Source: Eubacteriales bacterium
Lineage (GTDB): Bacteria > Bacillota > Clostridia > Christensenellales > CAG-138
Reading direction: 5' to 3'
Length of the DNA: 64,000 nucleotides
NCBI GenBank assembly: GCA_021373115.1
Contig: JAJFTI010000002.1
Location: 25,868-89,867, forward strand
Part shown: one piece after another, positions 1-64,000 of the stretch
Position numbering within the stretch: position 1 is the first letter of the stretch
Layout: the number at the start of each line of letters is the position of its first letter
The notes under the pieces: generated by a model
What the model was told of the DNA's origin: nothing
Databases searched by the model: none
What the model saw: only the letters and a program-made list of their open reading frames with translations
Program-made: the position numbers and the translations under genes

Positions 1-392
1 CTGCGTTTGTCAACGCGTTCGGGATCTATCTTTGCAAGCAGTTCTGCGACGAGATTCCGCGGGAACTGATGGAGAGCGCGAAGATAGACGGCGCGGGAAA
101 CTTCACCATCTACCGGAAGATCGTCTTGCCGCAGATCCGCCCCGCGCTTGGCGCGCTGGCAATCTTTACCTTTTTGGAGTATTGGAACGACTACCTGAAC
201 CCTCTGATCTATCTTTCCAGCACGAAAAACATGACGCTGCCGCTCGCGCTGAGCTATTTTTCCACACAGCATGCGACAAACCTTTCCGCAACGATGGCCG
301 CAGCGGCATTGATCATGGTGCCGACCGCGATCGTCTTCATCCTCTTCCAGAAGCAGTTTATCAAGGGGATCTCCATGACGGGGATGAAGTGA
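1..392 (+). CDS. Carbohydrate ABC transporter permease (MalG/CUT1-type), 3' part only; 5' end outside window
   Basis: The frame of track ORF 69..392 stays open to the window edge (..AFVNAFGIYLCKQFCDEIPRELMESAKIDGA..). The EAA-loop-like AKIDGAGNFTIYRKIVLPQIRPAL and the C-terminal FQKQFIKGISMTGMK resemble the paralogues at 5427..6275 and 29979..30821. Confidence 0.85.
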   Translation, partial: AFVNAFGIYLCKQFCDEIPRELMESAKIDGAGNFTIYRKIVLPQIRPALGALAIFTFLEYWNDYLNPLIYLSSTKNMTLPLALSYFSTQHATNLSATMAAAALIMVPTAIVFILFQKQFIKGISMTGMK

Positions 393-443
393 ACCCGGAT
401 TCGGCCGAATGGGACAAGGCGGAAAATAATAATGGGAACGTCA

Positions 444-470
444 AAGGAGCCGGTTTTTCACCGGCTCCTT
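444..470. terminator. Stem-loop between convergent genes (candidate bidirectional terminator)
   Basis: Perfect 10-bp stem AAGGAGCCGG/CCGGCTCCTT with a 7-nt loop. No clean U-tract, hence moderate confidence. Confidence 0.5.
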
Positions 471-528
471 CCGACTTTCCTGATTTGGATAAAAAGGAAT
501 GCGCAACAGAGGGAGCGCAGCCGCGCCA

Positions 529-1539
529 TCAGGCGGACTCCCGCACGACGTAGTGACAGGGAAACAGGATGCGGCGGGGCAGGGAATTGTCGCCGCCGAT
601 GCGGGAAAGCAGGATTTGACCCGCGGCTTCGCCCATCGCTTCGGTTGGAATTTCAATGGTGGTCAACGGCGGGTTTGCGTATTTTGACATCGCGATGTTC
701 GTCAGCCCGATGACGGCGACTTCCTCCGGGACGGACACGCCCATTGCGGACAATGCGCGCAGAGCCGCCATCGCCATCAGGTCGCTCGCGGCGACGAATG
801 AACGCGGAAGGCGATCCTTCCCCAAACCGGTGACAAGGCGCGAACAAAGCGCGTCGTTCCATTCGCAGTCGATCACCCAATCGTGATTCGGGTTCAGCCC
901 ACGCTCCTCAAGCGCGTTTGCATATGCGCGGTATCTGCGGCACTTGCGCATTTCCGTCTTCCCCTCCGGCCCGCCGATAAAGCCGATGTCCGTAAACCCT
1001 TTGCCTGCAAGATAGTCCACCGCCAAACGGGAAGCCTGCTCGTGGTCGAACTCGATGTTGTCGATTTCGGGATAGCCGGAGTCAATGCCGACAATGTGCC
1101 TGACCTTTGACTGCGCGTATCGGAACGTTGCTTCCCCCAGATGGGACATGACGATAAGCCCGTCCAGCGGATCGGCAAACGTGCGGATGAGCGTTTCGCT
1201 GTTCTCCAGCTCGTTCCATGTGCGGACAAACGAAATTTCCGACCTGTTTTCCGCGAGAAAACACTCGAGCCCGGATAACAGGGAGAGGTAATAGGGATCG
1301 GAATACTTACCGCCGCGCAGGTTGACAATGCAGCCGATCTTACGATACGCGGTTTCGCTTGCGGGGGGTATCCTGCGGTGATGCGAAATCGGCGCCTTGT
1401 AGTTTAAATCGGTAATCGCCTTCCAAACGCGTTCCCGCGTTTCGGTGGTCATCTTGTAGGTTGTATCGTTGTTTAGAACGCGGGAAACGGTCGCAATCGA
1501 CACGTTTGCCTGCCTGGCGACCTCTCGAATTGTGCTCAT
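529..1539 (-). CDS. LacI/GalR family transcriptional regulator
   Basis: N-terminal HTH MSTIREVARQANVSIATVSRVLNN followed by a sugar-binding-fold C-terminal part. Start moved from track 1590 to ATG 1539, which is preceded by AAAGGAAAG. Confidence 0.9.
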   Translation of the reverse strand: MSTIREVARQANVSIATVSRVLNNDTTYKMTTETRERVWKAITDLNYKAPISHHRRIPPASETAYRKIGCIVNLRGGKYSDPYYLSLLSGLECFLAENRSEISFVRTWNELENSETLIRTFADPLDGLIVMSHLGEATFRYAQSKVRHIVGIDSGYPEIDNIEFDHEQASRLAVDYLAGKGFTDIGFIGGPEGKTEMRKCRRYRAYANALEERGLNPNHDWVIDCEWNDALCSRLVTGLGKDRLPRSFVAASDLMAMAALRALSAMGVSVPEEVAVIGLTNIAMSKYANPPLTTIEIPTEAMGEAAGQILLSRIGGDNSLPRRILFPCHYVVRESA

Positions 1540-1606
1540 TTTGCTTTCCTTTGCAAAGAGTTTACGTAATTGAACGAAAAAACAGGGCAATTAACGTAAC
1601 AAAATC

Positions 1607-1670
1607 ATTATACTCGCTGTGAAAAAATCTGTCAATACCAATTGACAACGGTGCAAAACGCTGATAGAAT
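1607..1670. promoter_or_regulatory. Back-to-back divergent sigma-70-type promoters
   Basis: Plus strand: TTGACA (1642-1647), 17 nt, TAGAAT (1665-1670). Minus strand: TTGACA (complement of 1630-1635), 17 nt, TATAAT (complement of 1607-1612). The two -35 boxes form the inverted repeat TGTCAAT-acca-ATTGACA (1630-1647). Confidence 0.6.
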
Positions 1671-1750
1671 GCAACTAAACAAAAACGAAAAGCAACGTAA
1701 ATACAACGTAACATATCAATAGCTATTTTCACACGAATCGGGGAAACATC

Positions 1751-3016
1751 ATGAAATTTGCACTGATCGGCGCGGGAGAACGCGGGACCATCTACTCACA
1801 GTACGCACACGATGTCTGCGGGCACGAAATCATAGCGGTAGCCGACCGGAATCCGGTCAAGCGTGCGGCGGCGCAGGCAAGGTTTGGAATTCCGCAGGAT
1901 CGGTGCTTTGCGGAAGGGCGGGAACTGATCGAGACGATTCCTCCGGCCGATGCATTGATCATCGCCTCCCTGGATCGCGAGCACTATGCGCACACGATGG
2001 CGGCGCTGGAGCGCGGCTGGAATATACTGCTGGAAAAGCCGATCTCGCCGGACGCGCGGGAGTGCATCGCAATCCGTGACAAAGCGCAGGAAAAGGGCTG
2101 CAAGATCACCATTTGCCATGTGCTGCGCTATGCGCCGCTGTTTGTCGCGCTGAAGGAGATGATTGCGGGCGGAAAACTCGGCAAGGTGGTCGCGATCGAC
2201 CTGACCGAGAACGTTGGAAACTTCCACATGGCGCATAGCTTTGTTCGAGGAAATTTCAGAAACAGCGGCATCACAAGCCCGATGATCATGCAGAAGAGCT
2301 GCCATGACATGGATATGCTGCTCTGGCTTACGGGGAGCCACGCAAAAAGCATTTCGTCGGTGGGGAGCCTGTCCTATTTTAAGCCGTCCAATGCCCCTGC
2401 GGGCAGTGCGGAGCGCTGCCTGGACTGCTCCGTCGCGCAGAGCTGCCGGTTTGACGCCAGAAAAGCGTATATGCCCAGCATGGGGGATTGGCCCGCGAGG
2501 ATGCTTACGCCCGACCAGACAAAGGAAGGCCTGTATCAGGCTTTTCGGGAAGGGCCTTACGGCAGATGCGTCTTCCACTGCGACAACGACGTTTGCGATC
2601 ACCAGAGCACGGCGATCGAGTTTGAAAACAGCGTTACCGCTACCTTTACGCTAAGCGGCATGACGAACATCATGCACCGTACGATCCACGTGATGTGTGA
2701 GGACGGGGAGATCTTCGGAGATGACGACAAAGGCGAATTGCGCGTGGCGAACTTTCGTTCCAACCAGTCGGATCCTTTCACGGAACAGACGATTCACATT
2801 GGAACGGTGCTTGGAAACCACGGCGGCGGGGATGTCGGGCTGATGAATGACTTTATCGCGTCGCTGAAACCCGCGTACGACGGGGAATGCCGCTCATCGA
2901 TTCGAAAATCGGTCGAGAGCCACCTGATGGCATGCGCCGCCGAGGAGTCCAGAATATCCGGCAAAACCATCCACCTGGATGCGTTTGAACAAACGCTGAA
3001 AAACGCAAAAGAGTAG
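1751..3016 (+). CDS. Gfo/Idh/MocA family NAD(P)-dependent oxidoreductase
   Basis: N-terminal Rossmann start MKFALIGAGERGTIY..IIAVADRNP and EKPI motif (LLEKPISP). 421 aa with a Cys-rich stretch CLDCSVAQSC. First gene after the plus-strand promoter. Confidence 0.85.
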   Translation: MKFALIGAGERGTIYSQYAHDVCGHEIIAVADRNPVKRAAAQARFGIPQDRCFAEGRELIETIPPADALIIASLDREHYAHTMAALERGWNILLEKPISPDARECIAIRDKAQEKGCKITICHVLRYAPLFVALKEMIAGGKLGKVVAIDLTENVGNFHMAHSFVRGNFRNSGITSPMIMQKSCHDMDMLLWLTGSHAKSISSVGSLSYFKPSNAPAGSAERCLDCSVAQSCRFDARKAYMPSMGDWPARMLTPDQTKEGLYQAFREGPYGRCVFHCDNDVCDHQSTAIEFENSVTATFTLSGMTNIMHRTIHVMCEDGEIFGDDDKGELRVANFRSNQSDPFTEQTIHIGTVLGNHGGGDVGLMNDFIASLKPAYDGECRSSIRKSVESHLMACAAEESRISGKTIHLDAFEQTLKNAKE

Positions 3017-3125
3017 GTCGGATCTGAACTTCGGCGATACGATTTCGAGGAACCGGCAATACAGGAAGAGGATTTGAATTTCGGTGGAAGCACCGGGAAA
3101 AATAGGTAATTTAAGGAGGAAACAG

Positions 3126-4433
3126 ATGAAAAAGTCCATTGTGTTCATTCTTGCTGCGATGATGGTGTGCTCGTGCCTCTTCGCGGGCTGCGCCGTGCCA
3201 GGCAACACAAGCACCGATACGGCAACGCAAAGCGAACCCGCCGCGCCGGAAGCCACGGCAACGGCTCAGACCCCGGCGGAACCGGTTGAAATTCATTACG
3301 CATACTGGGCGTCGCCCATGGACGCATTCTATGCCGAATGCAAGACGGCGTTTGAAGCGAGCCATCCCAACATCAAGATCATACTTGAACCCACCGCGTG
3401 GACCGAGTATTGGACCAAGCTCGAAACCGCAACGACGGGCGGAAGCGTTGCGGACGTGTTCCACATGAACGGCGTCAACATCCTCAAGTATGCCGATGGC
3501 GGCGTATTGCTTCCCCTGAACGACTATATCGGCAATTCGAGCGTGGATTTAAACAACTACCCGAAAGCGATGAACGACATGTACAACTATAAAGGTACGC
3601 AGTTCGGCATCGCGATGGACTACGACACGATCGGGCTTTGGTATAACAAAACACTCTTTGACCAGGCCGGCATCGCCTACCCGACCAGTGATTGGACCTG
3701 GGACGATCTAACGGAGGCCGCAGCCGCAATCACCGCTCTGGGCAATGATATTTACGGCATTGCCGCGGGATTTGAGGAGCAGGCGGGATTCTATAACACC
3801 GTCTTCGCAAACGGCGGCTGGCTCGTCAATGGCGATACGTTCGGTTTTGACGATCCCAACACGCGCGCGGGCATCCAGTGCTGGGTCGATCTGATGAAGG
3901 CCGGCTACTCGCCCTCCGAGGCTTCTCTGGAAGAAAACGCAAGCTACCTGCAGTTTATGGCGGGCAAACTCGGCATGATCTTCTCCGGTGACTGGATGGC
4001 GGCATACTACAGCTCCGCGGATTCCACCGTTGCAGCCGTTTGCGACGTTGCCGAACTGCCGCTGATGAGCAACGGCGCGCGCGCCTCCGTGATCCACGGC
4101 AAGGCGAACTGCATCTCCGCCTCCTCCGCGCATCCCGATGAAGCATGGGCATGGGTCGAGTATTTGGCGGGCGCGGAAGCAAACAAGCGTCTGGGCGAGA
4201 TGGGCATCGCGATCCCGTCCTACATGGAGTATTCCTCTCTCTTCTTTGCTTCGTATCCGCAGTATAATATGAGCATATACAGCAAAGCCGCAGAGGAGTA
4301 TTCCTATACCTATCCGGCGTCCCTGGCAAGACCGGACTGGATGGATATCGTCCGGACCGAGCTTCAGAAGGCATTCAGCCTCCAAGTGACGGTGGATCAG
4401 GCATGCGACGCCATTATGGACCAACTGGGCTAA
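3126..4433 (+). CDS. Sugar ABC transporter substrate-binding lipoprotein (CUT1 type)
   Basis: AAGGAGG RBS before ATG 3126. Signal peptide plus lipobox MKKSIVFILAAMMVCSCLFAGC, a low-complexity linker, then a family-1 solute-binding-protein-like body. Track ORF start 3084 rejected. Confidence 0.9.
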   Translation: MKKSIVFILAAMMVCSCLFAGCAVPGNTSTDTATQSEPAAPEATATAQTPAEPVEIHYAYWASPMDAFYAECKTAFEASHPNIKIILEPTAWTEYWTKLETATTGGSVADVFHMNGVNILKYADGGVLLPLNDYIGNSSVDLNNYPKAMNDMYNYKGTQFGIAMDYDTIGLWYNKTLFDQAGIAYPTSDWTWDDLTEAAAAITALGNDIYGIAAGFEEQAGFYNTVFANGGWLVNGDTFGFDDPNTRAGIQCWVDLMKAGYSPSEASLEENASYLQFMAGKLGMIFSGDWMAAYYSSADSTVAAVCDVAELPLMSNGARASVIHGKANCISASSAHPDEAWAWVEYLAGAEANKRLGEMGIAIPSYMEYSSLFFASYPQYNMSIYSKAAEEYSYTYPASLARPDWMDIVRTELQKAFSLQVTVDQACDAIMDQLG

Positions 4434-4447
4434 GGAAAACCTGGTGT

Positions 4448-4478
4448 TTCGGCGGGCCGGTAATCCCGGCTCGCCGAA
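4448..4478 (+). promoter_or_regulatory. Intercistronic stem-loop just after the binding-protein gene
   Basis: TTCGGCGGGCCGG-taatc-CCGGCTCGCCGAA gives about 13 bp including one G-U pair, with no U-tract. Same position as the hairpins after the other binding-protein genes (29019, 47407). Confidence 0.5.
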
Positions 4479-4515
4479 CACGCGCACGGAATCATACAGG
4501 GGGATGAGGTTCGTC

Positions 4516-5415
4516 ATGCGAAAGAAAGGGCACAATACCCAAAAGCGGAAGGATATGGCGTGGGGTTACGGTATGATTTTACCGCTTTTTCTGGGTCTTG
4601 CGGTATTCTACTTTTACCCTGTCGTCAAAGTGATCTACGACAGTTTTTTCAATGTCGGCGCGTTTGACAAGCGAACCTTCGCGGGGCTTGAAAACTACAA
4701 GAACATGATTGCCGACGCAGCGATGTGGAAAAGCCTTGGGAATACGTTCCTGTATGTGGCGCTGATCGTCCCGTTTACGGTGATATTGGCGCTGATCCTG
4801 GCGGAGCTGCTCAATCAGAAGATGAAGGGCCGCGACGTCTTTCGCGTCATCTACTTTATTCCAACCGTTACGATGACCGTTGCCATAGCAATGATGTGGC
4901 GCTGGATCTTCAACGGAGACTTCGGGATATTAAATCACATTGTCGGCTGGTTTGGCGGCTCTTCGCACTACTGGCTCAGCGAAAAGCCCATTGCGCTCAT
5001 CTGCGTCGGCGTTGTTTCCGTCTGGATGGGCGTCGGGTTGAATATGATTATCCTCCTGGCGGGGATTCAGGGTATATCCGCTTCCTACTACGAGGCGGCG
5101 AAGATTGACGGCGCATCCCCGGTGAGAAGATTTTTTTCGATCACGGTACCGCTGATCACCCCTTCTCTCTTCTTTGTCTTAACGACAACCTTGATTTCAA
5201 CGCTCCAGATTTTTGACGTGATCTATATGATGATTGCGCCCAAGAGCACGGCGCTTGTCGATACCCAGAGCGTTGTAATGTACTTCTTCCGAAACGCGTT
5301 CGAGTATTCCAAAAAGGGATACGCGTCCGCAATTGCGGTGCTGCTGTTTGTGATCATTATGGCTATTACCGCATTGCAGATGAAACTGCAGCGTAAGTGG
5401 GTGAATTATGACTGA
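4516..5415 (+). CDS. Sugar ABC transporter permease (MalF-like)
   Basis: Six-TM permease with EAA loop YEAAKIDGASPVRRFFSITVPLITP. Start ATG 4516 (alternative 4504) follows GGGGGATGAGG. Confidence 0.85.
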   Translation: MRKKGHNTQKRKDMAWGYGMILPLFLGLAVFYFYPVVKVIYDSFFNVGAFDKRTFAGLENYKNMIADAAMWKSLGNTFLYVALIVPFTVILALILAELLNQKMKGRDVFRVIYFIPTVTMTVAIAMMWRWIFNGDFGILNHIVGWFGGSSHYWLSEKPIALICVGVVSVWMGVGLNMIILLAGIQGISASYYEAAKIDGASPVRRFFSITVPLITPSLFFVLTTTLISTLQIFDVIYMMIAPKSTALVDTQSVVMYFFRNAFEYSKKGYASAIAVLLFVIIMAITALQMKLQRKWVNYD

Positions 5416-5426
5416 GAGGAGAGCAC

Positions 5427-6275
5427 ATGTCGCACACGATGATTCAAAATAGAAAAAAGAAGATCGGCGTCTGGAAAATCGTGGTGTATACGATACTGAT
5501 TGCGGGCGGCATCCTGACGCTTGCGCCATTTCTCTGGATGCTGCTGACGTCGTTTAAAACGCAGGTTGACGCTGTCGCAATCCCGCCAACCATCTTGCCC
5601 AAGCGCTGGGTCGTCGATACCTATACGACCCTGAAGGATAAAATCCCGTTTGCAAAGATGTATTGGAACACCGTTTTAACCTCGTTTATCACGGTTGCGG
5701 GGCAGTTACTGCTTTGTTCGCTCGCAGGGTATGCCTTCGGGCGGATTAAATTTCCCGGGCGCAACTTCCTGTTTGTGCTGTGCCTTTCGGTGCTCATGGT
5801 TCCGACATCCTTCTACATTCTGCCGCAATACATCATCATCAAGAACCTTAACCTGCTCAACACGATCCATGCGATTTATCTGCCTTGCCTCTTTTCGGCC
5901 TTCGGAACCTTCCTGATGCGGCAGTTCTTCATGTCGCTGCCCAAGGAGCTTGAGGAAGCAGCCAGGATCGACGGATGCGGCCACGGAGGCATCTTTCTTC
6001 GAATCATGCTGCCGCTCGTCAAGCCCGGGCTGGTATCGCTCGGCATTCTGACGCTTCGTTTTTCCTGGAACAACCTTATGTGGCCTTTGATCGTTAATAC
6101 GTCTACAACAAAGATGACGTTGACTGCCGGACTCAGCTATCTGCAGGGGCAGTATCTTGCGGACTATCCGTCCATCATGGCGGGCGCCGTGCTTTCCATC
6201 ATTCCCCTGATCGTACTGTTTGCAGTTTTTCAAAAGCAGTTTATTGAGGGAATTGCGCTTACGGGGATCAAATAA
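5427..6275 (+). CDS. Sugar ABC transporter permease (MalG-like)
   Basis: EAA loop EEAARIDGCGHGGIFLRIMLPLVKP and C-terminal FQKQFIEGIALTGIK. GAGAGGAGAG RBS. Confidence 0.9.
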   Translation: MSHTMIQNRKKKIGVWKIVVYTILIAGGILTLAPFLWMLLTSFKTQVDAVAIPPTILPKRWVVDTYTTLKDKIPFAKMYWNTVLTSFITVAGQLLLCSLAGYAFGRIKFPGRNFLFVLCLSVLMVPTSFYILPQYIIIKNLNLLNTIHAIYLPCLFSAFGTFLMRQFFMSLPKELEEAARIDGCGHGGIFLRIMLPLVKPGLVSLGILTLRFSWNNLMWPLIVNTSTTKMTLTAGLSYLQGQYLADYPSIMAGAVLSIIPLIVLFAVFQKQFIEGIALTGIK

Positions 6276-6301
6276 AGCCCCGTCAGCCGGGAGGAAAAGG
6301 G

Positions 6302-7489
6302 ATGAAAACGATTCTTCATCATGCAAACGTTGTTTTGCTCGACCGGATTTTATATGACGGCGGCGCGGAGATAACGGATGATACAATTACGGGCGTCTTC
6401 CGGGAAGAGGACATGCCCAAAGATGCTGCCGCGGAGTATATCGACTGCGGTCTGCAGTATCTATCCCCCGGGTTTATCGACCTGCATCTGCACGGCGGCG
6501 GCGGGGCGGATTTTATGGATGGGGATGAACGGGCGGTACAAACGGTGCTTGGGGTGCATGCGCGGCACGGTACGACCTCCTTTTTGCCGACTACCCTCAG
6601 CGCCTCGCAGGAGGGTGTGATCAAAGCCCTCCGCGCAATCGAGAAGGCTCAGCTTGAGCGATCGGCGGGGCCGAAAATATTAGGCGCGCATTTGGAGGGG
6701 AACTTCATATCCATGCGCCAGAAGGGCGCGCAGGATTCCGCATATATCTACCCGCCGCTCAAAGAAAATTACGAACCGATCGTATCCTCTGTCGGCAACA
6801 TCCGCATGGTTTCCTGCGCGCCGGAGACGGAAGGGGCTTGCGCCTTCAGCGAATTGATGAGAAAACGCGGCATTGTAATGTCCGTTGCCCATTCGGATGC
6901 GAACTATGAGGAGTTCATGCGTGGATTCGAGAGCGGGTTTTCGCATGTTACGCATGTTTACAACGGCAACTCCTGGCTGCACAGCCCGTATTATTATTGC
7001 CAGATTGGCGTTTGCGAGGCGGCCTTGCTGGAAAAAGACTGCTATGTGGAGGTTATTGCGGACGGAAAGCACTTGCCCTGGCAATTATTGAAGCTGATAT
7101 ACCAAATCAAGGGCGCGGACCGCGTCAATTTGTGTACGGACGCAATGTGTGCGGCGTGCATGCCGGAAGGGGCGGGCTATAAGCTCGGCGCGCTGGACGT
7201 GATCATCGAAGACGGCGTTGCGGTGCTGAAAGACCGCAGCTCGTTTGCAGGAAGCGTCTGCACAAGCGATCATGCCGTTCGAACGATGTATCGCGAAGCG
7301 GGGGTGCCGTTACAGGATGCGGTCAAGATGATGAGCGCGACGCCCGCGCGCATCCTTGGCGAGTTTGAACGGATCGGATCAATTGCAGTCGGGAAAAAAG
7401 CGGATATGGTTCTGTTTGATGAGGAAATCAACGTTCACGATATTTGGATTGATGGCGCCCGGTATTTGCCGGGTGAGATCAAAGTGTAA
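6302..7489 (+). CDS. nagA: N-acetylglucosamine-6-phosphate deacetylase family amidohydrolase (NagA-like)
   Basis: FIDLHLHGGGGADFMDG, HLEGNFIS..QKGAQ and a downstream CTDAM block match NagA-family signatures. GGGAGG RBS. Confidence 0.8.
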   Translation: MKTILHHANVVLLDRILYDGGAEITDDTITGVFREEDMPKDAAAEYIDCGLQYLSPGFIDLHLHGGGGADFMDGDERAVQTVLGVHARHGTTSFLPTTLSASQEGVIKALRAIEKAQLERSAGPKILGAHLEGNFISMRQKGAQDSAYIYPPLKENYEPIVSSVGNIRMVSCAPETEGACAFSELMRKRGIVMSVAHSDANYEEFMRGFESGFSHVTHVYNGNSWLHSPYYYCQIGVCEAALLEKDCYVEVIADGKHLPWQLLKLIYQIKGADRVNLCTDAMCAACMPEGAGYKLGALDVIIEDGVAVLKDRSSFAGSVCTSDHAVRTMYREAGVPLQDAVKMMSATPARILGEFERIGSIAVGKKADMVLFDEEINVHDIWIDGARYLPGEIKV

Positions 7490-7629
7490 AGCCGATGGAA
7501 ACAGGAATTCGGATTGGAGCAAAACACGTCGTCTAGCGGCACCCCTGCCGGAAACGTATGCCGGCCCTAAGTCCGAAGGACGAGGGGCTGAGAGCGATTA
7601 TCCCGTCGAAAAATCAGTTTTAATGATGA

Positions 7630-7655
7630 AAGAGCTCATCGGACGATGAGCTCTT
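7630..7655. terminator. Bidirectional rho-independent terminator
   Basis: Perfect 11-bp stem AAGAGCTCATC/GATGAGCTCTT with loop GGAC, flanked by an A-run and a T-rich run. Sits between convergent genes ending at 7489 and 7711. Confidence 0.7.
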
Positions 7656-7710
7656 GTTCTATGTCGAGAATTCTCGAAGGGATACAATTTCGTAAAGCAC
7701 GGGAAGAGGT

Positions 7711-9099
7711 TCAGCGCGATTCCGCCGGAATATCCTTTTCGAAATGCCCTCCGTAGAGCGCAGCGTCGGTATTCAGCTGCGGAAAAACTTTGTACATCAG
7801 GCGGGCGAGACGCTGAATTTGCTTGATATCCTTTTTTCGAAACGGATAGCGGTACGTGCCGGAGAGGACTTCCCGGTTCAGCTTGACGAGGTCGAGCAGA
7901 CGGAAATCCTCCACGGATTTTCCCGTGTTGTTCTGCGCATACGCAAAATAGGGCATCATCTGCAGGCTCGTGATTCGCGTGACTTCGCGGCCGCCGACCT
8001 TTCCTTTCGAAATTCGGACTTTGGCGAGGTTACCGAGCAGGGAATTCATGTCGTAGGAAAGGCAGGGCATTAAATCGCCGAGAGCGTAAAGGATCAGCCC
8101 TTCCTTCTCCTCGCCGGAGAACGGGTCGGTAAAACGATACCGCTCGGCCGGTTGGATCGTATGCGCGTGGTTGCCCAGAATGAAGTCCACGCCGCATTCC
8201 TCCATGATCCGGTGCCCCATATCGATGCCGATCTGCAGAGGAAACGATTCGTATTCCATGCCCCAGTGCAGGCTGGCGACGACGATATCCGCTCCGCGTT
8301 CACGCGCCAGACGCACATGTTCATGAACCATGGAGAGATCCGTCCCTTCCCGGTTCAGGCGGATATAGTTGACCAGAAAGCTCTTTTCCGCAGGCGGCTC
8401 CTTGCCGTTGACGGCGTAGGTATACGCGAGCATCGCAATTTTCACGCCGTTGATCTCCACAAGCGGAAAATCGTCCCGCTCCTGCGCGGATTTTGCGGTG
8501 CCGACATGGCCGCAACTTTGAGAATTGAGGAAGTCGATCGTCGCAAACAGGCCGTCCTCGCCCTGGTCGAGCGCGTGGTTGTTGCCGGTGGAGAGGAAGT
8601 TCGGGCCTTTGCCGCCGTTCACGATATGCGCAAACATCTCCGGTGTGTTGTTGAGGTTTGCGGTGGTAAAGATGTTACCGAGGAACCCTGCCGGGCGGCC
8701 GGGTACGAGCGGCGTTTCCAGATTGGCAAAGCGAAGATCCGCCTCCGCGTAAAATGCTTCCACATCGCCCCAGAGGTGCTTCGTATTTTCCGGCGTAAGC
8801 AGACCGGTAGTGAGCAGATCCCCTGCGGCGCAGAGCGTCACGGCGGTCGTTTCCATAAAACCTTCGTCGGTAAAGTCCAGATTTTGTTCGGCAAAATATT
8901 CTTCAATATGTTTACCGTATTCTCCGACTTCGATTTCCCGAACAAGGTATTTATAGCCATACCAGATCTTTTCTTCCAGGTTCATGTAGGTGAAATTGTC
9001 CTCGAAAATCTGCGGATAACGGTACTTTCTGCCTTTGAAAAAGCCGACAATGCGGCAGAAGAGCTTAAAAAGCGAAACGACGAATTCCATAAGATGCAT
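7711..9099 (-). CDS. CapA/PGA_cap family metallophosphatase-like protein
   Basis: NLETPL, GNNHALDQGEDG, ASLHWGMEY and LGNHAHT blocks are typical of the CapA family. Start is ambiguous (ATG 9099 or 9090; AAAGGAG lies 3 or 12 nt upstream). Track start 9186 rejected. Confidence 0.75.
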   Translation of the reverse strand: MHLMEFVVSLFKLFCRIVGFFKGRKYRYPQIFEDNFTYMNLEEKIWYGYKYLVREIEVGEYGKHIEEYFAEQNLDFTDEGFMETTAVTLCAAGDLLTTGLLTPENTKHLWGDVEAFYAEADLRFANLETPLVPGRPAGFLGNIFTTANLNNTPEMFAHIVNGGKGPNFLSTGNNHALDQGEDGLFATIDFLNSQSCGHVGTAKSAQERDDFPLVEINGVKIAMLAYTYAVNGKEPPAEKSFLVNYIRLNREGTDLSMVHEHVRLARERGADIVVASLHWGMEYESFPLQIGIDMGHRIMEECGVDFILGNHAHTIQPAERYRFTDPFSGEEKEGLILYALGDLMPCLSYDMNSLLGNLAKVRISKGKVGGREVTRITSLQMMPYFAYAQNNTGKSVEDFRLLDLVKLNREVLSGTYRYPFRKKDIKQIQRLARLMYKVFPQLNTDAALYGGHFEKDIPAESR

Positions 9100-9219
9100 A
9101 CGCTCCTTTTGCAGTCGTGCGGCGGGAAAAAGCCGGTTTGCCGCCGGTTTGTTCGTTTCCGCGCATACACGCGAAGACCGGCGCATCCGCTTTCCGCGGG
9201 CGCGCCGGCTGAAATCGCG

Positions 9220-10362
9220 CTAGAATGTGATGTAGTCGCAGCGGATGGCGAACATGTTTTCAAACGTGTATCCGCTGAACACGAAATGGGTCACATATAC
9301 CGTTTCGCCGTCCGCGGCTTCATTCAGGCAGGCGGTCATTTTTTCCATGTCGCAGCGTCCGTCGTCCGGCATCCCGCGGTCGATCCAGCCGATGGCATAG
9401 TCGGTGCAGGCTTCGATCATCGCCATATTGACCGCCACCGGCCAGGTGGAGATGCGTCCCGTCATCCCGTAGGAAGCGACGCTCTTTTGAATCTCGCCGA
9501 TGATATAGGGAATGTCGCTGGACTTGTCTTCCGGAATCTGAATGCCCAACGCGTTTGGGAACCCGTCCAGAGGGGACTCGCCGCAGGACTGCGGGAAGAT
9601 CGCGCCGCCTTCGCAGATCGCCTTGATCAGCGGCTCCTGCATGGTGGTATTGGTTGCGTAAAAAGCGGTGTCCTTGCCGTATTTTTCGATTTCGCGGGGA
9701 ACGTCCTCCAGAATGAACTGCTGTGTGCCGGAAAATCCGGCGTCGCCCTGCGGGTCGGGAGCGGTGACGTCCACAAAGGTGATCCCCAGCTTTTCGCAAT
9801 TCGCTTTGAGCAGGTCGTGCCGCGCGGCAATGGCGACCATGCTCATATGCCGCGGAAACGAGTAGTGGATGAAGGTCTTTGCGCCGAGCTCTGCCGCCTG
9901 TGCGGGGAGCATGTTGCCTACGCCTTCGATCTCGTCGCAGGCGAGGATGACGTCCGCGACCTGAGCCTGCATGGACGGATCCTCGCCGGGGGTGGTGAAC
10001 AGCACGAGCAGGTCCGGATTGATCTCGCGCGCTTTCTTTATGGCCGCCGTCGCGCCGGTGATGGACTGGTCGAATACCAGCGCTTTGACGTCCGGATCGG
10101 AAACCAGGTTGAGCACATCGGAAATGGTGGTTTCCACTTCCTTGGCGAAGTTATCCGGGTAGGTGGCGACAACGACACGATCGCCGTATTCTTTCTTCAT
10201 GAGCATTGCGCCCTGATAGTTCTCCTCGCCCTGCGACACGGTGGAGGTGATGATTGCCACCTTCCCGGCGCCGGCGCCCGCTTGATCCTTGGCGGCGGAG
10301 CCGCAGCCGGAGAGCGAAATGAGCAGGATTGCCGCCAATAAAAAACACACCGCTTTTTTCAT
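9220..10362 (-). CDS. DUF3798-type periplasmic-binding-fold lipoprotein (putative ABC substrate-binding protein)
   Basis: MKKAVCFLLAAILLISLSGC lipobox. VAIITSTVSQGEENYQGAMLMKKEYG..ATYPDNFAKEVETTISDVLNLVSDPDVKALV resembles DUF3798 proteins as I remember them. GGGAGG RBS. Confidence 0.75.
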   Translation of the reverse strand: MKKAVCFLLAAILLISLSGCGSAAKDQAGAGAGKVAIITSTVSQGEENYQGAMLMKKEYGDRVVVATYPDNFAKEVETTISDVLNLVSDPDVKALVFDQSITGATAAIKKAREINPDLLVLFTTPGEDPSMQAQVADVILACDEIEGVGNMLPAQAAELGAKTFIHYSFPRHMSMVAIAARHDLLKANCEKLGITFVDVTAPDPQGDAGFSGTQQFILEDVPREIEKYGKDTAFYATNTTMQEPLIKAICEGGAIFPQSCGESPLDGFPNALGIQIPEDKSSDIPYIIGEIQKSVASYGMTGRISTWPVAVNMAMIEACTDYAIGWIDRGMPDDGRCDMEKMTACLNEAADGETVYVTHFVFSGYTFENMFAIRCDYITF

Positions 10363-10421
10363 TCTTTACCTCCCAACTTTTGAACAACCAAAATACACGG
10401 TTGCCGGTACAGGAACCGCAA

Positions 10422-10449
10422 GAATGAAGCAGTGCTGTGAATTACTCAA
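10422..10449. promoter_or_regulatory. Shared motif copy 1 (candidate operator) GAATGAAGCAGTG-ctgtg-AATTACTCAA
   Basis: The 13-nt and 10-nt blocks are identical to 11551..11573. Lies at about +1 to +25 of the minus-strand promoter below. Confidence 0.5.
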
Positions 10450-10453
10450 ATAG

Positions 10454-10482
10454 TATATATCACACGCGCGGAACGCTGTCAA
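10454..10482 (-). promoter_or_regulatory. Promoter of the DUF3798 gene
   Basis: On the minus strand: TTGACA (complement of 10477-10482), 17 nt, TATATA (complement of 10454-10459). Confidence 0.55.
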
Positions 10483-10504
10483 TTGCCTGCGCCGGGGAAA
10501 CTAC

Positions 10505-10533
10505 TTGTGTACCGCGTGATAATCGACTATACT
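10505..10533 (+). promoter_or_regulatory. Possible promoter of the IclR gene
   Basis: TTGTGT, 17 nt, TATACT. This would leave only a short leader before GAGGTGG and ATG 10552. Confidence 0.4.
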
Positions 10534-10551
10534 CGGTTTGAGGTGGCGGGG

Positions 10552-11328
10552 ATGACAGAAAAAAACGGCCCGACCGTAAATGCGGTCGACAGAGCGCTGG
10601 GCATTATTGAAACGCTCTATGAATCCGGCGGCGAGATGGGGATTGCGGATATCGCGCGGAAAACGGGGGAATACCAGAGCACGATCTTTCGCACACTGAT
10701 TACGCTGCAGGCGCGGGGATTTGTTTACCAGAACTCGGCAAACAGCAAATACGGGCTGGGCATGAAGCTTTTCAGCATCGGCATGGGCGTGCGGGGCGGA
10801 ATGGTGATTGTTCGAGTCGTGGAGCCATTTGCAAAGCGTCTCTGCGAGGAGATTGGCGAAACCATCAATGTTTCCGTTCGGGACGACCAGAAGACGGACG
10901 AGTATTACAGCCTCCTCGTACATCAGGAGGTCAAGAAAGGCCAAGCGCTCGGCGTCAGCCAGAACCTTGGCAGCAGCACGCTTTGCTATTATTCCGCGGT
11001 AGGGAAAGCGCTTCTTGCCTATTCGGAGGATTTAAATCCGGAGCGCGTAAGGCGCGGGGAATTTTTAAGCTTTACGGAACACTCGATTTCGGACCCGGAG
11101 ACGATGCTCAAGGAGCTGGAAACCATCCGCCGCCAGGGGTATGCGCTGGACAACGAGGAGCAGGAAAAGGGACTGTTCTGTGTAGCCTGCCCGGTTTTTG
11201 ACCGGCAGAACCGCATTCGGGCGGCCGTCAGCGTCAGCGGATACGTGGTGCGCATTCAAGAAATTGGTATCGAGAGCATTCTGCAGAAACTCCGGCCCGC
11301 CTGCAAAGAAATTGGCGTGCTGCTCTAA
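10552..11328 (+). CDS. IclR family transcriptional regulator
   Basis: N-terminal winged HTH (VNAVDRALGIIETLYESGGEMGIADIARKTGEYQSTIFRTLITL) plus an IclR effector domain. Start ATG 10552 follows GAGGTGG. Confidence 0.9.
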   Translation: MTEKNGPTVNAVDRALGIIETLYESGGEMGIADIARKTGEYQSTIFRTLITLQARGFVYQNSANSKYGLGMKLFSIGMGVRGGMVIVRVVEPFAKRLCEEIGETINVSVRDDQKTDEYYSLLVHQEVKKGQALGVSQNLGSSTLCYYSAVGKALLAYSEDLNPERVRRGEFLSFTEHSISDPETMLKELETIRRQGYALDNEEQEKGLFCVACPVFDRQNRIRAAVSVSGYVVRIQEIGIESILQKLRPACKEIGVLL

Positions 11329-11476
11329 AAAACAAAGAACGGAAAGAGCGGATACGGCGACGTATGCGCTTTTTTTATACCTGGCGGAGCCGCATCCGGC
11401 GGGTGCGGGGGAGCACGGTAAACCCCGCGAGTAATACGGAAGGTTGGAAATTCTGCAAAAAAAATGAAACAACCTG

Positions 11477-11505
11477 TTGACGCGGCTTTTCTGCGGTGGT
11501 ATATT
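11477..11505 (+). promoter_or_regulatory. Promoter of the aminotransferase operon
   Basis: TTGACG, 17 nt, TATATT, with TGg immediately upstream of the -10 (extended -10 type). Confidence 0.6.
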
Positions 11506-11519
11506 CTAGGCAATTAAAA

Positions 11520-11603
11520 CAGAACGGCATTCTGCTGAATAGAATTGCTTGAATGAAGCAGTGAATTACTCAACCTGCAAACCGCCGTTCTGGATTCCTT
11601 TTT
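11520..11603 (+). promoter_or_regulatory. Leader hairpin followed by a U-run (candidate attenuator)
   Basis: CAGAACGGC (11520-11528) pairs with GCCGTTCTG (11584-11592). Inner helix ATTCTGCT/AGCA(gt)GAAT. A TTTTT run ends at 11603. About 210 nt of leader remain before ATG 11815. Confidence 0.4.
11551..11573. promoter_or_regulatory. Shared motif copy 2 GAATGAAGCAGTGAATTACTCAA
   Basis: Identical to copy 1 except for the 5-nt insert. Lies about 40 nt downstream of the 11477 promoter, inside the leader hairpin. Confidence 0.5.
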
Positions 11604-11814
11604 GAATGAGCCATCGAACGATGGAATATTTCTTGTTCTATAAATTCGCACAATCGATTTCAGAAGGAAAAGCGACCGCGACTGCGGCAGAAAAGGCGGC
11701 CGGAAGCGGCCGGACAAACGGTTCATCACGCCGGCGCGAACGTTCCGGCATGGAGAAAACGGGTACGACTACACCGCGCGGGACAACCGGCGGGGGCAAA
11801 AGGAGCAAAGCACT

Positions 11815-13008
11815 ATGATATTGGCCGAGAGGATGCAGCGCGTGAAAGGATCGGAAATCCGGAGCGTGGGAAAGAAGATTGCCGCGCGGAATTCCGCCGA
11901 CCTGATCAAACTGTCCGCCGGAATACCGGATGAGGCGCTGTTTCCCGCAGAAGAGCTGAAAGCGGCTACGCTGCCGCTGTTTGACGAACCGCTGCTGCCA
12001 TCGCTGCAATACGGGCTGACTAAAGGCGACACGCGCCTGATCCATCTAATCGCCGAACGGATGAAACAGGCCGAGCGGATGGAAATCCCGGAGAAGAACA
12101 TTCTCATTACGACAGGCTGTCAGCAGGGCATCTCCCTCAGCAGCGTGGCGCTGCTGGACAGGGGGGACGTTGTCCTCGTTGAAAAACCAACTTATATGGA
12201 CGGTCTTAACGCGAGCATTCCCTACGAATGCCGGTTTATCGGGGTAGAAACGGATGACGACGGTATGGTGGCCGAGGCGCTGGAAACAGCGCAGCGAACA
12301 ATTCCGCGCGTCAAGATGATCTACGTGATCCCGAATTTCCAGAACCCGACCGGCAAGGCGTGGCCGCTGAAACGCCGGCGCGAGTTCATGGATGTGGTTC
12401 AAAAATTTCCGGATCTGATGGTCGTTGAGGACAACCCCTATGGCGAGCTTCGTTTCCGCGGCGAGTTCATTCCTTCGCTCAAGTCGTTTGATACGCTGGG
12501 GCAAGTGATCTATCTTGGATCGTTCTCCAAGGTGCTCAGCCCGGGGCTTCGCGTGGCATGGGTGGTTGCGCATGACGACCTGATTGAAAAACTGGAGATT
12601 CTGAAAGAGGGGTTCGACCTGCAGTCCAACCAGTTTGCGCAGTCGCAGGTGGTCAACTACCTGCTGCAGAACGACCTTACCGCGCATGTGGAGAAGCTCC
12701 GCGCGGCATATAAGGAAAAGTGCGACACCATGCTGCGGGAGATCAAGCGCACATTCCCGCCGGAGGCGAAGGTGATCGAACCCGACGGCGGCATGTTCAT
12801 CTGGGTGAGTCTGCCGGAGTATATTAACACGAGCGATATGCTCGCGGAGGCGCTGGACGCGGGCGTTTCGTACATTCCGGGCATCTCATTTTTTGCCGAC
12901 GGACGGGGAACCAACGGCCTGCGGCTGAATTTCACTTCAAACTCCTGCGAGCGGATCAAGCTGGGGATAGAACGTCTCGCGGGCGTTGTAAAGAAAAACA
13001 TCCGCTGA
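11815..13008 (+). CDS. PLP-dependent aminotransferase (class I/II fold, 2-aminoadipate/aromatic aminotransferase-like)
   Basis: NFQNPTG, EDNPYGELRF and the PLP-lysine block SFSKVLSPGLRVAWVV. AAAGGAG RBS. Confidence 0.9.
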   Translation: MILAERMQRVKGSEIRSVGKKIAARNSADLIKLSAGIPDEALFPAEELKAATLPLFDEPLLPSLQYGLTKGDTRLIHLIAERMKQAERMEIPEKNILITTGCQQGISLSSVALLDRGDVVLVEKPTYMDGLNASIPYECRFIGVETDDDGMVAEALETAQRTIPRVKMIYVIPNFQNPTGKAWPLKRRREFMDVVQKFPDLMVVEDNPYGELRFRGEFIPSLKSFDTLGQVIYLGSFSKVLSPGLRVAWVVAHDDLIEKLEILKEGFDLQSNQFAQSQVVNYLLQNDLTAHVEKLRAAYKEKCDTMLREIKRTFPPEAKVIEPDGGMFIWVSLPEYINTSDMLAEALDAGVSYIPGISFFADGRGTNGLRLNFTSNSCERIKLGIERLAGVVKKNIR

Positions 13009-13075
13009 GCGAGCATTGGCAAGGTTCACGGACGGAACAGAACAGACGCAACGGAAAGGCCGGGTATTCAGAACG

Positions 13076-14242
13076 ATGAAAGAACGCATCAAGACGACCA
13101 TCCAGGCGATGGCTCCGGAGCTGACCGAGCTGGCCAAATGGATTTACGCCCATCCGGAAATTGCGAACGAAGAGTTTGAATCTTCGAAGAAAGTAATGGA
13201 ATTTCTGGCGCGCGCGGGGTTTGTGATTACGCCGGATTTTGCGGGACTGCCGACGGCGTTCAAGGCCGTTTGCAAGAACGGGGATGGCCCGAAGGTTGCC
13301 ATCATGGCGGAGTACGACGCGCTGCCCGGCCTCGGCCATGGCTGCGGGCATCATCTGATCGCCGCGATGGGCGCGGGCGCGGGCGTCACGCTGGCAAGCG
13401 CGCTGGGTGACAGGGCGGGGGAGATCGCCGTATTCGGTACGCCGGCGGAGGAGACGGGGGACGGGAAGTCCGCCCTTGCCAAAGCGGGCGCGTTTGACGA
13501 CTACGATATCGGAATCATCATGCATCCCTGCTCGATTCACTATACGTCGCCGGTCATACTCGCCATCAGCGCGTATGAGTTTACGTTTGCCGGCCGGGCG
13601 AGCCACGCGGGCGCGCGGCCGTACGAGGGCGTTAACGCGCTGGACGCGGTGGCGCTGATGTACAATGCGGTGGGCTTGATGCGCCAGCAGCTGAGGGACG
13701 GCACTCGCGTTGCGGGTATCGTTGTAAACGGCGGGGACGTGACCAACGTAATTCCGGGGCGCTGTACCGTCCGCTACGAAGTGCGTACAAAAAAGCTCGA
13801 GTATTTCCATACCGTCGTCGACCGCCTGGTGAACTGCGCCAAAGGCGCCGCGCTCGCAACCGGCTGCACGGTGGAACACACCCAGTGCGAACCGCTCTGC
13901 ATGCCGCTGGAAGAAAGCCCGCTGCTCGCGGCGGAGTATCAAAAATTGCTTGGCGAATACGGCTTGTTTGAGGAAGGCGAGGATGTTATCGGTTCAACGG
14001 ACATGGGCGACGTGAGCCGGATTATTCCGTCGCTGCATCCTTTTTTCAAGGTATCCACCAACTTCGAACTGCCGCATACGGAGGAATTCCTGCGCGCGGT
14101 CAACGAGCCCTATGCGTATACGCAGATGCTGCTCGGCACGGAACTTCTCGCAAGGCTCGGCCTCACCGTGTTCGAGGACGAACCACTGCTGAAAAAACTC
14201 CGCGCGGAGAAAACACAGAAGGCGGCGCAGAATAAAGCGTAG
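13076..14242 (+). CDS. M20 family metallohydrolase (amidohydrolase/dipeptidase, PM20D2/AbgB-like)
   Basis: N-terminus ..LTELAKWIYAHPEIANEEFESS.., GHGCGHHLIAA and GTPAEE blocks. ATG 13076 chosen over TTG 13016. Confidence 0.85.
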   Translation: MKERIKTTIQAMAPELTELAKWIYAHPEIANEEFESSKKVMEFLARAGFVITPDFAGLPTAFKAVCKNGDGPKVAIMAEYDALPGLGHGCGHHLIAAMGAGAGVTLASALGDRAGEIAVFGTPAEETGDGKSALAKAGAFDDYDIGIIMHPCSIHYTSPVILAISAYEFTFAGRASHAGARPYEGVNALDAVALMYNAVGLMRQQLRDGTRVAGIVVNGGDVTNVIPGRCTVRYEVRTKKLEYFHTVVDRLVNCAKGAALATGCTVEHTQCEPLCMPLEESPLLAAEYQKLLGEYGLFEEGEDVIGSTDMGDVSRIIPSLHPFFKVSTNFELPHTEEFLRAVNEPYAYTQMLLGTELLARLGLTVFEDEPLLKKLRAEKTQKAAQNKA

Positions 14243-14359
14243 GCCGTATCCGCGTTCTTTTGCAGCAAAGACAGCTGCTATTATTCAAACAATCCAAGTC
14301 GCAGAAAAAACCGCGCGGCGGAAAAAAGAAAAGTGAAATTGGGAAGATAGGTGTATTCC

Positions 14360-15658
14360 ATGGAAAAAATCGGGAAAAAGGTTGGCAAACTGTCCATTTT
14401 TCTCTCGCTGGCGAGCGTGAGCATGGTTTTTGCCGTCATGTACAGCATTCCGTACGTCAAGTCCGTGTTCTACGACGGCATGCTGGCAATCACCGGCGTG
14501 AGCAATGCCGAACTCGGTGTTCTGATGACGATTTACGGCCTTGGCGAAGTGTTCACGCCCGGTATCGGCGGTATCCTAGCCAGCAAGTACGACCATAAAA
14601 TCATCATTCTGATCTCCTCGATCGGCACGGCGGTCGCCTGTGCATTGATGGCGCTGTTTCCGTCGTTTGCTATGGCGCTCGTCGTTTGGACCATTCTGGT
14701 CTTTTCGACGCTGTTCATGGTCTGGGGAACACTCTTTAAGGCGATCCGCCTGATCGTTTCGGACGAGGAACAGGGCAAGATATCCGGCTATTTCGGCGGG
14801 TTCATCGGCGTTTGCTATCTGGTTGTCAACGGGCTTTGCCTCGTGATTTACAGCATGGTCGGCGGGGAAAACGCGATTCTCGGCATGAAGGGCGTGTTCT
14901 ACGCGCTGGCGGCCATGATGGTGCTGTTCTCGGTTCTTTGCTACTTTGCGCTCAAGAGGACCGGTGTCAACAATCCAACCGCCGTGGAAGAAATGAAAAA
15001 AGACACCGAGACGAAACTCTCGTTCTGGAATGAACTCAAGGCCGTTATGAAGTATCCCGGCGTGTGGTACTTTGGCGGTACGCTCTTCTGCGTATATTCC
15101 ACCAACATTGCCATTCAGTACTTTACGCCGTATTTCACCAGCGTTCTGCAGGCGGCGGCGGTGTTCAGCGGCGTGATCGCCATTGTCCGCTCCTACGGCA
15201 TGCGTCTACTCGGCTCCCCGACCGGCGGATTCCTGGCGGGCAAGCTCAAATCGGTATCCAACGCGATTATCATTGCGTTTATCGGAACGGGGCTGAGCAT
15301 CCTCGCGGTGCTGCTGCTGCCGGATAACTTCACCTCCATCGGCATTCTCATTGCGCTGGTGCTGCTCGCGTCCTTCTTCAACAATGTTGGGAATGGAATT
15401 GAGTATGCAATTCCAACGGAAGGCCGCGTCCCGGTTAAATACCACGCGGCGGCCATCGGCTTTGGCAGCGCTCTCGGTTTTGCGCCGGACCTGTTTGAGC
15501 ATGTGCTCTTCGGCCACTGGATCGATAAGTTCGGCGCGGACGGCTACACCTACATCTTCATCTATGGCGTAGCGGCCGCGGTTGCCGGAATTGCGCTTTT
15601 GATCAAGTACAACGCGGACAAGAGACGCCTTGCTGCGGCTGCGTCGAGCGCGGCCTAA
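14360..15658 (+). CDS. MFS transporter
   Basis: About 12 predicted hydrophobic helices arranged 6+6 around a charged central loop (..KRTGVNNPTAVEEMKKDTETK..). ATG 14360 preferred over GTG 14351. Confidence 0.75.
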   Translation: MEKIGKKVGKLSIFLSLASVSMVFAVMYSIPYVKSVFYDGMLAITGVSNAELGVLMTIYGLGEVFTPGIGGILASKYDHKIIILISSIGTAVACALMALFPSFAMALVVWTILVFSTLFMVWGTLFKAIRLIVSDEEQGKISGYFGGFIGVCYLVVNGLCLVIYSMVGGENAILGMKGVFYALAAMMVLFSVLCYFALKRTGVNNPTAVEEMKKDTETKLSFWNELKAVMKYPGVWYFGGTLFCVYSTNIAIQYFTPYFTSVLQAAAVFSGVIAIVRSYGMRLLGSPTGGFLAGKLKSVSNAIIIAFIGTGLSILAVLLLPDNFTSIGILIALVLLASFFNNVGNGIEYAIPTEGRVPVKYHAAAIGFGSALGFAPDLFEHVLFGHWIDKFGADGYTYIFIYGVAAAVAGIALLIKYNADKRRLAAAASSAA

Positions 15659-15680
15659 ACAAGCGATGCAATCGGAGACA

Positions 15681-15878
15681 ATGGAAAAGGTCAAGGTAAA
15701 CGAAGAACGCTGCAAGGGCTGTTACCTTTGCATTGCCAGCTGCAGGAAAGGCGCGATCCGTCTCTCCGGCAGAACGAACAAAAGGGGAATCGTAACCGTA
15801 GCGGTGGATCAGGCGCTCTGCGTCCAGTGCGGCGTCTGCTACACCATGTGCCCGGATCTCGTATTCGAGATTCTCTGA
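15681..15878 (+). CDS. 2-oxoacid:ferredoxin oxidoreductase delta subunit (2x[4Fe-4S] ferredoxin)
   Basis: Two cluster motifs, CKGCYLCIASC and CVQCGVCYTMCP, in 65 aa. GGAG before ATG 15681. Confidence 0.8.
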   Translation: MEKVKVNEERCKGCYLCIASCRKGAIRLSGRTNKRGIVTVAVDQALCVQCGVCYTMCPDLVFEIL

Positions 15879-16030
15879 GGGCTGAATCCAATTCACACAT
15901 CCATCATTTACCGCGCAGGGGACGGTGAAACCGTTCCGGGGCTTTGATTTCGGAGCGGGCGGCGCCGTTTCCTGCGCGATTTTTCTGCCTTTTCGTCGAG
16001 AACAAACGCCCGGTAACGGAGGTTATATCA

Positions 16031-17107
16031 ATGGAAACAATGCTGTTAAAAGGAAATGAGGCACTTGCCGAAGGCGCGGTGCGCGGCGGCTGCCGGTTCT
16101 ATGCCGGATACCCGATCACGCCGCAATCCGAAATACTGGAGTATATGAGCTGGCGGCAAAACGAAGTGGGCGGCTCGTTTATTCAGGGTGAATCGGAAAT
16201 TGCGAGCGTGAATATGGTGTTTGCGGCAACCGCGCTCGGCGCGCGCGCGCTGACTTCGTCCTCCGGGCCCGGCTTTTCGCTCAAACAGGAGGGAATCGCC
16301 TATTGGGTCTCCGCCGGAATGCCTGCGGTCGTTGCCTGTGTTTCGCGCTATGGCATTGGCGACGGGTTCATCGGCCCCGGCCAGGACAACTACTGGCAGG
16401 CCGTCAAGGGCGGCGGGAACGGGGACTATCACCTGCTTGTTCTCGCGCCGAACAGCGTCCAGGAAAACATGGACATGGCCTACGAATCCTTCGAGCTGGC
16501 CGAAAAATATATGCATCCCGTACTGATCCTATCGGATGCGACGATCGGGCAGATGCTTGAACCCTGTACGGCTCCGCCCATGAAGGAGTACGACAAGGAC
16601 AAGGCGCCCTGGGCGCTGAAAGGTACGCCGATCGGTCAAAAAAACAAGGTCATTACGGACATGACCTATAACCAGGATATCGACGAGTGGAACCGGGACT
16701 ATATCCGCAAGATGCGCCTCATTATGGAAACCGAACAGCGCTGGGAGGAGATCTCCGTTCCGGATGCGGACGTCGTATTCGTTGCCTATGGCATTTCTTC
16801 GCGGATTGCCGAAGGTGCGGTGCGCCTTGGCCGCGAACGCGGGCTGAAACTCGGGCTGATTCGGCCGATTACGCTCTGGCCGTTCCCGAGAAAGGCGTTT
16901 GCGCGGCTGTCGGATTCCGTCAAAGGACTTGTTACCGTTGAGCTGAACATGATGGGGCAGATGCGCGAGGACGTGATACTGGCCAGCCACTGGCGCTGCC
17001 CGGCCTACTCGGTGACCACGGCGCAGCGGATACCGGAAGTGGAGCAGCTCGTCTGCTTTGCCGAGAGTGTTCTGAATGGCAGCGCGGTTGAAGAGGAGGT
17101 GTTTTAA
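16031..17107 (+). CDS. 2-oxoacid:ferredoxin oxidoreductase alpha subunit (KorA/VorB-like)
   Basis: LLKGNEALAEGAVRGGCRFYAGYPITPQSEI is the typical N-terminus of alpha subunits. GGAGG RBS before ATG 16031. Confidence 0.85.
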   Translation: METMLLKGNEALAEGAVRGGCRFYAGYPITPQSEILEYMSWRQNEVGGSFIQGESEIASVNMVFAATALGARALTSSSGPGFSLKQEGIAYWVSAGMPAVVACVSRYGIGDGFIGPGQDNYWQAVKGGGNGDYHLLVLAPNSVQENMDMAYESFELAEKYMHPVLILSDATIGQMLEPCTAPPMKEYDKDKAPWALKGTPIGQKNKVITDMTYNQDIDEWNRDYIRKMRLIMETEQRWEEISVPDADVVFVAYGISSRIAEGAVRLGRERGLKLGLIRPITLWPFPRKAFARLSDSVKGLVTVELNMMGQMREDVILASHWRCPAYSVTTAQRIPEVEQLVCFAESVLNGSAVEEEVF

Positions 17108-17109
17108 CA

Positions 17110-17832
17110 ATGGCGAAATCGGCACCCTCGATCATGAAATGCGAAAACATGTTCTGCGCAGGCTGCGGGCATTCGCTGTTTGATCGCCTGCTTGGCGAAG
17201 TGCTTACCGAAATGGATATTGTTGGCGAAAGCATCAGCTGTTCGGATATTGGCTGTAACCATATGTATCAATACTCCATGGCGGTTGATACGGTCGTCCC
17301 CCCCCACGGCAAGATGGGCGCGGCGATGGCGGCTATGAAGAAAGTGCGGCCGGACAAGTATATTTTTTCCATTGCGGGGGACGGCGGCGCCTACGCTATT
17401 GGCCTTGGAGAAACGCTCTCCGCCGCCACACGAAACGACAACGTGACTTTTTTTGTGATGAACAACACGGTCTATGCCATGACCGGCGGGCAGATGGCGC
17501 CGACAACCATGCCGGGGCAATACTCCTCCTCCAGCATAAAAGGCCGCACCGCGGAGGAGCACGGGCGGACGTTCGACGTCGTCAAGCTCATGCAGAACCT
17601 CGAGATCGCCTACCTCGCGCGCTGTACGGTGACGAATGCCGCCGAGATGGCGAAGACCAAACGCTGCATTAAAAAAGCGCTGGAAAAACAACGCGACGGC
17701 AAGGGCTTTTCACTGGTCGAGGTGCTTGTGCCCTGCCCGACCAACTGGGGACTGACCCCGCCGGAGGCTATGCGGCACATTGAGAATGATCTCGTGCCGT
17801 ACCTGCCGCTCGGCGAGTATATCGACCGTTAA
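17110..17832 (+). CDS. 2-oxoacid:ferredoxin oxidoreductase beta subunit (TPP-binding)
   Basis: CAGCGH cluster/TPP region and the GDGG..NN..Y.MTGGQ TPP motif (IAGDGGAYAIG...VMNNTVYAMTGGQ). Starts 2 nt after the alpha stop. Confidence 0.85.
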   Translation: MAKSAPSIMKCENMFCAGCGHSLFDRLLGEVLTEMDIVGESISCSDIGCNHMYQYSMAVDTVVPPHGKMGAAMAAMKKVRPDKYIFSIAGDGGAYAIGLGETLSAATRNDNVTFFVMNNTVYAMTGGQMAPTTMPGQYSSSSIKGRTAEEHGRTFDVVKLMQNLEIAYLARCTVTNAAEMAKTKRCIKKALEKQRDGKGFSLVEVLVPCPTNWGLTPPEAMRHIENDLVPYLPLGEYIDR

Positions 17833-17852
17833 CCGGGGAACGGAGAAAGAGA

Positions 17853-18392
17853 ATGCTGAACGAAATCATTTGCACGGGCTTTGGCGGGCAAGGCGTTTTA
17901 ACCGCAGGCAAGATTATTGTGTACGCTGCCTACAAAAAAGGGCTGAAGGTGACCTGGTTTCCTTCCTATGGGAATGAAATGCGCGGCGGCAGCGCAAACT
18001 GCAACGTCGTGCTCAGCGACCAGCGCATCGCTAGCCCGTATGTGAACCATCCGGACACGCTGATTGAGCTGAACTGCCCGGCGGTGGACCGCTTTGAACC
18101 GGCGATGAAACCCGGCGGGTACTTCTTTATTAATTCCTCGCTTCTAGATCCCGCGCGGGAGTTCCGCGGGGATATCACCGTTATTCGTACGCCGGTGACC
18201 GAGATTGCCCAGAACTTGAAAAATGAACATGCGGCAAATATCTGCATGCTGGGGCAGTGGGTCCGGGTTCTGGAGCAGTTCTCCAAAGACGAATTTTTAC
18301 GCTGCATGGGCGAGTACTTCGACCAGCTCGGCAAGGGAAAGTATAACGCGAGAAACGCCGAGGCGTTTGAAGCGGGGTACGCCTTCGTATAA
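17853..18392 (+). CDS. 2-oxoacid:ferredoxin oxidoreductase gamma subunit
   Basis: GFGGQGVLTAGKII..YGNEMRGG is the hallmark of gamma subunits. Confidence 0.85.
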   Translation: MLNEIICTGFGGQGVLTAGKIIVYAAYKKGLKVTWFPSYGNEMRGGSANCNVVLSDQRIASPYVNHPDTLIELNCPAVDRFEPAMKPGGYFFINSSLLDPAREFRGDITVIRTPVTEIAQNLKNEHAANICMLGQWVRVLEQFSKDEFLRCMGEYFDQLGKGKYNARNAEAFEAGYAFV

Positions 18393-18406
18393 GGAGGGAT
18401 CAAGGC

Positions 18407-20515
18407 ATGGACTTAAAGAAACTTCTAAAGCCCTCGAAAATCGCCATAGTCGGCGCGAGCGAAAAGGAAAACCTGGGCGGGTTTACCGTGCGTATGATGC
18501 TGGCCCACGCGGGCGGCCGCATCGACGACGTATACTTTGTCAATCCCGGACGGGAGAGCATATTCGGCCGCGCCTGCTACCCGTCGCTTTCCGCGCTGCC
18601 GGAACGAATCGACCTCGCCATCCTCGCGACTGCCAAGGCGACCGTCGAATCGCTGGTGGAGGAAGCCGCCCAAATGGGCGCGGGCGGCGTTGTGGTGTAC
18701 GCAAGCGGATATGGCGAGACCGGAAAGCCGGAGGATAAGCAGGCGGAGGAGTCGCTCAAGGCTCTTTGCCGAAGGCTGAATCTTGCGCTCATGGGGCCGA
18801 ACTGTGCGGGATTTCTCAATCTGGTGGACAAGGTTCCCGCCATGGGGTTTCTCACCACCGTTCACGAGAGGGTGGGCAGGGTAGGCCTTGTTTCCCAGAG
18901 CGGCATGATCTGCACGCTTCTTTCGGACAGCGGGAAAGCGGATTTTTCTTATGTAATCTCCTGCGGCAACAGTAAAATTGTCGAAGTGGTGGACTACATC
19001 GACTTTCTTGTGGACGATGCGGACACCGGCGTGATTGCCGCCTATATTGAGGGAGTTTCCAATCCGGCGAAGTTCCTGGCTACCCTGAAAAAGGCCGCTA
19101 TGAAGCAAAAACCGGTAATTCTGCTCAAGATCGGCCGTTCCGAGGCGGGCAGCCGTTCCGCGGCCTCCCATACGGGCAGTCTTTCCGGTTCGGACGCGGC
19201 ATTCGACGCAATCTTTCAAAAGTACGGCGTGATCCGCGTGGACGACCTGGAGGATTTGATCGGCATGAGCAGCATCCTCTCCACGCTGTCCGTCCTGCCA
19301 AAGGGCGGCAGGGTCGTTTCCCTCAACGGCTCCGGCGGAGAGAACGGGGTTTCCTGCGACGTAGGCCACCTGTACGGAATAAACTTTCCGCCGTTTACCG
19401 AAAGTACGGCGGAGAAGCTCCGGTCGATTCTGCCGGACTATGCCTCCATCCATAACCCGCTGGATACGACCGCGATGATCTGCTACGATACGGCGGTCTT
19501 TGCCGACGCGGCGGAAACCATCATCAACGACCCGAATTTCGACCTCGCGCTGGTAGGGCTGACCATCGTTGGCGAGCTGACCGACCTTTGCGTCAAGCAC
19601 ATGTCGGAAGGGTTGGTCAAACTCGTCCGGGAGAAGCGAATCGACAAACCCGTTCTCGTTGTTCCCGCGGTGGAAGCGGGGCGCATGCCGGAGTATGTGA
19701 ACATGCTCAAAGACGCGGGAATCCCCGTGACAGCGCCGTGTTTCTATGCGTATAAACACGTGAAGAAGCTGCTCGATTATTGCGCCTGGCGCGCGTTTCT
19801 GCCGGAGATCACGCTGGAGGATGCGGTTGTATCGCGCCCGGGCGGCTTGAAGCGCTGCGCGCTGAGCGAGCATAAATCAAAGGAGATGCTGCGCTCCTTC
19901 GGTGTGAGCGTACCGCAGGAAACGATCGCCTGCAGTGCCTGCGAGGCCGCCGATGCGGCGCGGCGGATCGGCTTTCCGGTGGTCATGAAGATTGAGTCGG
20001 ACGATATTCTGCATAAGTCCGACATGGGCGGTGTCGTGCTGAACATTACGAGCGAGTTTGAGGCGGAGGAAGCCTTCCGCCGCATTATGGAAAACGCCGC
20101 GATCAACCGCCCGGATGCTCGCATCAACGGCGTTCTGGTGCAGAAAATGCTGCCGGGCGGACTGGAAGCGATCATCGGCGTGAACCGGGACGAGCTTTTT
20201 GGTCCCATGGTGCTTCTGGGCCTCGGCGGGGTGAATACGGAACTGCTCCGGGATGTCGCGCTGTATCCCGCGCCGTTTGGCAAGGCGGAAGCGCTGCGCA
20301 TGATTGGCTCTCTCAAGCTGGCGCGGCTGTTCAGCGGCTTTCGGGGAAGCGCGGCGCTGGACGTGGATGCGCTCGCGGAGCTGCTTGCAGGCATCAGCCG
20401 TTTTGCATGTGAAAACCGCGTTCATTTGGCGGAACTGGATTTGAACCCTGTTTTCGTTTATGAAGAAGGATGTGGCGTGGCGATTGCGGATGCGCTGATC
20501 GTGCTGGAAGAGTAG
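18407..20515 (+). CDS. ADP-forming acyl-CoA synthetase (fused alpha/beta, acetate--CoA ligase (ADP-forming) family)
   Basis: 702 aa. N-terminal CoA-binding start PSKIAIVGASEKENLGGF, phosphohistidine-loop-like SAASHTGSLSG, and a C-terminal ATP-grasp part (..FPVVMKIESDDILHKSDMGGV..). Confidence 0.85.
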   Translation: MDLKKLLKPSKIAIVGASEKENLGGFTVRMMLAHAGGRIDDVYFVNPGRESIFGRACYPSLSALPERIDLAILATAKATVESLVEEAAQMGAGGVVVYASGYGETGKPEDKQAEESLKALCRRLNLALMGPNCAGFLNLVDKVPAMGFLTTVHERVGRVGLVSQSGMICTLLSDSGKADFSYVISCGNSKIVEVVDYIDFLVDDADTGVIAAYIEGVSNPAKFLATLKKAAMKQKPVILLKIGRSEAGSRSAASHTGSLSGSDAAFDAIFQKYGVIRVDDLEDLIGMSSILSTLSVLPKGGRVVSLNGSGGENGVSCDVGHLYGINFPPFTESTAEKLRSILPDYASIHNPLDTTAMICYDTAVFADAAETIINDPNFDLALVGLTIVGELTDLCVKHMSEGLVKLVREKRIDKPVLVVPAVEAGRMPEYVNMLKDAGIPVTAPCFYAYKHVKKLLDYCAWRAFLPEITLEDAVVSRPGGLKRCALSEHKSKEMLRSFGVSVPQETIACSACEAADAARRIGFPVVMKIESDDILHKSDMGGVVLNITSEFEAEEAFRRIMENAAINRPDARINGVLVQKMLPGGLEAIIGVNRDELFGPMVLLGLGGVNTELLRDVALYPAPFGKAEALRMIGSLKLARLFSGFRGSAALDVDALAELLAGISRFACENRVHLAELDLNPVFVYEEGCGVAIADALIVLEE

Positions 20516-20881
20516 GCGCGGCGCTTGCGTTTTAAATAGCGGCGCGGATATTCCATGCTGCCGCCGCAGTAAACCGCGCGCCGGACGGCTTCGCAGGTTG
20601 CGCGCTGCACGGCGCGCGGCGGCGGAGCCGGTTCTGTTGCGGTGCGCGCGTTCGGGAGTACTTCGCCGCTGCGCGGAAATGGAATCCGGCGAAATCCGGA
20701 AGAAAGCGGCGGTTCCGCCCGCTGTTTTCCACAGGATGCGAATTCCGGAATTCCGAAAATGAAATGCCTTTCTATTATGGTGAGAATCCGCTATACTAAT
20801 AGCCAACCATTGGAAAACCGCGGATTTTTTCGTGTATGGTTTGAAAAGAAAAGAAAATCCGACCGCAGATGAGGCGATGAT

Positions 20882-22480
20882 TTGGAAAGCGAACAGCCTA
20901 GGTTAAGCCTACGGCACATCTCAAAATCGTACTCCGGCAACCGCGTACTCAGCGACGTTTCGCTGGATGTGCGCGCGGGGGAAATTCACGCGCTGCTCGG
21001 CGAGAACGGCGCGGGGAAATCCACGCTCATGAAAATCCTCATGGGCATGGACGAGATTCGCCAGAGCGGCGGATTCGAAGGCGAGATTTTACTGGACGGT
21101 GAACCGGTGCAGATCGATTCGCCCAAGCGTGCTCACGAGCTGGGCGTATGCATGGTGCATCAGGAACTGATGCTCGTAAACGGCTTTACGGTGGCGGAGA
21201 ATATTCGCGTTGGCCGGGAACCCGTAAAGCGGATCGGCCGCGGGGAACGGGACGCCGCCTGCCTGCCCATCGATTTTTCACGTCTGCGCGAACAAGCCAA
21301 AACCGCGCTGGAGCGGCTGCACGTCGAGCTGGACGGGGATATGCCGATTGCCGAATTGCCGGTAACCCAGATGCAGTTCGTGGAGATTGCACGAGAGGTT
21401 GACCGGCCGGGAATCCGGCTGCTGATACTGGACGAACCGACCGCCGTGCTCAACGACGAGGAAGCCGAATGCCTGCTCGATAGAATGGCGCGCCTCAAGC
21501 AATCGGGACTGAGCATTCTGTTTATTACACACCGCCTTGGAGAGGTGCTGCGCTGCTGCGACCGCATTACGGTTCTGCGGGACGGCGCGGTGGCAGGGCG
21601 CGCCGAGAGCGGGAAAACGAGCGCGGCGGCAATTGCGGAAATGATGATTGGCAAGCGCCTCCTGGCCATTCACACTTCGGAGCGTATTTCGTTTGGCGAA
21701 CCGACGGAGGAGCCCGTTTTACAGCTGAACGGATTCTGGGCGGATCTGCCGGGCGAGCGTGTGGAGCGGCTGGATCTGGAGGTGCGCCGGGGCGAGATTC
21801 TCGGGCTCGGCGGCCTTTCCGGGCAGGGCAAGATCGGATTTGCCAACGGCCTGATGGGCCTCTGCCCGTCCGGCGGCGTTGTCATTCTGGACGGACGGGA
21901 GCTTTCACTTGGGGATGCGGGGAGCGTGCTGCGAGCGGGATTTGGGTTCGTTTCCGAAGACCGCAGGCGCGTTGGCCTTCTTTCCGGCAGCTCGATCGAG
22001 GAAAACATTGCTATCCCCGCCATGCTCAACTTCGGCCGGTTCCTCCGCCGCGTCGGCCCGGTTCAAATGATCGACCGCCGCGCCATGCGGGCAAACGCGC
22101 TGGAATTCATCCATGCGCTCGATATTCGCTGCACCGGGCCGGATCAGCCGGCCGGGATGCTTTCCGGCGGCAATCAGCAGAAGGTCTGCGTCGCGCAGGC
22201 ACTCACGCTCCGCCCGCGTATTCTGCTTGTCAGCGAACCCACGCGCGGCATCGATATCGGCGCAAAGCATTTGCTGCTCAACGTTCTGCTCCGGCTGAAC
22301 CGCGAGCAGGGGATTACCATCGTGTTTACTTCTTCCGAGCTGCAGGAACTTCGCTCCGTCTGCGACCGGATCGCAATTATCTCGCGCGGAAGGGTGGCGG
22401 GTATTCTGCCGCCGGACGCGCCGGAAGCGGAGTTCGGGCTGATGATGAGCGGGCTGGACGTAAAAAGGAGCGGTGTATGA
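20882..22480 (+). CDS. ABC transporter ATP-binding protein, duplicated NBD (CUT2/ribose type)
   Basis: Walker A GENGAGKST, signature LSGGNQQK and a second degenerate NBD. TTG start 20882, 7 nt after GAGG. Confidence 0.9.
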   Translation: MESEQPRLSLRHISKSYSGNRVLSDVSLDVRAGEIHALLGENGAGKSTLMKILMGMDEIRQSGGFEGEILLDGEPVQIDSPKRAHELGVCMVHQELMLVNGFTVAENIRVGREPVKRIGRGERDAACLPIDFSRLREQAKTALERLHVELDGDMPIAELPVTQMQFVEIAREVDRPGIRLLILDEPTAVLNDEEAECLLDRMARLKQSGLSILFITHRLGEVLRCCDRITVLRDGAVAGRAESGKTSAAAIAEMMIGKRLLAIHTSERISFGEPTEEPVLQLNGFWADLPGERVERLDLEVRRGEILGLGGLSGQGKIGFANGLMGLCPSGGVVILDGRELSLGDAGSVLRAGFGFVSEDRRRVGLLSGSSIEENIAIPAMLNFGRFLRRVGPVQMIDRRAMRANALEFIHALDIRCTGPDQPAGMLSGGNQQKVCVAQALTLRPRILLVSEPTRGIDIGAKHLLLNVLLRLNREQGITIVFTSSELQELRSVCDRIAIISRGRVAGILPPDAPEAEFGLMMSGLDVKRSGV

Positions 22481-23514
22481 AACAATCGCTGATTGCGCGC
22501 GTGGGTCTGCCAAGGATCATCATCTTCGCGTTTCTGCTGCTCCTGCTCGCGCTGTGCGTTCTGACGAAGCAGGATCTCGGTGCGATTACGGGGGATGTGA
22601 TCGTCCGCTTCGGTATGAACGGCATCCTTGCGCTGTCGATGTTCCCCTCCATCCTTTGCGGCGCAGGTCTGAACTTCGGCGTGCCCATCGGGGTAATCGC
22701 GGGGCTCGTTGGCGGCCTTCTGAGCGTTGAATTCGGCATGACCGGGTTTGGCGGGGTTGCCGCGGCGTGCCTGTTTTCCGTACCGATTGCGGTCGCGTTC
22801 GGGTATCTTTACGGGAAACTTCTTAATACCGTGAAAGGCAACGAAATCGTGGTTGGCAACTATATCAGCTACGCGGCGGTTTCGCTCATGTGCATTTTCT
22901 GGCTGCTTATGCCGTTTACGAACCCGGCCATCACCTGGCCGATCCGCGGCACCGGCGTGCGCACGACCGTTACGCTGGAAGGGTTTTACGACGGTCTGCT
23001 CAACGACACGCTTTCGTTTACCGTGCTGGGGGTCAAGATTCCAACGCTGTTGCTGGCGGCTTTTGCGCTCGCCTGCGTTTTGATTTGGCTTTTTTCACGC
23101 AGTAAAACCGGTCTTTTGATGAAAGCGGCGGGCGAAAATCCAATGTACGCTGCCGCTGCGGGCATCTCCGTGGACGCTATGCGTTTAAAGGGGATAATTC
23201 TCTCCACCTTGCTTGCCGCGGTCGGAATCGTGATCTATTCCCAATCCTACGGGTTTTATCAGCTTTACAACGCGCCGCTCAATATGGCGTTTGCGCCCGT
23301 CGCGGCGGTGCTTCTCGGAGGAGCGACCACGCGGACGGTGAAAATACGCCACGTGATCATCGGCACGTTCCTGTTTCAGGCGATCATCACGGTGGCCATG
23401 CCCGTTGCCAACCAGCTTGCGCCGGACGGCGGGCTTGCGGAGGTTGCGCGGATTATTGTTTCCAACGGAATCATTCTCTACGCGCTGATGCAGAGCGGAG
23501 GTGAGCGCAAGTGA
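22477..23514 (+). CDS. ABC transporter permease
   Basis: Polytopic membrane protein. Its start overlaps the ATPase stop (ATGA). Belongs with the 20882 ATPase. Confidence 0.8.
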   Translation: MKQSLIARVGLPRIIIFAFLLLLLALCVLTKQDLGAITGDVIVRFGMNGILALSMFPSILCGAGLNFGVPIGVIAGLVGGLLSVEFGMTGFGGVAAACLFSVPIAVAFGYLYGKLLNTVKGNEIVVGNYISYAAVSLMCIFWLLMPFTNPAITWPIRGTGVRTTVTLEGFYDGLLNDTLSFTVLGVKIPTLLLAAFALACVLIWLFSRSKTGLLMKAAGENPMYAAAAGISVDAMRLKGIILSTLLAAVGIVIYSQSYGFYQLYNAPLNMAFAPVAAVLLGGATTRTVKIRHVIIGTFLFQAIITVAMPVANQLAPDGGLAEVARIIVSNGIILYALMQSGGERK

Positions 23515-24755
23515 CGAAGTGGAAACGTACGCTCAAAAAAAACGCCGTGCCGCTCTTGTTCATCAGCCTCTCGGCGTTCGCGTTTCTCTATTCGGGCGCG
23601 TCCGGCCCGGTTGTGGTTTCAGATGTCGTCTCCCGTTTTGCGCGGAACGCGATTCTGGTGCTCTCGCTGATCTTTCCCGTGCTGGCGGGTATGGGACTGA
23701 ATTTCGGCATTGCCATTGGAGCAATGGCGGGCCAGATTGCGCTGTTTTTCGTGATGCTGGCGGGAATCACCGGTACGAACGGGCTTTTGGCGGCTGCGCT
23801 GCTTTGCGTACCGCTGGCGGTCGTTTTCGGGTGGCTTTCCTCGCTCGTGCTAAACCGCACGAAAGGACAGGAGATGATCACGTCCATGCTGCTGGCCTTC
23901 TTTGCGTCGGGCGTGTACCAGTTCTTCTTTTTGTATCTGCTGGGCGGCGTAATACCCGTAAACAACCCGGATTTTCTGATGGGCAGCGGAATCGGCGTAC
24001 GGAGCAACCTGGATATGACCGGCATGCAGTACGCACTGGACGATCTGCTGAAAACAGACGTATTCACTTGCCTGCTCGCCACCGCGGCGGGATTCGGCGT
24101 CTGGCTCGTGTATCAGGCTGTGAAGCACAAAAAACAGCCGCTGTATCTGGCGCTGCTTTTCGCACTGGACGCGGCGCTTCTCGCCCTAGGCGTACTCGGC
24201 AAGTTTGGCGGCCTCTGGCCGCAGTATCGCGTGATGGTACAGATTCCGGTGGCAACGCTGCTTGTTGTCGCGTTGGTGGGTTTCGTGATACGATACTTTT
24301 TTTCCACTCGCATGGGGCAGCGTATGCGCGCGGTCGGCAACGACACGACCGCGTCCAGCGCGGTTGGCATCGACGTAAACCGCGTTCGCACGCAGGCAAT
24401 GATTCTCTCCACCCTTGTTGCGGCGCTTGGGCAGATCGTTTACCTGCAAAACATTGGCACCATTGCGGTTTACAGCGCGCATGAGAACGTTGGCATGTTC
24501 TCCGCCGCGGCTCTGCTGGTTGGCGGTGCTTCCGTCTCCGGCGCGACGGTGCCGCAGGCGCTGCTGGGGACGCTGCTGTTCCACCTGCTGTTTAACATTC
24601 TGCCAATTGCCGGACAGAAGCTCTTTGGCAGTCCGGAGATCGGCGAATATTTCCGCGTGTTCATTGCGTACGGCATCATTGCGGTCACGCTTTCGCTCTA
24701 CGCATGGAAAATAACGGCAAAGAGGAACGCGACCCGGGAGAAGAAGCGCAACTAA
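23511..24755 (+). CDS. ABC transporter permease
   Basis: Polytopic membrane protein. GTG 23511 overlaps the previous stop (GTGA) and is preceded by GGAGGTG. The +1-frame ORF 23501..24484 is rejected. Confidence 0.8.
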   Translation: MTKWKRTLKKNAVPLLFISLSAFAFLYSGASGPVVVSDVVSRFARNAILVLSLIFPVLAGMGLNFGIAIGAMAGQIALFFVMLAGITGTNGLLAAALLCVPLAVVFGWLSSLVLNRTKGQEMITSMLLAFFASGVYQFFFLYLLGGVIPVNNPDFLMGSGIGVRSNLDMTGMQYALDDLLKTDVFTCLLATAAGFGVWLVYQAVKHKKQPLYLALLFALDAALLALGVLGKFGGLWPQYRVMVQIPVATLLVVALVGFVIRYFFSTRMGQRMRAVGNDTTASSAVGIDVNRVRTQAMILSTLVAALGQIVYLQNIGTIAVYSAHENVGMFSAAALLVGGASVSGATVPQALLGTLLFHLLFNILPIAGQKLFGSPEIGEYFRVFIAYGIIAVTLSLYAWKITAKRNATREKKRN

Positions 24756-24984
24756 GCGGCGATTGACATGTTGAGAGAAAGCCGGATCAAGGAAAGCCAG
24801 GCTGAAAGCAGCGTATTTGCCAAAAGTCTAAAACGGAGAGCCCGTCTGACGATGGACTCTTTTTTTGACGGAACCTCCACGAAGGGATACGATCGCGCGA
24901 AACATGCGGGGGATGCTGCGGGTTATGAAGTGTGTGCAAAACGGACGGAAAAACTCCACGCCTCCTCTTCGGCAGTTTCAGATG

Positions 24985-25012
24985 TTGACAAAAGCGGCAG
25001 GAGTTTTATAAT
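24985..25012 (+). promoter_or_regulatory. Near-consensus sigma-70 promoter
   Basis: TTGACA (24985-24990), 16 nt, TATAAT (25007-25012). Confidence 0.65.
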
Positions 25013-25017
25013 ACAGA

Positions 25018-25031
25018 TGTTAACGTTAACA
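25018..25031. promoter_or_regulatory. LacI-type operator, perfect palindrome TGTTAACGTTAACA
   Basis: 14-bp perfect dyad with a central CG, 6 nt after the -10 box and 40 nt before the LacI-family gene start. Confidence 0.65.
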
Positions 25032-25071
25032 AGGCGTCCGAATCTGATACGGAAAGAGTGTTCTGCCAAGC

Positions 25072-26112
25072 ATGAAAACGATAAAGAAAGCCGCAAGTAT
25101 CGAGGATGTCGCCCGTTTAGCCGGGGTTTCTGTTATGACGGTCTCCCGCGTAATGAACCGGAGCGTTCATGTCAGCACGATCACGAAAGAAAAAGTTGAG
25201 AATGCGGTAAAGACACTAAACTACCGCCCGAATATGGTCGCAAAGAGCCTTGTGACACAGCGTACGCATATCGTTGCTTATATAACAAACAACATGACGG
25301 ATCTTTTCCACACGGAGGTTGGAAGAGGAATTGAAGAGATCTGTTATAAACGCAATTACATTGTGATCATTTGCGATGCAAACAGCACGCCGCGGCAGAA
25401 AGAATATATCAACATGCTTCTCGACCGGAAGGTTGACGGGGCTATTTTTCATCATACGAACATCAGCAAAGAAGAAATTGAACGTTTAAACGCCGCCGGA
25501 ATACAATGCGTTTTAATCGATAATGAAAACGATTGGGACAACGCTGGCATTGTCAATACGGATAATTTTAACGGCGGATACATGGCAGCGGAGCATCTGA
25601 TCCGGGCGGGACACAGCCGCATAGCTTGCATACACGGAAGGCTCTCAAACGGCGATCCGGATGGAACGAATATCGATGTGGTTCGCACATGGCGGGAACG
25701 CACATCGGGTTTTCTTGCCGGACTGTCCGCCTGCGGGATAAAGCCGGAACGATTGATCGAAAGCGACAGCCGGATGAAGAATGCTCTGCTTACGGCGAAT
25801 CGATTTCTGGACGATATACTCAAAATGCGGCAGCCACCCACGGCGGTGTATTGCGAAAACGATGTGATTGCCCTCAGCGTACTGAGCGAAGCGCTGGAAA
25901 AAAACGTACCTGTGCCGGATCGTCTGGCCATTGTGGGGCATGACGGCATCGAAACGAGCATATCCCTATATCCCCGCGTAACAACGGTCGTCCTGCCGCA
26001 CTATGAGACCGGCATGAAAGCGGCGGATATGCTGATTGATCTTATCGAAAATAAACATGAAATAAACAAGATTGTCCTGAACCCGAAGCTGTTTGTTGGA
26101 AGTACAACCTAA
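25072..26112 (+). CDS. LacI/GalR family transcriptional regulator
   Basis: HTH ASIEDVARLAGVSVMTVSRVMN followed by a sugar-binding-fold domain. Confidence 0.9.
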   Translation: MKTIKKAASIEDVARLAGVSVMTVSRVMNRSVHVSTITKEKVENAVKTLNYRPNMVAKSLVTQRTHIVAYITNNMTDLFHTEVGRGIEEICYKRNYIVIICDANSTPRQKEYINMLLDRKVDGAIFHHTNISKEEIERLNAAGIQCVLIDNENDWDNAGIVNTDNFNGGYMAAEHLIRAGHSRIACIHGRLSNGDPDGTNIDVVRTWRERTSGFLAGLSACGIKPERLIESDSRMKNALLTANRFLDDILKMRQPPTAVYCENDVIALSVLSEALEKNVPVPDRLAIVGHDGIETSISLYPRVTTVVLPHYETGMKAADMLIDLIENKHEINKIVLNPKLFVGSTT

Positions 26113-26133
26113 TGCAGAATACGGAGGAACGCT

Positions 26134-27306
26134 ATGAGACCTATCATATCGGATCAGGAATTTCAAGATCGCGTACAAAAAACGCAGCAGCGGATGCAGG
26201 AAACAGGAATTGATCTATTGCTGGCCTATGGAAACGAAGTTGAGCCACAGTTCCCGCGGTATTATTCCGACTATTGGCCTTCCTTTGAGAGCGCGGGCGT
26301 TCTCATTGCACAGGAAGGCGATCCCGTACTGCTCATTGGACCGGAAAGCATGACCTATGCAGCCGACCGAAGCCGGATTCGGGAGATCCGGCGCTTATCC
26401 TGCTTTCGTGAATCCTCCAACCCGGAATATCCGGGCCACGTGATGGATCGTTTTCGAGACGCAGCGAGGGACTTGATGAACGGGAAACCGTTGAAAAGGC
26501 TTGCGATCGCAGGCTATCAACTGATTCCGCATTTCACCTACGAGGAAATAACACAGAGTCTGGATGACAACGGCCCGTATGAGGTGATCCAGGGCGACGA
26601 TCTTGTCGTGAGCCTGCGAATGATCAAATCGCCCGCGGAAATCGAATGCATGCGGTATGCGGGCAATATAACCGCCAGAACATTCGATCATGTAATTCAA
26701 AACATTCGTCCGGGAATGACCGAATCCCAGGTGAGAGGGCTCGCTCTTGGCAGAATGCATCAACTGGGTGCGGAAAACGAAGCATACCCCACCTGGGTAT
26801 TGGCGGGAGAAGGGGGAAATCAAGCCATCAGCCGGGCGCGGCAGAAGGCGATCGGTGAGAACGAGATGGTACACCTGCAGTTTGGCGCACGGTATGAGGG
26901 CTATGCATCCACGATTGGCCGGCCGGTTATCTTTGGTAAACCGGAGGAGTGGATGCTTGACGCAATCCGCGCCGGCTACGAAGGCTACGAAGCAGTTGCG
27001 GCCGAGCTTTACGCGGGGAATAACGCCGGCAATGTTGCGAATGCATTTTACAACACAATGAAAGCAAACGGTCATCTGGACTGGCTGCTTTATGGCCCGT
27101 GCCATGGAACCGGGCTGATGGAAGGGGAACCGCCCTGGATTGAAAAGAACTCCGATTTTACGCTGAAAGAGAATATGACATTCTGCATATGCCTTTTCAT
27201 GGGAAACCGGAAAGGGTATGGTTTTCGTATCGAGGATAGTTTTCGGGTAGGCAAAGACAAGCCGGAAAGCCTCACAGACTATCCAAAGGAGATATTGTTG
27301 CTGTAG
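26134..27306 (+). CDS. M24-fold (creatinase/prolidase-like) protein with apparently degenerate metal site
   Basis: Creatinase-N-like N-terminal half and a pita-bread C-terminal half (..YEGYASTIGRPV.., ..CHGTGLMEGEPP.., ..FRIEDSF..). See finding on ligand substitutions. Confidence 0.8.
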   Translation: MRPIISDQEFQDRVQKTQQRMQETGIDLLLAYGNEVEPQFPRYYSDYWPSFESAGVLIAQEGDPVLLIGPESMTYAADRSRIREIRRLSCFRESSNPEYPGHVMDRFRDAARDLMNGKPLKRLAIAGYQLIPHFTYEEITQSLDDNGPYEVIQGDDLVVSLRMIKSPAEIECMRYAGNITARTFDHVIQNIRPGMTESQVRGLALGRMHQLGAENEAYPTWVLAGEGGNQAISRARQKAIGENEMVHLQFGARYEGYASTIGRPVIFGKPEEWMLDAIRAGYEGYEAVAAELYAGNNAGNVANAFYNTMKANGHLDWLLYGPCHGTGLMEGEPPWIEKNSDFTLKENMTFCICLFMGNRKGYGFRIEDSFRVGKDKPESLTDYPKEILLL

Positions 27307-27431
27307 CGGCGGCAGTGCGGCGAGGGCGCGTTCCCGATAGGAAACGGAAGGATACGAAGTGCAGGTGGCAAGCAATACACCTGGCTTTTGCCGGATTGAC
27401 AGAAAAACAACTCGGAAATAAAGCGCTTGAA

Positions 27432-27481
27432 CATGGTATTTTCCGAGATATATAAAATTAACGGGAAATACCATGTTTTTA
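27432..27481 (+). terminator. Hairpin plus T-run between the M24 gene and the binding-protein gene
   Basis: CATGGTATTTTCCG / CGGGAAATACCATG (14 bp, one mismatch) with a 16-nt AT-rich loop, followed by TTTTTAT. The loop contains a possible -10 (TATATA) after TTGAAC. Confidence 0.45.
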
Positions 27482-27614
27482 TGGGGTTCCACCAATGAAA
27501 AGAAACCGGGTTCGCGCTATGATAATGGAGCAGGACAGGTTCAGGACACAACAACAAACAGCAAATCCGGTTACGCAATTCTCTTGCAGGTATGGAAAAA
27601 ATTAGGAGGTAAAC

Positions 27615-28982
27615 ATGAAACGGAATAAACTGGCATCCACTCTTCTTGTTTTTCTGGCGCTGGCAATGTGCGCGGGTTGCGCCGTTACCAACAACGGCGC
27701 GGCTACGCCAAACGCAGCATCCGCAGAGCAGCCGGCAGAAGCGGCGGCATCCGCAGTGCCGGCCGATGGAGAGAAGGTTACGCTGCGGGTTGCGTCGCTC
27801 GCCGGCGTGACGACGGACATGTTCAAGCTGGCGAAGGAAGCATTTATTGCCGAACATCCAAATGTAGATATCGAGATCGTTGAATTCGACTCGAGCACCT
27901 ACATGGAAAAAGGGCCTCAGGTATTTGGCGCTGCGGAGAACAATTTTGATGTGGCCTGGTATTACCGGGCGTTCTCCTGGCAGGATATGTGTGACGCGGG
28001 ATACTTTCTCCCTCTGGATGACCTGTACACGAGCGAGGACTGGTTCAGCGCACTTGGTACACCCGTAACCGATCTGTATAAGAACGCCGACGGTCATTAC
28101 TATTCGGTTTGTGAGAGCGTTGTATGGATCGACAACATGTACTATAACAAAGACCTGATGGAGAAATTCGGCTGGTCCGTGCCGACAACATGGGATGAGT
28201 TCGTTGCTTTCTCGGAAGCCGCCCAAAAAGAAGGTCTGATCCCTCTTGCGCAAGCTGGAGGTTCCGGCGCGCAGGAATGGCTGATGGATATCCTGCTGAC
28301 TAGGATGTTTACACCGGAGGAATACCAACTGGCATGCGACCCGACGCAGACGACCCTGCGTTATGACTCCGAACAATGGATCAACGCCTGGAAGGCCGCA
28401 AAAGAGATGCAGGATTCCGGCATGATCGAGCAGGGAGCAAGCGGCGTTAACACGACGGACGCACAGGCTTTGTTCCTGTCGGGCAAAGCGGTAATGATTG
28501 CCGATGGCAGCTGGGCCGGGAATGTACTCCAAAGCACGCTGGATGGCGACGTAAACGGAGGGTTCAAGGTTGGCTATGCGATGATCCCCGCTTACAACGA
28601 TAGCATCGTACCGAAGATTCCCAACTATCCTTGCAACTGCGTAATGGTGCTTTCCACCACCAAGCAGCCCGATCTGGCCAAGAGTTTTGTACAGCTGATC
28701 ATGAGCAAGAGCCAGCAGGAAGCACTGGCGAAGGCCGCCATCAACAATCCCGCCAGAACCGATGTTTCCGCGGAAAGCGTTTCCGCCCTCGGCGAACTGA
28801 CGGTCAGCATGTATCAGGACATGGTTAAGTATGGCGTGGTGCCTATGTGGAGCGTGCTCATGCCGCAGGAGATGCTGGACGCCATGAACACCGCCTGCGA
28901 CGGTGTGCTGACCGGTGTGATGACGCCGGACGAAGCGGGCGCATATATGCAGAAGAAATACGAAGAAGTATTAGCAAACTAA
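27615..28982 (+). CDS. Sugar ABC transporter substrate-binding lipoprotein (CUT1 type)
   Basis: AGGAGG RBS, signal peptide and lipobox LALAMCAGC, Ala/Pro-rich linker, family-1 SBP-like body. Confidence 0.9.
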   Translation: MKRNKLASTLLVFLALAMCAGCAVTNNGAATPNAASAEQPAEAAASAVPADGEKVTLRVASLAGVTTDMFKLAKEAFIAEHPNVDIEIVEFDSSTYMEKGPQVFGAAENNFDVAWYYRAFSWQDMCDAGYFLPLDDLYTSEDWFSALGTPVTDLYKNADGHYYSVCESVVWIDNMYYNKDLMEKFGWSVPTTWDEFVAFSEAAQKEGLIPLAQAGGSGAQEWLMDILLTRMFTPEEYQLACDPTQTTLRYDSEQWINAWKAAKEMQDSGMIEQGASGVNTTDAQALFLSGKAVMIADGSWAGNVLQSTLDGDVNGGFKVGYAMIPAYNDSIVPKIPNYPCNCVMVLSTTKQPDLAKSFVQLIMSKSQQEALAKAAINNPARTDVSAESVSALGELTVSMYQDMVKYGVVPMWSVLMPQEMLDAMNTACDGVLTGVMTPDEAGAYMQKKYEEVLAN

Positions 28983-29018
28983 CGGTTTACACGTTCGATT
29001 GAAGCAAAGCAGCCGCAT

Positions 29019-29050
29019 ATTGCGGGAAGATCCATTCATCTTCCCGCAAT
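29019..29050 (+). promoter_or_regulatory. Intercistronic stem-loop after the binding-protein gene
   Basis: Perfect 13-bp stem ATTGCGGGAAGAT/ATCTTCCCGCAAT with a 6-nt loop and no U-tract. Confidence 0.55.
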
Positions 29051-29071
29051 CGGCTTGCGATGGGAGGATGC

Positions 29072-29968
29072 ATGGTAGTTAAGCGAAAGAGACTCCTGCA
29101 GGAATGGGGCATAGGATATGCCTTTGTGCTGCCGGCCGTGGCGCTGGTGGGCGTTTTCCTCGTCTATCCGTTGATTCGTTCAATCTATTTAAGCTTTTTT
29201 AGCTGGAATGGCATCTCTGCACCGAAGTTTATCGGGCTTGTAAACTATGTAAAATTGTTTCATGGCAAAGAAATCTGGAACGCATTCCTTCATACGATAC
29301 TATATACGGTGTGTTCCGTAACGGGAACCGTGTTGATCGGCCTGCTGATTGCGCTTGCAATCGAGCGCCGAATCCGCGGGTGGAGATTCTATAAATTTGC
29401 CTTGTATATTTCCGTTATGCTGCCGGTTACGGTGGTAGCCGTTCTTTTTGCGAAATTTTTCGAGCCGAATTACGGCCTGTTTAATGCGCTACTGCGCTCG
29501 ATAGGTCTGGAACGTTTCACGCAAAACTGGCTGGGAGACCCGAAAACGGCGCTTGGCAGCATTATAGCCGTAAGCGTGTGGCAATATAGCGGGTTCACCA
29601 TGCTGCTGCTTCTGGCCGCTATGGAAAGCATCGATCCGGCGGTTCACGAGGCGGCAACGATCGATGGAATTAACGAGCGACAAAGGATTTTCTACATTAC
29701 ATTACCCTGTATTAAACGGCCTTTGTTTGTGGTTGTTATGCTGCAGATTATCTTCTCGTTTAAAACCTTTGACATATTCTGGATTATGACCGGCGGCGGT
29801 CCCGCGCTGAAGACGGAAGTACTCACCACCATGCTTTATCGGACGGCTTTCAGCTATGGCAAGTACGGATTGGCTTCCGCCATTTCGGTTGTAATGATCC
29901 TGATTATTTCGCTTATTTCGCTGTATTACCTTAAAAAATCAAAACTTGGTGAACAGGTTGTAGAGTAG
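29072..29968 (+). CDS. Sugar ABC transporter permease (MalF-like)
   Basis: EAA loop HEAATIDGINERQRIFYITLPCIKRP. ATG 29072 follows GGGAGG (ATG 29060 possible). Confidence 0.85.
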   Translation: MVVKRKRLLQEWGIGYAFVLPAVALVGVFLVYPLIRSIYLSFFSWNGISAPKFIGLVNYVKLFHGKEIWNAFLHTILYTVCSVTGTVLIGLLIALAIERRIRGWRFYKFALYISVMLPVTVVAVLFAKFFEPNYGLFNALLRSIGLERFTQNWLGDPKTALGSIIAVSVWQYSGFTMLLLLAAMESIDPAVHEAATIDGINERQRIFYITLPCIKRPLFVVVMLQIIFSFKTFDIFWIMTGGGPALKTEVLTTMLYRTAFSYGKYGLASAISVVMILIISLISLYYLKKSKLGEQVVE

Positions 29969-29978
29969 GAGCATTTTG

Positions 29979-30821
29979 ATGAAAGAGAAATTGAGAATCT
30001 CTAGAGTGCTCATCCAGCTTCTATTGGTCATCTGGTCGCTGGTTCAGCTGTACCCCGTGATCGTTATGTTCATGGCGTCCTTGAAAACGGATTCCCAGAT
30101 TACGCTGGATTTATTCGGGCTGCCAAAGCCGATCGACCTCCAGAATTTTCCGGAGGTCTGGTTTGGCAAGGACATCGGTTTAACCTTGGGCACGCCCGTT
30201 CTCAACAGCGTGGTCATTACCGCGCTGACGCTGCTGCTGTTGTGCTTTGGGGCGGCACTTTGCGGATATGCCTTGTCCAGGTTCCGGTTTCCGGGGAATA
30301 AGGTGGTTTACTATTTACTGGTGAGCCTTATCGCTATTCCCATGCAGGCGCTGATTCTTCCAATCTATCTGTTTGCCAAAGATCTCGGGGCGCTGAATAG
30401 CATTTGGTTTGTAATTCCAATGCTGGCGGCCTTCCAGATACCCTTTTCCGTGATCATAATGAAAACCAATTTTGAGTCTTTGCCGCATGTGGTGGAGGAA
30501 GCGGCCTATATCGACGGATGCAGCAAATTCAAGACGTTCTGGCATATTGTTATGCCGATGTCCAGGGGATCGATTGCAACGATCATCATTGTCAACCTTG
30601 TGTCGATATGGGGTGAATTCATGTTCTCCTCAACGATATTAATGCTGCCCAATGTAAGGACGCTGCCAACGGCGGTAAGCCTGTTTACCACAAACATGTA
30701 TAATTCCACCTTGGGACCGTTGTTTGCGGGACTGTCCATAGCGAGCTTCCCTTTGATCATCGTCTACTTTATCTTTCAGAAGCAGATTGTAAAAGGCATG
30801 GCCGTAGGATCCGTCAAATAG
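29979..30821 (+). CDS. Sugar ABC transporter permease (MalG-like)
   Basis: EAA loop EEAAYIDGCSKFKTFWHIVMPMSRG and C-terminal FQKQIVKGMAVGSVK. AGGAG lies 7 nt before ATG 29979. Confidence 0.9.
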   Translation: MKEKLRISRVLIQLLLVIWSLVQLYPVIVMFMASLKTDSQITLDLFGLPKPIDLQNFPEVWFGKDIGLTLGTPVLNSVVITALTLLLLCFGAALCGYALSRFRFPGNKVVYYLLVSLIAIPMQALILPIYLFAKDLGALNSIWFVIPMLAAFQIPFSVIIMKTNFESLPHVVEEAAYIDGCSKFKTFWHIVMPMSRGSIATIIIVNLVSIWGEFMFSSTILMLPNVRTLPTAVSLFTTNMYNSTLGPLFAGLSIASFPLIIVYFIFQKQIVKGMAVGSVK

Positions 30822-30940
30822 TTAACGCATATGCCAAAACGCGGTCGGCCTCACAACAGGCCTGTTATCGCATGCCACAGCACCAGGACGAGGCATGGGT
30901 ACCTCGCCAATTCGAATAGGGAAGCGAAGGGATTACTTTC

Positions 30941-31978
30941 ATGGCAATTCAAACCGTACTCGGCAAAGTTAATAAAAACGAATTGGGGATTATAATGCCC
31001 CATGAGCATATTTTTATCGATCTCACCGCCTTTTATACGGAGCGGGTTATTCCGGGCTGCAGCAATCCGGGCGGGGAAAAGGTTACCATAAGGAACCTTG
31101 GCATTCTTTCCCGGGATCCTTATGCGCTGCGGGACGATCTTGTGATTGACGATTTTAATGCGCAGTGTGACGAGCTGATAGAGTTAAGAAATGCGGGCTG
31201 CTCAACAATCGTTGATGCATCCAGCATCGGCCTGGGACGGGATCCCAGAATGCTGAAAAGTATTGCGCAAGCAACCGGACTCAACGTTGTTATGGGTTCG
31301 GGATACTATGTGGACGCAACGCACAGCGACGCGTTGCGAGAAATGACGGTGGAACAAATCGCGGGGAACATTCTTCGGGATATCCGGGATGGCGCGGACG
31401 GCACAAACATCAAACCCGGCGTAATCGGGGAGATTGGCATCAGCGAGGATTTTACCCCGTCGGAGAAACGCGTGCTCCGGGCAGCGGGCATTGCGCAGAG
31501 GGAAACGGGCCTCGGCATTCTGCTGCATATCAATCCTTGGACGACATTCGGACTGGAAGCGGTGGACATTCTGTTTTCAGAAGGTGTGGCTCCGGACCGG
31601 ATTGCCGTTTGCCACTCCGATGTGGAGAACCGAATCGACTACATGGAATCGCTGCTTCAAAAAGGCGTGTATGTGGAGTTTGATAATTTTGGGAAAGAGT
31701 ATTACGTAGCAAAGTCGTCGCGACACAAAGGATACGGGACTTTCGTTCACGATACGGACCGGGTGGATTTGCTTGCGAAATTGCTATCGAAGGGATATGA
31801 GAAACAACTGCTGTTGAGCTGCGATGTATGCTTGAAAATTCTCCTGCATCGATACGGCGGGTGGGGATATGATCATGTGCTGACCAACATTATACCCATG
31901 CTGAAGGAAGAAGGCGTCCTGGAAAGCACAATTGAACAGATGATACGCTGGAATCCGGCGGATTTTCTCGAACGATAA
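30941..31978 (+). CDS. Phosphotriesterase-homology protein (Php/PTER family amidohydrolase-fold hydrolase)
   Basis: MPHEHIFIDL (HxH), GVIGEIG (bridging Glu as in E. coli Php), LLHINPW, VCHSD and LLLSCDV give a complete binuclear-site pattern by eye. Confidence 0.85.
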   Translation: MAIQTVLGKVNKNELGIIMPHEHIFIDLTAFYTERVIPGCSNPGGEKVTIRNLGILSRDPYALRDDLVIDDFNAQCDELIELRNAGCSTIVDASSIGLGRDPRMLKSIAQATGLNVVMGSGYYVDATHSDALREMTVEQIAGNILRDIRDGADGTNIKPGVIGEIGISEDFTPSEKRVLRAAGIAQRETGLGILLHINPWTTFGLEAVDILFSEGVAPDRIAVCHSDVENRIDYMESLLQKGVYVEFDNFGKEYYVAKSSRHKGYGTFVHDTDRVDLLAKLLSKGYEKQLLLSCDVCLKILLHRYGGWGYDHVLTNIIPMLKEEGVLESTIEQMIRWNPADFLER

Positions 31979-32005
31979 AAAACAAGGACAGGGGAGTTGC
32001 TCTAT

Positions 32006-32806
32006 ATGAAAACCATTCGGGATTGTTTCTGGCTTTGGGGCCAGACGGAAGGAACCCACCATGCCACGGGGAATAAATTTTGTCTGCCCGGTAAAAATTG
32101 CATGACACCCATCGAGGGGTGTGAATACTACGATATTCCCAATATATGCCGGGTTGTTTCAACCGGCCTGCCCGTTCCACCGTTCGATCAGGAAGCCGCG
32201 AAACTGGATGGGTTGGATCAGGTGGTTTGGTCAATACAGGGCTGCCTGGATTCCGCGCGATATCAGAATGGCACGCTCGACGACCTTGAAGAAGTGCTTC
32301 GAATTGCCGGGCTGCACCCAAACGTTATAGGCGGTGTGATGGACGACTTTTTGAATCGCCGTGACAGTTTTCCGCCGGAACGCCTGCAGCGGATCCGAGA
32401 CAGCCTGCACTGTCGCTTGAACAGGGCGCTGCAGCTCTGGCTTGTCGTGTATACGCATGAACTGTCAACGGAGATCAAACCGTATCTGGACCTTGCAGAC
32501 ACCTTAACGACTTGGACCTGGTGGGCAAAGGATTTACCTTTACTTGAGGAGAATTACGCGAAAATCAGAAGTCTTTGCGGAATGGATAAGCCGATCTACG
32601 CGGGCTGTTATATGTGGGATTACGGCGGATGCGCTCCGATTTCGAGGGATAGCATGCTGATACAGCTGGAAACTTATCGAGGATGGCTCCGGGAAAAGAA
32701 GATTGAAGGGATTATCCTCTGCTCCAACTGCATTGCGGATTTGGGACTTGAGGCGGCGGACGTGACGAAGGAATGGCTGAAACAACACGGTAATGAACAG
32801 GTTTAG
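32006..32806 (+). CDS. Hypothetical cytoplasmic protein, no family recognised
   Basis: Last gene of the operon. GGGGAG lies 9 nt before ATG 32006. Composition is host-like and no family motif was recognised. Confidence 0.6.
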   Translation: MKTIRDCFWLWGQTEGTHHATGNKFCLPGKNCMTPIEGCEYYDIPNICRVVSTGLPVPPFDQEAAKLDGLDQVVWSIQGCLDSARYQNGTLDDLEEVLRIAGLHPNVIGGVMDDFLNRRDSFPPERLQRIRDSLHCRLNRALQLWLVVYTHELSTEIKPYLDLADTLTTWTWWAKDLPLLEENYAKIRSLCGMDKPIYAGCYMWDYGGCAPISRDSMLIQLETYRGWLREKKIEGIILCSNCIADLGLEAADVTKEWLKQHGNEQV

Positions 32807-32828
32807 AGGAATGTGATTCTATAAAAAG

Positions 32829-32851
32829 CGGCCGGGTTTTACGCCCGGCCG
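32829..32851. terminator. Bidirectional rho-independent terminator
   Basis: CGGCCGGG/CCCGGCCG stem flanked by AAAAA upstream and TTTG..TTTTTTT downstream, between convergent genes. Confidence 0.7.
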
Positions 32852-32857
32852 TTTGCA

Positions 32858-33799
32858 TCAGGTTTTTTTCTCGTCATACAGGATCGTTTCGTTGCTTGCC
32901 CGCTTTCGATACTCGCCAGGCAAAAGATTCATGCTCTTTTTAAATACGGTGTAGAAAAATTTAACGTCGTCAAAGCCGCAGGCGGAGGAAATATCGGCAA
33001 CGGTTCGGTTGGTTGTGGATAGCAGGTGGCAAGCATGCTCAACACGAACCTTTTGAATCATGGAAGTAACGGTCATACCGGTTACGTCGTGGAAGAGCCG
33101 GCTGAAATAGTCCTGACACAGATAAACGCGATTTGCTAAATTCTGCACGGATATGCGCTTATCAAAATTATCCCGAATATATTCCAGGGCAAAACTAATC
33201 GCTTTGTCATTTCGTGAAATCTCCGCCTTTTTTGAACTGGAATCGGTTTTCCGGAAAATTGTGATAATCAGTTCCATCAGGTATGCTCGGATAATCTCCA
33301 GATATCCTTTTTCCTTGCCCCGGTGCTCCAGATAAATCTTGTTAAACAGTTCGCCAAATTTATTATACGAATTTCCGGAAACGCTGAGATCCGGAGTGAA
33401 CTGATTCTTTTCGTGAAACAGCGAATAGAACAGAAAGGAGGAATTCAGCGCTTCCAGCGTATCGCTTCCGGTGATGGACTGGTCGAGAAAATCCGGCGTA
33501 AACATTAAGTCGTAAGCGACAAAGGGCTCGCTGGCGCGGTCGTCGGAAAAAAACGCGTGGGGCGTGTCGAAATTAATGATGAACAGGTCGCCTTTTTTTG
33601 CGGGATAGCGCTTATCGAGTACCACGTGGGTGGCGGTTCCGGAAATAATATAGACCATTTCGATAAAAAGGTGCTTGTGTATAACGCCGATATAGTCCGG
33701 GAATTCATTGGACATATGGATATATACTTTTTCATTTGGACGAAAAAAATCATCCCGGGTAAATACGCAGATGGAATCTGCGTTTCCGGTATTCTTCAT
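32858..33799 (-). CDS. AraC family transcriptional regulator (cupin sensor + AraC HTH)
   Basis: C-terminal double-HTH region (..ISVQNLANRVYLCQDYFSRLFHDVTGMTVTSMIQKVRVEHACHLL..DISSACGFDDVKFFYTVFKK..). AAGGAG lies 6 nt before ATG 33799. Confidence 0.9.
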   Translation of the reverse strand: MKNTGNADSICVFTRDDFFRPNEKVYIHMSNEFPDYIGVIHKHLFIEMVYIISGTATHVVLDKRYPAKKGDLFIINFDTPHAFFSDDRASEPFVAYDLMFTPDFLDQSITGSDTLEALNSSFLFYSLFHEKNQFTPDLSVSGNSYNKFGELFNKIYLEHRGKEKGYLEIIRAYLMELIITIFRKTDSSSKKAEISRNDKAISFALEYIRDNFDKRISVQNLANRVYLCQDYFSRLFHDVTGMTVTSMIQKVRVEHACHLLSTTNRTVADISSACGFDDVKFFYTVFKKSMNLLPGEYRKRASNETILYDEKKT

Positions 33800-34220
33800 A
33801 ATGATCTCCTTGAATTGTAGTGGCAAGACAGTTTCAACTCATTATATACTAGACTGCGTAAAATAAAAATAGGAAGAAAAATCGCACGGGAATCCCAAGT
33901 GCGAATTTAAGGCTTCGGTATGTATTTGAGTGCCGCAACCGTTGGATTGCGTGTTTCTGAGGATAAAACCAGATAAAGACTTTACAATGTAAAACTCTTT
34001 GACACAATATATGAAACGCAAGTGTTGACACAGTATTCGATCAAATACTACAATCTAATGTAACCGCAACCGAGACTTGTCGGGTGGTCAGCCGCTCTTT
34101 AAACCGTGGTTCCGATCACTGTAAAAAAGATTGATTTACAAATATTACTTTTATATTATAAACTGGGGAAAGATCACAAAGTGTGATACTATACCTGAAA
34201 AGAACATTAGGAGCCGATAA

Positions 34221-35798
34221 ATGTCAAGAGCAGAGAAGAGAGACGGTATTGTTCGGATTCTGTTATTAGTACTAGCTTTTTTAATCACACTCACGTTCTT
34301 TTACCTTGTTGTTGCGGGGGTGCTGACAACGTGCCGACTGGATCCAAACGCATATGTCAATGAAAATATCCTCTTTGAAAAGAATTCATTCGTGCTAAAC
34401 CTGCTTGCGATCCTGCTTCTTCTTGCGGTTTCCACTCTGGTCATAAAGAACATCGTTAATCGATTGAATGATCGGAAGGTTTTCATTTGGTCCTCAATTT
34501 TTCTGATTCTCACGGCTTCATTGAGCATATTATGGGTTGCTGCTGTACAATCAATTCCTGCAACGGATTCGGAGTCGGTGATAAATGCTGCGACTTTCGC
34601 TGCTAAAAACGATTACACATTTTTATCTATGTCATCTCAATATTTCCATATGGTACCCCATCAATTAGGGATGGTTTTTCTGTACGAAGGGTTGATTCGA
34701 ATATTTGGGTAATATGCATATGGCGCGATGCTGGGGCTGAACATCATTGCGCTGGTGATGGGATATGCAGCAATAATACTCATTGCAAGAACGGTGTACC
34801 GAGACAACCGTATTACGCTTGTAACGGCGATCCTTTTGGCGTTGTTTGCACAAGCGATTTTCTTCACCAGCTTTATTTATAGTAATATATTCGCTTTTGC
34901 ATGCATTTCCTGGGCGTGCCTGTTTTTAATTCGATGGATCAATCATGATGGAATTATTCCTATCATCTGGATTGTCTTGCTTTGCGCGGTTGCAGTATTG
35001 GTTAAGCCAAATAGCTGGATTGCAATAATTGCCATCAGTATCATTCTCTTCTTTAGCATGCTGCGTCAACCTAAAATTGCGAAGGTAATCTGTATCATTG
35101 GGTGCTCCGTTTTGTTGAGCGGGGGAGTTCAACGTCAATACGAATTGCGCTCGGGGATTTCAATTGGTACGGGAACACCAAAAACCGCATGGCTCGTTAT
35201 GGGCTTGACCGAATCTCCGCCGGATGCCCCAGGTTGGTTCAATGGTTATGCACATAGTGTATTGCAAGACAACGGAATGGACATTGAGCAAGCTGGCAGA
35301 GTGATTCGAAACGATTTGGATAAAAGATTTAAGGAACTGGAAAACGATCCAGCAAAAGCTTTGTCTTTTTTCCATCGGAAAGTTTTGAGCCAATGGAATG
35401 AGCCCTCTTTTGAAAGCGTCTGGGTCAGCAAGGTGAAGGCGCACAAAACTGCGACTCCTTGGTTTGTTAATAGTATTTACAATAGTACCGGCGGCAAAAT
35501 AATGGATGCTTATTTTGAGCAGTATGTCCAATTGATCTATGTTGCGTTCGTTCTTGGTTCTCTTTTTCATATTATACGTTCTCATAAAAAGGAAACTCGC
35601 TTTGTAAACGAGCAAGCGGACAACACGGTCGAATATGACGAAATAGCATTGCTGTTGCCATTGATTGTTTTTGGCGGGGTTGCTTATCATCTGCTATTCG
35701 AAGCAAAATCGCAATACGCCCTGCTGTATATTCCATGGCTGATTCCATCTGCAGCATCTGGTCTCGTAAGGTTTTCGGATTTACTTCACCGGAAGTAA
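34221..35798 (+). pseudogene. Polytopic membrane protein, GT-C (ArnT/PMT/GtrII-like) glycosyltransferase candidate, split by one in-frame TAA
   Basis: Track ORFs 34221..34712 and 34728..35798 are in the same frame, separated only by TAA 34710-34712 (..IRIFG*YAYGAMLGLNII..). Together they give a roughly 520-aa multi-TM protein. AGGAG RBS before 34221. Confidence 0.55.
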
Positions 35799-35964
35799 CC
35801 GACCCAAGTGGCTTTTTATGGGATGCGTGAAATCGAAATAACATAATTTCAGTTAAGATATATTTTGCTTATGGAGAATCTATCTAGAGCAGAGCATAAA
35901 AAAAGGGATGCCGCAACGAAGGATTTCACTGAACCTGTAAAGTAGAGTAGAGAAAAAATCTAAC

Positions 35965-36002
35965 AAAGCCCTGATCCGAGTGAAATTGGACAGGGCTTTT
36001 TT
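35965..36002. terminator. Rho-independent terminator
   Basis: AAAGCCCTG/CAGGGCTTT stem with a 17-nt loop, followed by TTTTTT. Confidence 0.6.
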
Positions 36003-36168
36003 AATGGAGTGCAGCAGCAGGCAGTTTTGGCTGAAAAGGGAATATATTGATCAAGAATAACAAGAAGGACGTTGGTATCGAGCGGGGCGGATTCATGGCT
36101 GCAACAGCCGACTACAAGACCGATAACATTCAATCCGTGCGATTTGTGCCTGATAACGATTCGAAAAA

Positions 36169-36906
36169 TCAGATATCGAGACGATATCCTTGGAACATAT
36201 GCTCCGAAACAAGCTTGGTGCCGACGCTAAAGGAAGCGCTTACAGCGCCTAAGGCTTCTGCGGGATTTTTGTCTTCGATTGCCTGAACCAAACGTTCCAG
36301 ATATCCCAAGCATTCGGTGCGGTCCATGTTGGTATAGTAGCATTCGTTTACCTGGGAAAGAATATTGATAAACGAGTAGAAAATCAACGGAGTAATAACG
36401 TTGCAGGACGCCACGCATACCGTGTGATGCAACTCAAAGTCGATGGCCGCCATGGCGCGTGGATCGGTTTCCAGCTTTAACTGATTCAGAAGGCTCTTCA
36501 ATGCCTCCACATCGTCATCCGAACGATTCAAGGCGGCCTGTTCGGCGGCTTCCTTTTCGATCATCGTACGCATATCCGTCAGGGACCGAAACATCGTCGG
36601 GTTGAGATGGCCGCCGTTATAGTTGATGATAGACAACAGCGTATCCAGCTTGCCGATTCGTTTATAATCCGCAACAAAAGTACCCTTTCGCGGAACGACA
36701 CATAAAAAGCCTTTGGCTTCCATATCGGCTAATCCGCCGTTCACGATTGCGCGGCTGACCTTCATCTTTTTTGAAAGCTCACGTTCGGTGGGCAACTTTT
36801 CGCCTACGGACAGCTTTCCCGAGATGATGAGCGCTTCAATTTCTTTGACAAACAGTTCTCTTACCCTCGGAACATGCAATTCTGAGAGCTCTTCTTCGAT
36901 CCTCAT
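36169..36906 (-). CDS. GntR family transcriptional regulator (FadR/FCD subfamily)
   Basis: Winged HTH ..GKLSVGEKLPTERELSKKMKVSRAIVNGGLADMEAKGFL.. plus an all-helical FCD-like C-terminal domain. GGAGG RBS. Confidence 0.9.
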   Translation of the reverse strand: MRIEEELSELHVPRVRELFVKEIEALIISGKLSVGEKLPTERELSKKMKVSRAIVNGGLADMEAKGFLCVVPRKGTFVADYKRIGKLDTLLSIINYNGGHLNPTMFRSLTDMRTMIEKEAAEQAALNRSDDDVEALKSLLNQLKLETDPRAMAAIDFELHHTVCVASCNVITPLIFYSFINILSQVNECYYTNMDRTECLGYLERLVQAIEDKNPAEALGAVSASFSVGTKLVSEHMFQGYRLDI

Positions 36907-37000
36907 AATATAGTGCCTCCGCCTCGATTAACAGCGCGAATGGAATATCCTTTCATTATTTTAGCATGAATAATCGTCGAAACGCAACAGACCGTGGACA

Positions 37001-37012
37001 GTGGTATACCAC
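37001..37012. promoter_or_regulatory. Candidate GntR operator 1, perfect palindrome GTGGTATACCAC
   Basis: 12-bp perfect dyad of the GT-N-AC type expected for FadR-like GntR regulators. Sits just upstream of the putative gntR promoter (TTGCGT, 18 nt, TAAAAT on the minus strand, 36958-36987). Confidence 0.6.
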
Positions 37013-37082
37013 GGAGCAACACGCTGTTCGAGTAATCGTACTAATACCTGCAATATAAAGAAAAAGGGCAAAAAAATCTTTT

Positions 37083-37092
37083 TGGTATACCA
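37083..37092. promoter_or_regulatory. Candidate GntR operator 2, TGGTATACCA
   Basis: Second exact copy of the 10-bp core (TGGTATACCAC shared), 22 nt upstream of the -35 box of the plus-strand operon. Confidence 0.55.
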
Positions 37093-37113
37093 CAAACCAT
37101 GAGCATTTTTTTG

Positions 37114-37142
37114 TTGACAACATGTGACCGGCATTGTAAGAT
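37114..37142 (+). promoter_or_regulatory. Promoter of the methyltransferase operon
   Basis: TTGACA, 17 nt, TAAGAT. Leaves a leader of about 240 nt before ATG 37391. Confidence 0.5.
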
Positions 37143-37390
37143 GATACCGATTCGAGAAAACACTCACAATCGGACATCAATCAAGTTCTCACACGAAGTT
37201 CTCGTTCAAAGCCACGCCAATAATATTTGCCAAAATACACGGATTACACTGCGTTCAAAACTAATACGGATTCCTTTGCGAAACAATGCTTAAAGACGCT
37301 TCAGCGAAACGCTGAGAGGCAAGGTCTGGTCGAAACCATTTGGGATAAAGGCTACAGCCCTGCTTGATAACGATATTTGGAGGATTATGT

Positions 37391-38740
37391 ATGACGGGAA
37401 AGGAACTGGTCATAGCCGCGTTTCAGCATGCCGATACCCCGAGGGCGCCCTGGGTGCCGTTTGCGGGGATCCATGCCGGCAAACTGAAAGGGTATAACGC
37501 ACAGGAGCTTTTGACCGATGGAGAAAAGCTGGTCGAGTCCCTGCGGGAAGTGCATCGGCTGTATGTGCCCGACGGCATGCCGATTGTGTTTGACCTGCAG
37601 TTGGAAGCCGAGATTCTTGGCTGCGATCTCATGTGGTCCGAAAACAACCCGCCTTCCGTGACCAGCCACCCGCTGGCAAATCAGGACGAAATGCCGGATA
37701 AATTCGTCGAGAAAACGGACGGGCGCGTGCCTTTGATTCTGGACGCCTGCCGGAAAATGAAAGCAGAATTCGGAGACAAAACGGCTTTATACGGATTATT
37801 CTGCGGGCCGTTCACGCTGGCGTCCCACCTCGCGGGCACCAGGCTGTTCAAGGACATGAAGAAAAATCCGGAATACGTTCACAAAATCATGGATTACTGC
37901 ACGAAGAACGCGCTTCGGATGATCGACTATTACGCAGAGACCGGAATGGATATCGTCGCGCCGGTTGATCCGCTGGTAAGCCAGATCAGCCCCAAAGCAT
38001 TCGAGGAATATTTAGCGGGACCATATTCGGAATTATTCAAGCATATCCGCGAAAAGGGATTACATTCCAGCTTCTTTGTCTGCGGCAACGCGCTGCCCAA
38101 TATTGAGAACATGTGCAAGACCAATCCGGACGGGATTTCGATTGACGAGAACATACCGATGGCGACGGCAAAAGAAATCACCGACCGCTACAATCTGGCG
38201 ATCGGCGGCAATATTCCGCTGACCACCACGATGCTTTTCGGCAATCAGCAGGACAACATGAAGTTTGTGGTGGATATGGTTGGCAGCGTTGCGCGCAAAA
38301 ACCTGATCGTTTCGCCCGGCTGCGACATGCCGTATGATGTGCCGCTGGAGAATGTCATTGCGGTGGCGGAAGCGGTGCGGGACATCGATAAATACCGCGA
38401 ACTGCTGAAGAATTACGAGAGCGCCGGAGTTGGAGCCGATGTGGAACTGCCGGACTATGCGAACGCGGTTCGGCCGTATGTGGAGGCCTATACCCTGGAC
38501 AGCGCCAGCTGCGCTGCCTGTACCTATATGTGGGCCGTCGTGAACGACGCCAAGGATCACTTCGGAGACAGAATCGAAATTGCGGAGTATAAGTATACAA
38601 CCAAGGACGGCATTGCGCGCAGCAAAAAGTTGGGGGTTGCGAATCTGCCCAGCGTTTATATCAACGGAGAGCTGGCCTATGCGTCCGTCATCCCCAACCA
38701 GGAAGAATTCTTCAGGAAAATTGAAAGCTACATAAAATAG
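37391..38740 (+). CDS. URO-D/MtaA-MtbA family methyltransferase fused to a C-terminal thioredoxin-like (CxxC) domain
   Basis: The N-terminal ~360 aa resemble uroporphyrinogen-decarboxylase-family corrinoid methyltransferases (..PWVPFAGIHAGKL.., ..FFVCGNA.., ..VSPGCDMPYDVP..). The C-terminal ~90 aa carry CAAC and ..LPSVYINGELAYASVIPNQEEF... GGAGG lies 7 nt before ATG 37391. Confidence 0.75.
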   Translation: MTGKELVIAAFQHADTPRAPWVPFAGIHAGKLKGYNAQELLTDGEKLVESLREVHRLYVPDGMPIVFDLQLEAEILGCDLMWSENNPPSVTSHPLANQDEMPDKFVEKTDGRVPLILDACRKMKAEFGDKTALYGLFCGPFTLASHLAGTRLFKDMKKNPEYVHKIMDYCTKNALRMIDYYAETGMDIVAPVDPLVSQISPKAFEEYLAGPYSELFKHIREKGLHSSFFVCGNALPNIENMCKTNPDGISIDENIPMATAKEITDRYNLAIGGNIPLTTTMLFGNQQDNMKFVVDMVGSVARKNLIVSPGCDMPYDVPLENVIAVAEAVRDIDKYRELLKNYESAGVGADVELPDYANAVRPYVEAYTLDSASCAACTYMWAVVNDAKDHFGDRIEIAEYKYTTKDGIARSKKLGVANLPSVYINGELAYASVIPNQEEFFRKIESYIK

Positions 38741-38821
38741 CGGATTCATCCAACGTACAAAAGATAACTTTTCGAAATGAATCAGGCAGGGGCCTATAAT
38801 AACTTAAGGAGCGAAAATGGT

Positions 38822-39520
38822 ATGGCGAAAGAAGAAATCCTGAAACGAATTGCGAAACTCGTTGCGGAAGGCGACGAGGAGGAAGCAGTTCAAGCGGTCA
38901 AGGAAGGCTTTGCCGCAGGGCTGGATCCCCTTGTGATCCTGAACGAAGGCGCGGCCAAGGGCATGGACATCGTTAGCGAGCAGTATTCTGCCGGTGAAGC
39001 TTATTTACCGGAACTGGTACTCTCGGGAGACACGATGAGCGCGGTGATCGAAGTGATTTTTGCAAACATGAGCAAGGAACAGGCGGCGGCCTCCAAACAG
39101 GGTGTAATCGTCATTGGCCAGGCAAAGGGCGACGTGCATGATATCGGCAAAAACGTTGTCGCAGCACTGCTGTCGGTCAACGGCTTTGAAGTACACGATT
39201 TGGGAATTGACGTGACAGTGAAGTCTTTCTATGACAAAGCGCAGGAAGTTGGGGCGGATATTGTTGCCATTTCCACACTTTTAACGACGTCTTTGCCGTA
39301 CCTGGAGGATACCGCGCGGTATCTGACGGATACCAATACGCGGAATAAATATCAGCTTATCGTCGGCGGCGGCCCCGTCACGCCGGAATTCGCGAAAAAG
39401 ATTGGTGCGGACGGCTGGGCACGCAACGCGTTTGACTGTGTTGAACTGTGCCGGAAGCTGGTTGCGAAGGGAAATCCCGGCGCGGGCTCCACGATGATCG
39501 TAGATTCCGAAGCGGTTTAA
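38822..39520 (+). CDS. Cobalamin-binding corrinoid protein (methyltransferase cognate)
   Basis: Helical cap domain (..YSAGEAYLPELVLSGDTM..) and B12-binding domain with DxHxxG (GDVHDIGKN), AISTLLTTS and IVGGGPVT. Confidence 0.9.
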   Translation: MAKEEILKRIAKLVAEGDEEEAVQAVKEGFAAGLDPLVILNEGAAKGMDIVSEQYSAGEAYLPELVLSGDTMSAVIEVIFANMSKEQAAASKQGVIVIGQAKGDVHDIGKNVVAALLSVNGFEVHDLGIDVTVKSFYDKAQEVGADIVAISTLLTTSLPYLEDTARYLTDTNTRNKYQLIVGGGPVTPEFAKKIGADGWARNAFDCVELCRKLVAKGNPGAGSTMIVDSEAV

Positions 39521-39531
39521 GGAGAGAGACA

Positions 39532-40977
39532 ATGTATAACTATAAAGTACAAAGATTGCTCAACAACCTGGATAAGGCCTACATCGGGCCGGTTCTGCCC
39601 ATGAAGGAATGGGACACAAAGATCATACCCCAAACCATTAAAGCCATCCTGAAAAAGCATGGACTGATGGGAACGCTGGATATGGAGAACCCCATCAACT
39701 GCGATGACGATCTGGCGGATGCGTTCTTCAAGGCCGGCTGGGAACTGGCGCTTGAGCTGGGCATGTACTGCGAAGATACGGAGCGCGTCATCAAGATTAC
39801 CGAAGACGAATTGCTGGAGTGCATCCGGGACTATCAAGCGGTCAATATCCTTGGCGAAGGACAGGATCAGGTCATCATGAAGCCGCGCCGTCCGGAAGAT
39901 CCCTATCAGCCGCTCGTTGCGGCGAGTCTGGGAATCGTATGCTCGGAAGAAAACTATCTCCCCTTGGTGCAGGGGATCGTCAAGTATCCAAAGCTGGTGG
40001 ACGTCCTGCACGGACCGACGCTGGCAACGGTATTCGGACGGACGTTCCGCTCGGGCACGCCGTACGAAACACTGATGGGAAACTATGAGTCGCACCTGAA
40101 GAAGGAAGCGCTGTGGCGCGCGGGTCGTCCCGGAATGGCCTGCACGGGCGTTGCGGGCGCGGTTACGGAATACGGCCATTTGGGCGGCGCGCCGGAGCTG
40201 GCGGGACGCGGAAACGTTACGATGTCCCTTTGCCCGGTTGAGCTCAAGTGCACGTTCTCCAACTTCCATCGAATCATGCAGGGCCTGAACTACGGGCATA
40301 AGCTGCGTGTTGGCGCGTTCTCCTATATTGGCGGTTATGCGGGTCCTGCGGAAGGCGCGGCGCTTGCCTGCGTTGCAAACGACCTTCTGATTCCGACGAT
40401 TCTGCAGAGCGACTATACGAGCTCCTATGTGTATGACATTCAGCTCTTTGGCAACTGCGGCCGCAAGGCTGTTTGGGCCAACAGCGTTTCGATTCAGGCC
40501 ATCAGCCGGAATACGGGATTCATGCGCAACAAGATCGTAAACGAGACGGGTGGTCCGTGCACGGAGATGTTCATGTACGAAGCGGCGGTGGGACTGATGA
40601 ACCACAGCGTATCCGGCGCAAGCAAAACGACGCAGCCGCGCAGCGCGGGCGGACGGTATACGGATTACATTACGCCGGTCGAGTGCTGGTGGAGCGGCGA
40701 TGTGTTCAAGTCCTGTGCCGGTATGACACGCAAGGACGCGAACGAGATCGCGAAAAAGATACTGCCGAAGTACGAAGAGAAACTCGGCGCACCTGACAAA
40801 GGCCTGCCCATCAGCGAATGCTTTGACCTTGTGAAGCAGCAGCCGAAGGACAACTACATTGAGCTGTTCAACCGCGTGCGCAATGAACTCATCGACCTCG
40901 GCATGCCGCTGGATAAGGCTTTTGGCGAAACCTACATGGGAAAAGTCTCCAACGGACGCAGGACGATCGTTCTGTAA
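39532..40977 (+). CDS. Monomethylamine methyltransferase (MtmB) family homologue lacking pyrrolysine
   Basis: By-eye alignment to remembered M. barkeri MtmB: KAGWELALELGMYCEDTERVIKITEDEL, AGRPGM, GGYAGP, GGPCTEMFMYEAA and the C-terminal ECFDL..LIDLGMPL. ORF is uninterrupted with no in-frame TAG. AAGGAG lies 7 nt before ATG 39532. Confidence 0.75.
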   Translation: MYNYKVQRLLNNLDKAYIGPVLPMKEWDTKIIPQTIKAILKKHGLMGTLDMENPINCDDDLADAFFKAGWELALELGMYCEDTERVIKITEDELLECIRDYQAVNILGEGQDQVIMKPRRPEDPYQPLVAASLGIVCSEENYLPLVQGIVKYPKLVDVLHGPTLATVFGRTFRSGTPYETLMGNYESHLKKEALWRAGRPGMACTGVAGAVTEYGHLGGAPELAGRGNVTMSLCPVELKCTFSNFHRIMQGLNYGHKLRVGAFSYIGGYAGPAEGAALACVANDLLIPTILQSDYTSSYVYDIQLFGNCGRKAVWANSVSIQAISRNTGFMRNKIVNETGGPCTEMFMYEAAVGLMNHSVSGASKTTQPRSAGGRYTDYITPVECWWSGDVFKSCAGMTRKDANEIAKKILPKYEEKLGAPDKGLPISECFDLVKQQPKDNYIELFNRVRNELIDLGMPLDKAFGETYMGKVSNGRRTIVL

Positions 40978-41010
40978 AAACCGCTCACCGAGTCTTGAAA
41001 ACAAAACAGA

Positions 41011-41038
41011 GCAGCCGGGACCGTATGGTCCCGGCTGC
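41011..41038 (+). promoter_or_regulatory. Strong intercistronic stem-loop
   Basis: Perfect 12-bp GC-rich stem GCAGCCGGGACC/GGTCCCGGCTGC with loop GTAT and no U-tract. Confidence 0.6.
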
Positions 41039-41068
41039 CAGCCCGGATAAAACGGAAAGCGCAGCAAA

Positions 41069-42208
41069 ATGGAGCAGGCAGCCCCCATCCGGCTCTACCT
41101 GATTAACGGGTTCTTAGGGTCCGGGAAAACTACATTTATGCGAGCATTGATCGATTCGTTCCAAGGCACGCGCTTGGGTGTGCTGGTGAACGAATTTGGA
41201 AGCATTGGGATCGATGGCACGCTGGTTCAAAAAGAAGGCATCCGTTTGGTTGAAGTCAATCGCGGGTCCATCTTTTGTGCCTGCATTAAAGACGGGTTTA
41301 TTCGTACGCTGAAGGCGTTTTCGCAGCAGCCGATTGACACGCTTCTCATCGAGAGTTCGGGAATGGCCGATCCGGCCGGTATGGCGAAGATTCTGGAAGG
41401 GCTGGCAAGCCATCTCGACCGGAAATTCCAATACGCAGGCAGCATATGCCTTGTGGACTGCACCAGCTTTGCGGATTATGCGGATATTCTGATGCCGCTC
41501 CAGAATCAAGTTGCCAGCGCAGATTTCATCATCGTCAACAAGCTGGACCTTGTGAACGCGGAACAACTGGAAGAGGTTCACAAACTCATACGCCATTTCA
41601 ATTCGGATGCGCCCGTTTACGACACGGCATATGCGCAAGTCCCCCAGTCTGTTCTGCAAAACGACCTGAGAAACCGCGGGTATATCGGGGAAGGGACAAA
41701 TGCGCCGTATAACCGTCCGAACACATACACCCTGCTGTCGGACGCGAAATTGACCGAGGAGCAGCTGCGCCGGTTTTGCGAACTGCTTTCGGGAAAAGTT
41801 TTCCGGTATAAAGGGTTTTTACGCAGCACCGAAAAGGGATTTTGGCATGTGGAGGGAGTAGGAGAACACTACTCGATCGAACCGGCATCGTTCCGCGACG
41901 GCGTACCCCCGCAGAACGGCCGTATTGTATGCATTGCATTTGACAACAGCCGCATTGCTGCGGAGGTGGAATCGGCATGGTCTGCATCCGTTCCGGAATA
42001 CGCGCAGAAGAAAACAACCCTGGAACAAGCGGCACCGATGGTTAAAAAACCCGGTATAACCGCTTCCGTAAAGCTGCGCACCAATGCTGTTCCACAAAGA
42101 AACGCTTGCCCGCCACGTCTGAGGGCGCCTCGTGACGAATCACGGACAGCGGCCTGCGGCGGTTCCGGCCATGACCGCGCAATGGACAAAGACGAAAAAC
42201 CAGGCTGA
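41069..42208 (+). CDS. CobW/COG0523 (G3E family) GTPase metallochaperone-like protein
   Basis: P-loop GFLGSGKTT, ESSGMADP, VNKLD and a CobW_C-like domain (..KGFLRSTEKGFWHVEGVGEHYSIEP..). Ends in an unusual tail of about 65 aa. Confidence 0.8.
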   Translation: MEQAAPIRLYLINGFLGSGKTTFMRALIDSFQGTRLGVLVNEFGSIGIDGTLVQKEGIRLVEVNRGSIFCACIKDGFIRTLKAFSQQPIDTLLIESSGMADPAGMAKILEGLASHLDRKFQYAGSICLVDCTSFADYADILMPLQNQVASADFIIVNKLDLVNAEQLEEVHKLIRHFNSDAPVYDTAYAQVPQSVLQNDLRNRGYIGEGTNAPYNRPNTYTLLSDAKLTEEQLRRFCELLSGKVFRYKGFLRSTEKGFWHVEGVGEHYSIEPASFRDGVPPQNGRIVCIAFDNSRIAAEVESAWSASVPEYAQKKTTLEQAAPMVKKPGITASVKLRTNAVPQRNACPPRLRAPRDESRTAACGGSGHDRAMDKDEKPG

Positions 42209-42517
42209 GACGGCATCCGTGCGGAACCAAGCTGCTTTGCGAAACACGCAAGGTGCGCAATTCGGGTTCCGTGCCCCGCCGGACAAAGCGTTTTGATAAA
42301 GCGATATCGGTATAGTTACGAATGTATAAAGGAAGATCGCTCCACAGGATCGCTCGTTGTAACCTGAAAATTGAATAGTATGCCGGGGTTCAATCTCCGG
42401 TTTCCCCAAAATGCTATGACTCTGAAGCGCCTGATGGGGAAGGCGCCCCTCGAATTTGGTAACACGACGTAGAGACCCAGCGAGATGGTATTTACGGAGG
42501 CAGGAGGAAGCATCATA

Positions 42518-44080
42518 ATGACACAGCCAATTCTCGAAATGCGAGGCATTACCAAACGGTTCCCGGGCGTGGTCGCGAACGATCACGTGGATCTTACGCT
42601 CTATCCTGGCGAAATTCACGCGCTTCTTGGCGAAAACGGCGCCGGGAAAAGCACGCTGATGAATGTGCTCACCGGCATTTATGCGCCGAACGAGGGACAT
42701 ATTCGTTTTAAGGGTCAACCGGTCGATTTAAAAAGCCCGAAAAGCGCGGTTGATCTGGGCATCGGAATGGTGCACCAGCACTTCAAACTGATAGAACCGC
42801 TTACCGTGGCGGAAAACGTATTTCTGTACTCTGGGCGTTGCAAAGCGATGCTCAACACCAGAGACATGAATCAATGCATCAAAGAATGCTCTGAAAACCT
42901 AAATCTAAAAGTAGACCCCAACGCAAAAATATGGCAGCTTTCCGTGGGCGAACAGCAGCGCGTTGAAATTATCAAGCTTCTGTTCTGCGGCGCTGAGCTG
43001 ATGATTCTGGACGAGCCTACCGCTGTGCTCACCCCGCAGGAAACGGTGGAACTTTTCAAAACCCTGCGCAAAATGGCGGATCAGGGCAAATCCGTTCTAT
43101 TCATCACCCATAAACTTTATGAGGTGATGACGTTCGCAGACCGCATCACCGTATTACGCAACGGACGCTCCGTCGATCATATGCTGACCAAAGATACAAC
43201 ACGCCAGAAACTCACCAATCTGATGGTGGGCAGGGACGTGTTAAAAGTCGTGCCGGAACGTGACACGGCCAAGAGCACGCGGGAAGTGTTGCGGCTGGAA
43301 AATATCTGTGCCATGTGCGACAAGGGCGTGCCCGCACTTAACGGCCTCAGCCTGACCATCTACGGAGGCGAAATACTGGGAATCGCGGGCGTAGCCGGCA
43401 ACGGGCAGCGCGAGCTGTCCGAGGTAATCGCCGGGTTGCGCCGCGTTACCGGCGGAAAGATGTTTTTAAACGGGAAAGAGGTAACAAACCTATCTTCCCG
43501 GGACAGCATCAAGAAGGGGATCGCCTTCGTGCCGGAAGACCGTATGGGAATGGGCCTGGTAGCCAACCTTGATATGGTAGACAATGCCATGCTGCGTGAT
43601 TATGACGTGCCGCCCATCAATCGAAAAGGCATCCTGAATAAAAAAGAAGCAATTCGCCGCACGGAATCATTTGTGAAGGCGCACGATATTAAAAACGCAG
43701 GCATCAAAAAACCCGTACGTCTGATGTCCGGCGGCAACTTGCAGAAGCTGCTCATCGCGCGGGAAATCCATGGCAATCCCGACGTGGTGGTTGCGGCCTA
43801 TCCGGTGCATGGGTTGGATATTGGCGCAACCGAGACGATCCATAAAGTGCTCATGGAGCAGCGCGCGCGGGGAGCGGCCATACTGCTGATTTCCGAGGAT
43901 CTGGAGGAGCTGTTCGAACTTTCCGACCGGGTTGCGGCGCTCTATGAAGGCGAGGTTATGGGCATTATACCCATTGAGAAGGTTACCGAGGAAATGTACA
44001 CGCGGGTAGGCAGCTTGATGCTCGGCGACAGGGAAGAAAGCGCTGCCAAAGAACAAACGGGAGGTATGGCGGAGGCATGA
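42518..44080 (+). CDS. ABC transporter ATP-binding protein, duplicated NBD (BMP/nucleoside-type system)
   Basis: Walker A GENGAGKST, signatures LSVGEQQR and MSGGNLQK. GGAGGAAG RBS before ATG 42518. Confidence 0.9.
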   Translation: MTQPILEMRGITKRFPGVVANDHVDLTLYPGEIHALLGENGAGKSTLMNVLTGIYAPNEGHIRFKGQPVDLKSPKSAVDLGIGMVHQHFKLIEPLTVAENVFLYSGRCKAMLNTRDMNQCIKECSENLNLKVDPNAKIWQLSVGEQQRVEIIKLLFCGAELMILDEPTAVLTPQETVELFKTLRKMADQGKSVLFITHKLYEVMTFADRITVLRNGRSVDHMLTKDTTRQKLTNLMVGRDVLKVVPERDTAKSTREVLRLENICAMCDKGVPALNGLSLTIYGGEILGIAGVAGNGQRELSEVIAGLRRVTGGKMFLNGKEVTNLSSRDSIKKGIAFVPEDRMGMGLVANLDMVDNAMLRDYDVPPINRKGILNKKEAIRRTESFVKAHDIKNAGIKKPVRLMSGGNLQKLLIAREIHGNPDVVVAAYPVHGLDIGATETIHKVLMEQRARGAAILLISEDLEELFELSDRVAALYEGEVMGIIPIEKVTEEMYTRVGSLMLGDREESAAKEQTGGMAEA

Positions 44081-45168
44081 AAATCCGATTTGAAAAACGT
44101 GAAAAACTACACCCGGTTTGGAAATTGCTCAACCCTGTAATATGCATCGTTCTGGCGCTTCTGGCCTGTTCGTTTCTGGTGATCGCAATTGGCAAGGATC
44201 CTGTTGCGGCATACGGCAAGCTATTCAGCGGCGGGTTCGGGTCCGCAAAGAAGCTGTCTGAAAGCATACTGCAGGCCATCCCGCTTATGTTCTGCGCGCT
44301 GGGCGTTTCCATTTCGTTTAAAATGTCGATCAACAACATCGGCGCGGAAGGGCAATACGTGATGGGGGCGATGGCGGCCACAGGCGTGGCGCTGTTCTGT
44401 CCCTGGATTCCGCATGCGCTGGTGATACCGGCAATGATCATAGCCGGGTTTGCTGCGGGCGCCTTGTGGGCCATGCTGGCGGTGATTCCAAAAGCGTTCT
44501 GGAATGTGAACGAAACCATCATTACGCTGATGTTCAACTATGTGGCGCTGCTGTTTGTGGACTTTCTCCTCTTTGGCGCCTGGCGGGATACATCGTTGAA
44601 CCTGAACTATTCGCCGGCTTATCCGGAATACGCCATGTTGCCCAAGGTATTTGGAACGCGCATCAATTCGGCCATCTATATCGCAATTATTGCAGCCGTC
44701 TGTATTTATCTATTCTTCGATAAAACAACCCGCGGTTACCAGATCCGCGTGATCGGATCCTCGGTGCGAGCGGCGAGTTATGCGGGCATGAATATTCGGA
44801 CGAATATCCTCATCGTCATGCTGTTCTCAGGCGGCCTCGCAGGGCTTGCGGGCGTGGCGCAAGCCAGCGGCGCGGTCGGCAGGTTGCAGCAAAACTTTGC
44901 CAACGGCACCGGTTATACGGCCATAATTGTTGCTTACTTATCCAAGTTCAATCCCTTTACGGTACTGATCGTCTCAATTCTGTTCAGCGGTCTTTCCTAT
45001 GGCAGCGTAGCCACGCAGCTGGTCGGCGTACCGGACCAAGTGGGCGTGGTGATTCAGGGCGCCATTCTGATTTTTGTGCTCGGTGGCGAGATATTCTCGC
45101 GTAATCGGCTGATTATTACACGGAGAGAGAAAGAAACAGCTCTCGCGAAGAAAGGAGCGACCAAATAA
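44077..45168 (+). CDS. ABC transporter permease
   Basis: Polytopic. Its start overlaps the ATPase stop (ATGA). Confidence 0.85.
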   Translation: MKIRFEKREKLHPVWKLLNPVICIVLALLACSFLVIAIGKDPVAAYGKLFSGGFGSAKKLSESILQAIPLMFCALGVSISFKMSINNIGAEGQYVMGAMAATGVALFCPWIPHALVIPAMIIAGFAAGALWAMLAVIPKAFWNVNETIITLMFNYVALLFVDFLLFGAWRDTSLNLNYSPAYPEYAMLPKVFGTRINSAIYIAIIAAVCIYLFFDKTTRGYQIRVIGSSVRAASYAGMNIRTNILIVMLFSGGLAGLAGVAQASGAVGRLQQNFANGTGYTAIIVAYLSKFNPFTVLIVSILFSGLSYGSVATQLVGVPDQVGVVIQGAILIFVLGGEIFSRNRLIITRREKETALAKKGATK

Positions 45169-46100
45169 TGGATTGGATCGTATCCGTTGTTGCGGCGACG
45201 ATTGGGTATGCCGCTCCGGTTCTTTACGCCAGCCTTGGTGAAATCATTTCGGAGCGCGCGGGCGTCCTGAATCTGGGTCTTGAAGGCGTTATGCTCATTG
45301 GCGCCGTCACGGGCTATATTACAGCAGTAGAGAGCGGATCTTTGGCGCTGGCCATTTTGGCGACGATGTTGGCCGGGATGCTAACAGGTCTGGTATACGC
45401 CGTTCTGACCGTTACTCTGCAGACCAATCAGGTGGTCAGCGGACTGGCGCTGGTGACCGTTGGCACCGGTCTGTCGGGATTCTTTGGCAAACCCTATACG
45501 GCGGTAACCGGTTTGGAAGGGTTTAAGAATCTCGCGATCCCCGGCTTATCCCAGATACCGGTATTGGGGCCGATGCTTTTTAAGCAGAACGTAATGGTTT
45601 ATGCCCTCTATATTTTAGTGCCTTTGATCTACGTGTTTCTCTACAAAACACGTCCGGGGCTGAAGCTCAGGGCGCTGGGTGAAAACCCTGGCGCGCTGGA
45701 TGCCGCAGGGATGAACGTATTCGGCATGCGCTACTTATATGTCATTCTGGGGAATGCGATTGTTGCGCTCGGCGGCGCGTATTTCACGCTGGCGTACATC
45801 CCGGGCTGGCAGGATTCGATTACGGCCGGCAAAGGATGGATCGCCGCGGCGTTGGTGATCTTCTCCTCCTGGAATCCGGCAATGGCCACGGTTGGCGCGC
45901 TGATCTTTGGCGGCGTAGAGGTGCTGGGGCTGCGGCTGCAGGTGTTGTTTCCCAACATCGGCATTCCGACCTACTTCATCAGCATGCTGCCCTATGTGGC
46001 TACGGTTCTTGTGCTGATCCTCTCAACCGGCAGCTTCCGTAAGCACCGTAAGCCCGGACCGGCCGCGCTGGGAGCCTTTTACGACCGCGAGGCGCGCTGA
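45168..46100 (+). CDS. ABC transporter permease
   Basis: Polytopic. Its ATG overlaps the previous TAA (TAATG). Confidence 0.85.
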   Translation: MDWIVSVVAATIGYAAPVLYASLGEIISERAGVLNLGLEGVMLIGAVTGYITAVESGSLALAILATMLAGMLTGLVYAVLTVTLQTNQVVSGLALVTVGTGLSGFFGKPYTAVTGLEGFKNLAIPGLSQIPVLGPMLFKQNVMVYALYILVPLIYVFLYKTRPGLKLRALGENPGALDAAGMNVFGMRYLYVILGNAIVALGGAYFTLAYIPGWQDSITAGKGWIAAALVIFSSWNPAMATVGALIFGGVEVLGLRLQVLFPNIGIPTYFISMLPYVATVLVLILSTGSFRKHRKPGPAALGAFYDREAR

Positions 46101-46172
46101 GACCCGTCACTACCATGCTATTTCATTTGCGGGAAATCCGTAATAAAAAAACGAAAGAAAGCGAGAAAAAAA

Positions 46173-47378
46173 ATGAAGGTTACCAAAAAGCTCATCGGTC
46201 TACTCCTTGTATTGGCCCTCGCTCTGTCAGCGCTTACCGGCTGCGCGCAAACTAGCGCTCCGGTCGCTGCCGACACTTCCTCGGACAGCGCAGCTTCCGA
46301 CACTGCAGCGGCCGAACCCACCGAGGCTGCCGAAGCTGCCGAAGCAACCGAAGCAGCGGGAATTCCCTTATCCGAAATCAAGGTCGGCGTTGTTCTCAAC
46401 ACCATGAAGGAAGACGGCGGCTGGAGCCAGTCCCACAACGCTTCCTTCCTGGCCGCCAAAGAGCAACTGGGTCTTACGGACGATCAGATGATCATCATCG
46501 ACAACGTCCCGGATACCGGCAACGACTGCGCCAATACCATTGAGATGCTGATTGGCGAAGGCTGCAACATGATCTTTGGCACGTCTTCCGGTTTGACGGA
46601 CGCGATCCATGCCGAAGCGAAGCTGCATCCGGACGTTTATTTCCATCAGTTCGAAGGCGTACCCGCTGACAACTGCGCCAGCTACTCCGTACGCGATTGG
46701 GAAACCATGTTCCTCCTCGGCTATGCGGGCGCCAAGCTCTCGAACGGCGACAAGCTGGGCTTCATGGCCGCGCAGCCGCAGGCTTCCGTGGTCCGCGCAG
46801 TGAACGCGTATGCCCTGGGCGCCAAGTATGCCAACCCGAACGCAACCGTTCAGGTTGTTTGGGCCAACAGCTGGTATGATCCCGCCAAGGAAAAAGAGGG
46901 CGCGACCTCCATGCTTGCGAGCGGCATCAACGTACTGGGCTATCACGGCTCCACAACGGCGGTAGCCGAGGCTTGCACCGATGCGGGCGCCTTCATGTCC
47001 GGCTTCCATATCGATATGCACGATTACGCGCCGACGGCCGTCTATTCTTCCCATATGTGGAACTGGACTCCGCTGTATGTTGAATTCATCAATCGTGCGG
47101 TGGCAGGCACCTGGACCGGCGAAATGCTCTATATGGGTATTGACAGCGGCTGCGCCCAGCTGGCTCCCTGGAATACCGACATCGTCTCTGCGGACCTCAT
47201 CGCCGAACTGAATGGCGTACAGGCCAAGCTGGAATCCGGTGAAATCCAGGTCTTCGGTGGCCCGCTGTCGGACAACACCGGCAAGGAAGTGCTTGCTGCC
47301 GGCGCCGAATTCACCAACGATCAGCTGATTGGCATGATGTTCCTCGTGGATAACGTGATTGGACAGCTGCCCAGCTAA
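46173..47378 (+). CDS. BMP family (PnrA/Med-like) ABC substrate-binding lipoprotein
   Basis: Lipobox LSALTGC and an Ala/Glu/Thr-rich linker with the near-repeat AEPTEAAEAAEATEAA. Then IKVGVVLNTMKEDGGWSQSHN.., typical of basic-membrane-protein family binding proteins. Confidence 0.85.
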   Translation: MKVTKKLIGLLLVLALALSALTGCAQTSAPVAADTSSDSAASDTAAAEPTEAAEAAEATEAAGIPLSEIKVGVVLNTMKEDGGWSQSHNASFLAAKEQLGLTDDQMIIIDNVPDTGNDCANTIEMLIGEGCNMIFGTSSGLTDAIHAEAKLHPDVYFHQFEGVPADNCASYSVRDWETMFLLGYAGAKLSNGDKLGFMAAQPQASVVRAVNAYALGAKYANPNATVQVVWANSWYDPAKEKEGATSMLASGINVLGYHGSTTAVAEACTDAGAFMSGFHIDMHDYAPTAVYSSHMWNWTPLYVEFINRAVAGTWTGEMLYMGIDSGCAQLAPWNTDIVSADLIAELNGVQAKLESGEIQVFGGPLSDNTGKEVLAAGAEFTNDQLIGMMFLVDNVIGQLPS

Positions 47379-47406
47379 AAGAACGGTTTCATAATCGAGC
47401 AGAAGA

Positions 47407-47438
47407 AAGGGAATGCTCGCAAAAGCGAGCATTCCCTT
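47407..47438 (+). promoter_or_regulatory. Intercistronic stem-loop after the binding-protein gene
   Basis: 14-bp perfect stem AAGGGAATGCTCGC/GCGAGCATTCCCTT with loop AAAA, immediately before the GAAGGAGG RBS of the next gene. Confidence 0.6.
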
Positions 47439-47460
47439 CCATGAAGGAGGAAAAACTGAT

Positions 47461-48870
47461 ATGATGAAAATACTCATTAAGAATGCCAAGGCGATTGTGA
47501 CTTGCAACGATTCCGACCAGGTGCTGTTCGATTCGGATATCCTTCTTAACGGAAAGGAGATCGAGGCGATCGGCCATGATCTCAGCGCCGACGGCGCAAA
47601 GGTGATTGATGCCCATAAAATGTTTGTGTATCCGGGGCTGATCAATACACATCATCACTTTTTACAGGCATTTACCCGCAGCATTCCGCAGCTGCAGCAG
47701 GCCACCCTGTTCGACTGGCTGATCTTCATGTATGAAGTTTGGACGTTGGTCGATCCGGAACATGTTTATTACAGTAGCCTGGTGGGCATGAGCGAATTGG
47801 TTAAGTATGGCTGCACAACGGCGTTTGACCACCACTTCTGCTTTCCGCAGGGAGTCGATAAAGTACTGATCGATCGCCAGATGACAGCGGCGGAACAGGT
47901 TGGCATCCGCTACCATGCAGGCCGCAGCTGTTTCACGCTTACCCACAAGGATGGCGGACTGCCACCGGATGTTCTGGGCGAAACCGTAGATGAATTCATC
48001 AAGGATTGCGACCGCCTGATCGATACTTACCATGAATACGACCGCTTTGGCATGAAGCGGGTGGTGGTTGCTCCGTGTTCGCCATTCTCCGTGACGGATG
48101 ATACGATTACCGAGGCCGTCAAACTGGCAAGAAGCAAAAAAGTGCGCATGCATTCGCACTTGGCGGAAGCGCCGGACGAAACCGTTTACATGCGGGACAG
48201 GCACAACATGACCTCGCTCGAGTGGGCGCAGAAACTGGGGTTTATTGGGCCGGATATCTGGTATGCCCACGGTATCTGCTTCAGCGATGACGAAGTAAGG
48301 ATTTTAGGAGAAACCCAAACCGGCGTTGCCCACTGCCCGGTTTCCAATATGAAGACCTGCGCAGGGTTCATGAAACTGCCGCTCATGAAGAAATACGACG
48401 TGCCCGTTGGACTGGCGGTGGATGGTTACGGCGCACAGGACGGCTCCAACCTGCTTGGTGAAATCCGCATGGCATACCTCATGCATCGAATGAACGCCAA
48501 CCACCAGGAAGCGCCCTCCGGCTACGAATGCCTGAAACTGGCAACACGCGGCAGCGCGCGGGTGCTGGGGCGCGATGATGTTGGCTCCCTGGAAGTCGGC
48601 AAGGCAGCGGATCTGTTTATGATTGATGTGGATCGTCTGGAATACGCAGGCGGGTTGCTGGATCCCGGCGCTTTCCCGGCCGTGGTTGGATATAACCGGC
48701 CTGTCGAAATGACGATTATTAACGGCAAGATCGTTTGGGAAAACGGCGTACTGCACGGAATAGACGAGGAAGCCGTTAAAGCGAAGGCAAATGAAATTGC
48801 GAAGCGTGTCTACAGCAGCGGCGTATATGCCCGCGAGACGGCACGCATGGATAAAAAATACGCGAAATGA
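47461..48870 (+). CDS. Amidohydrolase-superfamily deaminase (COG0402; 8-oxoguanine/guanine/chlorohydrolase-like), paralogue 1
   Basis: PGLINTHHHFLQAFTR (HxH), HSHLAE, WYAHGI and GLAVDG blocks. Confidence 0.85.
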   Translation: MMKILIKNAKAIVTCNDSDQVLFDSDILLNGKEIEAIGHDLSADGAKVIDAHKMFVYPGLINTHHHFLQAFTRSIPQLQQATLFDWLIFMYEVWTLVDPEHVYYSSLVGMSELVKYGCTTAFDHHFCFPQGVDKVLIDRQMTAAEQVGIRYHAGRSCFTLTHKDGGLPPDVLGETVDEFIKDCDRLIDTYHEYDRFGMKRVVVAPCSPFSVTDDTITEAVKLARSKKVRMHSHLAEAPDETVYMRDRHNMTSLEWAQKLGFIGPDIWYAHGICFSDDEVRILGETQTGVAHCPVSNMKTCAGFMKLPLMKKYDVPVGLAVDGYGAQDGSNLLGEIRMAYLMHRMNANHQEAPSGYECLKLATRGSARVLGRDDVGSLEVGKAADLFMIDVDRLEYAGGLLDPGAFPAVVGYNRPVEMTIINGKIVWENGVLHGIDEEAVKAKANEIAKRVYSSGVYARETARMDKKYAK

Positions 48871-48948
48871 ATAACGGTAGGGTGGGGATTTATATCCCCG
48901 CCCTGCTCTGATAAAGCAGATAACAGTATACCCTTTGAGGTGGTATGA

Positions 48949-51225
48949 ATGAAAAAATATAACGTAGTCGGCAAGAGCGTACCCCGTATTGACGCTTGGG
49001 CGAAAGCGACCGGCGCGGCGAAATATGTCGGCGACATGCAGCGACCGGACATGCTTCACGCGAAAATACTGCACAGTCCGCTGGCGCATGCCTGGATCAG
49101 GCGCATCGACGTAAGCCGTGCTGCCGCCCTGCCCGGAGTGCGCGCGGTGATTACATATATGGATGTACCGCAGATCCCCTTTACCACTTGCGGGCATCCT
49201 TATCCGTTTGATACGCCGAAGGACAGTCTGATTCTATCCCGGCATCTTCGCTATGTTGGCGATCCTGTGGCTGCGGTTGCGGCGGATACGCAGGAGATCG
49301 CTTTGGATGCGCTGGAATTGATCGAGGTGGAATACGAGGAACTGCCCGCCTATTTTACGATTGACGCGGCATTGGCGGAAGGCGCGGTGGAACTGCACGA
49401 GGGGCTGAAGAATCTGGCGGGCGAAAGCGAGTTCGAAATAGGAGACGTAGAAGGCGCCATGGCGCAGGCCGACTTCATTATTGAGGATACCGTCGAGACG
49501 CCCATTGTGACCCATAGCCCCATTGAGCCGCATGTTTCTCTCGTTGAACTGGACGAGCAGGGGCGGCTGGTGTGCTATTTCTCCACGCAGGTTCCCAGCA
49601 TCATGCGCGAGCGTTTAGCGTATGCCCTCGGCATGCGGATGGGGCAGATCCGGGTTGTCAAGGGTCACGTTGGCGGTGGTTTCGGCGGCAAACAGGAGCC
49701 GATTTTTGAACCCATTAACGCTGTCCTTACCATGAAAACCGGGAAACCCGTGCGATTGGAACTCACGCGTGAAGAGTGCCTTGCCTGCACGCGCACGCGG
49801 CATTCCGCACGAATTCATATGCGCACCGGCTTGACGCGGGACGGGAAAATGCTGGCCCGTATCATGGACATTGACCAGAACACCGGCGCTTATTCTTCCC
49901 ACGGGCATAACGTGGTATTTGCGATTGCGATGGCTTTTGCTACGTTGTATCCAACGCCGAACCTGCGATTCCACGGCAGAAGCGTTTATACCAATATTCC
50001 AATTGCCGGTGCCATGCGCGCGTACGGCTGTCCCCAGTATGCCTTTGCCATGGAATCCCATGTGGAGCATATGGCTCGCGAACTGGGGATCGATTCCCTG
50101 GAGTTCCGGCGAAAAAACAGTTATCATTTGGGAGACCCAATCAATTTTCCGCATGTTTCCGTGAGCACCTGCGGCCTGCAGGATGCGATTGATCAATGCG
50201 AAGAGGCGATCGGCTATCAGGCTTTCCTCAAGGAGCCGCGAAGCGACGGAACGAGCAAGCGCGGCATCGGTACGGCGCTGTTCAGCTATGGTCAGAGCTG
50301 CTATCCGCACAGCGTGGAGCTTTCCGGCGCGCGCGTGCGCGTAAACGAGGACGCGACCGCCACGCTCTACATCGGCTGCGCGGAGATCGGGCAGGGTACG
50401 GATACGGTTATGCTGCAGATTGCGGCGGAGGCCTCGGGAATCCCGCTTGCAGACATAAACCTTGTGGCGGTAGACACCGATTCCTGTCCCTTTGATCCGG
50501 GCGCGTATGCCTCCCGTCAAACGTATGTGGCGGGGCATGCGGTGAAAAAAGCGGCCGCGGCATGCAAGGAACAAATCCTGCGCTATGCGGTCAACAAACT
50601 TTCGGTGAACTACGAGCGGCTGGATGCGGCGGACGGCTGGATCATCGACCGCGATACGGATCAACGCATGGTTTCCCTGAAGGAAATCACCATGCAAATG
50701 TATTACGACTGCCATACGCCGGTGACGATTTGCCAGGAAGAATCATTCGCGCCCACGGACAATATGCTGACATTCGGCGTTTCCATGGCCATTGTGAAGG
50801 TGGATACGGCCACCGGAAAAGTCGAGGTGGAGAAACTGGTTACCGCGATAGACTCCGGGCGCATTATCAACCCGCAGCTCGCAATGGGGCAGCTCAACGG
50901 CGGCAATATCATGAGCCTGGGATATGGCCTTTCCGAGCAGCTCTTAATCGATCCGAAAAGCGGCCGCGTCCTGAACGACAACCTGCTCGATTATAAGGTG
51001 CCAACGTTTGCGGACGTACCGCCGATTGAGGGATACTTTATCGAAACCGACGAGCCTTCCAGTGCCTACGGAAATAAGTCTCTGGGTGAGCCGCCGAACA
51101 TAGCTCCGGCAGTGGCGGTGCGCAATGCCGTTCTGGACGCTACGGGCGTAGCCATAAACCAGGGCCCCTTAACTCCGGAACGGGTGTATCTTGCGCTGAA
51201 GGCTGCAAAAGAGCAGGAGGTATGA
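48949..51225 (+). CDS. Xanthine dehydrogenase family molybdopterin-binding large subunit
   Basis: 758 aa. N-terminal a/b-hammerhead part (VGKSVPRIDAWAKATGAAKYVGD), GGGFGGK, and the C-terminal active-site region GNKSLGEPP. Confidence 0.9.
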   Translation: MKKYNVVGKSVPRIDAWAKATGAAKYVGDMQRPDMLHAKILHSPLAHAWIRRIDVSRAAALPGVRAVITYMDVPQIPFTTCGHPYPFDTPKDSLILSRHLRYVGDPVAAVAADTQEIALDALELIEVEYEELPAYFTIDAALAEGAVELHEGLKNLAGESEFEIGDVEGAMAQADFIIEDTVETPIVTHSPIEPHVSLVELDEQGRLVCYFSTQVPSIMRERLAYALGMRMGQIRVVKGHVGGGFGGKQEPIFEPINAVLTMKTGKPVRLELTREECLACTRTRHSARIHMRTGLTRDGKMLARIMDIDQNTGAYSSHGHNVVFAIAMAFATLYPTPNLRFHGRSVYTNIPIAGAMRAYGCPQYAFAMESHVEHMARELGIDSLEFRRKNSYHLGDPINFPHVSVSTCGLQDAIDQCEEAIGYQAFLKEPRSDGTSKRGIGTALFSYGQSCYPHSVELSGARVRVNEDATATLYIGCAEIGQGTDTVMLQIAAEASGIPLADINLVAVDTDSCPFDPGAYASRQTYVAGHAVKKAAAACKEQILRYAVNKLSVNYERLDAADGWIIDRDTDQRMVSLKEITMQMYYDCHTPVTICQEESFAPTDNMLTFGVSMAIVKVDTATGKVEVEKLVTAIDSGRIINPQLAMGQLNGGNIMSLGYGLSEQLLIDPKSGRVLNDNLLDYKVPTFADVPPIEGYFIETDEPSSAYGNKSLGEPPNIAPAVAVRNAVLDATGVAINQGPLTPERVYLALKAAKEQEV

Positions 51226-51226
51226 C

Positions 51227-52102
51227 ATGTATTTCGTAAAGAAATTATACCTGCCGGAAACGCTGCCCGAAGCGTTGAAGATACTCAAAGAGCATCCGGA
51301 AACGACAATTCTTGCCGGCGGAACGGATGTATTGGTGAAAATGCGTCATAAGCGCATGCGGGACGTAACGTTGCTCTCCTTGGCCAAACTGCCGCTGTCC
51401 GGCGTTGAGGACAAGGGGGATGAGATCGTCATTGGCCCGGGAACCACCTTTACCGCACTCGCCGAGAACCCGATCATGCAAACCCGGCTTCCAATGCTGT
51501 GTACGGCTGCACGATCGATGGGCGGGCCGCAGATTCAGAACGTCGCTACCATTGGTGGCAACGTCTGCAACGGCGCTACATCGGCGGACAGCGCGCCGTC
51601 GCTGTTCGCTCTGGATGCGGTGCTTACGCTTACCAGCGCGGGCGGAGACCGCCGCGTACCAATTCGTGAATTCTATACCGGCCCGGGCCGGGTAAAGCTG
51701 GAAAGCGGAGAGATGCTCACGGCCATCCATATCCCCGCAGGAGAGCAGGCGCGCTGGGGTGGGGTCTATATCAAGTTTTCCACACGCAAGGCTATGGACA
51801 TCGCAATTTTGGGCAGCGCCGCGGTTTGCGAACTCGGCGAAGACGGACGCGTAATAAAGGCTGCCATCGCCATGGGCGTTGCCGCGCCTACGCCGGTGCG
51901 CTGCACGGACGCGGAGGCGCTGCTTACCGGTAAAACACCGACGGCGGAGCTGCTGCAGGAGGCAGGACGGCTTGCGTTAACAGCCTGCAGCCCCAGAAGC
52001 TCCTGGCGCGCGACAAAAGAATACCGGGAGGCGCTGATTCAGGAACTGTCCGTTCGGGCGTTTCAGGAAGCCTATCGCCTGGCAGGAGGGAAAGCGCTAT
52101 GA
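51227..52102 (+). CDS. Xanthine dehydrogenase family FAD-binding medium subunit
   Basis: AGGTDVLV.. and IGGNVCNGATSADS motifs of CoxM/XdhB-type FAD subunits. Starts 2 nt after the large subunit. Confidence 0.85.
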   Translation: MYFVKKLYLPETLPEALKILKEHPETTILAGGTDVLVKMRHKRMRDVTLLSLAKLPLSGVEDKGDEIVIGPGTTFTALAENPIMQTRLPMLCTAARSMGGPQIQNVATIGGNVCNGATSADSAPSLFALDAVLTLTSAGGDRRVPIREFYTGPGRVKLESGEMLTAIHIPAGEQARWGGVYIKFSTRKAMDIAILGSAAVCELGEDGRVIKAAIAMGVAAPTPVRCTDAEALLTGKTPTAELLQEAGRLALTACSPRSSWRATKEYREALIQELSVRAFQEAYRLAGGKAL

Positions 52103-52569
52103 TTGAAATCAAATGTACCGTTAACGGCAAGCCGACGCAGGTGCGCATAGAGGAAGGGGAAACGCTGCTCGATATGATTCGGGAACGCCTTGGCCTCACC
52201 GGAACCAAGCGCGGCTGCGAGGTTGGAGAATGCGGCGCATGCACCGTTTTACTGGACGGCGTGCCCACGGACTCCTGCCTGATGCTGGCGGCGCTGGCGG
52301 ACGGAAAGGATATCCTGACCATAGAAGGGATATCCAGCGGCAGGGAACTCTCCGTCATGCAGCAGGCGTTTGTGGACGAAGGCGCAATCCAGTGCGGTTA
52401 TTGCACGCCTGGAATGATACTGACCGCCCACGCCTTGCTGAAGAAGAATAAAAACCCCACGGCGGAGGACATCAAACGGGAACTGGCGGGGAATATGTGC
52501 CGCTGCGCCGCCTATAATCAGATCATCAACGCCGTGCAGAAAGCCGCCCGGGAAGAAAACAAAGACTGA
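52099..52569 (+). CDS. Xanthine dehydrogenase family [2Fe-2S] small subunit
   Basis: GCEVGECGACTV and CGYCTPG..NMCRC motifs. Overlaps the previous stop. Confidence 0.9.
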   Translation: MIEIKCTVNGKPTQVRIEEGETLLDMIRERLGLTGTKRGCEVGECGACTVLLDGVPTDSCLMLAALADGKDILTIEGISSGRELSVMQQAFVDEGAIQCGYCTPGMILTAHALLKKNKNPTAEDIKRELAGNMCRCAAYNQIINAVQKAAREENKD

Positions 52570-52595
52570 GCAACCTTTAAAAGGAAAAGAACGAT

Positions 52596-53963
52596 ATGCA
52601 AAAAATACTGATTCAAAATGCCGACGCGATCATCACCTGCGATAAAAACGACCGTCTGCTCAAGGGCTGCGACATCCGGATAGAGGATAACCGGATTGCC
52701 GCCATCGGGCAAAACCTGCCCGCGGAGGGTGCGGAGATCATTGACGGAAGAGGCCGTTTCGTATATCCGGGACTTGTTAACACCCATCACCACCTGCTGC
52801 AGGCGTTCAGCCGCAACATTCCGGCTATCCAGAGTTCGGAGCTGTTCGACTGGCTGCTGTATCTATACAACGTATGGTGCAACGTGAATCCGGATTATAT
52901 TTACTACAGTTCCATGGTAGCCATGGGCGAATTCGTCAAATTTGGCGGCACCACGATGTTCGACCATCACTTCGCGTTTCCCAGAAGCTCGAAAAAAGAG
53001 ATCATCGACCGTGAGTTCGACGCGGCGGCGGAGCTGGGAGTCCGGTTCCACGCAGGCCGCAGTTCCTTTACGCGGGGCAAATCCAAGGGCGGGTTGCCGC
53101 CGGAGGAGCTCATCGAGACCACGGAAGAAACGCTTGTGGACAGCGAACGTCTGATCGACAAATATCATGATCCCAGGGAGTTCTCCATGCGGCAGGTGGC
53201 GGTTGCGCCCTGCTCGCCTTTCTCGGTGGATACCGACGTGATGGTGGAATCCGTCAAGCTGGCGCGCCGGCGCGGCGTACGGCTGCATACGCATCTGGCT
53301 GAAACCATGGACGAAGAGCGTTACTGTCTGGAAGTCTACGGCAGGCGCCCGCTTGATTGGGCGGAGGACTGCGGCTTTATCGGTTCGGATGTATGGTATG
53401 CGCATGGCATCCACTTTACGGACGAGGAAGTGGCTCGCCTGGCAAAGACAAAAACCGGCGTGTCCCACAACCCCGTTTCCAATATGAAGCTCTCCAGCGG
53501 CGTTTGCAAGGTACCGCTCATGCTGGAATTGGGCGTTCCGGTGGGGTTGGCGGTGGATGGCTGCGGCAGCAACGATGCCTCGAACCTGCTCAATGAAATC
53601 CGTATTGCCTATTTGCTGCACCGGCTGAATTCCGGCAACAAAGCACCCACGGGCTACGGCATCCTGAAGCTGGCGACTTGCGGCAGCGCGGAACTGCTGG
53701 GCCGCAGCGACATCGGCAGCCTGGAAGTTGGCAAAGCCGCGGACTTGTTCATGATCAACGTGGATCTTCTGGACTGCGTCGGCGCGGTGATGGATCCCAT
53801 GTCGTTTCTCGGTACCGTCGGCTATACGCGGCCGGTGGAACTTACAATGGTCAACGGCAAGGTCGTGTGGAAAGACGGCCGCCTGCAGGGAATCGACGAG
53901 GACAAGATCAAGGTGGCGGCAAGGGCAGAGGTGAAAAAGGTCTACGATAAAATTGAGGGCTGA
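52596..53963 (+). CDS. Amidohydrolase-superfamily deaminase (COG0402), paralogue 2
   Basis: Collinear with 47461..48870 over its whole length (PGLVNTHHHLLQAFSR, HTHLAE, WYAHGIHF, GLAVDG). By eye roughly half the residues are identical. Confidence 0.85.
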   Translation: MQKILIQNADAIITCDKNDRLLKGCDIRIEDNRIAAIGQNLPAEGAEIIDGRGRFVYPGLVNTHHHLLQAFSRNIPAIQSSELFDWLLYLYNVWCNVNPDYIYYSSMVAMGEFVKFGGTTMFDHHFAFPRSSKKEIIDREFDAAAELGVRFHAGRSSFTRGKSKGGLPPEELIETTEETLVDSERLIDKYHDPREFSMRQVAVAPCSPFSVDTDVMVESVKLARRRGVRLHTHLAETMDEERYCLEVYGRRPLDWAEDCGFIGSDVWYAHGIHFTDEEVARLAKTKTGVSHNPVSNMKLSSGVCKVPLMLELGVPVGLAVDGCGSNDASNLLNEIRIAYLLHRLNSGNKAPTGYGILKLATCGSAELLGRSDIGSLEVGKAADLFMINVDLLDCVGAVMDPMSFLGTVGYTRPVELTMVNGKVVWKDGRLQGIDEDKIKVAARAEVKKVYDKIEG

Positions 53964-53994
53964 AGCGGGGAATCCGATAAGGAGTCGATCTAAG

Positions 53995-54366
53995 ATGCGG
54001 CATTTTTCATACGCTGCGGCCTTTATCGCGCCGTTTGGCGTTTATACCGACGACTTGATCCGAACGACCGCGCGCAGTTTCCGCGAAGGGCTGGACGGGC
54101 AGGCGAATGCCTTTGCGAATTTGGAATTTCGTGCCGAATCGGAGGAAGGCGTGGCGCTGCTGCGCTGCGACGGCTCGGACGGGGTTTTGAAGGTGGAGCA
54201 GGAGGTCGGCCTCTACAGCCTGCATGGCACGATACGCGTCAGCATGGAAGCAGAGTCGCCCGACCGCGCCAAGGCGGCTCTGGTGCGCGCTTTCGAGCAG
54301 GTAACTGCGGAAAAGGGCGCTACCATTCTGGAGCAATCGTTCGGAATGGATGACACGAAGAAATAA
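53995..54366 (+). CDS. Hypothetical small protein (123 aa)
   Basis: AAGGAG lies 10 nt before ATG 53995. Host-like composition, no recognised motif. Coding status inferred only from context. Confidence 0.45.
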   Translation: MRHFSYAAAFIAPFGVYTDDLIRTTARSFREGLDGQANAFANLEFRAESEEGVALLRCDGSDGVLKVEQEVGLYSLHGTIRVSMEAESPDRAKAALVRAFEQVTAEKGATILEQSFGMDDTKK

Positions 54367-54488
54367 AGCGCGCAACCGAACAAATTATATCCCATGCAGA
54401 CGGGCGGCCCTGAAGGATCCCGCTGATGAATGGACACCTTCCATAGCACTTTTCTTACAGGGCGGCTTTCGATCCGGGGGGCGAAACA

Positions 54489-56057
54489 ATGCAAGTGATA
54501 ACGGTATATGAAAATGGTACAGCCCGCCAAATCGAAGGAACAATCGGTGAGTCGCTGCACCGCGCGCTCCTGGCAGAAGGAGGGGAGGTGGATTCGCCTT
54601 GCGGCGGGAACCAGAAATGCGGGAAATGTGTTGTAAAAGCCGAGGGTGCGTTGTCCGAAATGAACAGCGAGGAGCGCCGCTTGCTCGGCAGCCGCGCGGA
54701 TTCGTTTCGGCTTGCCTGCTTCGCCACTGTACTTGGGGATTGCAGCGTTACGATCCTGCCGAAGGCGGCGTTGAAGGTCGTTACGGATTATCAGCCGTGC
54801 GACGCGGGGGGAGAAACCGTTTATTCCGAAGGCTTTGGCGCGGCAATCGATATTGGAACAACCACGATTGCCGCATACCTGTTTTCCCCGCAGACGAAAG
54901 AACCGCTGGCCTCTGCCGGCGAGTATAATCATCAGCAAAAGTACGGTGCGGACGTGATCACACGGATTGCTTATTCCAAAGAGCACGGCGTCGGCGTTCT
55001 ATGCGATACGATTCTTCATCAGCTTTCCGATATGCTCAAGGGTCTCTGCCGGGAGGCCGGCGTTTCTGCGCAAGAGCTCAGAACGCTGGTCATCACCGGA
55101 AATACGACGATGCTGCACTTCTATGCGGGGCTATATGCTTATCCAATCGCGATTGCGCCGTATACGCCCGCGAGTCTGTTCGGCGACTGGTATCCATCGT
55201 TGATCCCCGAATTTGAGCATGCTTCGATTTATTTACCACCGTGTATTTCCGCTTATGTAGGCGCCGATATTACATGCGGCGCTTTAGCGAGCAATCTGGC
55301 GGAGCGTGGCGGAAATTGGATGCTGATCGACGTTGGCACAAACGGAGAAATGATGCTGAAAGCCCGGGATATGCTCGCCTGCTGTTCCACGGCGGCGGGG
55401 CCGGCTTTTGAAGGCGCGGGCATCTCCTGCGGCAGCGGCGCGGTTCCGGGTGCAATCGACAAGGTGACGCTCTGCGAGGATAAGGTTCTGTATTCGACGA
55501 TTGGCGGCGGGGCGGCGAAAACGCTGTGCGGTTCCGGCTTGATTGACGCCGCAGCTATATACTTGAATCTGGAAGCGATCAATCGAAACGGAAAGCTGAA
55601 GGAAGGGAAGAGCCTGAACATAGGCGATTCGCGCGTTACGCTGACGCAAATGGACATCCGACAGCTCCAGCTGGCCAAGAGCGCCATACGTGCCGGAATT
55701 GATACGCTGCTGCACGAATGCGGCATTGAATATGAGCATTTGGACGGAATTCTGCTATGCGGCGGATTTGGCAGTTATCTCAATCCCTGCTCCGCCGGAA
55801 CAATCGGCCTGATTCCGCAGGAATGGGTCGCGAAAACCAGCGCGATCGGCAATGCGGCCGGACAAGGCGCCGCGATGATTCTGCAAAGCAAAACCGCTCT
55901 TAAAAAGGCACACCAAATCGCCGAAAAAGCCGTAACGGTGGAATTATCGACAAACAGATTCTTTTTGGACCGATTTATGGAACGGATGGCGTTTGGGGAA
56001 GAGATCCTTTCGCCGGGGCGCCGCGCTTCGAAAACGGCGCCAGATCGAAACGGATAA
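54489..56057 (+). CDS. Corrinoid reductive activase (RACo/RamA-like; [2Fe-2S] ferredoxin + ASKHA/DUF4445 ATPase)
   Basis: N-terminal plant-type ferredoxin motif PCGGNQKCGKCVV...LAC. ASKHA-like phosphate motifs AAIDIGTTTIAAYL and LIDVGTNGEM. Architecture matches COG3894 activators. Confidence 0.8.
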   Translation: MQVITVYENGTARQIEGTIGESLHRALLAEGGEVDSPCGGNQKCGKCVVKAEGALSEMNSEERRLLGSRADSFRLACFATVLGDCSVTILPKAALKVVTDYQPCDAGGETVYSEGFGAAIDIGTTTIAAYLFSPQTKEPLASAGEYNHQQKYGADVITRIAYSKEHGVGVLCDTILHQLSDMLKGLCREAGVSAQELRTLVITGNTTMLHFYAGLYAYPIAIAPYTPASLFGDWYPSLIPEFEHASIYLPPCISAYVGADITCGALASNLAERGGNWMLIDVGTNGEMMLKARDMLACCSTAAGPAFEGAGISCGSGAVPGAIDKVTLCEDKVLYSTIGGGAAKTLCGSGLIDAAAIYLNLEAINRNGKLKEGKSLNIGDSRVTLTQMDIRQLQLAKSAIRAGIDTLLHECGIEYEHLDGILLCGGFGSYLNPCSAGTIGLIPQEWVAKTSAIGNAAGQGAAMILQSKTALKKAHQIAEKAVTVELSTNRFFLDRFMERMAFGEEILSPGRRASKTAPDRNG

Positions 56058-56147
56058 CGTTGCCATGCTCAGCCGATTCAGCTTGTCAAAGAGGGCCTAT
56101 ACCGTCCGGCAGTGTGCCGCGTCAGAAGGATACCGGAAGAAGGAAAT

Positions 56148-56780
56148 ATGAGCGAAGTTGTAGTTGCATGCTCCATGCTGGAGAACGAAATCAATCATAT
56201 CCTTCAAGCTGAAAATCTGCATTACGAGATACATTGGGTGGAGCGCGGCCTGCATCAGTCGCCGGAACTGCTCAACCGGGAACTGCAGAAAATTATCGGC
56301 TCGCTCGAAAAAAACTTCGATACGATCCTGCTCTGCTACGGCCTTTGCGGAAACGCGCTGCGCAATCTTCATTCGACAAGCGCCCGTATCGTCGCGATGC
56401 GCGTGGACGACTGTATCCAGATGCTGCTCAAGGGCGGCGAGAAGGACTGCCGCTGCGTCTATTTGACCGCCGGGTGGATCGACTCGGATAAATCGCTGGA
56501 AAACGAGCGCGCCGCCTTTGCGGCAAAGCACGGCGAAGCAAAATGCCGCCGCGTTTACAAGACCATCTTTAAGGAATACAGGGGGTTAAAACTGCTGGAT
56601 ACCGGCGCATACGATGTGGAACGATATCGGGAGCGGACAAAATCGCTCGCCGATACGTTGGAGCTGGAATACGGCGAGCAGACCGGGTCTGCCGAAGTGC
56701 TGCGCAAACTGCTCATACACGACTGGGACAAGGATATCGTTATCGCCGAGCCTGGTGAACCGTTGCGGTTCGATGGGTAA
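56148..56780 (+). CDS. DUF1638 domain protein
   Basis: VVACSMLENEI.., ..HQSPELLNRELQKII.. and ILLCYGLCGNAL fit my recollection of DUF1638, a family usually found next to corrinoid methyltransferase genes. Confidence 0.7.
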   Translation: MSEVVVACSMLENEINHILQAENLHYEIHWVERGLHQSPELLNRELQKIIGSLEKNFDTILLCYGLCGNALRNLHSTSARIVAMRVDDCIQMLLKGGEKDCRCVYLTAGWIDSDKSLENERAAFAAKHGEAKCRRVYKTIFKEYRGLKLLDTGAYDVERYRERTKSLADTLELEYGEQTGSAEVLRKLLIHDWDKDIVIAEPGEPLRFDG

Positions 56781-57140
56781 GGTACGGGATATCAACCGTT
56801 TTGATACCAGCTGAGGTTATCCCAAAATCGGACTCCAAGAATGTTTGGGCATCATTGATCTTTTCCGTTTGAAACGAACGGATGCTTTAAGGTCCGGATT
56901 GCTGTTTGCGCCGAAAGGTCTCTTCCGGATTTTTAAGTGAAAAATTAAAACTCCGATTGCTTAAAAACCCGGATCGTCCGGGCTGTTGTATATAAAAAAG
57001 GACTCGCGAAACGTATTATTTCGTGTAAATTCAGCTGGCGAAAACGACTAAAGCAGATAGAATGATATGGTGATCGGAAGGGGTTCTATTCCGGGTACGA
57101 TAGCCCAACAAGCATATTATGGTATCGTTTAAAATTTCCT

Positions 57141-57167
57141 TTGACGCAATCAATAAAGTGATATATT
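57141..57167 (+). promoter_or_regulatory. Possible extended -10 promoter of an orphan transcript
   Basis: TTGACG, 15 nt, TGaTATATT. The spacer is short, but a TGn extended -10 is present. Confidence 0.35.
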
Positions 57168-57448
57168 GTGAATGTATCATCCTTATTTAGATCAGTAATA
57201 GTTTGTCAACGGATGCCAAATTCTTAAAATAGCTGCCGTTGGATGAGCAAGGGTCGTTATTGGTGCTGCGGTTGGTGCGCTGCGTCGTGTTTTACTGTGG
57301 GAAAGACTAGTTAAAGAGTCCTCAATACTGAGAAGTTTGATACGCTGCCCGAAGCGCAAGCGGTGAGACAATGAGGATTACAAAGTTACAAAAATCAGGT
57401 TGTGTTCGAACCTCATTCGGCGGTCGTTCCTAGACCGTGGTTTCCATT

Positions 57449-57470
57449 GCAACCCAACAGGGTTGCTTTT
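57449..57470 (+). terminator. Rho-independent terminator with no annotated gene upstream
   Basis: GCAACCC-aaca-GGGTTGC followed by TTTTCTGATATTTTTT. Confidence 0.7.
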
Positions 57471-57555
57471 CTGATATTTTTTCCGGGTTATCAAACAGAG
57501 GCAATCATAAAAAACATACAAGAAGATAACTTCAACCATAATGGAGGTTATCCAC

Positions 57556-59181
57556 ATGAGAAAACCGGCTTGGTCAATTCTGATTGTCTTTCTTTCGATT
57601 CTCTTAACTGGCTGTTATCATACAACAGATAGTGACATTCTGTCTGAAACACCTGCGATTTCTACAACTCCGAAACGGATAGCTGTGCCATCGAATTCGC
57701 CTTCACCGACGCCGGCGGTTAAGCGAGATATCGAGGGCACTTTTCGCGTTTGGATGAGTTTAAACCATCCGGGTGAATTGCTGGATACAACCACATGGAA
57801 ATATGTATACGAAAATGTGGATACCCTCCAAATCCGTATCTATGACCTGAACGAAACCGACTCGGATGATCTGTTCGACTTTGCTGCATTACTCAACAGC
57901 TCCGGCATACGGCTTTCGATCGAGTGCGAAGGCCTTGATTATACGATCTGTGAGAATTACAAGGGTGATCCGGAATCGATCGGCAGACTCAGCGCAATGC
58001 AGGAAGTTGCTCAACTGGAAAGGCTGAGGAAGGCGGGATATAAGCCGGATTATGTTATGTTTGATCATCCTGTCACGCGAGCGGTATTCCCTTACGAAGA
58101 TTTTAAGCAAATGCCACAAGTTACCTATGCGGAAGCGGCAGAAGCGCTGGAATATTGCATGAAATGCTGGCGGGAAACATATCCGGATATACAGTTCTTT
58201 TATTGTCCTAACTTTCCTAACCATGGATGGAAAGGAGGATTCGCGTACTGGTATTTGCACGATGAATACGGACGCGGTGATTTCTATGAGGAATTGCAGG
58301 CGGTATTGCAGGTAACTCGGGAAGGAGGAGTGGAATTTGAAGGGCTGATTTGCGATAACCCGTACGATTACATAACTGGCAAGATGAACAGCAATCAAAA
58401 GAATATTTCAAAGGGTATCAATTGGTTTGAACGCGTTATGGATCTGGAACAAGAGGTCAGGAACGCAGGGCTTCAATTCGCGCTGATTTATAATTCCGAT
58501 CAGCCTGGGATGAAAGGCCCGGCAGGTTCGTACTATCTTGACACACTCAAGTTTATCAACGAATATGCGGAAGAAGGAGGCGTTACGGATTTCGCTGTCA
58601 TAGAATCCTGGTATCCGTACCCCGCCGCCTGGGTGCCTGAAGACGCGCCTTATACGATGACCAATCTGACAAGAGATGTTATTCGTCAGCTTAAATACGA
58701 TCAGATTGCGGACTTGGAAAATGTCGACATGTCCGTCGGCGCGGTGCCCCGTGACACCATGCGTACAGACCAGTGGCAATTTGACAGCCGCGTGGAAGGT
58801 TGGATTGAGCAGAATGATATAACCGAAATGCGCTGTGAGAAGGGCACGCTGTACATCAACTGTACCGGAAGCGATCCCTACCTTTTTTCAGCGCCGGATC
58901 TGCATATTCCGGCTGATCAATACAGCAGGCTACTCATCAGGATCAAATATTCGGATTCTCTGACAGGGCTCCAGGTCTTCTTCGGACCAAATGGTCCGCC
59001 CGATTTCTCTGCGGATAGATGTTATACCGTTTCAGATGATTTCTCAGCGGGAGAATATGCCGACATCATGATAGATCTTAGTTCCCACCCATTATGGAAG
59101 GGCGATATTGGCAGGCTGCGCATCGACCCTGCCAGCCAGCCATGCGACGTTTGGATAGACAGTATCATATTAGAACCATGA
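57556..59181 (+). CDS. Hypothetical lipoprotein (541 aa)
   Basis: GGAGG lies 8 nt before ATG 57556. Signal peptide and lipobox MRKPAWSILIVFLSILLTGC, Ser/Pro/Thr linker. The C-terminal ~130 aa look like a beta-sandwich accessory module (..LRIDPASQPCDVWIDSIILEP). Confidence 0.7.
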   Translation: MRKPAWSILIVFLSILLTGCYHTTDSDILSETPAISTTPKRIAVPSNSPSPTPAVKRDIEGTFRVWMSLNHPGELLDTTTWKYVYENVDTLQIRIYDLNETDSDDLFDFAALLNSSGIRLSIECEGLDYTICENYKGDPESIGRLSAMQEVAQLERLRKAGYKPDYVMFDHPVTRAVFPYEDFKQMPQVTYAEAAEALEYCMKCWRETYPDIQFFYCPNFPNHGWKGGFAYWYLHDEYGRGDFYEELQAVLQVTREGGVEFEGLICDNPYDYITGKMNSNQKNISKGINWFERVMDLEQEVRNAGLQFALIYNSDQPGMKGPAGSYYLDTLKFINEYAEEGGVTDFAVIESWYPYPAAWVPEDAPYTMTNLTRDVIRQLKYDQIADLENVDMSVGAVPRDTMRTDQWQFDSRVEGWIEQNDITEMRCEKGTLYINCTGSDPYLFSAPDLHIPADQYSRLLIRIKYSDSLTGLQVFFGPNGPPDFSADRCYTVSDDFSAGEYADIMIDLSSHPLWKGDIGRLRIDPASQPCDVWIDSIILEP

Positions 59182-59240
59182 ATACTAGGTCGCCAAGATT
59201 ACGGATGGTGTATGCAGGATGACGGACGGGACTAATTTAG

Positions 59241-59351
59241 CAGTACATCCGAAGCGGCGAGCTGCTTTACTCTGACGGCACAAGCACTACTTTCTCAGTT
59301 TCCGAGGACACGCTTACTATGAATGACGGCACAATCTTCAGACGCGACTAG
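59241..59351 (+). pseudogene. Possible 3' remnant of a gene (36 codons, no start)
   Basis: The open frame QYIRSGELLYSDGTSTTFSVSEDTLTMNDGTIFRRD* follows a TAG. It reads like the beta-strand-rich C-terminus of a small secreted protein and has no RBS or start. Confidence 0.3.
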
Positions 59352-59535
59352 AAACTGGCCGAACAGTATACTTGTCTTCCGATTGAATTGCATGATGGCG
59401 GGCGATGCCATCAATTAGGGCTGTGTAACATTCTGAAATATGGGGGATTTTATTGATTTTTTGATACTGGCTAAATTACACTTATAAATGGTTGGATATT
59501 TTATCACAATGGTTTTGACACAAAGGAGTAAACAT

Positions 59536-60396
59536 ATGAAACTCATCAAACGCGTTATCGTTTTGCTTTTTTCGATGATTTTAGCAGTTACTTCTTTTTC
59601 CTGCGCACAAAACAAAACCGTTGCGCTCGCCGCTACGCCGGAACCGACGTTCACGACAGCGCCGACCACCGCACCGACGGCGACGCCGAGCCCGTCGCCG
59701 ACTGCAACGCCGTTTTTCAGCGTGGAACGAACCGATGAGCTTAATCAACAGTTCCAGGATTTTTTGAATAAGGAAGGTGAATTTACTGCGAAAAAAATTT
59801 CATCAATGATGTTTCGAATAGCAAATGAAAAGGATAAAAAAACGATGACTTTAGGTCTTATTAGTAATGCATTAAAATTCGAGGGTTATTTTTTTGATTA
59901 TTTTGAAAAAGATGATAATTTAATTTTATTAATAGGGTTTGATGGAAAAGATGGTAGTCGATTCGTGACACCACTGCAAATTCCATTATATTTTTACGAA
60001 GGTGAACCAAAAGCTCGTTTTGCTTTTATTAAACATTATGTAGAAACTGCTTATGATGAGGGTGTCGCTACAATAACTAGTGAAAATATTCGTGATGTAT
60101 ATACCCAATTAAATAACTTAAAAGGTAAATGCATTGCTTTTGATCCTACAATAAAAACTTTTCCCGTTTCAGATGAATATCCTGATGTGGATAAGACTTA
60201 CTTAAAAGAATATAACTCAAAAGTTGGTTTGCAACAGAAATTAATTCTATCTTTAAATATTAATGGATTAAACCCGAATTATGATTTTGAGAGTGTTCCA
60301 GATAATAGAGATATTCTAGCGGTAGAAAATATTAATGATATCAACAATATTGATATATCAAATGTACCTTTGATTAAGAATATTTATTTTGAATAA
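59536..60396 (+). CDS. Hypothetical lipoprotein with compositionally chimeric gene
   Basis: AAGGAG lies 7 nt before ATG 59536. Signal peptide and lipobox LAVTSFSC, GC-rich Pro/Thr/Ala linker, then a very AT-rich domain of about 200 aa with no family recognised. Confidence 0.65.
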   Translation: MKLIKRVIVLLFSMILAVTSFSCAQNKTVALAATPEPTFTTAPTTAPTATPSPSPTATPFFSVERTDELNQQFQDFLNKEGEFTAKKISSMMFRIANEKDKKTMTLGLISNALKFEGYFFDYFEKDDNLILLIGFDGKDGSRFVTPLQIPLYFYEGEPKARFAFIKHYVETAYDEGVATITSENIRDVYTQLNNLKGKCIAFDPTIKTFPVSDEYPDVDKTYLKEYNSKVGLQQKLILSLNINGLNPNYDFESVPDNRDILAVENINDINNIDISNVPLIKNIYFE

Positions 60397-60811
60397 TATA
60401 GCGGTCAATACTCTGAAATGCTGCCCCTAGGGGTTCCAATTTTTGAGCGCAAAATCGTTCAAAATAGTTGTAAGAACTGCAAGAGAGCTACATAATCCCT
60501 TCGGAAAAAATACCTACCCCCAAACGCTCAAATTTGAGCGCTTTTCACATTTCTGAGCATAGAAAAATCCTACCGAAACCGTATCTGCTTCGGTGGGATT
60601 AGTTGAGTTAACCCTTACGAAGTGATACAATCGCGCAAATCAAAGAGGGTGGGTGCAAAAAAACGAGCATGTTTTATAACAAGTAAATTATGCTCAGATT
60701 AGCGTTCTGCTGGCGAACCGGCTGCATCCATGCTATGAATGCGTGTTGATTGATTATGTGATGATAAGCAGGGAACTCCTGCCGAGAAGAACTGCTCCTT
60801 GCATTCTATCA

Positions 60812-62218
60812 TCATATGGAATGCTGATGATTCGGGAGCGCCAGCGTAAACGTACTGCCTTCGTCAACTGTGCTCTTAACGCTGATTTCGCCGCCGTGCG
60901 CTTTTGCAATGGCTTGCGCGATAGCAAGCCCGATTCCACTGCCCCCGGTGTCGCGATTCCGAGAGGGGTCAGCGCGATAGAACCGTTCAAAGATGAACGG
61001 CAAATCTTCCGGCGCGATGCCGCAGCCGGTATCCCGAACGGAGAGAATCGCCTGATTTCCTTCGGTTTTCGATTCCAGCGATATACTCCCGCCCTTCGGA
61101 GTGAATTTCAGCGCGTTGAACAGAAGGTTCATAATTACCTGGCCGATCTTGTCCCGATCGGCAAACACAGTCGTTTTTTCGCCTGAAACGGTAAGCGAAA
61201 CGCCTTTTTTTTGCGCATCGCTTTCGCAGTTTTGCGCGGTCTGCGCGGCGAGCTGACGCAGATCGAACAAAACGCAGTTCAGCGCGAGCGTATCCGACTC
61301 ATAACGCGCGAGCGTACCAAGTTCGTCAACGAGCTTGGTCAGGCGTAAAATCTCTTCGCGACAGCTCGAGAGGTGCTCCTCGCTGGGTGTCCAAACGCCG
61401 TCCAGCATCGCCTCAACCGTGCTTTGCAGCGTAGTCAGCGGCGTGCGCAGTTCGTGCGCGACGTCCGCGGTGAGCCGCTTCCGCAGGCTCTCCTGCTCCT
61501 CCAGGGAAGCGGCGAGGCTGTTGACGGAGTGGGAGAGCGCGGTGAGTTCCGCTGTGTTTTCCTTTGGCGAGAGCCGTTCGCGATAGTCCCCGGTGGCGAT
61601 TTTACCCGTAGCGGAGATGACGTCCGTAATCGGCTTAGCAAGCCTGCGCGCAAGAAAAGTACCAACGAGTATACAAGCCGCCAGGGAGATTGCCCCCGCG
61701 ATGAGCAGCAGGCGGTTAAGCGCGCTTAAAAACTGCAGGTCGGTATCGCTGAAGTAATATGGCCCATAGTAGCCTACGGTGACGGTGCCGACGGCCGTTC
61801 CGTCAACGACGGCGGGGAAGCTCTGCTCTTCATATCCGCCCTGAAAGTTGGCATGATAGGACTGCATGTTCTGCGCCATGTTTTCAAGAATGCGCAAACA
61901 CATGCCGTTGTTATGCACCTGCGCGTCCCAGAGCACCGTGCCCGACGCATCCGCAACGCGCAAAATGAGCCCGTCGGTGAGCAGGCTCATGCCCGTCTCA
62001 TCCAAGCTGGAAACATTCCATCTCTCGCCGGAACGGACATAGAGATCCGTTACCTGCTCAACGGTGTTGGATATCGTTTGATTCAGCCGCGCCGTGGCGT
62101 AGTTTTCAAACTGCCTGCCTAAAAAGACGTTGGCAAACAAGCCGACGAGCGCGAGCGAAAACAGCGCGACCATCAGAAAAGAAAGCGTCAGTTTAATCCG
62201 TAAAGAGATTGGTTTCAT
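60812..62218 (-). CDS. Sensor histidine kinase (TM-sensor-TM-HAMP-HisKA-HATPase)
   Basis: H-box LTADVAHELRTPLT, N-box LLFNALKFTP, G-boxes VRDTGCGI and GGSGIGLAIA. Its start overlaps the stop of the response regulator gene. Confidence 0.9.
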   Translation of the reverse strand: MKPISLRIKLTLSFLMVALFSLALVGLFANVFLGRQFENYATARLNQTISNTVEQVTDLYVRSGERWNVSSLDETGMSLLTDGLILRVADASGTVLWDAQVHNNGMCLRILENMAQNMQSYHANFQGGYEEQSFPAVVDGTAVGTVTVGYYGPYYFSDTDLQFLSALNRLLLIAGAISLAACILVGTFLARRLAKPITDVISATGKIATGDYRERLSPKENTAELTALSHSVNSLAASLEEQESLRKRLTADVAHELRTPLTTLQSTVEAMLDGVWTPSEEHLSSCREEILRLTKLVDELGTLARYESDTLALNCVLFDLRQLAAQTAQNCESDAQKKGVSLTVSGEKTTVFADRDKIGQVIMNLLFNALKFTPKGGSISLESKTEGNQAILSVRDTGCGIAPEDLPFIFERFYRADPSRNRDTGGSGIGLAIAQAIAKAHGGEISVKSTVDEGSTFTLALPNHQHSI

Positions 62219-62910
62219 TGCTTTCCTCCACCAAAGCGGTAACCTACGCCATACACGGTAACAAGAAAGCGCGGCCGTTTTGCATCCGGCTCTATCTTTT
62301 GCCGGAGGTTCTTGATATGCGTATCGATCACGCGGTCGTACCCTTCGTAATCGTCCCGTAAAGCGAGGCTGATCAGTTCGTCCCGCGTGTAGGTGCGGTT
62401 CGGGTGCGTGGCCAGCGCGAGCAGCAGGCTGTATTCGCTGGGCGTGAGCGTTACGGCTTCGCCGTCGCGATAGACCGTCCGCGTATTGGCATTGATTACA
62501 AGCTGCCCGTCGTCGAAGCGCAGTTCGGCAGGCTGTTGGGACGCCGTACGGCGGAGCACGGCGTGTACGCGCGCAACCACCTGCCGCGGGCTGAAGGGTT
62601 TGGTCACGTAATCGTCCGCGCCGATGGCAAGCCCGCCAAGGATCGAGGCTTCTTCGGCTTTCGCCGTGAGCATGATAATTGGCGTTTCTCCGCGCGCGCG
62701 GATTTCGCGGCAGACCTCCTCGCCGGAACGCTTTGGCAGCATGAGGTCGAGCAGCACGAGTACGGGGGAGAGCGATGCATACAGGCGCAGCGCCTCCTCG
62801 CCGTCTTGCGCGCAGGCAACGGAAAATCCCTCCCGTTCGAGATAGGACTTCAGCACCTCCGCAATTTTCAGTTCGTCTTCCACGACGAGGATTGTTTCTT
62901 TACCTGCCAT
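62215..62910 (-). CDS. OmpR/PhoB family response regulator
   Basis: Receiver domain (ILVVEDE..LVLLDLMLP) plus a winged-helix output (..FLVTVYGVGYRF). Confidence 0.9.
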   Translation of the reverse strand: MAGKETILVVEDELKIAEVLKSYLEREGFSVACAQDGEEALRLYASLSPVLVLLDLMLPKRSGEEVCREIRARGETPIIMLTAKAEEASILGGLAIGADDYVTKPFSPRQVVARVHAVLRRTASQQPAELRFDDGQLVINANTRTVYRDGEAVTLTPSEYSLLLALATHPNRTYTRDELISLALRDDYEGYDRVIDTHIKNLRQKIEPDAKRPRFLVTVYGVGYRFGGGKQ

Positions 62911-62983
62911 ACGACTCCTGCTTGGCTATGCGGGTTGAGCGCAGCTTCAACTTCAGCATACGCTCAAAACCCGCGTTTGACAA

Positions 62984-63640
62984 TTATGATTCGAGGGAAT
63001 ACGGCTTGAGCAGCACGTCAAAGTCCTTGCCCGCGTCGTCCTGCATAGTCTTGAAGACCCAGCCTTCTACGTTTTGCACATCGACGCCGAGATCCGCAAG
63101 CGGTTTGGCCGCAATGACGAAGACGATGTCCTTGTCGTTTACCGTCTCGTCCTTTGCCCATTCAAACTTACCCGCGGGCAGTTGAATGCCGTAATGGTCC
63201 AGCGCGGCGTGATAACTCAAAACGGAGCGGTCTGCTTTTGCGCTTTCGAACAGCGCATCGGTGATCGAGGTTTTCCCGCCCGTGCCGGCACCGAAGTCGG
63301 CGACGAGATAAAGCGAATCGGCATCTGTACGGTAACCCGCGCCGAGCCTGGCGGGATCAAGACCCGCATCCAGGAATGGCTGGAGCGGGGTTTGCAGCAC
63401 AAGGTCTTCCGTGCCGGTGAGGCTGTAATCGCTGCTGACTTTCAACGTGGTTACTCCGTCAACGGATAGATAGAAGTAGTGGTCGTTTGCCGTATGATCC
63501 GTTACGACTGTCGGGAACTTCTCAATGATCGTATTCAGCGACGCGGGGCTGTATTTGAGGATGACGTCGGCAGCCGCGCAGCCCGTGAGCAGCGCCGCGG
63601 CCAGCGCGAGAGCGAGTATGACGAAAATAAGCTTTTTCAT
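62984..63640 (-). CDS. Hypothetical lipoprotein (218 aa)
   Basis: MKKLIFVILALALAAALLTGC lipobox. AGGAAAGGA RBS. No family recognised. Confidence 0.7.
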   Translation of the reverse strand: MKKLIFVILALALAAALLTGCAAADVILKYSPASLNTIIEKFPTVVTDHTANDHYFYLSVDGVTTLKVSSDYSLTGTEDLVLQTPLQPFLDAGLDPARLGAGYRTDADSLYLVADFGAGTGGKTSITDALFESAKADRSVLSYHAALDHYGIQLPAGKFEWAKDETVNDKDIVFVIAAKPLADLGVDVQNVEGWVFKTMQDDAGKDFDVLLKPYSLES

Positions 63641-63663
63641 ATGATAATATTCCTTTCCTGGAC

Positions 63664-64000
63664 TTAGTCCTTGAACCGAAACCGCTTCAGGCGCAGAGCG
63701 TTGGAAACGACCGAAACCGAGCTCAGCGCCATGGCCGCGCCCGCAAACACAGGCGTGAGCAGCGGACCGCCGAAGGCGTAGAACACGCCTGCGGCAAACG
63801 GAATGCCGACGATGTTATACGCAAACGCCCAGAAGAGGTTTTGGCGGATGTTGCGGATGGTCGCGCGCGAGAGCGCCACCGCCGCGCCGACGGCGGAGAG
63901 GTCGCCGCGCATGAGCACTACGTCCGCGGATTCAACCGCGACGTCCGTGCCCGTACCGATGGCCATACCGACGTCCGCCTGTACGAGTGCGGGCGCGTCG
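63664..64000 (-). CDS. Heavy-metal-translocating P-type ATPase (P1B), 3' part only; 5' end outside window
   Basis: [19 protein letters not shown] (hinge GTGTD), ..[18 protein letters not shown].. and C-terminal [17 protein letters not shown] are typical CopA/ZntA-type endings. The frame is open to the window edge. Confidence 0.85.

Follow-up and report, generated by a model that had tools for sequence, protein, structure and literature searches.

An eight-gene cluster on the plus strand (11815-20515) of a 64,000-nucleotide stretch of DNA from an uncultured Eubacteriales bacterium, here called the window, raises the questions of what its enzymes act on, in which direction they work, and whether they represent an archaeal pathway in a bacterial setting. 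All eight genes proposed in a first-pass annotation are present, each with significant Pfam and NCBIfam matches; their identities held, while the coordinates of the delta ferredoxin, the alpha start and the M20 start had to be corrected. The cluster is a genuine operon, broadly conserved in bacteria, that would convert an amino acid into a shortened acid, ATP and reduced ferredoxin. The best explanation, considered somewhat probable, is an IclR-controlled oxidative Stickland-type catabolic module whose substrate is most likely aromatic.

The module is found again in about 20 related loci among Clostridia. The recurrence of the same gene set in organisms of 30-57% G+C shows that these genes did not come together by chance. 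Around the four-subunit oxidoreductase (OFOR) of 19 related loci are an adjoining IclR gene (15 loci), an aminotransferase (14), an MFS transporter (13), an NhaC-family transporter (9), an ADP-forming acyl-CoA synthetase (ACD; 8), a phosphotransbutyrylase (PTB; 6), an M20 hydrolase (6) and a butyrate kinase (BUK; 5). The closest named ortholog cluster, L003 of Clostridioides difficile, probably corresponds to the cluster that Jiang et al. (2026, PMC13285125) call 'Cd3b', because C. difficile has only two ptb-buk clusters (PMC3633928) and the other is the classical VOR cluster. A sister clade linked to ACD is possibly the 'Cd3c' type. Elsewhere the window is rich in ABC transporters of the sugar type and in regulators of the LacI or AraC kind.

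Control region and internal hairpin

Beyond the eight genes, an IclR gene, a promoter and a leader also belong to the same unit. The IclR-family transcriptional regulator (10552..11328, plus strand; 258 aa; IclR_C 3.6e-37, HTH_IclR 6.5e-13) lies in a frame that opens at TTG 10483, with ATG 10552 as its probable start; the homolog in L110, the closest relative locus and the reference for start sites and conserved noncoding elements, is called at 258 aa. A sigma-70-like promoter (11477..11505, plus strand; TTGACG, 17 nt, TG-n-TATATT) is the top promoter-like site between 10 and 25 kb, with 10 of 12 matches and an extended -10 element, and is nearly identical in L110, where the flanking leader has diverged. 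The conserved part of the leader, its first ~95 nt (11506..11600, plus strand), contains the inverted repeats CAGAACGGC...GCCGTTCTG and ATTCTgctgaatAGAAT. Identity to L110 is about 91% across 119 nt, and the other ~200 nt of the leader are not kept. The leader folds with z = -3.0, inverted repeat I1 is detected, and no Rfam family matches; this segment is a candidate operator or leader structure.

Within the cluster, between delta and alpha, an imperfect hairpin of 27 bp (15912-15978) and the AUUUUUCUGCCUUUUCG that follows it form a terminator- or attenuator-like element (15912..15995, plus strand). The 152-nt delta-alpha spacer has an MFE of -62.7 kcal/mol (z = -4.3), and none of 200 shuffles folds equally well. 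The hairpin is unique within the window and its core is kept in L110; no such hairpin occurs in L001, L003 or L005, whose delta and alpha genes lie just ~20-35 nt apart. Because a strong hairpin and U-tract separate delta from alpha, the genes may or may not be expressed as a single transcript, and the hairpin could divide the cluster transcriptionally.

Oxidoreductase and class of 2-oxoacid

The delta subunit, a 2x[4Fe-4S] ferredoxin of 65 aa (15681..15878, plus strand; Fer4_7 4e-14; two CxxCxxCxxxC motifs), sits in the overlapping frame 15630-15878 with ATG 15681 as the probable start; in L110 the homologous gene call is 66 aa long. Another frame, 15728-15928, was rejected as the ferredoxin, having no family match. 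The alpha subunit (16031..17107, plus strand; 358 aa; POR_N 5e-40, PFOR_II) starts at ATG 16031, which is preceded by GGAGG and was preferred to TTG 15944; the L110 homolog is called at equal length. YPITP occupies alpha positions 27-31, and Arg106 aligns to StOFOR1 Arg344a. The beta subunit (17110..17832, plus strand; 240 aa; TPP_enzyme_C 3.5e-20), predicted to bind TPP and the proximal [4Fe-4S] cluster, has a GDG...NN motif and four cysteines (Cys16, Cys19, Cys49, Cys209) aligned to the StOFOR cluster ligands. The gamma subunit follows at 17853..18392 (plus strand; 179 aa; PF01558 3.2e-37). Together these VOR-like subunits would oxidatively decarboxylate an arylpyruvate to an arylacetyl-CoA with reduction of ferredoxin.

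The alpha protein scores 406.7 bits against NF005507 (VorB; cutoff 399), a 'subfamily' model rather than an equivalog, and passes it alone among the NCBIfam models tried; PGAP likewise names the protein VorB. Such a result would suit a standard operon for a 2-ketoisovalerate oxidoreductase (VOR) of branched-chain metabolism, yielding isobutyrate, isovalerate or 2-methylbutyrate. The generic bacterial VORs of the VorB clade, which include C. sporogenes PorA and C. difficile Cd3a according to PMC13285125, do have the same subunit architecture and fall under the same subfamily model. However, the large generic clade is only 42-52% identical to the window's clade and is usually encoded by a bare delta-alpha-beta-gamma operon without aminotransferase, IclR, MFS or ACD genes. 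The pocket loop reads RGGPGLG in the generic enzymes but R(Y/F)GIGDG in the window's clade, and many invariant positions of the substrate loop and beta pocket differ (alpha Y/F107, D111, F/Y113 and W122; beta H51 and Q54), changes that by sequence would add aromatic and polar residues. A separate C. difficile VOR has an isovalerate/isobutyrate kinase, and the Cd3b kinetics table is confined to PA and HPA (PMC13285125). A branched-chain substrate is thus quite improbable.

The first-pass annotation had likened the OFOR to 2-oxoglutarate-type enzymes on subunit size, which, with a LysN-like aminotransferase, would lead from glutamate or 2-aminoadipate through 2-oxoglutarate or 2-oxoadipate to succinyl- or glutaryl-CoA. 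The aminotransferase is indeed kin of Thermus LysN (7e-68) and human KAT-II/AadAT, the best solved alpha matches are KOR-type enzymes, and the best solved relative of the synthetase uses 4-hydroxybutyrate. Yet no VOR-type structure is among the PDB matches of alpha, and therefore the KOR-type top hits cannot tell the two types apart. The KOR/OGOR NCBIfam models all fall far under cutoff (for example 201 vs 579 and 266 vs 411). At the third cluster Cys+3, beta has Met in the window and Met/Gln in the clade, where the 2-oxoglutarate enzymes 8ys5_C and 6n2n_B have Arg; in StOFOR1, beta Lys49b is needed for 2-oxoglutarate use (PMC5020499). The likeness is not supported, and the chance of a glutamate or 2-aminoadipate pathway is very nearly negligible.

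Remaining enzymes, direction and substrate

The first enzyme is a PLP-dependent class I aminotransferase of the ARO8 / KAT-II / LysN group (11815..13008, plus strand; 397 aa; PF00155 2.5e-30) with SFSK, NPTG and DNPY motifs. Its best solved relatives are a Thermococcus multiple-substrate aminotransferase (1wst, 7.6e-83) and Pyrococcus PH0207 (1.6e-80), the latter a kynurenine aminotransferase grouped in G6 with the Phe/Tyr/Trp-preferring ArAT I enzymes PF0121 and OCC_04335 (PMC9986279). It would pass an amino group to 2-oxoglutarate, the donor being most likely an aromatic amino acid of the Phe/Tyr type. The last gene encodes a fused alpha-beta NDP-forming acyl-CoA synthetase (18407..20515, plus strand; 702 aa; ATP-grasp_5 8e-69, Succ_CoA_lig 3e-44, CoA_binding_2 4e-18), best matched among solved structures, over its full length, by Nitrosopumilus 4-hydroxybutyrate-CoA ligase [ADP-forming] (8wzu, 5e-106). 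His255 lies within SHTGS, and His536 within an HKSD aligned to the same motif of 4xyl_B. This enzyme would release the free acid from the thioester and form ATP by substrate-level phosphorylation. About half of the close relatives have PTB and BUK homologs in its place. In a tree of the alpha subunits, loci with ACD are intermixed with loci carrying PTB+BUK, and the sister clade is ACD-linked; the two systems therefore do the same job. This natural swap supports the conversion of acyl-CoA to acid and ATP as the final step and, with the conserved linkage, upholds the core chemistry first proposed, namely transamination, ferredoxin-dependent oxidative decarboxylation and an ADP-forming ATP step.

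Two further genes are more peripheral. The M20D-type amidohydrolase (13076..14242, plus strand; 388 aa; TIGR01891 200.9 bits, cutoff 153.75) has GCGHH and PAEE motifs, and its corrected start, ATG 13076, gives the same length as in L110. Its best solved relatives are HmrA (3ram, 5.6e-61) and the PM20D2 Xaa-Arg dipeptidase (5.5e-56). All six related loci with an M20 gene belong to one subclade; the hydrolase is accessory to the module, and the earlier description of a complete route from uptake through hydrolysis was overstated. It may be a lineage-specific feeder, cleaving an N-acyl amino acid or a dipeptide to supply the amino acid. The MFS transporter (14351..15658, plus strand; 435 aa; PF07690 1.9e-19) has organic-anion transporters as its only full-length structural relatives in a profile search of the PDB (DgoT 6.5e-8, VGLUT2 2.3e-7), and may carry an organic anion, either a conjugate inward or the acid product outward.

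Because all three core reactions are reversible, the module could also run anabolically: the synthetase would spend ATP to activate an imported acid such as phenylacetate, the OFOR would carboxylate the product reductively, and transamination would give the amino acid. The sugar-type ABC transporters and LacI/AraC regulators of the window suggest a saccharolytic host, and the MFS profile resembles organic-anion importers. However, the tightly linked M20 hydrolase has no biosynthetic role, close relatives occur in the asaccharolytic amino-acid fermenters C. difficile, Mogibacterium and Bacilliculturomica, and interchange with PTB+BUK is typical of ATP-yielding catabolic branches. The reverse direction is highly improbable, and we infer a catabolic flux.

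Among the substrates first suggested, aromatic amino acids are the best supported and glutamate and 2-aminoadipate the least. HpdDEFG, a VOR-like four-subunit enzyme, is specific for 4-hydroxyphenylpyruvate and phenylpyruvate; the kinase beside 'Cd3b' accepts phenylacetate and 4-hydroxyphenylacetate, and the ADP-forming ligase beside 'Cd3c' accepts aryl acetates (PMC13285125). The clade-invariant aromatic and polar pocket residues of alpha and beta, and the grouping of the aminotransferase's solved relatives, point the same way. In a Mogibacterium MAG, alpha and ACD genes of the clade share a contig, and a passage of PMC4767291 citing Nakazawa 2000 associates this genus with phenylacetate. An aromatic amino acid is accordingly the best-supported guess.

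The same pathway might instead serve an amino acid whose side chain is polar, heteroaromatic or basic or contains sulfur, for example histidine (to imidazole-4-acetate), tryptophan (to indole-3-acetate), methionine (to 3-methylthiopropionate) or arginine (to 4-guanidinobutyrate). The Cd3b kinase handles phenylacetate and 4-hydroxyphenylacetate poorly (kcat 2.2 per s, kcat/Km about 2.5e2), about 100-fold less efficient than HpdK on its own substrate (3.4e4; PMC13285125 supplement), and therefore the native acid may be another. Alpha Asp111, at the position of pocket residue StOFOR1 Thr349a (cf. PMC5020499), is invariant in the clade but Leu in generic VORs and Thr in KORs. Together with the invariant beta His51, the recurrent NhaC-family transporter (395 bits with the model for the arginine/ornithine antiporter ArcD) and the Xaa-Arg dipeptidase among the solved relatives of M20, this residue would also be compatible with a side chain that is polar, basic or heteroaromatic. 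Moreover, C. difficile already possesses an IOR for aromatic 2-oxoacids (PMC13285125, PMC6110889), and the OFOR of histidine catabolism is unknown even in Thermococcus (PMC9986279). Against this, the biochemistry of the clade's partner enzymes covers aryl acetates only, characterized members of the aminotransferase's nearest solved group use aromatic amino acids or kynurenine (PMC9986279), and the transporter and M20 scores all fall under the family cutoffs for the named functions. A substrate other than Phe or Tyr is a possible but unlikely alternative.

Related clusters in bacteria and archaea

The window's cluster adds another example to a type of gene cluster previously described in C. difficile and its relatives. 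L003 is 79% identical in alpha (CD630_24290), 74% in beta, 71% in delta and 65% in gamma, and 52%, 49% and 35% identical in aminotransferase, M20 and MFS, respectively. Its gene order is that of CD630_24291-24230 (delta, alpha, beta, gamma, buk1, ptb2, PLP-transferase, transporter), genes that rise together under Wal depletion (PMC9210968). Both clusters share an upstream IclR gene, the four-subunit OFOR, an ARO8-type aminotransferase, an MFS transporter and a nearby M20 gene. In C. difficile, however, BUK and PTB homologs take the place of the ADP-forming synthetase, the aminotransferase and MFS genes lie downstream, an AGCS symporter sets M20 apart, and the delta-alpha hairpin is lacking. 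The HpdDEFG-HpdJ-HpdK pathway of Clostridium scatologenes, built on a 4-hydroxyphenylpyruvate:ferredoxin oxidoreductase, likewise combines VOR-like delta, alpha, beta and gamma subunits and follows the same logic from 2-oxoacid through acyl-CoA to acid and ATP, using PTB- and BUK-like enzymes rather than an ADP-forming synthetase. By the description in PMC13285125, the Hpd enzyme and the window's type fall in one sequence-similarity cluster of PFOR homologs, where Hpd forms a separate subcluster linked to the p-cresol-forming HPA decarboxylase.

The sister clade (Blautia stercoris L112, Clostridium fermenticellae L114, Oceanidesulfovibrio marinus L113, Tissierellales L008, Mogibacterium timidum L009) resembles the window in that a single operon carries IclR and MFS genes together with delta-alpha-beta-gamma and a fused ACD, at 44-52% identity in ACD and 49-54% in alpha. 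It differs in lacking M20, in often having an ELFV-family amino-acid dehydrogenase as first enzyme instead of an aminotransferase, and in placing the substrate-loop Asp at Arg+7 rather than Arg+5.

Peptide fermentation in Thermococcales follows the same three-step logic, with aromatic or multiple-substrate aminotransferases, IOR/VOR/KGOR/POR, and ATP formed by NDP-forming acyl-CoA synthetases (ACS I/II/III). The window's aminotransferase has its best solved relatives in the Thermococcales group (PMC9986279). In these archaea the synthetases have two subunits, the genes are scattered, and the arylpyruvate enzyme is the two-subunit IOR. The window's synthetase is a single fused chain, and every close homolog bearing a source organism name is bacterial. 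The cluster is no archaeal oddity, and the earlier contrast between an archaeal style and bacterial use of phosphotransacylase and kinase was too strong: OFOR-ACD operons are common in bacteria, as in the sister clade, and a 2026 study has already described VOR-like oxidoreductases of four subunits and noted that some are paired with ADP-forming ligases (Jiang et al., PMC13285125).

Gene content and transcription of the operon

The first-pass annotation had described eight genes in a row between 11815 and 20515, and ORF listing together with family scans confirmed this co-directional + strand arrangement with corrected coordinates. The row opens with a class I PLP aminotransferase (11815-13008, +; PF00155), an M20D amidohydrolase whose corrected gene model begins at ATG 13076 (+; TIGR01891), and an MFS transporter recognized by family scan (14351-15658, +). 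These are followed by the four subunits of a 2-oxoacid:ferredoxin oxidoreductase (OFOR). The delta subunit (15681-15878, +) is a small 2x[4Fe-4S] ferredoxin of 65 amino acids with two CxxCxxCxxxC motifs; it occupies an overlapping frame, 15630-15878, in which translation probably begins at ATG 15681, preceded by GGAG. An ORF at 15728-15928, probably the one first chosen as delta, gave zero family matches and was rejected. For the alpha subunit, identified by family scan on the + strand, TTG 15944 was rejected as the start in favor of ATG 16031, which is preceded by GGAGG; the PGAP name of this protein is 'VorB'. The beta and gamma genes (both +, by family scans) lie between alpha and a fused NDP-forming acyl-CoA synthetase (ACD) of 702 amino acids (18407-20515, +; PF13380, PF13607, PF13549). 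Upstream of the aminotransferase is an IclR-family regulator, also found by family scan (10552-11328, +). The aminotransferase, M20 and beta proteins are identical to entries of an NCBI MAG labeled 'Eubacteriales bacterium', and an exact look-up with the ACD sequence gave zero matches. Matches at 99-100% identity came from two JGI metagenome contigs.

Co-transcription of all eight genes is likely. The intergenic region of 486 nt after the IclR gene holds the best sigma-70-like promoter of the neighborhood (11477-11505). Together with the ~95 nt that open the leader (11477-11600), this promoter is ~91% identical to the corresponding block of L110, a congeneric genome, and the other ~200 nt of the leader have diverged. 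Inverted repeats within the conserved block, CAGAACGGC...GCCGTTCTG and ATTCT-N7-AGAAT, could be an operator for IclR. Rfam gave zero matches across the whole window at gathering thresholds and zero in the 5' leader at E values up to 1; therefore, no T-box or riboswitch is available to name the amino acid. Within alpha-beta-gamma-ACD the genes lie 2-20 nt apart, MFS and delta are separated by 22 nt, and the gaps of 67 nt and 108 nt flanking M20 are longer. After the ACD stop, no convincing intrinsic terminator was found (fold z = 0.0), and a pattern-match terminator at 20512-20528 was rejected since folding gave it no support.

The delta-alpha spacer spans 152 nt, within which a 27-bp hairpin (15912-15978) is followed by the U-rich stretch AUUUUUCUGCCUUUUCG, so that the whole element extends to 15995. 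The spacer folds at -62.7 kcal/mol (z = -4.3), and 0 of 200 shuffles fold as well. The hairpin is unique in the window and its core is kept in L110; it is missing from more distant relatives, in which the delta-alpha gap is ~20-35 nt. No promoter-like site was found from the hairpin to the start of alpha, so expression of the genes beyond it must rely on read-through. Partial termination, attenuation and an effect on RNA stability are candidate functions of the hairpin.

The IclR-operon unit appears as if set inside a transporter locus, with a DUF3798 binding-protein-like gene upstream (9220-10362, -) and, downstream, two BPD_transp_2 permeases accompanied by an ABC ATPase (20882-24755, +). 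The flanks of L110 are arranged alike, its ATPase being split into calls of 399 and 131 amino acids. Three long ORFs lie antisense to or overlap clear family genes, at 8152-10341 (+), 18425-19873 (-) and 12956-13942 (-), encoding 729, 482 and 328 amino acids, respectively; most likely they are high-G+C artefacts and not genes. Further along the window, a molybdopterin xanthine-dehydrogenase-family large subunit (758 amino acids) is followed by two short ORFs of 291 and 156 amino acids (48949-52569), which are probably its FAD and 2Fe-2S subunits. A phosphotriesterase-family protein (30941-31978) adjoins a sugar-type ABC transporter, and a URO-D-family protein (37364-38740) lies downstream of a GntR regulator. 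Patches of low G+C at 34000-36000 (0.415) and 56000-61000 (0.45-0.48; window mean 0.54) contain ORFs without a Pfam match (34221-34712, 57541-59181 and 59488-60396) and a PMT_2-like membrane protein, and may be recently acquired DNA.

Conserved linkage and the proposed ATP-forming step

Contexts of alpha homologs were gathered from a metagenome scan, contig look-ups and a genome scan; the loci were scored with the window proteins and neighboring ORFs were clustered. The close relatives are those supplied by the metagenome scan and the contig look-ups. The genome scan with the alpha alignment, in which the matches listed were mostly generic VorB at 42-52% identity and not close relatives, supplied the generic VorB loci used as an outgroup. 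A close clade, defined by alpha subunits at least 72% identical and spanning 30-57% G+C, nearly always carries the same partner genes. Counted over 19 non-redundant loci (16 from the close clade and three from a sister clade), IclR is present in 15, an ARO8-type aminotransferase in 14, MFS in 13, an NhaC-family transporter in nine, ACD in eight, the phosphotransbutyrylase homolog (PTB) and M20 in six each, and the butyrate-kinase homolog (BUK) in five. Most of the generic VorB loci, of which at least 71 at 42-52% identity were compared, consist of a delta-alpha-beta-gamma operon alone. In L110 the whole arrangement appears in the same order, flanking genes included, with an ACD 84% identical to that of the window and an alpha in the same 90% cluster.

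Neighbor-joining analysis of alpha recovers the close clade as monophyletic, with a second clade that is entirely ACD-linked as its sister. Subclades with ACD and subclades with PTB+BUK are intermingled inside the close clade; in orthologous clusters the ACD has been exchanged repeatedly for a phosphotransacylase and kinase pair. This swap indicates indirectly that the ACD would turn the acyl-CoA product of the OFOR into free acid with formation of ATP, and it is the strongest sequence-level evidence for that role. Together with the conserved linkage, it gives good support to the pathway logic of the earlier annotation, in which aminotransferase, OFOR and ACD lead to an acid and ATP. The CoA-binding, ligase-CoA flavodoxin and ATP-grasp domains of the ACD are all present. 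His255 lies within SHTGS and His536 within HKSD, the latter aligned with the same motif of 4xyl_B; we take these two residues to be the phosphohistidine sites.

The view of this module as archaeal in style and unusual for bacteria is not well supported. The closest ACD homologs with a named source organism are all bacterial, and the next group, at ~50% identity, again lies behind a four-subunit OFOR with MFS and IclR, as in Blautia stercoris, Clostridium fermenticellae and Oceanidesulfovibrio marinus. The recurrent OFOR-ACD pairing is therefore a common bacterial solution, one already noted in the literature, with an enzyme logic that is common to Thermococcales peptide fermentation. In the sister clade (L008, L009 and L112), an ELFV-family (Glu/Leu/Phe/Val-type) dehydrogenase of ~383-390 amino acids often replaces the aminotransferase, and it sits directly upstream of MFS-delta-alpha-beta-gamma-ACD.

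Turning to the remaining partners, the MFS transporter is core to the module and M20 is accessory. On the alpha tree, M20 is found only in the subclade of the window and NhaC in the others; the two genes are largely mutually exclusive. M20 scores 200.9 bits against TIGR01891 (cutoff 153.75), a broad amidohydrolase subfamily, and carries GCGHH at 89 (metal-binding CGH) and PAEE at 123 (catalytic EE). The solved structures nearest to it are HmrA and PM20D2. Plausibly, M20 feeds the pathway by releasing its amino acid from N-acyl amino acids or dipeptides. As a single sequence, MFS gave zero matches in the PDB; a profile of 12 module-linked homologs found DgoT and VGLUT as the only full-length relatives, with weak matches, which points to an organic anion as its probable substrate. 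MFS may bring in a conjugate or may discharge the acid product, so the uptake assigned to it in the earlier annotation is a candidate role. The NhaC-family transporter of the nine related loci (including L005, L092, L095 and L099-L103) scores 422 bits against the NhaC model and 395 bits against the ArcD arginine/ornithine antiporter model, below the cutoff of the latter.

Oxidoreductase pocket and the substrate question

Catalytic and cofactor signatures are intact in alpha, beta, ACD, aminotransferase and M20. Alpha carries the YPITP motif at 27-31, and its Arg106 aligns to Arg344a of the Sulfolobus enzyme StOFOR1, a conserved residue to which the carboxylate of the 2-oxoacid binds (PMC5020499). 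In beta, the TPP motif is formed by GDG at 90-92 and NN at 118-119, and Cys16, Cys19, Cys49 and Cys209 align to the StOFOR cysteines that ligate the proximal [4Fe-4S] cluster. Gamma matches PF01558 at 3.2e-37. The alpha, beta, delta and gamma signatures are those of a four-subunit delta-alpha-beta-gamma OFOR.

All NCBIfam KOR models fall far short of their cutoffs, with 201.2 bits where 579 is needed and 266.1 where 411 is needed. At the position of StOFOR1 Lys49b, beta has Met52, and the two solved 2-oxoglutarate enzymes 8ys5_C and 6n2n_B have Arg. A basic residue at the Lys49b position is required for 2-oxoglutarate use (PMC5020499). KOR/OGOR specificity was rejected on these scores and this residue, and the earlier suggestion of a 2-oxoglutarate-like OFOR finds no support. 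Glutamate and 2-aminoadipate, offered with it as candidate amino acids, are disfavored because the basic residue is absent and the KOR models fail. A two-subunit IOR with fused alpha was ruled out by the presence of four separate subunits and by low IOR scores, with alpha at 58.6 bits against 650.9 (TIGR03336/TIGR03334 pair) and beta at 40.6 against 205.8. Alpha does pass NF005507 (VorB) at 406.7 bits with a cutoff of 399; as a 'subfamily' model, a passing score to it does not establish 2-ketoisovalerate specificity. Relative to the generic VorB loci, to which identity is 42-52%, the OFOR forms a clade of its own whose pocket loop carries invariant changes.

The pocket was mapped by alignment onto the Sulfolobus OFOR structure paper (PMC5020499), which gave three assignments. 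Alpha Asp111 occupies pocket position Thr349a; it is invariant in the clade, where generic VORs have Leu and KORs have Thr. Beta Met52 occupies position Lys49b, as noted above, and beta Met124 position Leu123b. Relative to generic VORs, aromatic and polar side chains are added by both a clade-specific alpha loop, R(Y/F)GIGDG(F/Y)I..GQDNYW, and a clade beta motif, CSDIGCNH(M/Q)(F/Y)Q. A substrate with an aryl or heteroaryl side chain would agree with the loop and the motif.

An aromatic amino acid is the best-supported guess for the substrate, albeit unproven. The top PDB matches of the aminotransferase are the archaeal 1wst (7.6e-83) and PH0207 (1.6e-80), with LysN also matched; its Schiff-base Lys is at 239 in SFSK, and its relatives place it in the ArAT-I / KAT-II / LysN group. 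PH0207 is a kynurenine aminotransferase grouped (G6) with ArAT I enzymes that prefer Phe, Tyr and Trp (PMC9986279). No equivalog-level NCBIfam name was obtained for the aminotransferase, MFS, M20, NhaC or IclR. The clade is found in a Mogibacterium MAG, and a passage of PMC4767291, citing Nakazawa 2000, associates that genus with phenylacetate. The sister-clade operon of C. fermenticellae includes a permease with a Trp_Tyr_perm match.

The aromatic lead also draws on C. difficile, for which the reported activities of partner enzymes are on aryl acetates. The neighbors of Peptostreptococcales 'cluster 3' OFORs are Pta+Ack homologs in some cases and ADP-forming ligases in others. Among the C. 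difficile partners, the kinase next to 'Cd3b' uses phenylacetate (PA) and 4-hydroxyphenylacetate (HPA), and the ligase next to 'Cd3c' uses HPA, PA and indoleacetate (PMC13285125). The ptb-buk clusters of C. difficile number only two, CD0112-13 and CD2425-26 (PMC3633928). Since the first is part of the classical VOR cluster, CD2425-29 is most likely 'Cd3b'. The Cd3b kinase is nevertheless slow on PA and HPA, with a kcat/Km of ~2.5e2 compared with 3.4e4 for HpdK on its own substrate, and an IOR for aromatic 2-oxoacids is already present in C. difficile. Histidine, tryptophan or another polar amino acid may instead be the substrate of the clade, as far as can be judged from the invariant Asp and His residues, from the resemblance of the NhaC transporter to ArcD and from that of M20 to an Xaa-Arg dipeptidase. 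An OFOR for histidine catabolism is not known even in Thermococcus (PMC9986279). A fuller version of this alternative, which we consider unlikely, is that the clade comprising this operon and CD630_2429 is not a (hydroxy)phenylpyruvate system but one whose OFOR and ACD have a new specificity, directed at a polar or heteroaromatic 2-oxoacid such as imidazolepyruvate from histidine. In this lineage, an N-acyl amino acid or dipeptide would then be imported by MFS and cleaved by M20, and the conserved delta-alpha hairpin would control how strongly OFOR and ACD are expressed, as a regulated attenuator.

Comparison with C. difficile and published systems

Apart from the substrate question, the operon is an ordinary catabolic operon of an already known cluster type. 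The poorly characterized CD630_2429-type oxidoreductase can now be viewed as part of a widespread, tightly conserved module with its own regulator, aminotransferase and transporters, in which the last step, predicted to yield ATP, has been swapped repeatedly between an ADP-forming synthetase and a pair of kinase and phosphotransacylase. Acids formed by gut and digester Clostridia, among them PA, HPA, p-cresol precursors and indole- and imidazole-acetates, affect hosts and microbial communities. As the single-chain ACD and M20 are easily expressed, they offer a practical way to the substrate of the clade.

C. difficile falls within the close clade (L003, L088 and L089; G+C 0.30), as a protein cluster of C. 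difficile isolates. The gene order of its locus agrees with the table of CD630_24291-24230 in PMC9210968, where these genes respond together, and CD2429A-CD2427 is a direct CcpA target that is sigma-E dependent. Identity to the window proteins is 79% for alpha, 74% for beta, 71% for delta, 65% for gamma, 52% for the aminotransferase and 49% for M20. The C. difficile cluster has IclR, aminotransferase, MFS and M20 in common with the window, and its genes run in the order ferredoxin, alpha, beta, gamma, buk, ptb, PLP-transferase and transporter.

A precedent for arylpyruvate specificity in the four-subunit architecture comes from C. scatologenes, whose VOR-like OFOR HpdDEFG accepts specifically 4-hydroxyphenylpyruvate and phenylpyruvate; the PTB-like and BUK-like partners of this enzyme have also been characterized (Jiang et al. 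2026, PMC13285125). By the placement of the same paper, HpdE (UniProt A0A0E3GSJ0) belongs to a subcluster separate from Cd3a-c, the C. difficile OFORs of which Cd3a is the generic VOR.

Follow-up and report, generated by a model that had tools for sequence, protein, structure and literature searches.

The region from 25072 to 32806 of the 64-kb stretch of DNA analysed here (the window) is a genuine, regulated gene cluster with a putative role in the import and hydrolysis of a sugar conjugate. Its plus strand encodes a LacI-family repressor, a protein of the creatinase/prolidase fold (M24b), a CUT1 binding protein with two permeases, a PTE-family protein and a 266-aa protein of an unannotated family (UNK), while an AraC-type gene on the minus strand converges on its 3′ end (Table 1). 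This is the gene set that an earlier note on the sequence had described, and each gene was recovered in place. Gut and digester bacteria from several phyla share the enzyme set, including the unannotated family, and our literature search found no published function for this set. In line with the earlier note, the combination maps to no curated pathway: all NCBIfam equivalog scores fell far under their cut-offs (DoeA, 81 vs 613; Php, 182 vs 486; phospho-furanose lactonase, 65 vs 630), and by these cut-offs no enzyme of the cluster has a characterised orthologue.

Table 1. Genes and predicted control elements of the cluster (window coordinates).
Feature	Position	Strand	Profile match or remark
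Sigma-70-type promoter, TTGACA-16-TATAAT	24985..25012	+	consensus match 12/12
LacI-type operator, TGTTAACGTTAACA	25018..25031		perfect 14-bp palindrome, predicted from sequence
LacI-family repressor	25072..26112	+	PF00356, Peripla_BP_1/3/4
M24b, metal-ligand-deficient creatinase/prolidase fold	26134..27306	+	PF00557 (116 bits), PF01321
Inverted repeat, 16-nt arms	27430-27445, 27462-27477		within 308-bp gap 5′ of transporter genes
Direct repeat	27484-27501, 27508-27525		within 308-bp gap 5′ of transporter genes
CUT1-type extracellular solute-binding protein	27615..28982	+	SBP_bac_1, SBP_bac_8
ABC permease, MalF/UgpA type	29060..29968	+	PF00528; best NCBIfam GlcT/UgpA/MalF
ABC permease, MalG/UgpE type	29976..30821	+	PF00528; best NCBIfam GlcU/UgpE/MalG
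PTE-family binuclear-metal hydrolase (Rsp3690/Pmi1525/PTER clade)	30941..31978	+	PF02126, 243 bits
UNK, unannotated TIM-barrel family	32006..32806	+	266 aa from ATG
Bidirectional terminator hairpin	32829..32851		between stop codons of convergent UNK and AraC; 8 GC pairs
AraC-family regulator	32858..33826	-	PF12833, PF00165, AraC_binding

Control sites and regulators

The perfect LacI operator claimed for the head of the operon is indeed present, 6 bp past the promoter, and is the sole match to its sequence in the 64 kb when up to two mismatches are allowed (chance expectation 0.11). Some related loci have a similar site with one or two mismatches, and a subset of these also encodes a LacI protein of 41-46% identity. 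The repressor in the window itself met no NCBIfam equivalog cut-off. Besides its two repeats, the gap between M24b and the binding-protein gene holds a promoter-like site. The repeats (27430..27525), for which a check of related loci revealed no conservation, may form an internal control region, and a 308-bp gap with repeats of its own suggests that the lacI-M24b and transporter-PTE-UNK halves may be separately controlled. At the other end of the cluster, the terminator hairpin is GC-rich and flanked by AAAAAG and T-runs.

The AraC-family regulator (313 aa in the deposited gene call) is 56% identical to an AraC protein encoded divergently from an ASRT-PTE-M24-UNK-UNK array in another locus (L001), and an AraC-type gene adjoins UNK in 38 of the 82 UNK-centred loci that we mapped. 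Judged by sequence similarity, the convergent AraC is thus the conserved regulator of the module and an orthologue of its L001 counterpart, no bystander.

Importer and enzymes

Among solved structures, the binding protein is closest to NagB2, a binder of chitin oligosaccharides (7eho, E 1.8e-20), and there is a weak match to the NgcE/CPR_0540 NCBIfam model, under its cut-off (72 bits vs 400). For the MalF/UgpA-type permease, the deposited gene call begins at window position 29072. The cluster has no ABC ATPase gene of its own; the only ATPase-like matches of the window, at ~20.9 kb and ~42.5 kb, belong to other transporters. In this respect the importer resembles the chitobiose systems NgcEFG and NagB2, which likewise combine one SBP_bac_1 protein with two MalFG-type permeases in a LacI-controlled operon without an ATPase gene, although it resembles NagB2 and NgcE only weakly in sequence.

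The suspicion that the M24 protein is short of metallopeptidase ligands was borne out by alignment to the Bacillus anthracis prolidase 3q6d. Three of the five metal ligands are lost (D, D, H, E and E correspond to Q249, T260, H324, C353 and E367), I232 replaces a conserved active-site His, and of the usual catalytic set only H324, E332 and E367 are kept. Both Asp ligands are missing from all M24 paralogues as well. By this alignment, M24b cannot be a canonical metallopeptidase; it could even be a binding or scaffolding subunit instead of an enzyme. Its subfamily is large (2355 matches at E<1e-20) and carries the invariant motifs YWPSFE, FRESSxPxYPG and QAISR. The AF2 model (pLDDT 91.9) superposes alike on prolidases, DoeA and creatinases, at TM 0.77-0.83.

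The PTE-family protein, on the other hand, keeps all six metal ligands, and its motifs HEH (21-23), GEIG (E164), LLH (H196), VCH (H225) and SCD (D295) match those of its closest relative in the PDB, 3k2g (1.5e-52), followed by 3rhg (1.4e-51) and 9efa (1.1e-47). The protein shares its Pfam family, long-N-terminal clade and an identical set of metal-ligand motifs with Rsp3690 (3k2g), Pmi1525 (3rhg), mammalian PTER (9efa) and E. coli Php (1bf6), yet scores well below the Php equivalog cut-off given above. The clade takes in PTER, an N-acetyltaurine hydrolase. We know of no physiological substrate for Rsp3690, Pmi1525 or Php, nor of any of the four proteins in a CUT1/M24/UNK context.

The earlier note had seen no recognisable family in UNK, and our searches of Pfam, NCBIfam and PDB sequences gave no match either. 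A search of 42 family members against Pfam and NCBIfam returned nothing even at E<=5; one family member gave a faint GH85 match. The family comprises 83 close homologues, 332 places in GTDB species genomes and 1037 clusters (50% identity, E<=1e-3). Structure prediction and a fold search, which the note had proposed, yielded an eight-stranded TIM barrel (AF2, pLDDT 95.4) in which the invariant residues D113, D114, Y149, D165, W170, Y202 and D245 lie at or beside strand ends, the DD pair directly after strand 4. Its nearest Foldseek matches were GH18 chitinases (SleL among them), BT_0435 and Cwp19; all matches, which also include luciferase-like monooxygenases and aldolases, reached only TM 0.5-0.6. 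With clan GH-K (GH18, GH85), BT_0435 and Cwp19 the model shares the (beta/alpha)8 barrel, a C-terminal face rich in aromatic residues, and acidic residues that follow strand 4 directly, but identity is 9-13%, the DxxDxDxE motif is absent and no canonical GH motif was recognised. We regard the predicted folds of both UNK and M24b as established.

Family context also links UNK to glycans. UNK domains are fused to GH43, GH28, CBM9 and F5/8-C domains and also to Peptidase_C26 and beta-lactamase-type domains, exported forms bear twin-arginine signals, and neighbouring genes encode GH163/GH185-type DUF4838, GHL6, NagA-like, GH78, GH123-like and sulfatase proteins. Profile-profile comparison of UNK with its neighbours GHL6 and DUF4838 was negative (probability <=0.2%). 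UNK may be a glycosidase-like, glycan-active enzyme.

A conserved core and its accessory layer

All relatives of the cluster come from MAGs or metagenomes. A neighbourhood survey for the trio of PTE (the Php-type protein of the earlier note), M24-like protein and UNK found it syntenic in many other genomes, the three genes directly adjoining in at least 15 other loci of different lineages. Among the 82 UNK-centred loci, M24 was present in 29, ASRT in 13 and PTE-M24-UNK in 11, the last in Clostridia, where the orthologous AraC was found with it. In Lentisphaerae, Verrucomicrobiota, Kiritimatiellia and Planctomycetota the arrangement is M24-Amidohydro_2-ASRT-UNK, with the same M24 subfamily.

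A second survey covered 50 M24b-centred loci, each of at least 5 kb. It recorded CUT2 ABC permeases in 35, ASRT in 16, PTE in 16, ArgE/DapE-type M20 in five and RbsD in three, besides 21 copies of an M24a paralogue; five metagenome loci carried the trio, always in the order PTE, M24b, UNK. PTE is also found with M24b in CUT2 clusters that lack UNK, M24b clusters with a ribose-type ABC importer and LacI also occur in human-gut Blautia, and in L001 a creatininase-family gene and GHL6 adjoin another M24. Kinases, aldolases and isomerases do not recur in the surveyed loci; mutarotase-type genes (RbsD, aldose epimerase) appear in some.

The cluster is coherent, but the trio is not its conserved unit, since the M24b-centred searches show the core to be the M24b subfamily together with one of several interchangeable metal hydrolases (PTE, Amidohydro_2, ArgE/DapE-type M20 or creatininase-family). 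This core often comes with ASRT and metal-free M24 paralogues and usually lies beside a CUT2 ribose-type importer and LacI; UNK and the CUT1 importer are an accessory layer on it. Solo ASRT genes beside monosaccharide ABC transporters have been noted before (De Souza, Iyer and Aravind 2009, PMC2739507), and the M24b clusters are of this ASRT/TM1070-type ASRAH kind, although the window has no ASRT gene. The text of that paper contains no occurrence of an M24, peptidase or amidohydrolase partner.

Proposed pathway and alternatives

We tentatively read the locus, at somewhat less than an even chance, as an operon under double control by LacI and AraC that serves to take up a sugar conjugate and to break it down by hydrolysis alone. 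In the pathway that we infer, in its step order and substrate as in the roles of UNK and of the C-N hydrolases, the CUT1 importer, with an ATPase encoded elsewhere, would take up a small oligosaccharide or glycoside, from which cytoplasmic UNK, acting like a glycosidase, would release a modified sugar. PTE and the metal-independent M24b might then hydrolyse two C-N (or ester) bonds to strip off the modification, one step being a ring opening or an amidine/amide hydrolysis and the other a deacylation, leaving an ordinary sugar and a small acid or amine for housekeeping metabolism.

This logic would follow that of two known pairs. Like DoeA/EutD with DoeB/EutE, the cluster couples a two-domain creatinase/prolidase-fold M24 protein to a separate metal-dependent deacylase, and among full-length NCBIfam matches M24b scores best with DoeA (residues 6-388; solved DoeA, TM 0.77-0.80). 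Identity is only ~20-25%, however, with the score far below the equivalog cut-off; the transporters and regulators belong to sugar-type families (CUT1/CUT2, LacI, AraC), the deacylase is from other families, and the ectoine pair has no counterpart of UNK or ASRT. In the creatininase/creatinase pair, a metal-dependent cyclic amidohydrolase precedes a metal-free M24 amidinohydrolase, and L001 holds a creatininase-family gene beside M24 and a GH-like barrel. Creatinases superpose on the M24b model (TM 0.79-0.83), but show no sequence match at E<=1e-3 (16% identity), and the context here is carbohydrate uptake with no linked sarcosine oxidase or urease.

The earlier note had put forward a sugar lactone or ester; on this reading PTE would be a lactonase or esterase and M24b an accessory that is not an amidohydrolase. 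Lactonases occur in the PTE family and also in Amidohydro_2, which takes its place in PVC phyla, the closest solved relatives Rsp3690 and Pmi1525 are promiscuous carboxylate esterases, and glucuronoyl-esterase-like and dienelactone-hydrolase-like proteins are among the neighbours. We nevertheless consider this reading unlikely: the slot of PTE is filled in other M24b clusters by ArgE/DapE-type M20 or creatininase-family enzymes, which cleave C-N bonds and not lactones, so that deacylase or cyclic-amide chemistry is favoured. Moreover, no lactone-making sugar dehydrogenase is constant (GFO/IDH/MocA genes in just 8 of the 82 loci), and the phospho-furanose lactonase model scored far under its cut-off. 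The note's other suggestion, an amidino- or guanidino-substituted sugar, is a possible substrate.

It is distinctly unlikely that the cluster salvages amino-sugar glycopeptide or cell-wall fragments, such as peptidoglycan disaccharides, spore-cortex muramic delta-lactam or GlcNAc-Asn-type N-glycan remnants, with UNK as a HexNAc- or muramidase-like enzyme, PTE as a deacetylase or lactamase and M24b cutting the amino-acid, lactyl or lactam part. The NagB2 and NgcE similarities of the binding protein are consistent with such a role, as are the folds nearest to UNK (GH18 including SleL, the peptidoglycan hydrolase Cwp19), the faint GH85 match, the NagA-like, GH163/GH185-type and GH123-like neighbours, the Peptidase_C26 and beta-lactamase-type fusions, and the fusion of ASRAH domains to MurNAc-L-Ala amidases (PMC2739507). 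Against it, the linked genes include neither a MurQ-type etherase nor a sugar kinase, NagB or glycosylasparaginase, M24b cannot act as a canonical metallopeptidase, most M24b clusters have ribose-type CUT2 importers with RbsD, and the GH28, GH43, GH78 and sulfatase links of UNK speak for pectin, rhamnose or sulfated glycans. Finally, a LacI-M24b remnant of a CUT2-type cluster might by chance have come to lie next to an independent CUT1-PTE-UNK operon that is controlled by AraC and serves another substrate. The 308-bp gap with its promoter-like site and repeats would fit this, as would the fact that LacI and M24b are usually paired in CUT2 clusters and that UNK usually comes with AraC. Chance is very improbable, though, given the recurrent adjacency of PTE, M24b and UNK in different lineages, the pairing of PTE with M24b in UNK-less CUT2 clusters, and the single terminator that closes a run of co-directional genes.

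Gene content and regulatory sites of the cluster

Pfam and NCBIfam scans placed seven ORFs in one direction between 25072 and 32806, with one convergent ORF behind them, and all checkable points of the gene content described in the earlier note proved accurate. The regulator at the head of the operon combines an N-terminal LacI HTH with a periplasmic-binding-protein fold. The perfect operator that had been ascribed to it was recovered as well: the palindrome TGTTAACGTTAACA (25018-25031), which has a central CG and is the predicted LacI operator, lies 3' of a promoter with a 12/12 consensus match (24985-25012) and occurs only once in the window, where 0.11 occurrences would be expected by chance. 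At the other end, the two convergent transcription units share a closing hairpin (32829-32851), which is GC-rich and has A- and T-runs.

Genes of the studied cluster and of the corrinoid methyltransferase cluster in the window
Feature	Coordinates	Strand	Family matches or cluster
LacI-family regulator	25072-26112	+	PF00356 and Peripla_BP domains
M24/creatinase-type protein (M24b)	26134-27306	+	PF00557, PF01321
Binding protein	27615-28982	+	SBP_bac_1/8
Permease, MalF/UgpA type	29060-29968	+	BPD_transp_1
Permease, MalG/UgpE type	29976-30821	+	BPD_transp_1
Phosphotriesterase-family protein (PTE)	30941-31978	+	PF02126, 243 bits
266-aa protein (UNK)	32006-32806	+	none
AraC-family regulator	32858-33826	minus	PF12833, PF00165, AraC_binding
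URO-D-like methyltransferase	37364-38740		corrinoid methyltransferase cluster
B12-binding protein	38777-39520		corrinoid methyltransferase cluster
MtmB-family ORF	about 39532-40977		corrinoid methyltransferase cluster
CobW	41069-42208		corrinoid methyltransferase cluster

The SBP_bac_1/8 binding protein and the two BPD_transp_1 (MalFG-type) permeases identify the importer as one of the CUT1, or oligosaccharide, type. There is no gene for a MalK/MsmX-type ATPase at the locus, and window-wide the only ATPase-like matches, at ~20.9 kb and ~42.5 kb, show ~26% identity and form part of other transporters; in the CUT1 family, a shared ATPase encoded away from the operon is usual. Besides, two repeats (27430-27525) lie in the 308 bp that separate M24b from the binding-protein gene. 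The first is inverted, its 16-nt arms (AACATGGTATTTTCCG / CGGGAAATACCATGTT) being 94% complementary and 16 nt apart; the second is direct (GGGTTCnnnCnATGA, spacing 24 nt), and its second copy overlaps a weak -10-like TATGAT. These repeats may represent a candidate operator for AraC or another regulator; they were absent from the related loci in which they were sought.

A metal-free M24 protein and its interchangeable partners

The M24b protein consists of a pita-bread catalytic domain and a creatinase/prolidase N-terminal domain (PF00557 at 116 bits, and PF01321), and its AF2 model (pLDDT 91.9) reaches a TM score of 0.83 to 2zsg and resembles prolidases, the ectoine hydrolase DoeA and creatinases alike (TM 0.77-0.83). 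As had been supposed from the sequence, metallopeptidase ligands have been lost, three of the five in all: relative to the canonical prolidase 3q6d, the ligands D, D, H, E and E correspond to Q249, T260, H324, C353 and E367, the active-site His is replaced by I232, and both Asp ligands are missing from all M24 paralogues. With these losses, a role as a dinuclear metallopeptidase is impossible for M24b, and its identification as a canonical prolidase or aminopeptidase was rejected on this evidence, the protein failing the ligand test that defines M24 peptidases.

The M24b subfamily is large and very conserved, with 2355 members in the database at E<1e-20 (identities of 55-72% being frequent), invariant YWPSFE, FRESSxPxYPG and QAISR motifs spread over both domains, and a C-terminal motif that usually reads MEGEPPW. 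Among curated families, DoeA gives the best match over the full length, at 81 bits against a TIGR02993 equivalog cut-off of 613. No sequence relationship to creatinases emerged among the 39 PDB matches at E<=1e-3, the likeness to these enzymes being one of fold only (16% identity). In a plasmid collection, M24 relatives were limited to DoeA or Xaa-Pro-type proteins (~25% identical), and there were no UNK relatives. Creatinase and DoeA are metal-free M24 enzymes with an assigned function; both hydrolyse amidine C-N bonds, and both stand in tandem with a metal amidohydrolase, that is, creatininase beside creatinase and the deacetylase DoeB beside DoeA. The window locus thus resembles an ABC-importer catabolic operon with a hydrolytic pair of either kind, yet it is a member of neither system since all equivalog cut-offs fail, in keeping with the assertion that the combination maps onto no known pathway.

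The PTE protein belongs to its family by a wide score (243 bits against a PF02126 cut-off of 22.4) and keeps the binuclear-metal ligands H21, H23, E164, H196, H225 and D295, in motifs aligning with those of 3k2g. It falls below the NCBIfam equivalog cut-offs for Php (182 vs 486), phospho-furanose lactonase (65 vs 630) and OPH (100 vs 500), and its closest relatives are Rsp3690, Pmi1525 and chain 9efa, deposited as 'phosphotriesterase-related protein'. The mammalian protein so named, PTER, is, according to PMC13445479, which cites Wei et al. 2024, an N-acetyltaurine hydrolase.

We surveyed the contexts of M24b in 50 metagenome-contig loci of at least 5 kb each. The commoner arrangement comprises LacI, a ribose-type CUT2 ABC importer, the paralogue M24a, M24b, sometimes a further paralogue (M24c), and the sugar-operon protein ASRT (PF07100). 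CUT2 permeases were encoded in 35 of the 50 loci, ASRT and PTE in 16 each, an ArgE/DapE-type M20 protein in 5 and RbsD in 3; UNK was found in 5/50, always in the order PTE>M24b>UNK. In the single pair compared, the PTE of one such locus (L089) was ~50% identical to that of the window. What stays constant is therefore M24b together with a single metal-dependent hydrolase, which comes from one of four unrelated families, and UNK and the CUT1 importer form an optional upstream layer, which the window carries. The window as a whole encodes no ASRT, M24a, M24c, Amidohydro_2, RbsD or cluster-type M20; its cluster has lost ASRT and the M24 paralogues or never contained them.

Clusters of LacI, a CUT2 ABC importer, M24a, M24b and an MFS transporter were seen on human-gut contigs (L158 and L159; proteins P0385 and P0387), and a human-gut Blautia sp. 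carries the same type (WP_317364127.1, on a 3.69-Mb contig). In a related human-gut type (L163, L164, L170), RbsD is present and an ArgE/DapE-family M20 protein stands where PTE would be.

UNK, a TIM-barrel family in a conserved module

Pfam, NCBIfam and the PDB contain no sequence relative of UNK, as the earlier note had anticipated, and the protein failed all available tests for membership of established families. A PDB profile search with the UNK alignment gave nothing better than E 0.05. Among 42 members scanned against Pfam at E<=5, no glycosidase or other enzyme family recurred: matches common to several members were confined to weak zf-RING_6 (7) and EF-hand_12 (6), and a faint GH85 match appeared in 1/42. 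Likewise, hhalign detected no relationship to the neighbouring GHL6 and DUF4838 (GH163/GH185-type) families. Structure prediction and a fold search had been proposed for this protein. The AF2 model from a 42-homologue alignment is a TIM barrel of eight beta/alpha units (pLDDT 95.4), and Foldseek against the PDB returned generic barrel matches only (TM 0.5-0.6), led by GH18 chitinases/ENGases, BT_0435, Cwp19 and SleL. The strand ends, or the positions just behind them, carry the invariant residues (D113-D114 behind strand 4, Y149, W170, Y202 and D245), which are accompanied by many conserved Trp and Tyr, giving an aromatic-rich barrel mouth; in the model, this layout is the usual one for a carbohydrate-binding TIM-barrel active site.

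UNK homologues are fused to GH43, GH28, CBM9 and F5/8-type-C domains, and their neighbours in related loci include DUF4838, GHL6, a GH78 and a sulfatase. DUF4838 is a Pfam domain common to GH163 and GH185 (PMC10570127). Together with twin-arginine-exported forms, these fusions and glycan-related neighbours argue that UNK would act on glycans. A putative glycosidase role with a catalytic acid/nucleophile pair receives indirect support from D113-D114, the aromatic mouth, the GH/CBM fusions and the exported forms. Further fusions involve Peptidase_C26, beta-lactamase-type, PDZ and 3-keto-disaccharide-hydrolase domains; in a set including P0096, P0121, P0130, P0147, P0158 and P0102, many homologues of ~305-313 aa bear RRxFLK-like twin-arginine signal peptides, and P0102 has an F5/8-type-C domain inserted within the barrel.

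The family comprises 83 close database homologues, 332 places in GTDB species genomes and 1037 clusters (50% identity, E<=1e-3), with hosts in Clostridia, Lentisphaerae/Victivallales, Kiritimatiellia, Verrucomicrobiota and Planctomycetota and in one Bacteroidota MAG. At 82 non-redundant UNK loci, tblastn located M24 in 29, ASRT in 13 and PTE in 11, and clustering of their neighbours yielded, by number of loci, AraC-type (38), Amidohydro_2 (14), DUF4838 (13), GFO/IDH/MocA (8), GHL6 (7) and NagA-like (5) proteins. Gene-order maps resolved a single module in two versions, namely AraC | ASRT-PTE-M24-UNK(-UNK) in Clostridia and AraC | M24-Amidohydro_2-ASRT-UNK or M24-UNK-Amidohydro_2-UNK in the PVC group, whose M24 proteins contain the M24b motifs. 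The AraC protein of the window shares 56% identity with that of the Clostridial module and is therefore the module's own regulator. Synteny of the Php-type, M24-like and 266-aa trio, put forward earlier as a check, thus holds in many other genomes, around UNK and M24b alike. On one 355-kb JGI contig (L001), a second, analogous unit of M24, a creatininase-family protein, GHL6, LacI and an MFS transporter (1-5382) lies directly upstream of an AraC/ASRT/PTE/M24/UNK/UNK module.

Proposed chemistry, alternatives and surroundings

M20 enzymes of the ArgE/DapE type and creatininase-family enzymes cleave C-N bonds, and PTER hydrolyses an N-acyl compound; among the four interchangeable hydrolase families, lactonases also occur, in PTE and Amidohydro_2 only. 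We infer that the four may have amide or cyclic-amide hydrolysis in common. Kinases, aldolases and isomerases are not recurrent members of the clusters, yet mutarotase-type genes are, which suggests an ordinary sugar as end product. Our tentative model, to which we give a little less than an even chance, is that the CUT1 importer would take up an oligosaccharide or glycoside containing a compound X, that UNK would liberate X, and that PTE and M24b would remove an N-linked modification from it; in genomes with a CUT2 importer, X would be imported directly. Much more certain than this model is that the locus constitutes a genuine sugar-conjugate catabolic unit. The earlier interpretation holds in part; the cluster, though coherent, conserved and outside any assigned pathway, has a core and a likely chemistry other than those proposed there.

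A lactone or ester pathway appears unlikely to us, as the M20 and creatininase substitutions weaken this reading and a constant dehydrogenase is absent. Salvage of amino sugars, peptidoglycan or N-glycan remnants could explain why the window binding protein is weakly similar to chitobiose binders, why GH18, Cwp19 and SleL are fold neighbours of UNK, and why UNK has neighbours related to HexNAc and is fused to C26 and beta-lactamase domains; however, the genes are not linked to any etherase, kinase or deaminase, pectin, rhamnose or sulfated glycans are suggested by other contexts, and we consider this route more doubtful still. Least probable is that two unrelated units merely adjoin each other, as the repeat-bearing 308-bp gap might imply, because PTE, M24b and UNK are adjacent in at least 15 other loci. 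Alongside the N-linked-modification model, we see a small chance of something broader: M24b and ASRT, with a metal deacylase or cyclic amidohydrolase as the interchangeable component (plus UNK in the window), could form a new pathway, widespread in gut and anaerobic bacteria, that detoxifies or salvages cyclic-amide, amidine or ureido sugars. Its candidate substrates would be spore-cortex muramic delta-lactam, N-glycosyl amides/ureides, and imidazoline or oxazoline amino sugars; this reading, if true, would make M24b the first C-N hydrolase of the pita-bread fold with a carbohydrate substrate.

ASRT genes beside monosaccharide ABC transporters were already noted by De Souza et al. (2009), whose text does not mention M24 or amidohydrolase partners of ASRT (PMC2739507), and none of our literature searches, including those directed at the gene combination, returned a paper describing this module. 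The module is broad, is present in gut bacteria and contains an unannotated enzyme-like family, although it is not categorically new. Three sizeable protein groups without assigned function build this tightly conserved module: UNK (~1000 clusters at 50% identity), the metal-free M24b and its paralogues (>2000 database proteins) and the ASRT-like proteins. Its bacterial carriers are abundant in the gut and in digesters and include human-gut Blautia. Identifying the substrate would define a catabolic route that annotation now hides under the wrong labels 'Xaa-Pro aminopeptidase' and 'phosphotriesterase', would probably contribute a family to CAZy, and would offer a testable case for the old puzzle of peptidase-like genes in sugar-uptake operons. 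With three enzymes in single copy, one binding protein and two regulators, the window version provides a compact experimental starting point.

Directly upstream of the cluster, 20882-24755 encodes a CUT2-type ABC ATPase and two BPD_transp_2 permeases; these genes were rejected as part of it, as they have no adjacent binding-protein gene, follow a block for a 2-oxoacid:ferredoxin oxidoreductase and an ADP-forming acyl-CoA synthetase (15944-20515), and are followed by a terminator-like site at 24842. The M20/aminotransferase/MFS genes at 11815-15658 were likewise rejected, the window M20 having no match to the cluster-type M20. Further downstream, the corrinoid methyltransferase cluster (36169-42208) includes a GntR/FCD regulator on the minus strand; its MtmB-family ORF has no in-frame stop and is therefore apparently a non-pyrrolysine homologue. 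Between 34000 and 36000, GC content drops to 0.415, compared with ~0.55 for most of the window. Two ORFs lie in this low-GC region, one of 163 aa that belongs to no family (34221-34712) and one of 356 aa that looks like a membrane protein and weakly matches the PMT_2 glycosyltransferase family (34728-35798); the region may have been inserted from a foreign source.

Follow-up and report, generated by a model that had tools for sequence, protein, structure and literature searches.

Which metabolic task could bring a corrinoid-dependent methyltransferase system together with genes for purine-type import, oxidation and deamination? Our study addresses this question for a predicted gene cluster at positions 36169-56780 of a 64 kb stretch of DNA (the window). 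The host is a gut or digester anaerobe. On balance, we favor reading the locus as a catabolic pathway for an N-methylated purine base, in which direct corrinoid-dependent demethylation is combined with ring deamination and hydroxylation.

Organization of the gene cluster

The initial annotation described sixteen same-strand genes and a divergent GntR regulator; Pfam and NCBIfam profile scans of the window ORFs recovered the domain families it had named for all of them, including those at 39532-40977 and 54489-56057. The genes are as follows.

36169-36906, minus strand: divergent GntR + FCD (FadR-type) transcription regulator (PF00392 + PF07729)
37391-38740 (earlier start 37364), plus strand: URO-D/MtaA-like methyltransferase with C-terminal thioredoxin-fold domain (PF01208, 184 bits)
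38777-39520, plus strand: corrinoid protein (CoP), cap and B12-binding domain (PF02607 + PF02310)
39532-40977, plus strand: non-pyrrolysine MtmB-family methyltransferase (PF05369, 237 bits)
41069-42208, plus strand: COG0523 (CobW-family) GTPase, putative metallochaperone (PF02492 + PF07683)
42485-44080, plus strand: ABC importer double ATPase
44077-45168 and 45168-46100, plus strand: two BPD_transp_2 permeases
46173-47378, plus strand: BMP-family substrate-binding lipoprotein (PF02608)
47413-48870, plus strand: amidohydrolase 1 (Amido1), COG0402, 8-oxoguanine-deaminase-like (PF01979)
48949-51225, plus strand: XdhA of a xanthine-dehydrogenase (XDH)-family molybdoenzyme (equivalog NF043082)
51227-52102, plus strand: FAD subunit of the XDH-family molybdoenzyme
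52099-52569, plus strand: 2Fe-2S subunit of the XDH-family molybdoenzyme
52596-53963, plus strand: amidohydrolase 2 (Amido2), 8-oxoguanine-deaminase-like (Amidohydro_1; NF006055)
53995-54366, plus strand: small conserved protein, 123 aa (homologues; no Pfam/NCBIfam family)
54489-56057, plus strand: RACo/AcsV-type ATP-dependent reductive activase of corrinoid proteins (PF17651 + PF14574)
56112-56780, plus strand: DUF1638 protein (PF07796, 125 bits)

The cluster is bounded by lower-GC spacers, and the genes on either flank are unrelated. Intergenic gaps of 276 nt (42209-42484) and 122 nt (54367-54488) lie where the annotation had placed them, at 42.2-42.5 kb and 54.37-54.49 kb, and the RACo and DUF1638 genes are found beyond the purine genes, far from the methyltransferase genes. 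The most likely start of the URO-D gene is ATG 37391. The palindrome TGGTATACCAC occurs twice in the divergent promoter region (37001-37012 and 37082-37093), beside a promoter-like site (TTGACA-17-TAAGAT, 37114-37142) identified by a promoter scan, and nowhere else in the window; none of 100 shuffles reached four matches. The two palindromes are candidate GntR operators.

The methyltransferase system

The MtmB-like protein matches structure 1L2Q (E 8.5e-47), and its gene contains no in-frame stop. As the annotation had recognized, it is a non-pyrrolysine homologue: the pyrrolysine of Methanosarcina barkeri MtmB1 is replaced by Thr (GMACTG versus GMGVXG). A neighbor-joining tree places the window protein and all linked homologues in one non-pyrrolysine clade apart from M. 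barkeri MtmB1, within which the residue at the aligned position varies (T, V, I, C, A and N among others). The only non-pyrrolysine MtmB protein with a demonstrated function is MtqB, which demethylates N-methyl cations (PMC13044021); the catalytic type of the MtmB-like enzymes thus fits N-methyl heteroaromatic substrates. We predict that the enzyme serves as MT1, the substrate:corrinoid methyltransferase, with a methylated purine base as methyl donor.

The corrinoid protein carries the His-on motif DVHDIG and is MtgC/pyl_corrinoid-like by NCBIfam. The URO-D fusion scores 148 bits against TIGR01463 (mtaA_cmuA), below cutoff; its top PDB match is MtaA (4AY7), and its C-terminus, a conserved thioredoxin-fold domain with a CAAC motif, matches thioredoxin-like 1NHO. 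The motifs FFVCGN, PGCD and CAAC are invariant across eight orthologues of the fusion. In FFVCGN, Phe stands in place of the His of MtaA's HxC zinc motif, an observation that we count against the favored route. The fusion is most likely a candidate methylcorrinoid:acceptor methyltransferase (MT2). It could alternatively be a second MT1, since bacterial O-demethylases and chloromethane dehalogenase draw their MT1 enzymes from the URO-D superfamily (PMC13222342). The locus of the closest relative (L001) lacks both the URO-D and the COG0523 gene; MT2 is thus not a fixed part of the system, a further point against the favored route. The annotation had noted that no pterin-binding methyltransferase is visible and had left the methyl acceptor open. 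In the window ORFs scanned, profile searches indeed gave no Pterin_bind or MtrH domain; the question of the acceptor is nevertheless narrower than it had been put, as the URO-D fusion takes the position held by a Pterin_bind/MtrH methyltransferase in Ca. Formimonas. The COG0523 GTPase retains Walker A, with FCACI in place of CxCC, and its gene adjoins the URO-D gene in six other loci (L004, L010, L018, L021, L022 and L024).

The activase scores 320 bits against NF040756 and combines the middle and C-terminal RACo domains with an N-terminal 2Fe-2S ferredoxin domain (Cys38/44/47/77 pattern). DUF1638 proteins are genetically linked to RamA-like proteins, their partners in corrinoid reactivation (PMC5764234). 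The small gene upstream is genuine: the annotation of an NCBI MAG includes an identical protein, and there are four homologues of 65-84% identity, one of them (L031) likewise between an amidohydrolase and RACo. Its start is most likely ATG 53995, with AAGGAG upstream and coding-type GC1/2/3. The protein matches no Pfam or NCBIfam family, and its model has a ferredoxin-like alpha+beta fold (pLDDT 77) with weak fold matches.

Predicted purine-type import and ring chemistry

By its sequence, the BMP-family lipoprotein belongs to the purine-base-binding subgroup. Its nearest PDB entries are guanine-bound AtzT (6PI5, E 5.6e-54), which binds guanine with a KD of 110 nM (PMC6834077), and 3S99, in which adenine is modelled. 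The stacking Trp/Trp pair and Ser97 of AtzT are kept, whereas the base-contacting Glu165 is replaced by Ser, as it also is in 12 of 12 further binding proteins encoded beside MtmB-like genes; two loci without the methyltransferase (L044 and L045) retain Glu. This exchange would fit a purine changed at one hydrogen-bonding position.

For both amidohydrolases the top NCBIfam model is NF006055, 8-oxoguanine deaminase (Amido1 480 bits, Amido2 523 bits), and both match PDB 3HPA (E 8e-109 and 7e-116, respectively). These scores lie slightly below the model's cutoff of 532, which we also count against the favored route. Amido1, with its HxH, HxHLAE and VDG motifs, is predicted to be a purine 2-amino deaminase. 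An Amido2-type enzyme is the enzymatic partner found most consistently beside the MtmB-like gene: relatives of 64-78% identity occupy this position in 11 loci (L004, L008, L010, L011, L013, L014, L015, L021, L022, L025 and L026, the last a split gene), and no MtmB-like gene lies near Amido2 relatives of at most 49% identity (L040, L042-L045; flanks of at least ~8 kb). XdhA exceeds the cutoff of its equivalog model (886 versus 780 bits), and the catalytic-Glu motif LGEPP is present. XDH partners elsewhere have diverged (26-66% identity), and ring chemistry may accordingly vary among lineages.

Linkage in other genomes

The annotation held that the purine genes belong with the methyltransferase system and named unlinked modules in relatives as evidence to the contrary. 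We compared 24 genome loci carrying the non-pyrrolysine MtmB homologues nearest to the window protein (79-95% identity), 21 of them with usable flanks. XDH subunits and/or Amido1/2-type amidohydrolases lie within 10 kb in 18 of the 21, in at least eight different gene orders, and some nucleobase gene accompanies the CoP and MtmB-like pair in 20. The modules are therefore linked in relatives, with gene orders that differ among Oscillospiraceae, Sporobacter, Treponema/Spirochaetaceae, Hungateiclostridiaceae and Clostridiaceae. One locus (L007) has the BMP-type ABC system without XDH or amidohydrolase, and another (L020) pairs CoP and MtmB-like genes with a xanthine/uracil permease, without an amidohydrolase within 10 kb. 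In L018 the methyltransferase system has no purine genes within ~8-10 kb, which counts against the favored route. Among the other neighbors, L004, L021 and L022 carry PucR purine-catabolism regulators, L024 an NCS1 purine/cytosine permease, and L002, like L020, a Xan_ur_permease. In all 24 loci, and likewise in L025-L027 and L029, a CoP gene immediately precedes the MtmB-like gene; L028 and L030 gave no CoP gene next to it.

Purine linkage also holds for all six loci of distant MtmB-like homologues (47-70% identity). Ca. Formimonas (70%) encodes NCS1 - CoP - MtmB-like - MtrH - adenine deaminase - PucR, continuing with CoP - MtmB-like - Pterin_bind - Xan_ur_permease - Amido2 orthologue (69%). 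L026 (61%) has an adenine deaminase and three XDH-like genes, L027 (55%) the order XDH - amidohydrolase - PucR - URO-D - CoP - MtmB, and L028 (51%) PucR and Bmp. The link persists in a chloroflexian locus (L029, 48%) and in an archaeon (L030, 47%) with Bmp-ABC, XDH and genes of 2,8-dioxopurine-pathway type. Since many of these loci belong to related MAGs, the independent observations number nearer 8-12 than 30.

Alternative explanations

The annotation had offered two hypotheses: (a) anaerobic N-demethylation of imported methylated purines, xanthines, pterins or pyridines, followed by hydroxylation and deamination, and (b) release of methylamine from N-methylaminopurines by the amidohydrolases, with the MtmB-like enzyme demethylating the methylamine. 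Under (b), an exocyclic N-methylamino purine such as N6-methyladenine or N2-methylguanine would be hydrolysed to the oxo-purine. Hypothesis (b), which we consider unlikely, would suit an MtmB homologue, and MtqB has slight monomethylamine activity; relatives in COG0402/COG1001 release alkylamines (triazine hydrolases, found among the PDB matches, and reportedly E. coli Add with N6-methyladenosine, PMC13296781), and adenine-deaminase-family genes adjoin MtmB-like genes in L025 and L026. However, the methylamine-activating pyrrolysine is replaced by Thr at a position that varies in the clade, L020 combines the methyltransferase pair and a nucleobase permease without a nearby amidohydrolase, and Ca. 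Formimonas, with two such systems, reportedly does not grow on methylamine (PMC9768040). For these reasons direct demethylation of an imported purine, the core of (a), is favored over (b). The pterins and pyridines included in (a) are less likely than purines, given the PucR regulators, the adenine deaminase and the purine-base-type binding protein. A non-purine N-heterocycle more generally, whether pterin/lumazine, pyrimidine (3-methylcytosine, N4-methylcytosine) or triazine, appears quite improbable: isoxanthopterin deaminase (2PAJ) and triazine hydrolases are among the amidohydrolase matches, AtzT also binds hydroxyatrazine and ammeline, and pyrimidines, too, are transported by NCS1 and NCS2 permeases, yet PucR regulators are frequent neighbors, Adenine_deam_C-type deaminases adjoin the genes, XdhA passes its equivalog cutoff, and the binding protein's closest structural relatives have guanine or adenine as ligand, with pyrimidines bound only at KD values of at least 620 uM.

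The methyltransferase could instead act late, on a product such as a methylated urate, ureide or urea, after XDH and the amidohydrolases have processed or opened the ring. Step order cannot be read from a gene neighborhood, N-methylated rings could be substrates of 8-oxoguanine-type deaminases and XDH, and archaeal L030 has two MtmB-like genes amid ring-reduction and ring-opening genes. We nonetheless regard this as quite unlikely, as the methyltransferase of L020, L028 and L018 stands alone or is accompanied only by a transporter or regulator, and the amidohydrolases, with their HxHxxE deaminase signature, are closer to deaminases than to ring-opening SsnA (NF005540, 178-187 bits, cutoff 444). 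That the two modules are independent, a methylotrophy system serving an unrelated methyl substrate placed by chance beside a purine salvage or catabolism operon, for instance for co-regulated nitrogen/carbon scavenging, seems very unlikely. The 276-nt gap, a GC-rich 13-bp hairpin between the MtmB-like and COG0523 genes (41010-41039) and L018 would accord with it; against it, linkage survives extensive reshuffling across phyla and domains, the activase and DUF1638 genes lie beyond the purine genes, and the transporters are nucleobase-type throughout, to the exclusion of other substrate transporters.

Proposed model of methylated purine catabolism

Our favored model, direct demethylation of a methylated purine, builds on the domain identities, the lack of pyrrolysine and the conserved linkage. 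The free base would be taken up by the BMP-type ABC importer, and the MtmB-like MT1 would transfer methyl from the base nitrogen to the neighboring corrinoid protein in its Co(I) state. The resulting methyl-Co(III) protein would pass the group on, with the URO-D/thioredoxin-fold fusion as the most likely MT2 and tetrahydrofolate or a thiol as possible acceptors. Maintenance of active corrinoid and metal sites would fall to RACo, DUF1638 and, probably, the COG0523 GTPase, and the two amidohydrolases and XdhABC may deaminate and hydroxylate the ring to xanthine or urate, usable by general anaerobic purine pathways. The predicted operon would be controlled by the GntR regulator via the two palindromic sites. 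The direction of methyl flow, the direct attack on the purine, the acceptor and the order of demethylation, deamination and hydroxylation are what we infer from this arrangement. Judged from the gene neighbors only, methylguanines are the most likely substrate class; as a single compound, 7-methylguanine is our best guess, and a doubtful one. Methyladenines and methylxanthines are alternatives, possibly served by paralogous MtmB-like enzymes in other genomes.

A search of the available literature found no described pathway that couples these two chemistries, in agreement with the initial annotation. The recurrence of the pairing across many unrelated anaerobes points to an undescribed metabolism; if our model is true, it would constitute an oxygen-free, vitamin-B12-dependent use of methylated purine bases.

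Composition and borders of the cluster

The cluster consists of a divergent regulator gene and a run of sixteen genes on one strand:

36169-36906, divergent to the operon: GntR/FCD regulator (profile search)
37391-56780, + strand: 16-gene run (profile searches)

Profile searches bore out every family that the initial annotation had named for these genes. The families are a URO-D/MtaA-like protein, a corrinoid protein (CoP), an MtmB-family protein, a COG0523 GTPase, a BMP-type ABC importer (ATPase, two permeases and binding protein), two COG0402 amidohydrolases (Amido1 and Amido2), a xanthine-dehydrogenase-family enzyme (XDH), a small protein, a RACo activase and DUF1638. The starts of two genes were amended, that of the URO-D gene being most likely 37391 and that of the small gene most likely 53995 (123 aa). 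The alignment of Amido2 (52596-53963) enters the Amido1 reading frame (47413-48870) at Met17 (MMKILIKN), and the Amido1 start may thus be 47461 rather than 47413. The absence of a pterin-binding methyltransferase, remarked on earlier, also held, no Pterin_bind or MtrH domain being present in any window ORF scanned.

Spacers of lower GC content border the cluster (41-48% at 34000-36000 and 56800-59500, against 52-58% within it), and the ORFs of these low-GC flanks at 34221-34712, 57541-59181 and 59488-60396 have no Pfam match; such borders would fit a mobile or recently acquired block. The sugar-type ABC systems, LacI/AraC/IclR regulators, peptidases and two-component system encoded outside the cluster bear no relation to it.

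The methyltransferase and purine modules are co-located in relatives

A survey of relatives, with one genome per species, yielded 24 loci (L001-L024) encoding MtmB-like proteins 79-95% identical to that of the window, which were annotated by tblastn of all 17 window proteins and Pfam scans of unlabelled neighbours. Three were too short to judge. Among the 21 informative loci, XDH subunits and/or amidohydrolases of the Amido1/2 type lie within 10 kb in 18, and the modules are thus linked rather than at the unlinked loci that would have spoken against the initial proposal. At L007 the sequence stops just past the BMP-type ABC system, at L020 a xanthine/uracil permease gene lies directly downstream, and L018 is the sole informative locus with the methyltransferase system alone. 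The hosts include Oscillospiraceae, Sporobacter, termite-gut Treponema/Spirochaetaceae, Hungateiclostridiaceae, Clostridiaceae and Lachnospiraceae.

Conservation of gene order, a check suggested with the initial annotation, gave a divided answer: co-location is kept, but the order is heavily reshuffled. The window and L001 share the order CoP - MtmB - ABC - Amido1 - XDH; L002 and L003 have CoP - MtmB - RACo - DUF1638 - Xan_ur_permease - XDH - amidohydrolase, and L004 and L010 CoP - MtmB - URO-D - Amido2 - PucR - XDH. The XDH genes lie upstream, with ABC and amidohydrolase genes downstream, in L009, L013, L014 and L017, and on the opposite strand in L021. PucR-family regulators of purine catabolism are encoded in L004, L021 and L022, and an NCS1 purine/cytosine permease in L024. 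Since co-location outlasts such extensive rearrangement, a classical signature of functional connection, the two modules are very likely to be functionally linked, as judged from these sequence comparisons. The loci often come from related MAGs, and we therefore count some 8-12 independent architectures, not 30.

The association extends to distant homologues. At L025 of Ca. Formimonas warabiya (70% identity) the order is NCS1 permease - CoP - MtmB-like - MtrH - adenine deaminase - PucR, continuing with CoP - MtmB-like - Pterin_bind - (MCP) - Xan_ur_permease - Amido2 orthologue (69%) - NCS1 permease. The flanks of L026 (61%) hold an adenine deaminase, more amidohydrolases and three XDH-like genes, and L027 (55%) has the order XDH - amidohydrolase - PucR - URO-D - CoP - MtmB-like, its URO-D protein of 458 aa being 56% identical to that of the window. 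The MtmB-like gene of L028 (51%), from the same MAG as L001, has a PucR gene on one side and a Bmp gene on the other, and that of the Chloroflexi locus L029 (48%) adjoins two amidohydrolases and XDH. An archaeal, Ca. Hecatella-like contig (L030, 47%) carries two tandem MtmB-like genes (10001-12788) with no adjacent CoP, placed between PALP enzymes and surrounded by Bmp-ABC, XDH, YgfK-like, PreA-like, carbamate kinase, DHOase-like and OTCase genes; its YgfK-like, PreA-like, carbamate kinase and OTCase genes resemble those of the reductive purine pathway. A metaproteome of Formimonas records its largest rise, in dichloromethane- versus glycine-betaine-grown cells, for the non-Pyl MtmB-superfamily protein Ga0180325_111810 (PMC9768040), a gene number compatible with the same locus as L025 (CP017634, 1857153-1878553).

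A corrinoid system built around a non-Pyl MtmB homologue

The family of the substrate:corrinoid methyltransferase (MT1), an adjacent CoP with a DxHxxG motif and a RamA/RACo activase are all present, as in corrinoid systems of MT1, CoP and methylcorrinoid:acceptor methyltransferase (MT2). The MtmB-like protein matches PF05369 (MtmB, 237 bits, Pfam) and aligns over its full length, residues 13-458, with M. barkeri MtmB1 (1L2Q, E 8.5e-47). In a neighbor-joining tree, the homologues of L025-L030 and the second paralogues of L008, L015, L020, L024 and L025 form one non-Pyl clade, which stands apart from M. barkeri MtmB1. A pyrrolysine-dependent MtmB proper is ruled out: the reading frame is uninterrupted, with no in-frame UAG, Thr aligns with Pyl202 of M. 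barkeri MtmB1, and the residue in this column varies across the clade. The CoP has cap and Rossmann B12 domains (PF02607 and PF02310), with DVHDIG at residue 119; its gene ends 11 nt from the MtmB-like gene and lies immediately 5' of it in 24/24 genome loci.

RACo matches PF17651 and PF14574 (NF040756, 320 bits) and has an N-terminal 2Fe-2S domain with its cysteine pattern; fitness genetics in Phaeobacter supports RACo and DUF1638 as a functional pair (PMC5764234). The COG0523 GTPase (41069-42208) keeps an intact Walker A motif, has FCACI in place of the canonical CxCC and has a C-terminal tail that is long and of low complexity. Conservation of the small protein is confined to a narrow lineage, in which its place between the amidohydrolase and RACo genes is kept, and an identical protein is annotated in the 'Eubacteriales bacterium' MAG GCA_039683475.1. 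Its model has a ferredoxin-like alpha+beta fold, and the fold matches are generic (ferredoxin-like or M20-dimerisation-domain, TM 0.6 or below).

The initial assignment of a URO-D-type methyltransferase stands as to family, its best structural relative being MtaA (4AY7), but a fused domain had gone unremarked: the C-terminal ~85 aa (38480-38740) form a thioredoxin-fold domain with an invariant CAAC, weakly like the NCBIfam 'HUIPC motif thioredoxin-like (seleno)protein' and PDB 1NHO. The fusion recurs in the orthologues of L004, L010, L015, L018, L021, L024 and L027, and we found no description of an MtaA-like methyltransferase fused to a CAAC thioredoxin fold. Orthologues 54-71% identical adjoin CoP - MtmB-like in at least eight loci, often with a COG0523 gene next, and the slot that the URO-D gene occupies in the window is that of the Pterin_bind or MtrH genes in Formimonas. 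By this position and family the fusion would be the natural candidate for the MT2. It is unusual both in its fused CAAC domain and in having Phe where the MtaA zinc motif, His-x-Cys, begins with His (FFVCGN), a replacement shared by all its orthologues. The acceptor could be tetrahydrofolate or a thiol. O-demethylases and chloromethane dehalogenase also draw their MT1 from the bacterial URO-D superfamily (PMC13222342); by analogy, the fusion could instead act on the substrate side, as a second enzyme that shares the same CoP. L001, the closest relative, has no URO-D fusion gene at the locus.

Purine-type enzymes and importer

Amido1 and Amido2 are 56% identical, and both carry the HxH / HxHLAE / VDG deaminase motifs. 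They are close relatives of the 8-oxoguanine deaminase family but lie outside its curated cutoff (NF006055, 480 bits for Amido1 and 523 bits for Amido2, cutoff 532), with the PDB matches 3HPA and 7WW2 at E 1e-99 to 1e-116. For Amido2 the nearest characterised relatives are these 8-oxoguanine and isocytosine deaminases (E about 1e-115), a type that attacks guanine-like rings at their 2-amino-4-oxopyrimidine edge. The Amido2 type is the most constant enzymatic partner, copies 64-78% identical adjoining MtmB-like genes in 11 loci. In the reverse direction, Amido2 homologues of at most 49% identity had no methyltransferase nearby where the contig gave about 8 kb of flank or more; among metagenome contigs, most close matches were on pieces too short to reveal their surroundings.

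The three-subunit enzyme is of the XdhABC-type xanthine dehydrogenase. Its large subunit, XdhA, scores 886 bits against the NF043082 equivalog (cutoff 780), has the LGEPP catalytic-Glu motif and shows GGGFGGK followed by Q-E in a motif reading aimed at the equivalent of bovine Glu802; profile searches identified the other subunits by PF00941/PF03450 (FAD) and PF00111/PF01799 (2Fe-2S). A 2,8-dioxopurine cluster was rejected for the window: a profile scan of the cluster found no YgfK-, hydantoinase- (HyuA), carbamoyltransferase- (YgeW) or YgeX/Y-type domains, the XDH-family and COG0402 proteins being the only shared components.

The transporters at MtmB-like loci, BMP-ABC, NCS2 or NCS1 in exchange, are all of nucleobase type. 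Nearest to the window binding protein are AtzT (6PI5, E 5.6e-54) and Brucella 3S99, which places it in the free-purine-base subgroup and not with the nucleoside-binding PnrA type. Guanine co-purifies with AtzT (KD 110 nM), which binds adenine at 2.5 uM and pyrimidines at KD >=620 uM, and adenine has been modelled in the 3S99 pocket (PMC6834077). In AtzT, guanine is held in an aromatic sandwich of Tyr45 and Trp194, and Ser97, Glu165, Asn218 and Asn220 satisfy all its heteroatoms (PMC6834077). The window protein keeps the sandwich residues and Ser97 and has Ser for Glu165, His for Asn218 and Ser for Asn220 (AtzT numbering). Its fold and pocket type are those of AtzT, but the ligand is probably a different one, and the loss of one carboxylate and gain of small residues would fit a purine with an extra substituent.

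Ser replaces Glu165 in the window protein and in 12/12 other binding proteins encoded beside MtmB-like genes (the BMP genes named are window 46173-47378 and those of L001, L005, L006, L009, L013-L017, L036 and L037), and Glu165 is kept in L044 and L045, XDH/amidohydrolase loci without a methyltransferase, and in the opposite-strand BMP copy of L008. The residue at this position could serve as a sequence marker of ligand class.

Because deaminases are present, an amino-purine (a methylguanine or methyladenine) is no less likely as substrate than a methylxanthine. Several genomes have two or three paralogous CoP - MtmB-like pairs per locus, and adenine-deaminase-family genes accompany other MtmB-like paralogues in L025 and L026, which suggests that different bases or methyl positions may be served; any single named substrate is unlikely to be the right one. 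Upstream of CoP - MtmB-like in L001 (2149-8522) lie genes for ADP-ribosylglycohydrolase-family, PfkB kinase, PNP_UDP_1-family and SIS-domain proteins and an MFS transporter, which may hint that nucleosides are also used in this host.

Regulatory elements

The perfect palindrome TGGTATACCAC occurs twice in the GntR/operon intergenic region (37001-37012 and 37082-37093, 81 bp apart), beside a TTGACA-17-TAAGAT promoter-like site, and nowhere else in the 64-kb window, a count reached in 0/100 shuffles; the two copies are plausible GntR operators. The spacer between the MtmB-like and COG0523 genes holds a strong GC-rich hairpin of 13 bp (41010-41039); on the + strand an A-rich run precedes it, and no clear T-tract follows. 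The hairpin could stabilise the mRNA or act in attenuation, and so set the expression of the methyltransferase genes apart from that of the other genes. Promoter and terminator scans returned counts no higher than those of shuffles and are neutral on co-transcription.

An Rfam scan of the window (gathering, E<=1) returned no riboswitch or other known RNA, so the window offers no RNA clue to the ligand. Cobalamin riboswitches (97-120 bits) lie directly 5' of CoP - MtmB-like in L011 (8786-8974, 6103-6283) and L020 (8903-9081). Their position before genes that require B12, not genes for its synthesis or uptake, is unusual, and they might act as an ON switch.

Discussion

Our comparative data suggest a model in which a methylated purine base would be imported, the MtmB-like MT1 would move its methyl group to Co(I), an MT2 would unload the resulting methyl-Co(III), and the ring would be deaminated and hydroxylated to xanthine or urate, with RACo, DUF1638 and COG0523 serving as maintenance. 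Direct demethylation of methylpurines of this kind is the reading we lean towards, if with some reserve, and the initial interpretation of the locus finds support at the level of comparative genomics. A methylpurine MT1 is catalytically plausible, because MtqB, the only characterised non-Pyl MtmB, demethylates tetramethylammonium and choline; we infer that N-methylated purines, with a protonated or imide-type N, offer leaving groups as good as those in the MtqB substrates.

The amidohydrolases might instead set methylamine free, which the MtmB-like enzyme would then demethylate, and relatives in COG0402 and COG1001 do release alkylamines. The enzyme lacks pyrrolysine, however, no amidohydrolase is encoded at L020, and Formimonas reportedly fails to grow on methylamine (PMC9768040), and we judge this order of events improbable. 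Slightly more doubtful still are a late demethylation of the already processed ring and a non-purine methylated heterocycle as substrate, two readings to which we give equal and little weight. That the two modules are independent is unlikely in view of their linkage in 18/21 close loci, through reshuffling, and in distant homologues.

Among the known systems close to the proposed direct demethylation is MtqB/MtqC of Methanococcoides methylutens, a tetramethylammonium and choline:corrinoid methyltransferase, described as the first non-Pyl MtmB with a shown function (PMC13044021). Compared by description and context, both belong to the non-Pyl MtmB family, have a cognate CoP encoded adjacently and take the methyl from nitrogen (presumed here) without Pyl. 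MtqB, however, is archaeal, acts on aliphatic quaternary amines and passes the methyl group through MtbA to coenzyme M for methanogenesis, with no report of purine genes in its context, whereas the present clade is mainly bacterial and purine-embedded. MtgB (glycine betaine), MtcB (carnitine) and MtpB (proline betaine), of the non-Pyl MttB superfamily in Desulfitobacterium hafniense and Eubacterium limosum, likewise show a Pyl-free methylamine-methyltransferase homologue recruited to a new N-methyl substrate within an MT1, CoP, MT2 and RamA/RACo system of anaerobic bacteria. They differ in belonging to MttB and not MtmB, in acting on aliphatic betaines with no ring-degradation module, and in passing the methyl to tetrahydrofolate through a pterin-binding MT2, in contrast to the URO-D/thioredoxin-fold fusion of the window.

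A parallel in role is aerobic: the Rieske N-demethylases NdmABCDE of Pseudomonas putida CBB5 reportedly degrade caffeine, theobromine and theophylline. They remove N-methyl groups stepwise from purine alkaloids, after which xanthine dehydrogenase handles the ring, as in our proposal, and their position-specific paralogues echo the multiple MtmB-like paralogues of L008, L015, L020, L024 and L025. The Ndm enzymes are oxygen-dependent, release formaldehyde and have no known sequence or cofactor kinship to the window proteins. To our knowledge, methylpurines are otherwise disposed of hydrolytically, and we know of no route in anaerobes. E. coli Add, an amidohydrolase-superfamily enzyme, acts, as is proposed for the present system, on methylated purines of nucleic-acid turnover (N6-methyladenine/N6-methyladenosine), but loses the methyl carbon as methylamine, a corrinoid-free reaction in which no methyl group is conserved (PMC13296781).

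For the ring, the 2,8-dioxopurine pathway of gut anaerobes (XdhAC/DOPDH, YgfK, SsnA, HyuA, YgeW, YgeY, YgeX; bioRxiv 10.1101/2025.04.24.650524) is a likely downstream sink for the xanthine or urate that would be made here. It shares XDH-family molybdoenzymes and COG0402 amidohydrolases in strict gut/digester anaerobes, but in its published version has no corrinoid methyltransferase, and the window amidohydrolases are deaminase-like, not SsnA-like; at L030, MtmB-like genes stand together with genes like those for YgfK, PreA, carbamate kinase and OTCase.

In architecture the system is an ordinary corrinoid methyltransferase; what sets it apart is a predicted new class of substrate and its coupling to purine ring catabolism. 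In line with the first claim for the locus, no description of such a pathway came to light: in full-text searches, whose coverage leaves out most subscription journals, corrinoid or MtmB proteins were not linked with methylpurine or XDH. The functions of non-Pyl MtmB proteins 'have remained elusive' (PMC13044021, 2026), and caffeine N-demethylation in anoxic sediment, followed by isotopes, has been credited to methanogenic archaea with no enzyme named (bioRxiv 10.64898/2026.01.06.697959). Outside MtqB, the non-Pyl MtmB homologues are an orphan family, for which the present locus and the related ones supply a concrete assignment open to test, with defined proteins for reconstitution (binding protein, MT1, CoP and activase). 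That the non-Pyl MtmB-like enzymes of this large, mostly bacterial clade, reaching Chloroflexi and archaea, may be methylpurine:corrinoid methyltransferases is a proposition on which we stand evenly balanced. If true, paralogous MtmB-like enzymes would confer position or base specificity, and N-methyl heteroaromatic bases would become a new substrate class of corrinoid methyltransferases. In guts, termite hindguts, digesters and sediments, methylotrophy could then draw on 7-methylguanine and methyladenines from RNA/DNA turnover, perhaps also on methylxanthines of the diet, with the methyl groups passing into C1 metabolism without oxygen and the rings into anaerobic purine fermentation. Anaerobic purine degradation would thereby gain a further point of entry, new to it, and caffeine- or theobromine-type compounds a possible microbial route of anaerobic demethylation.
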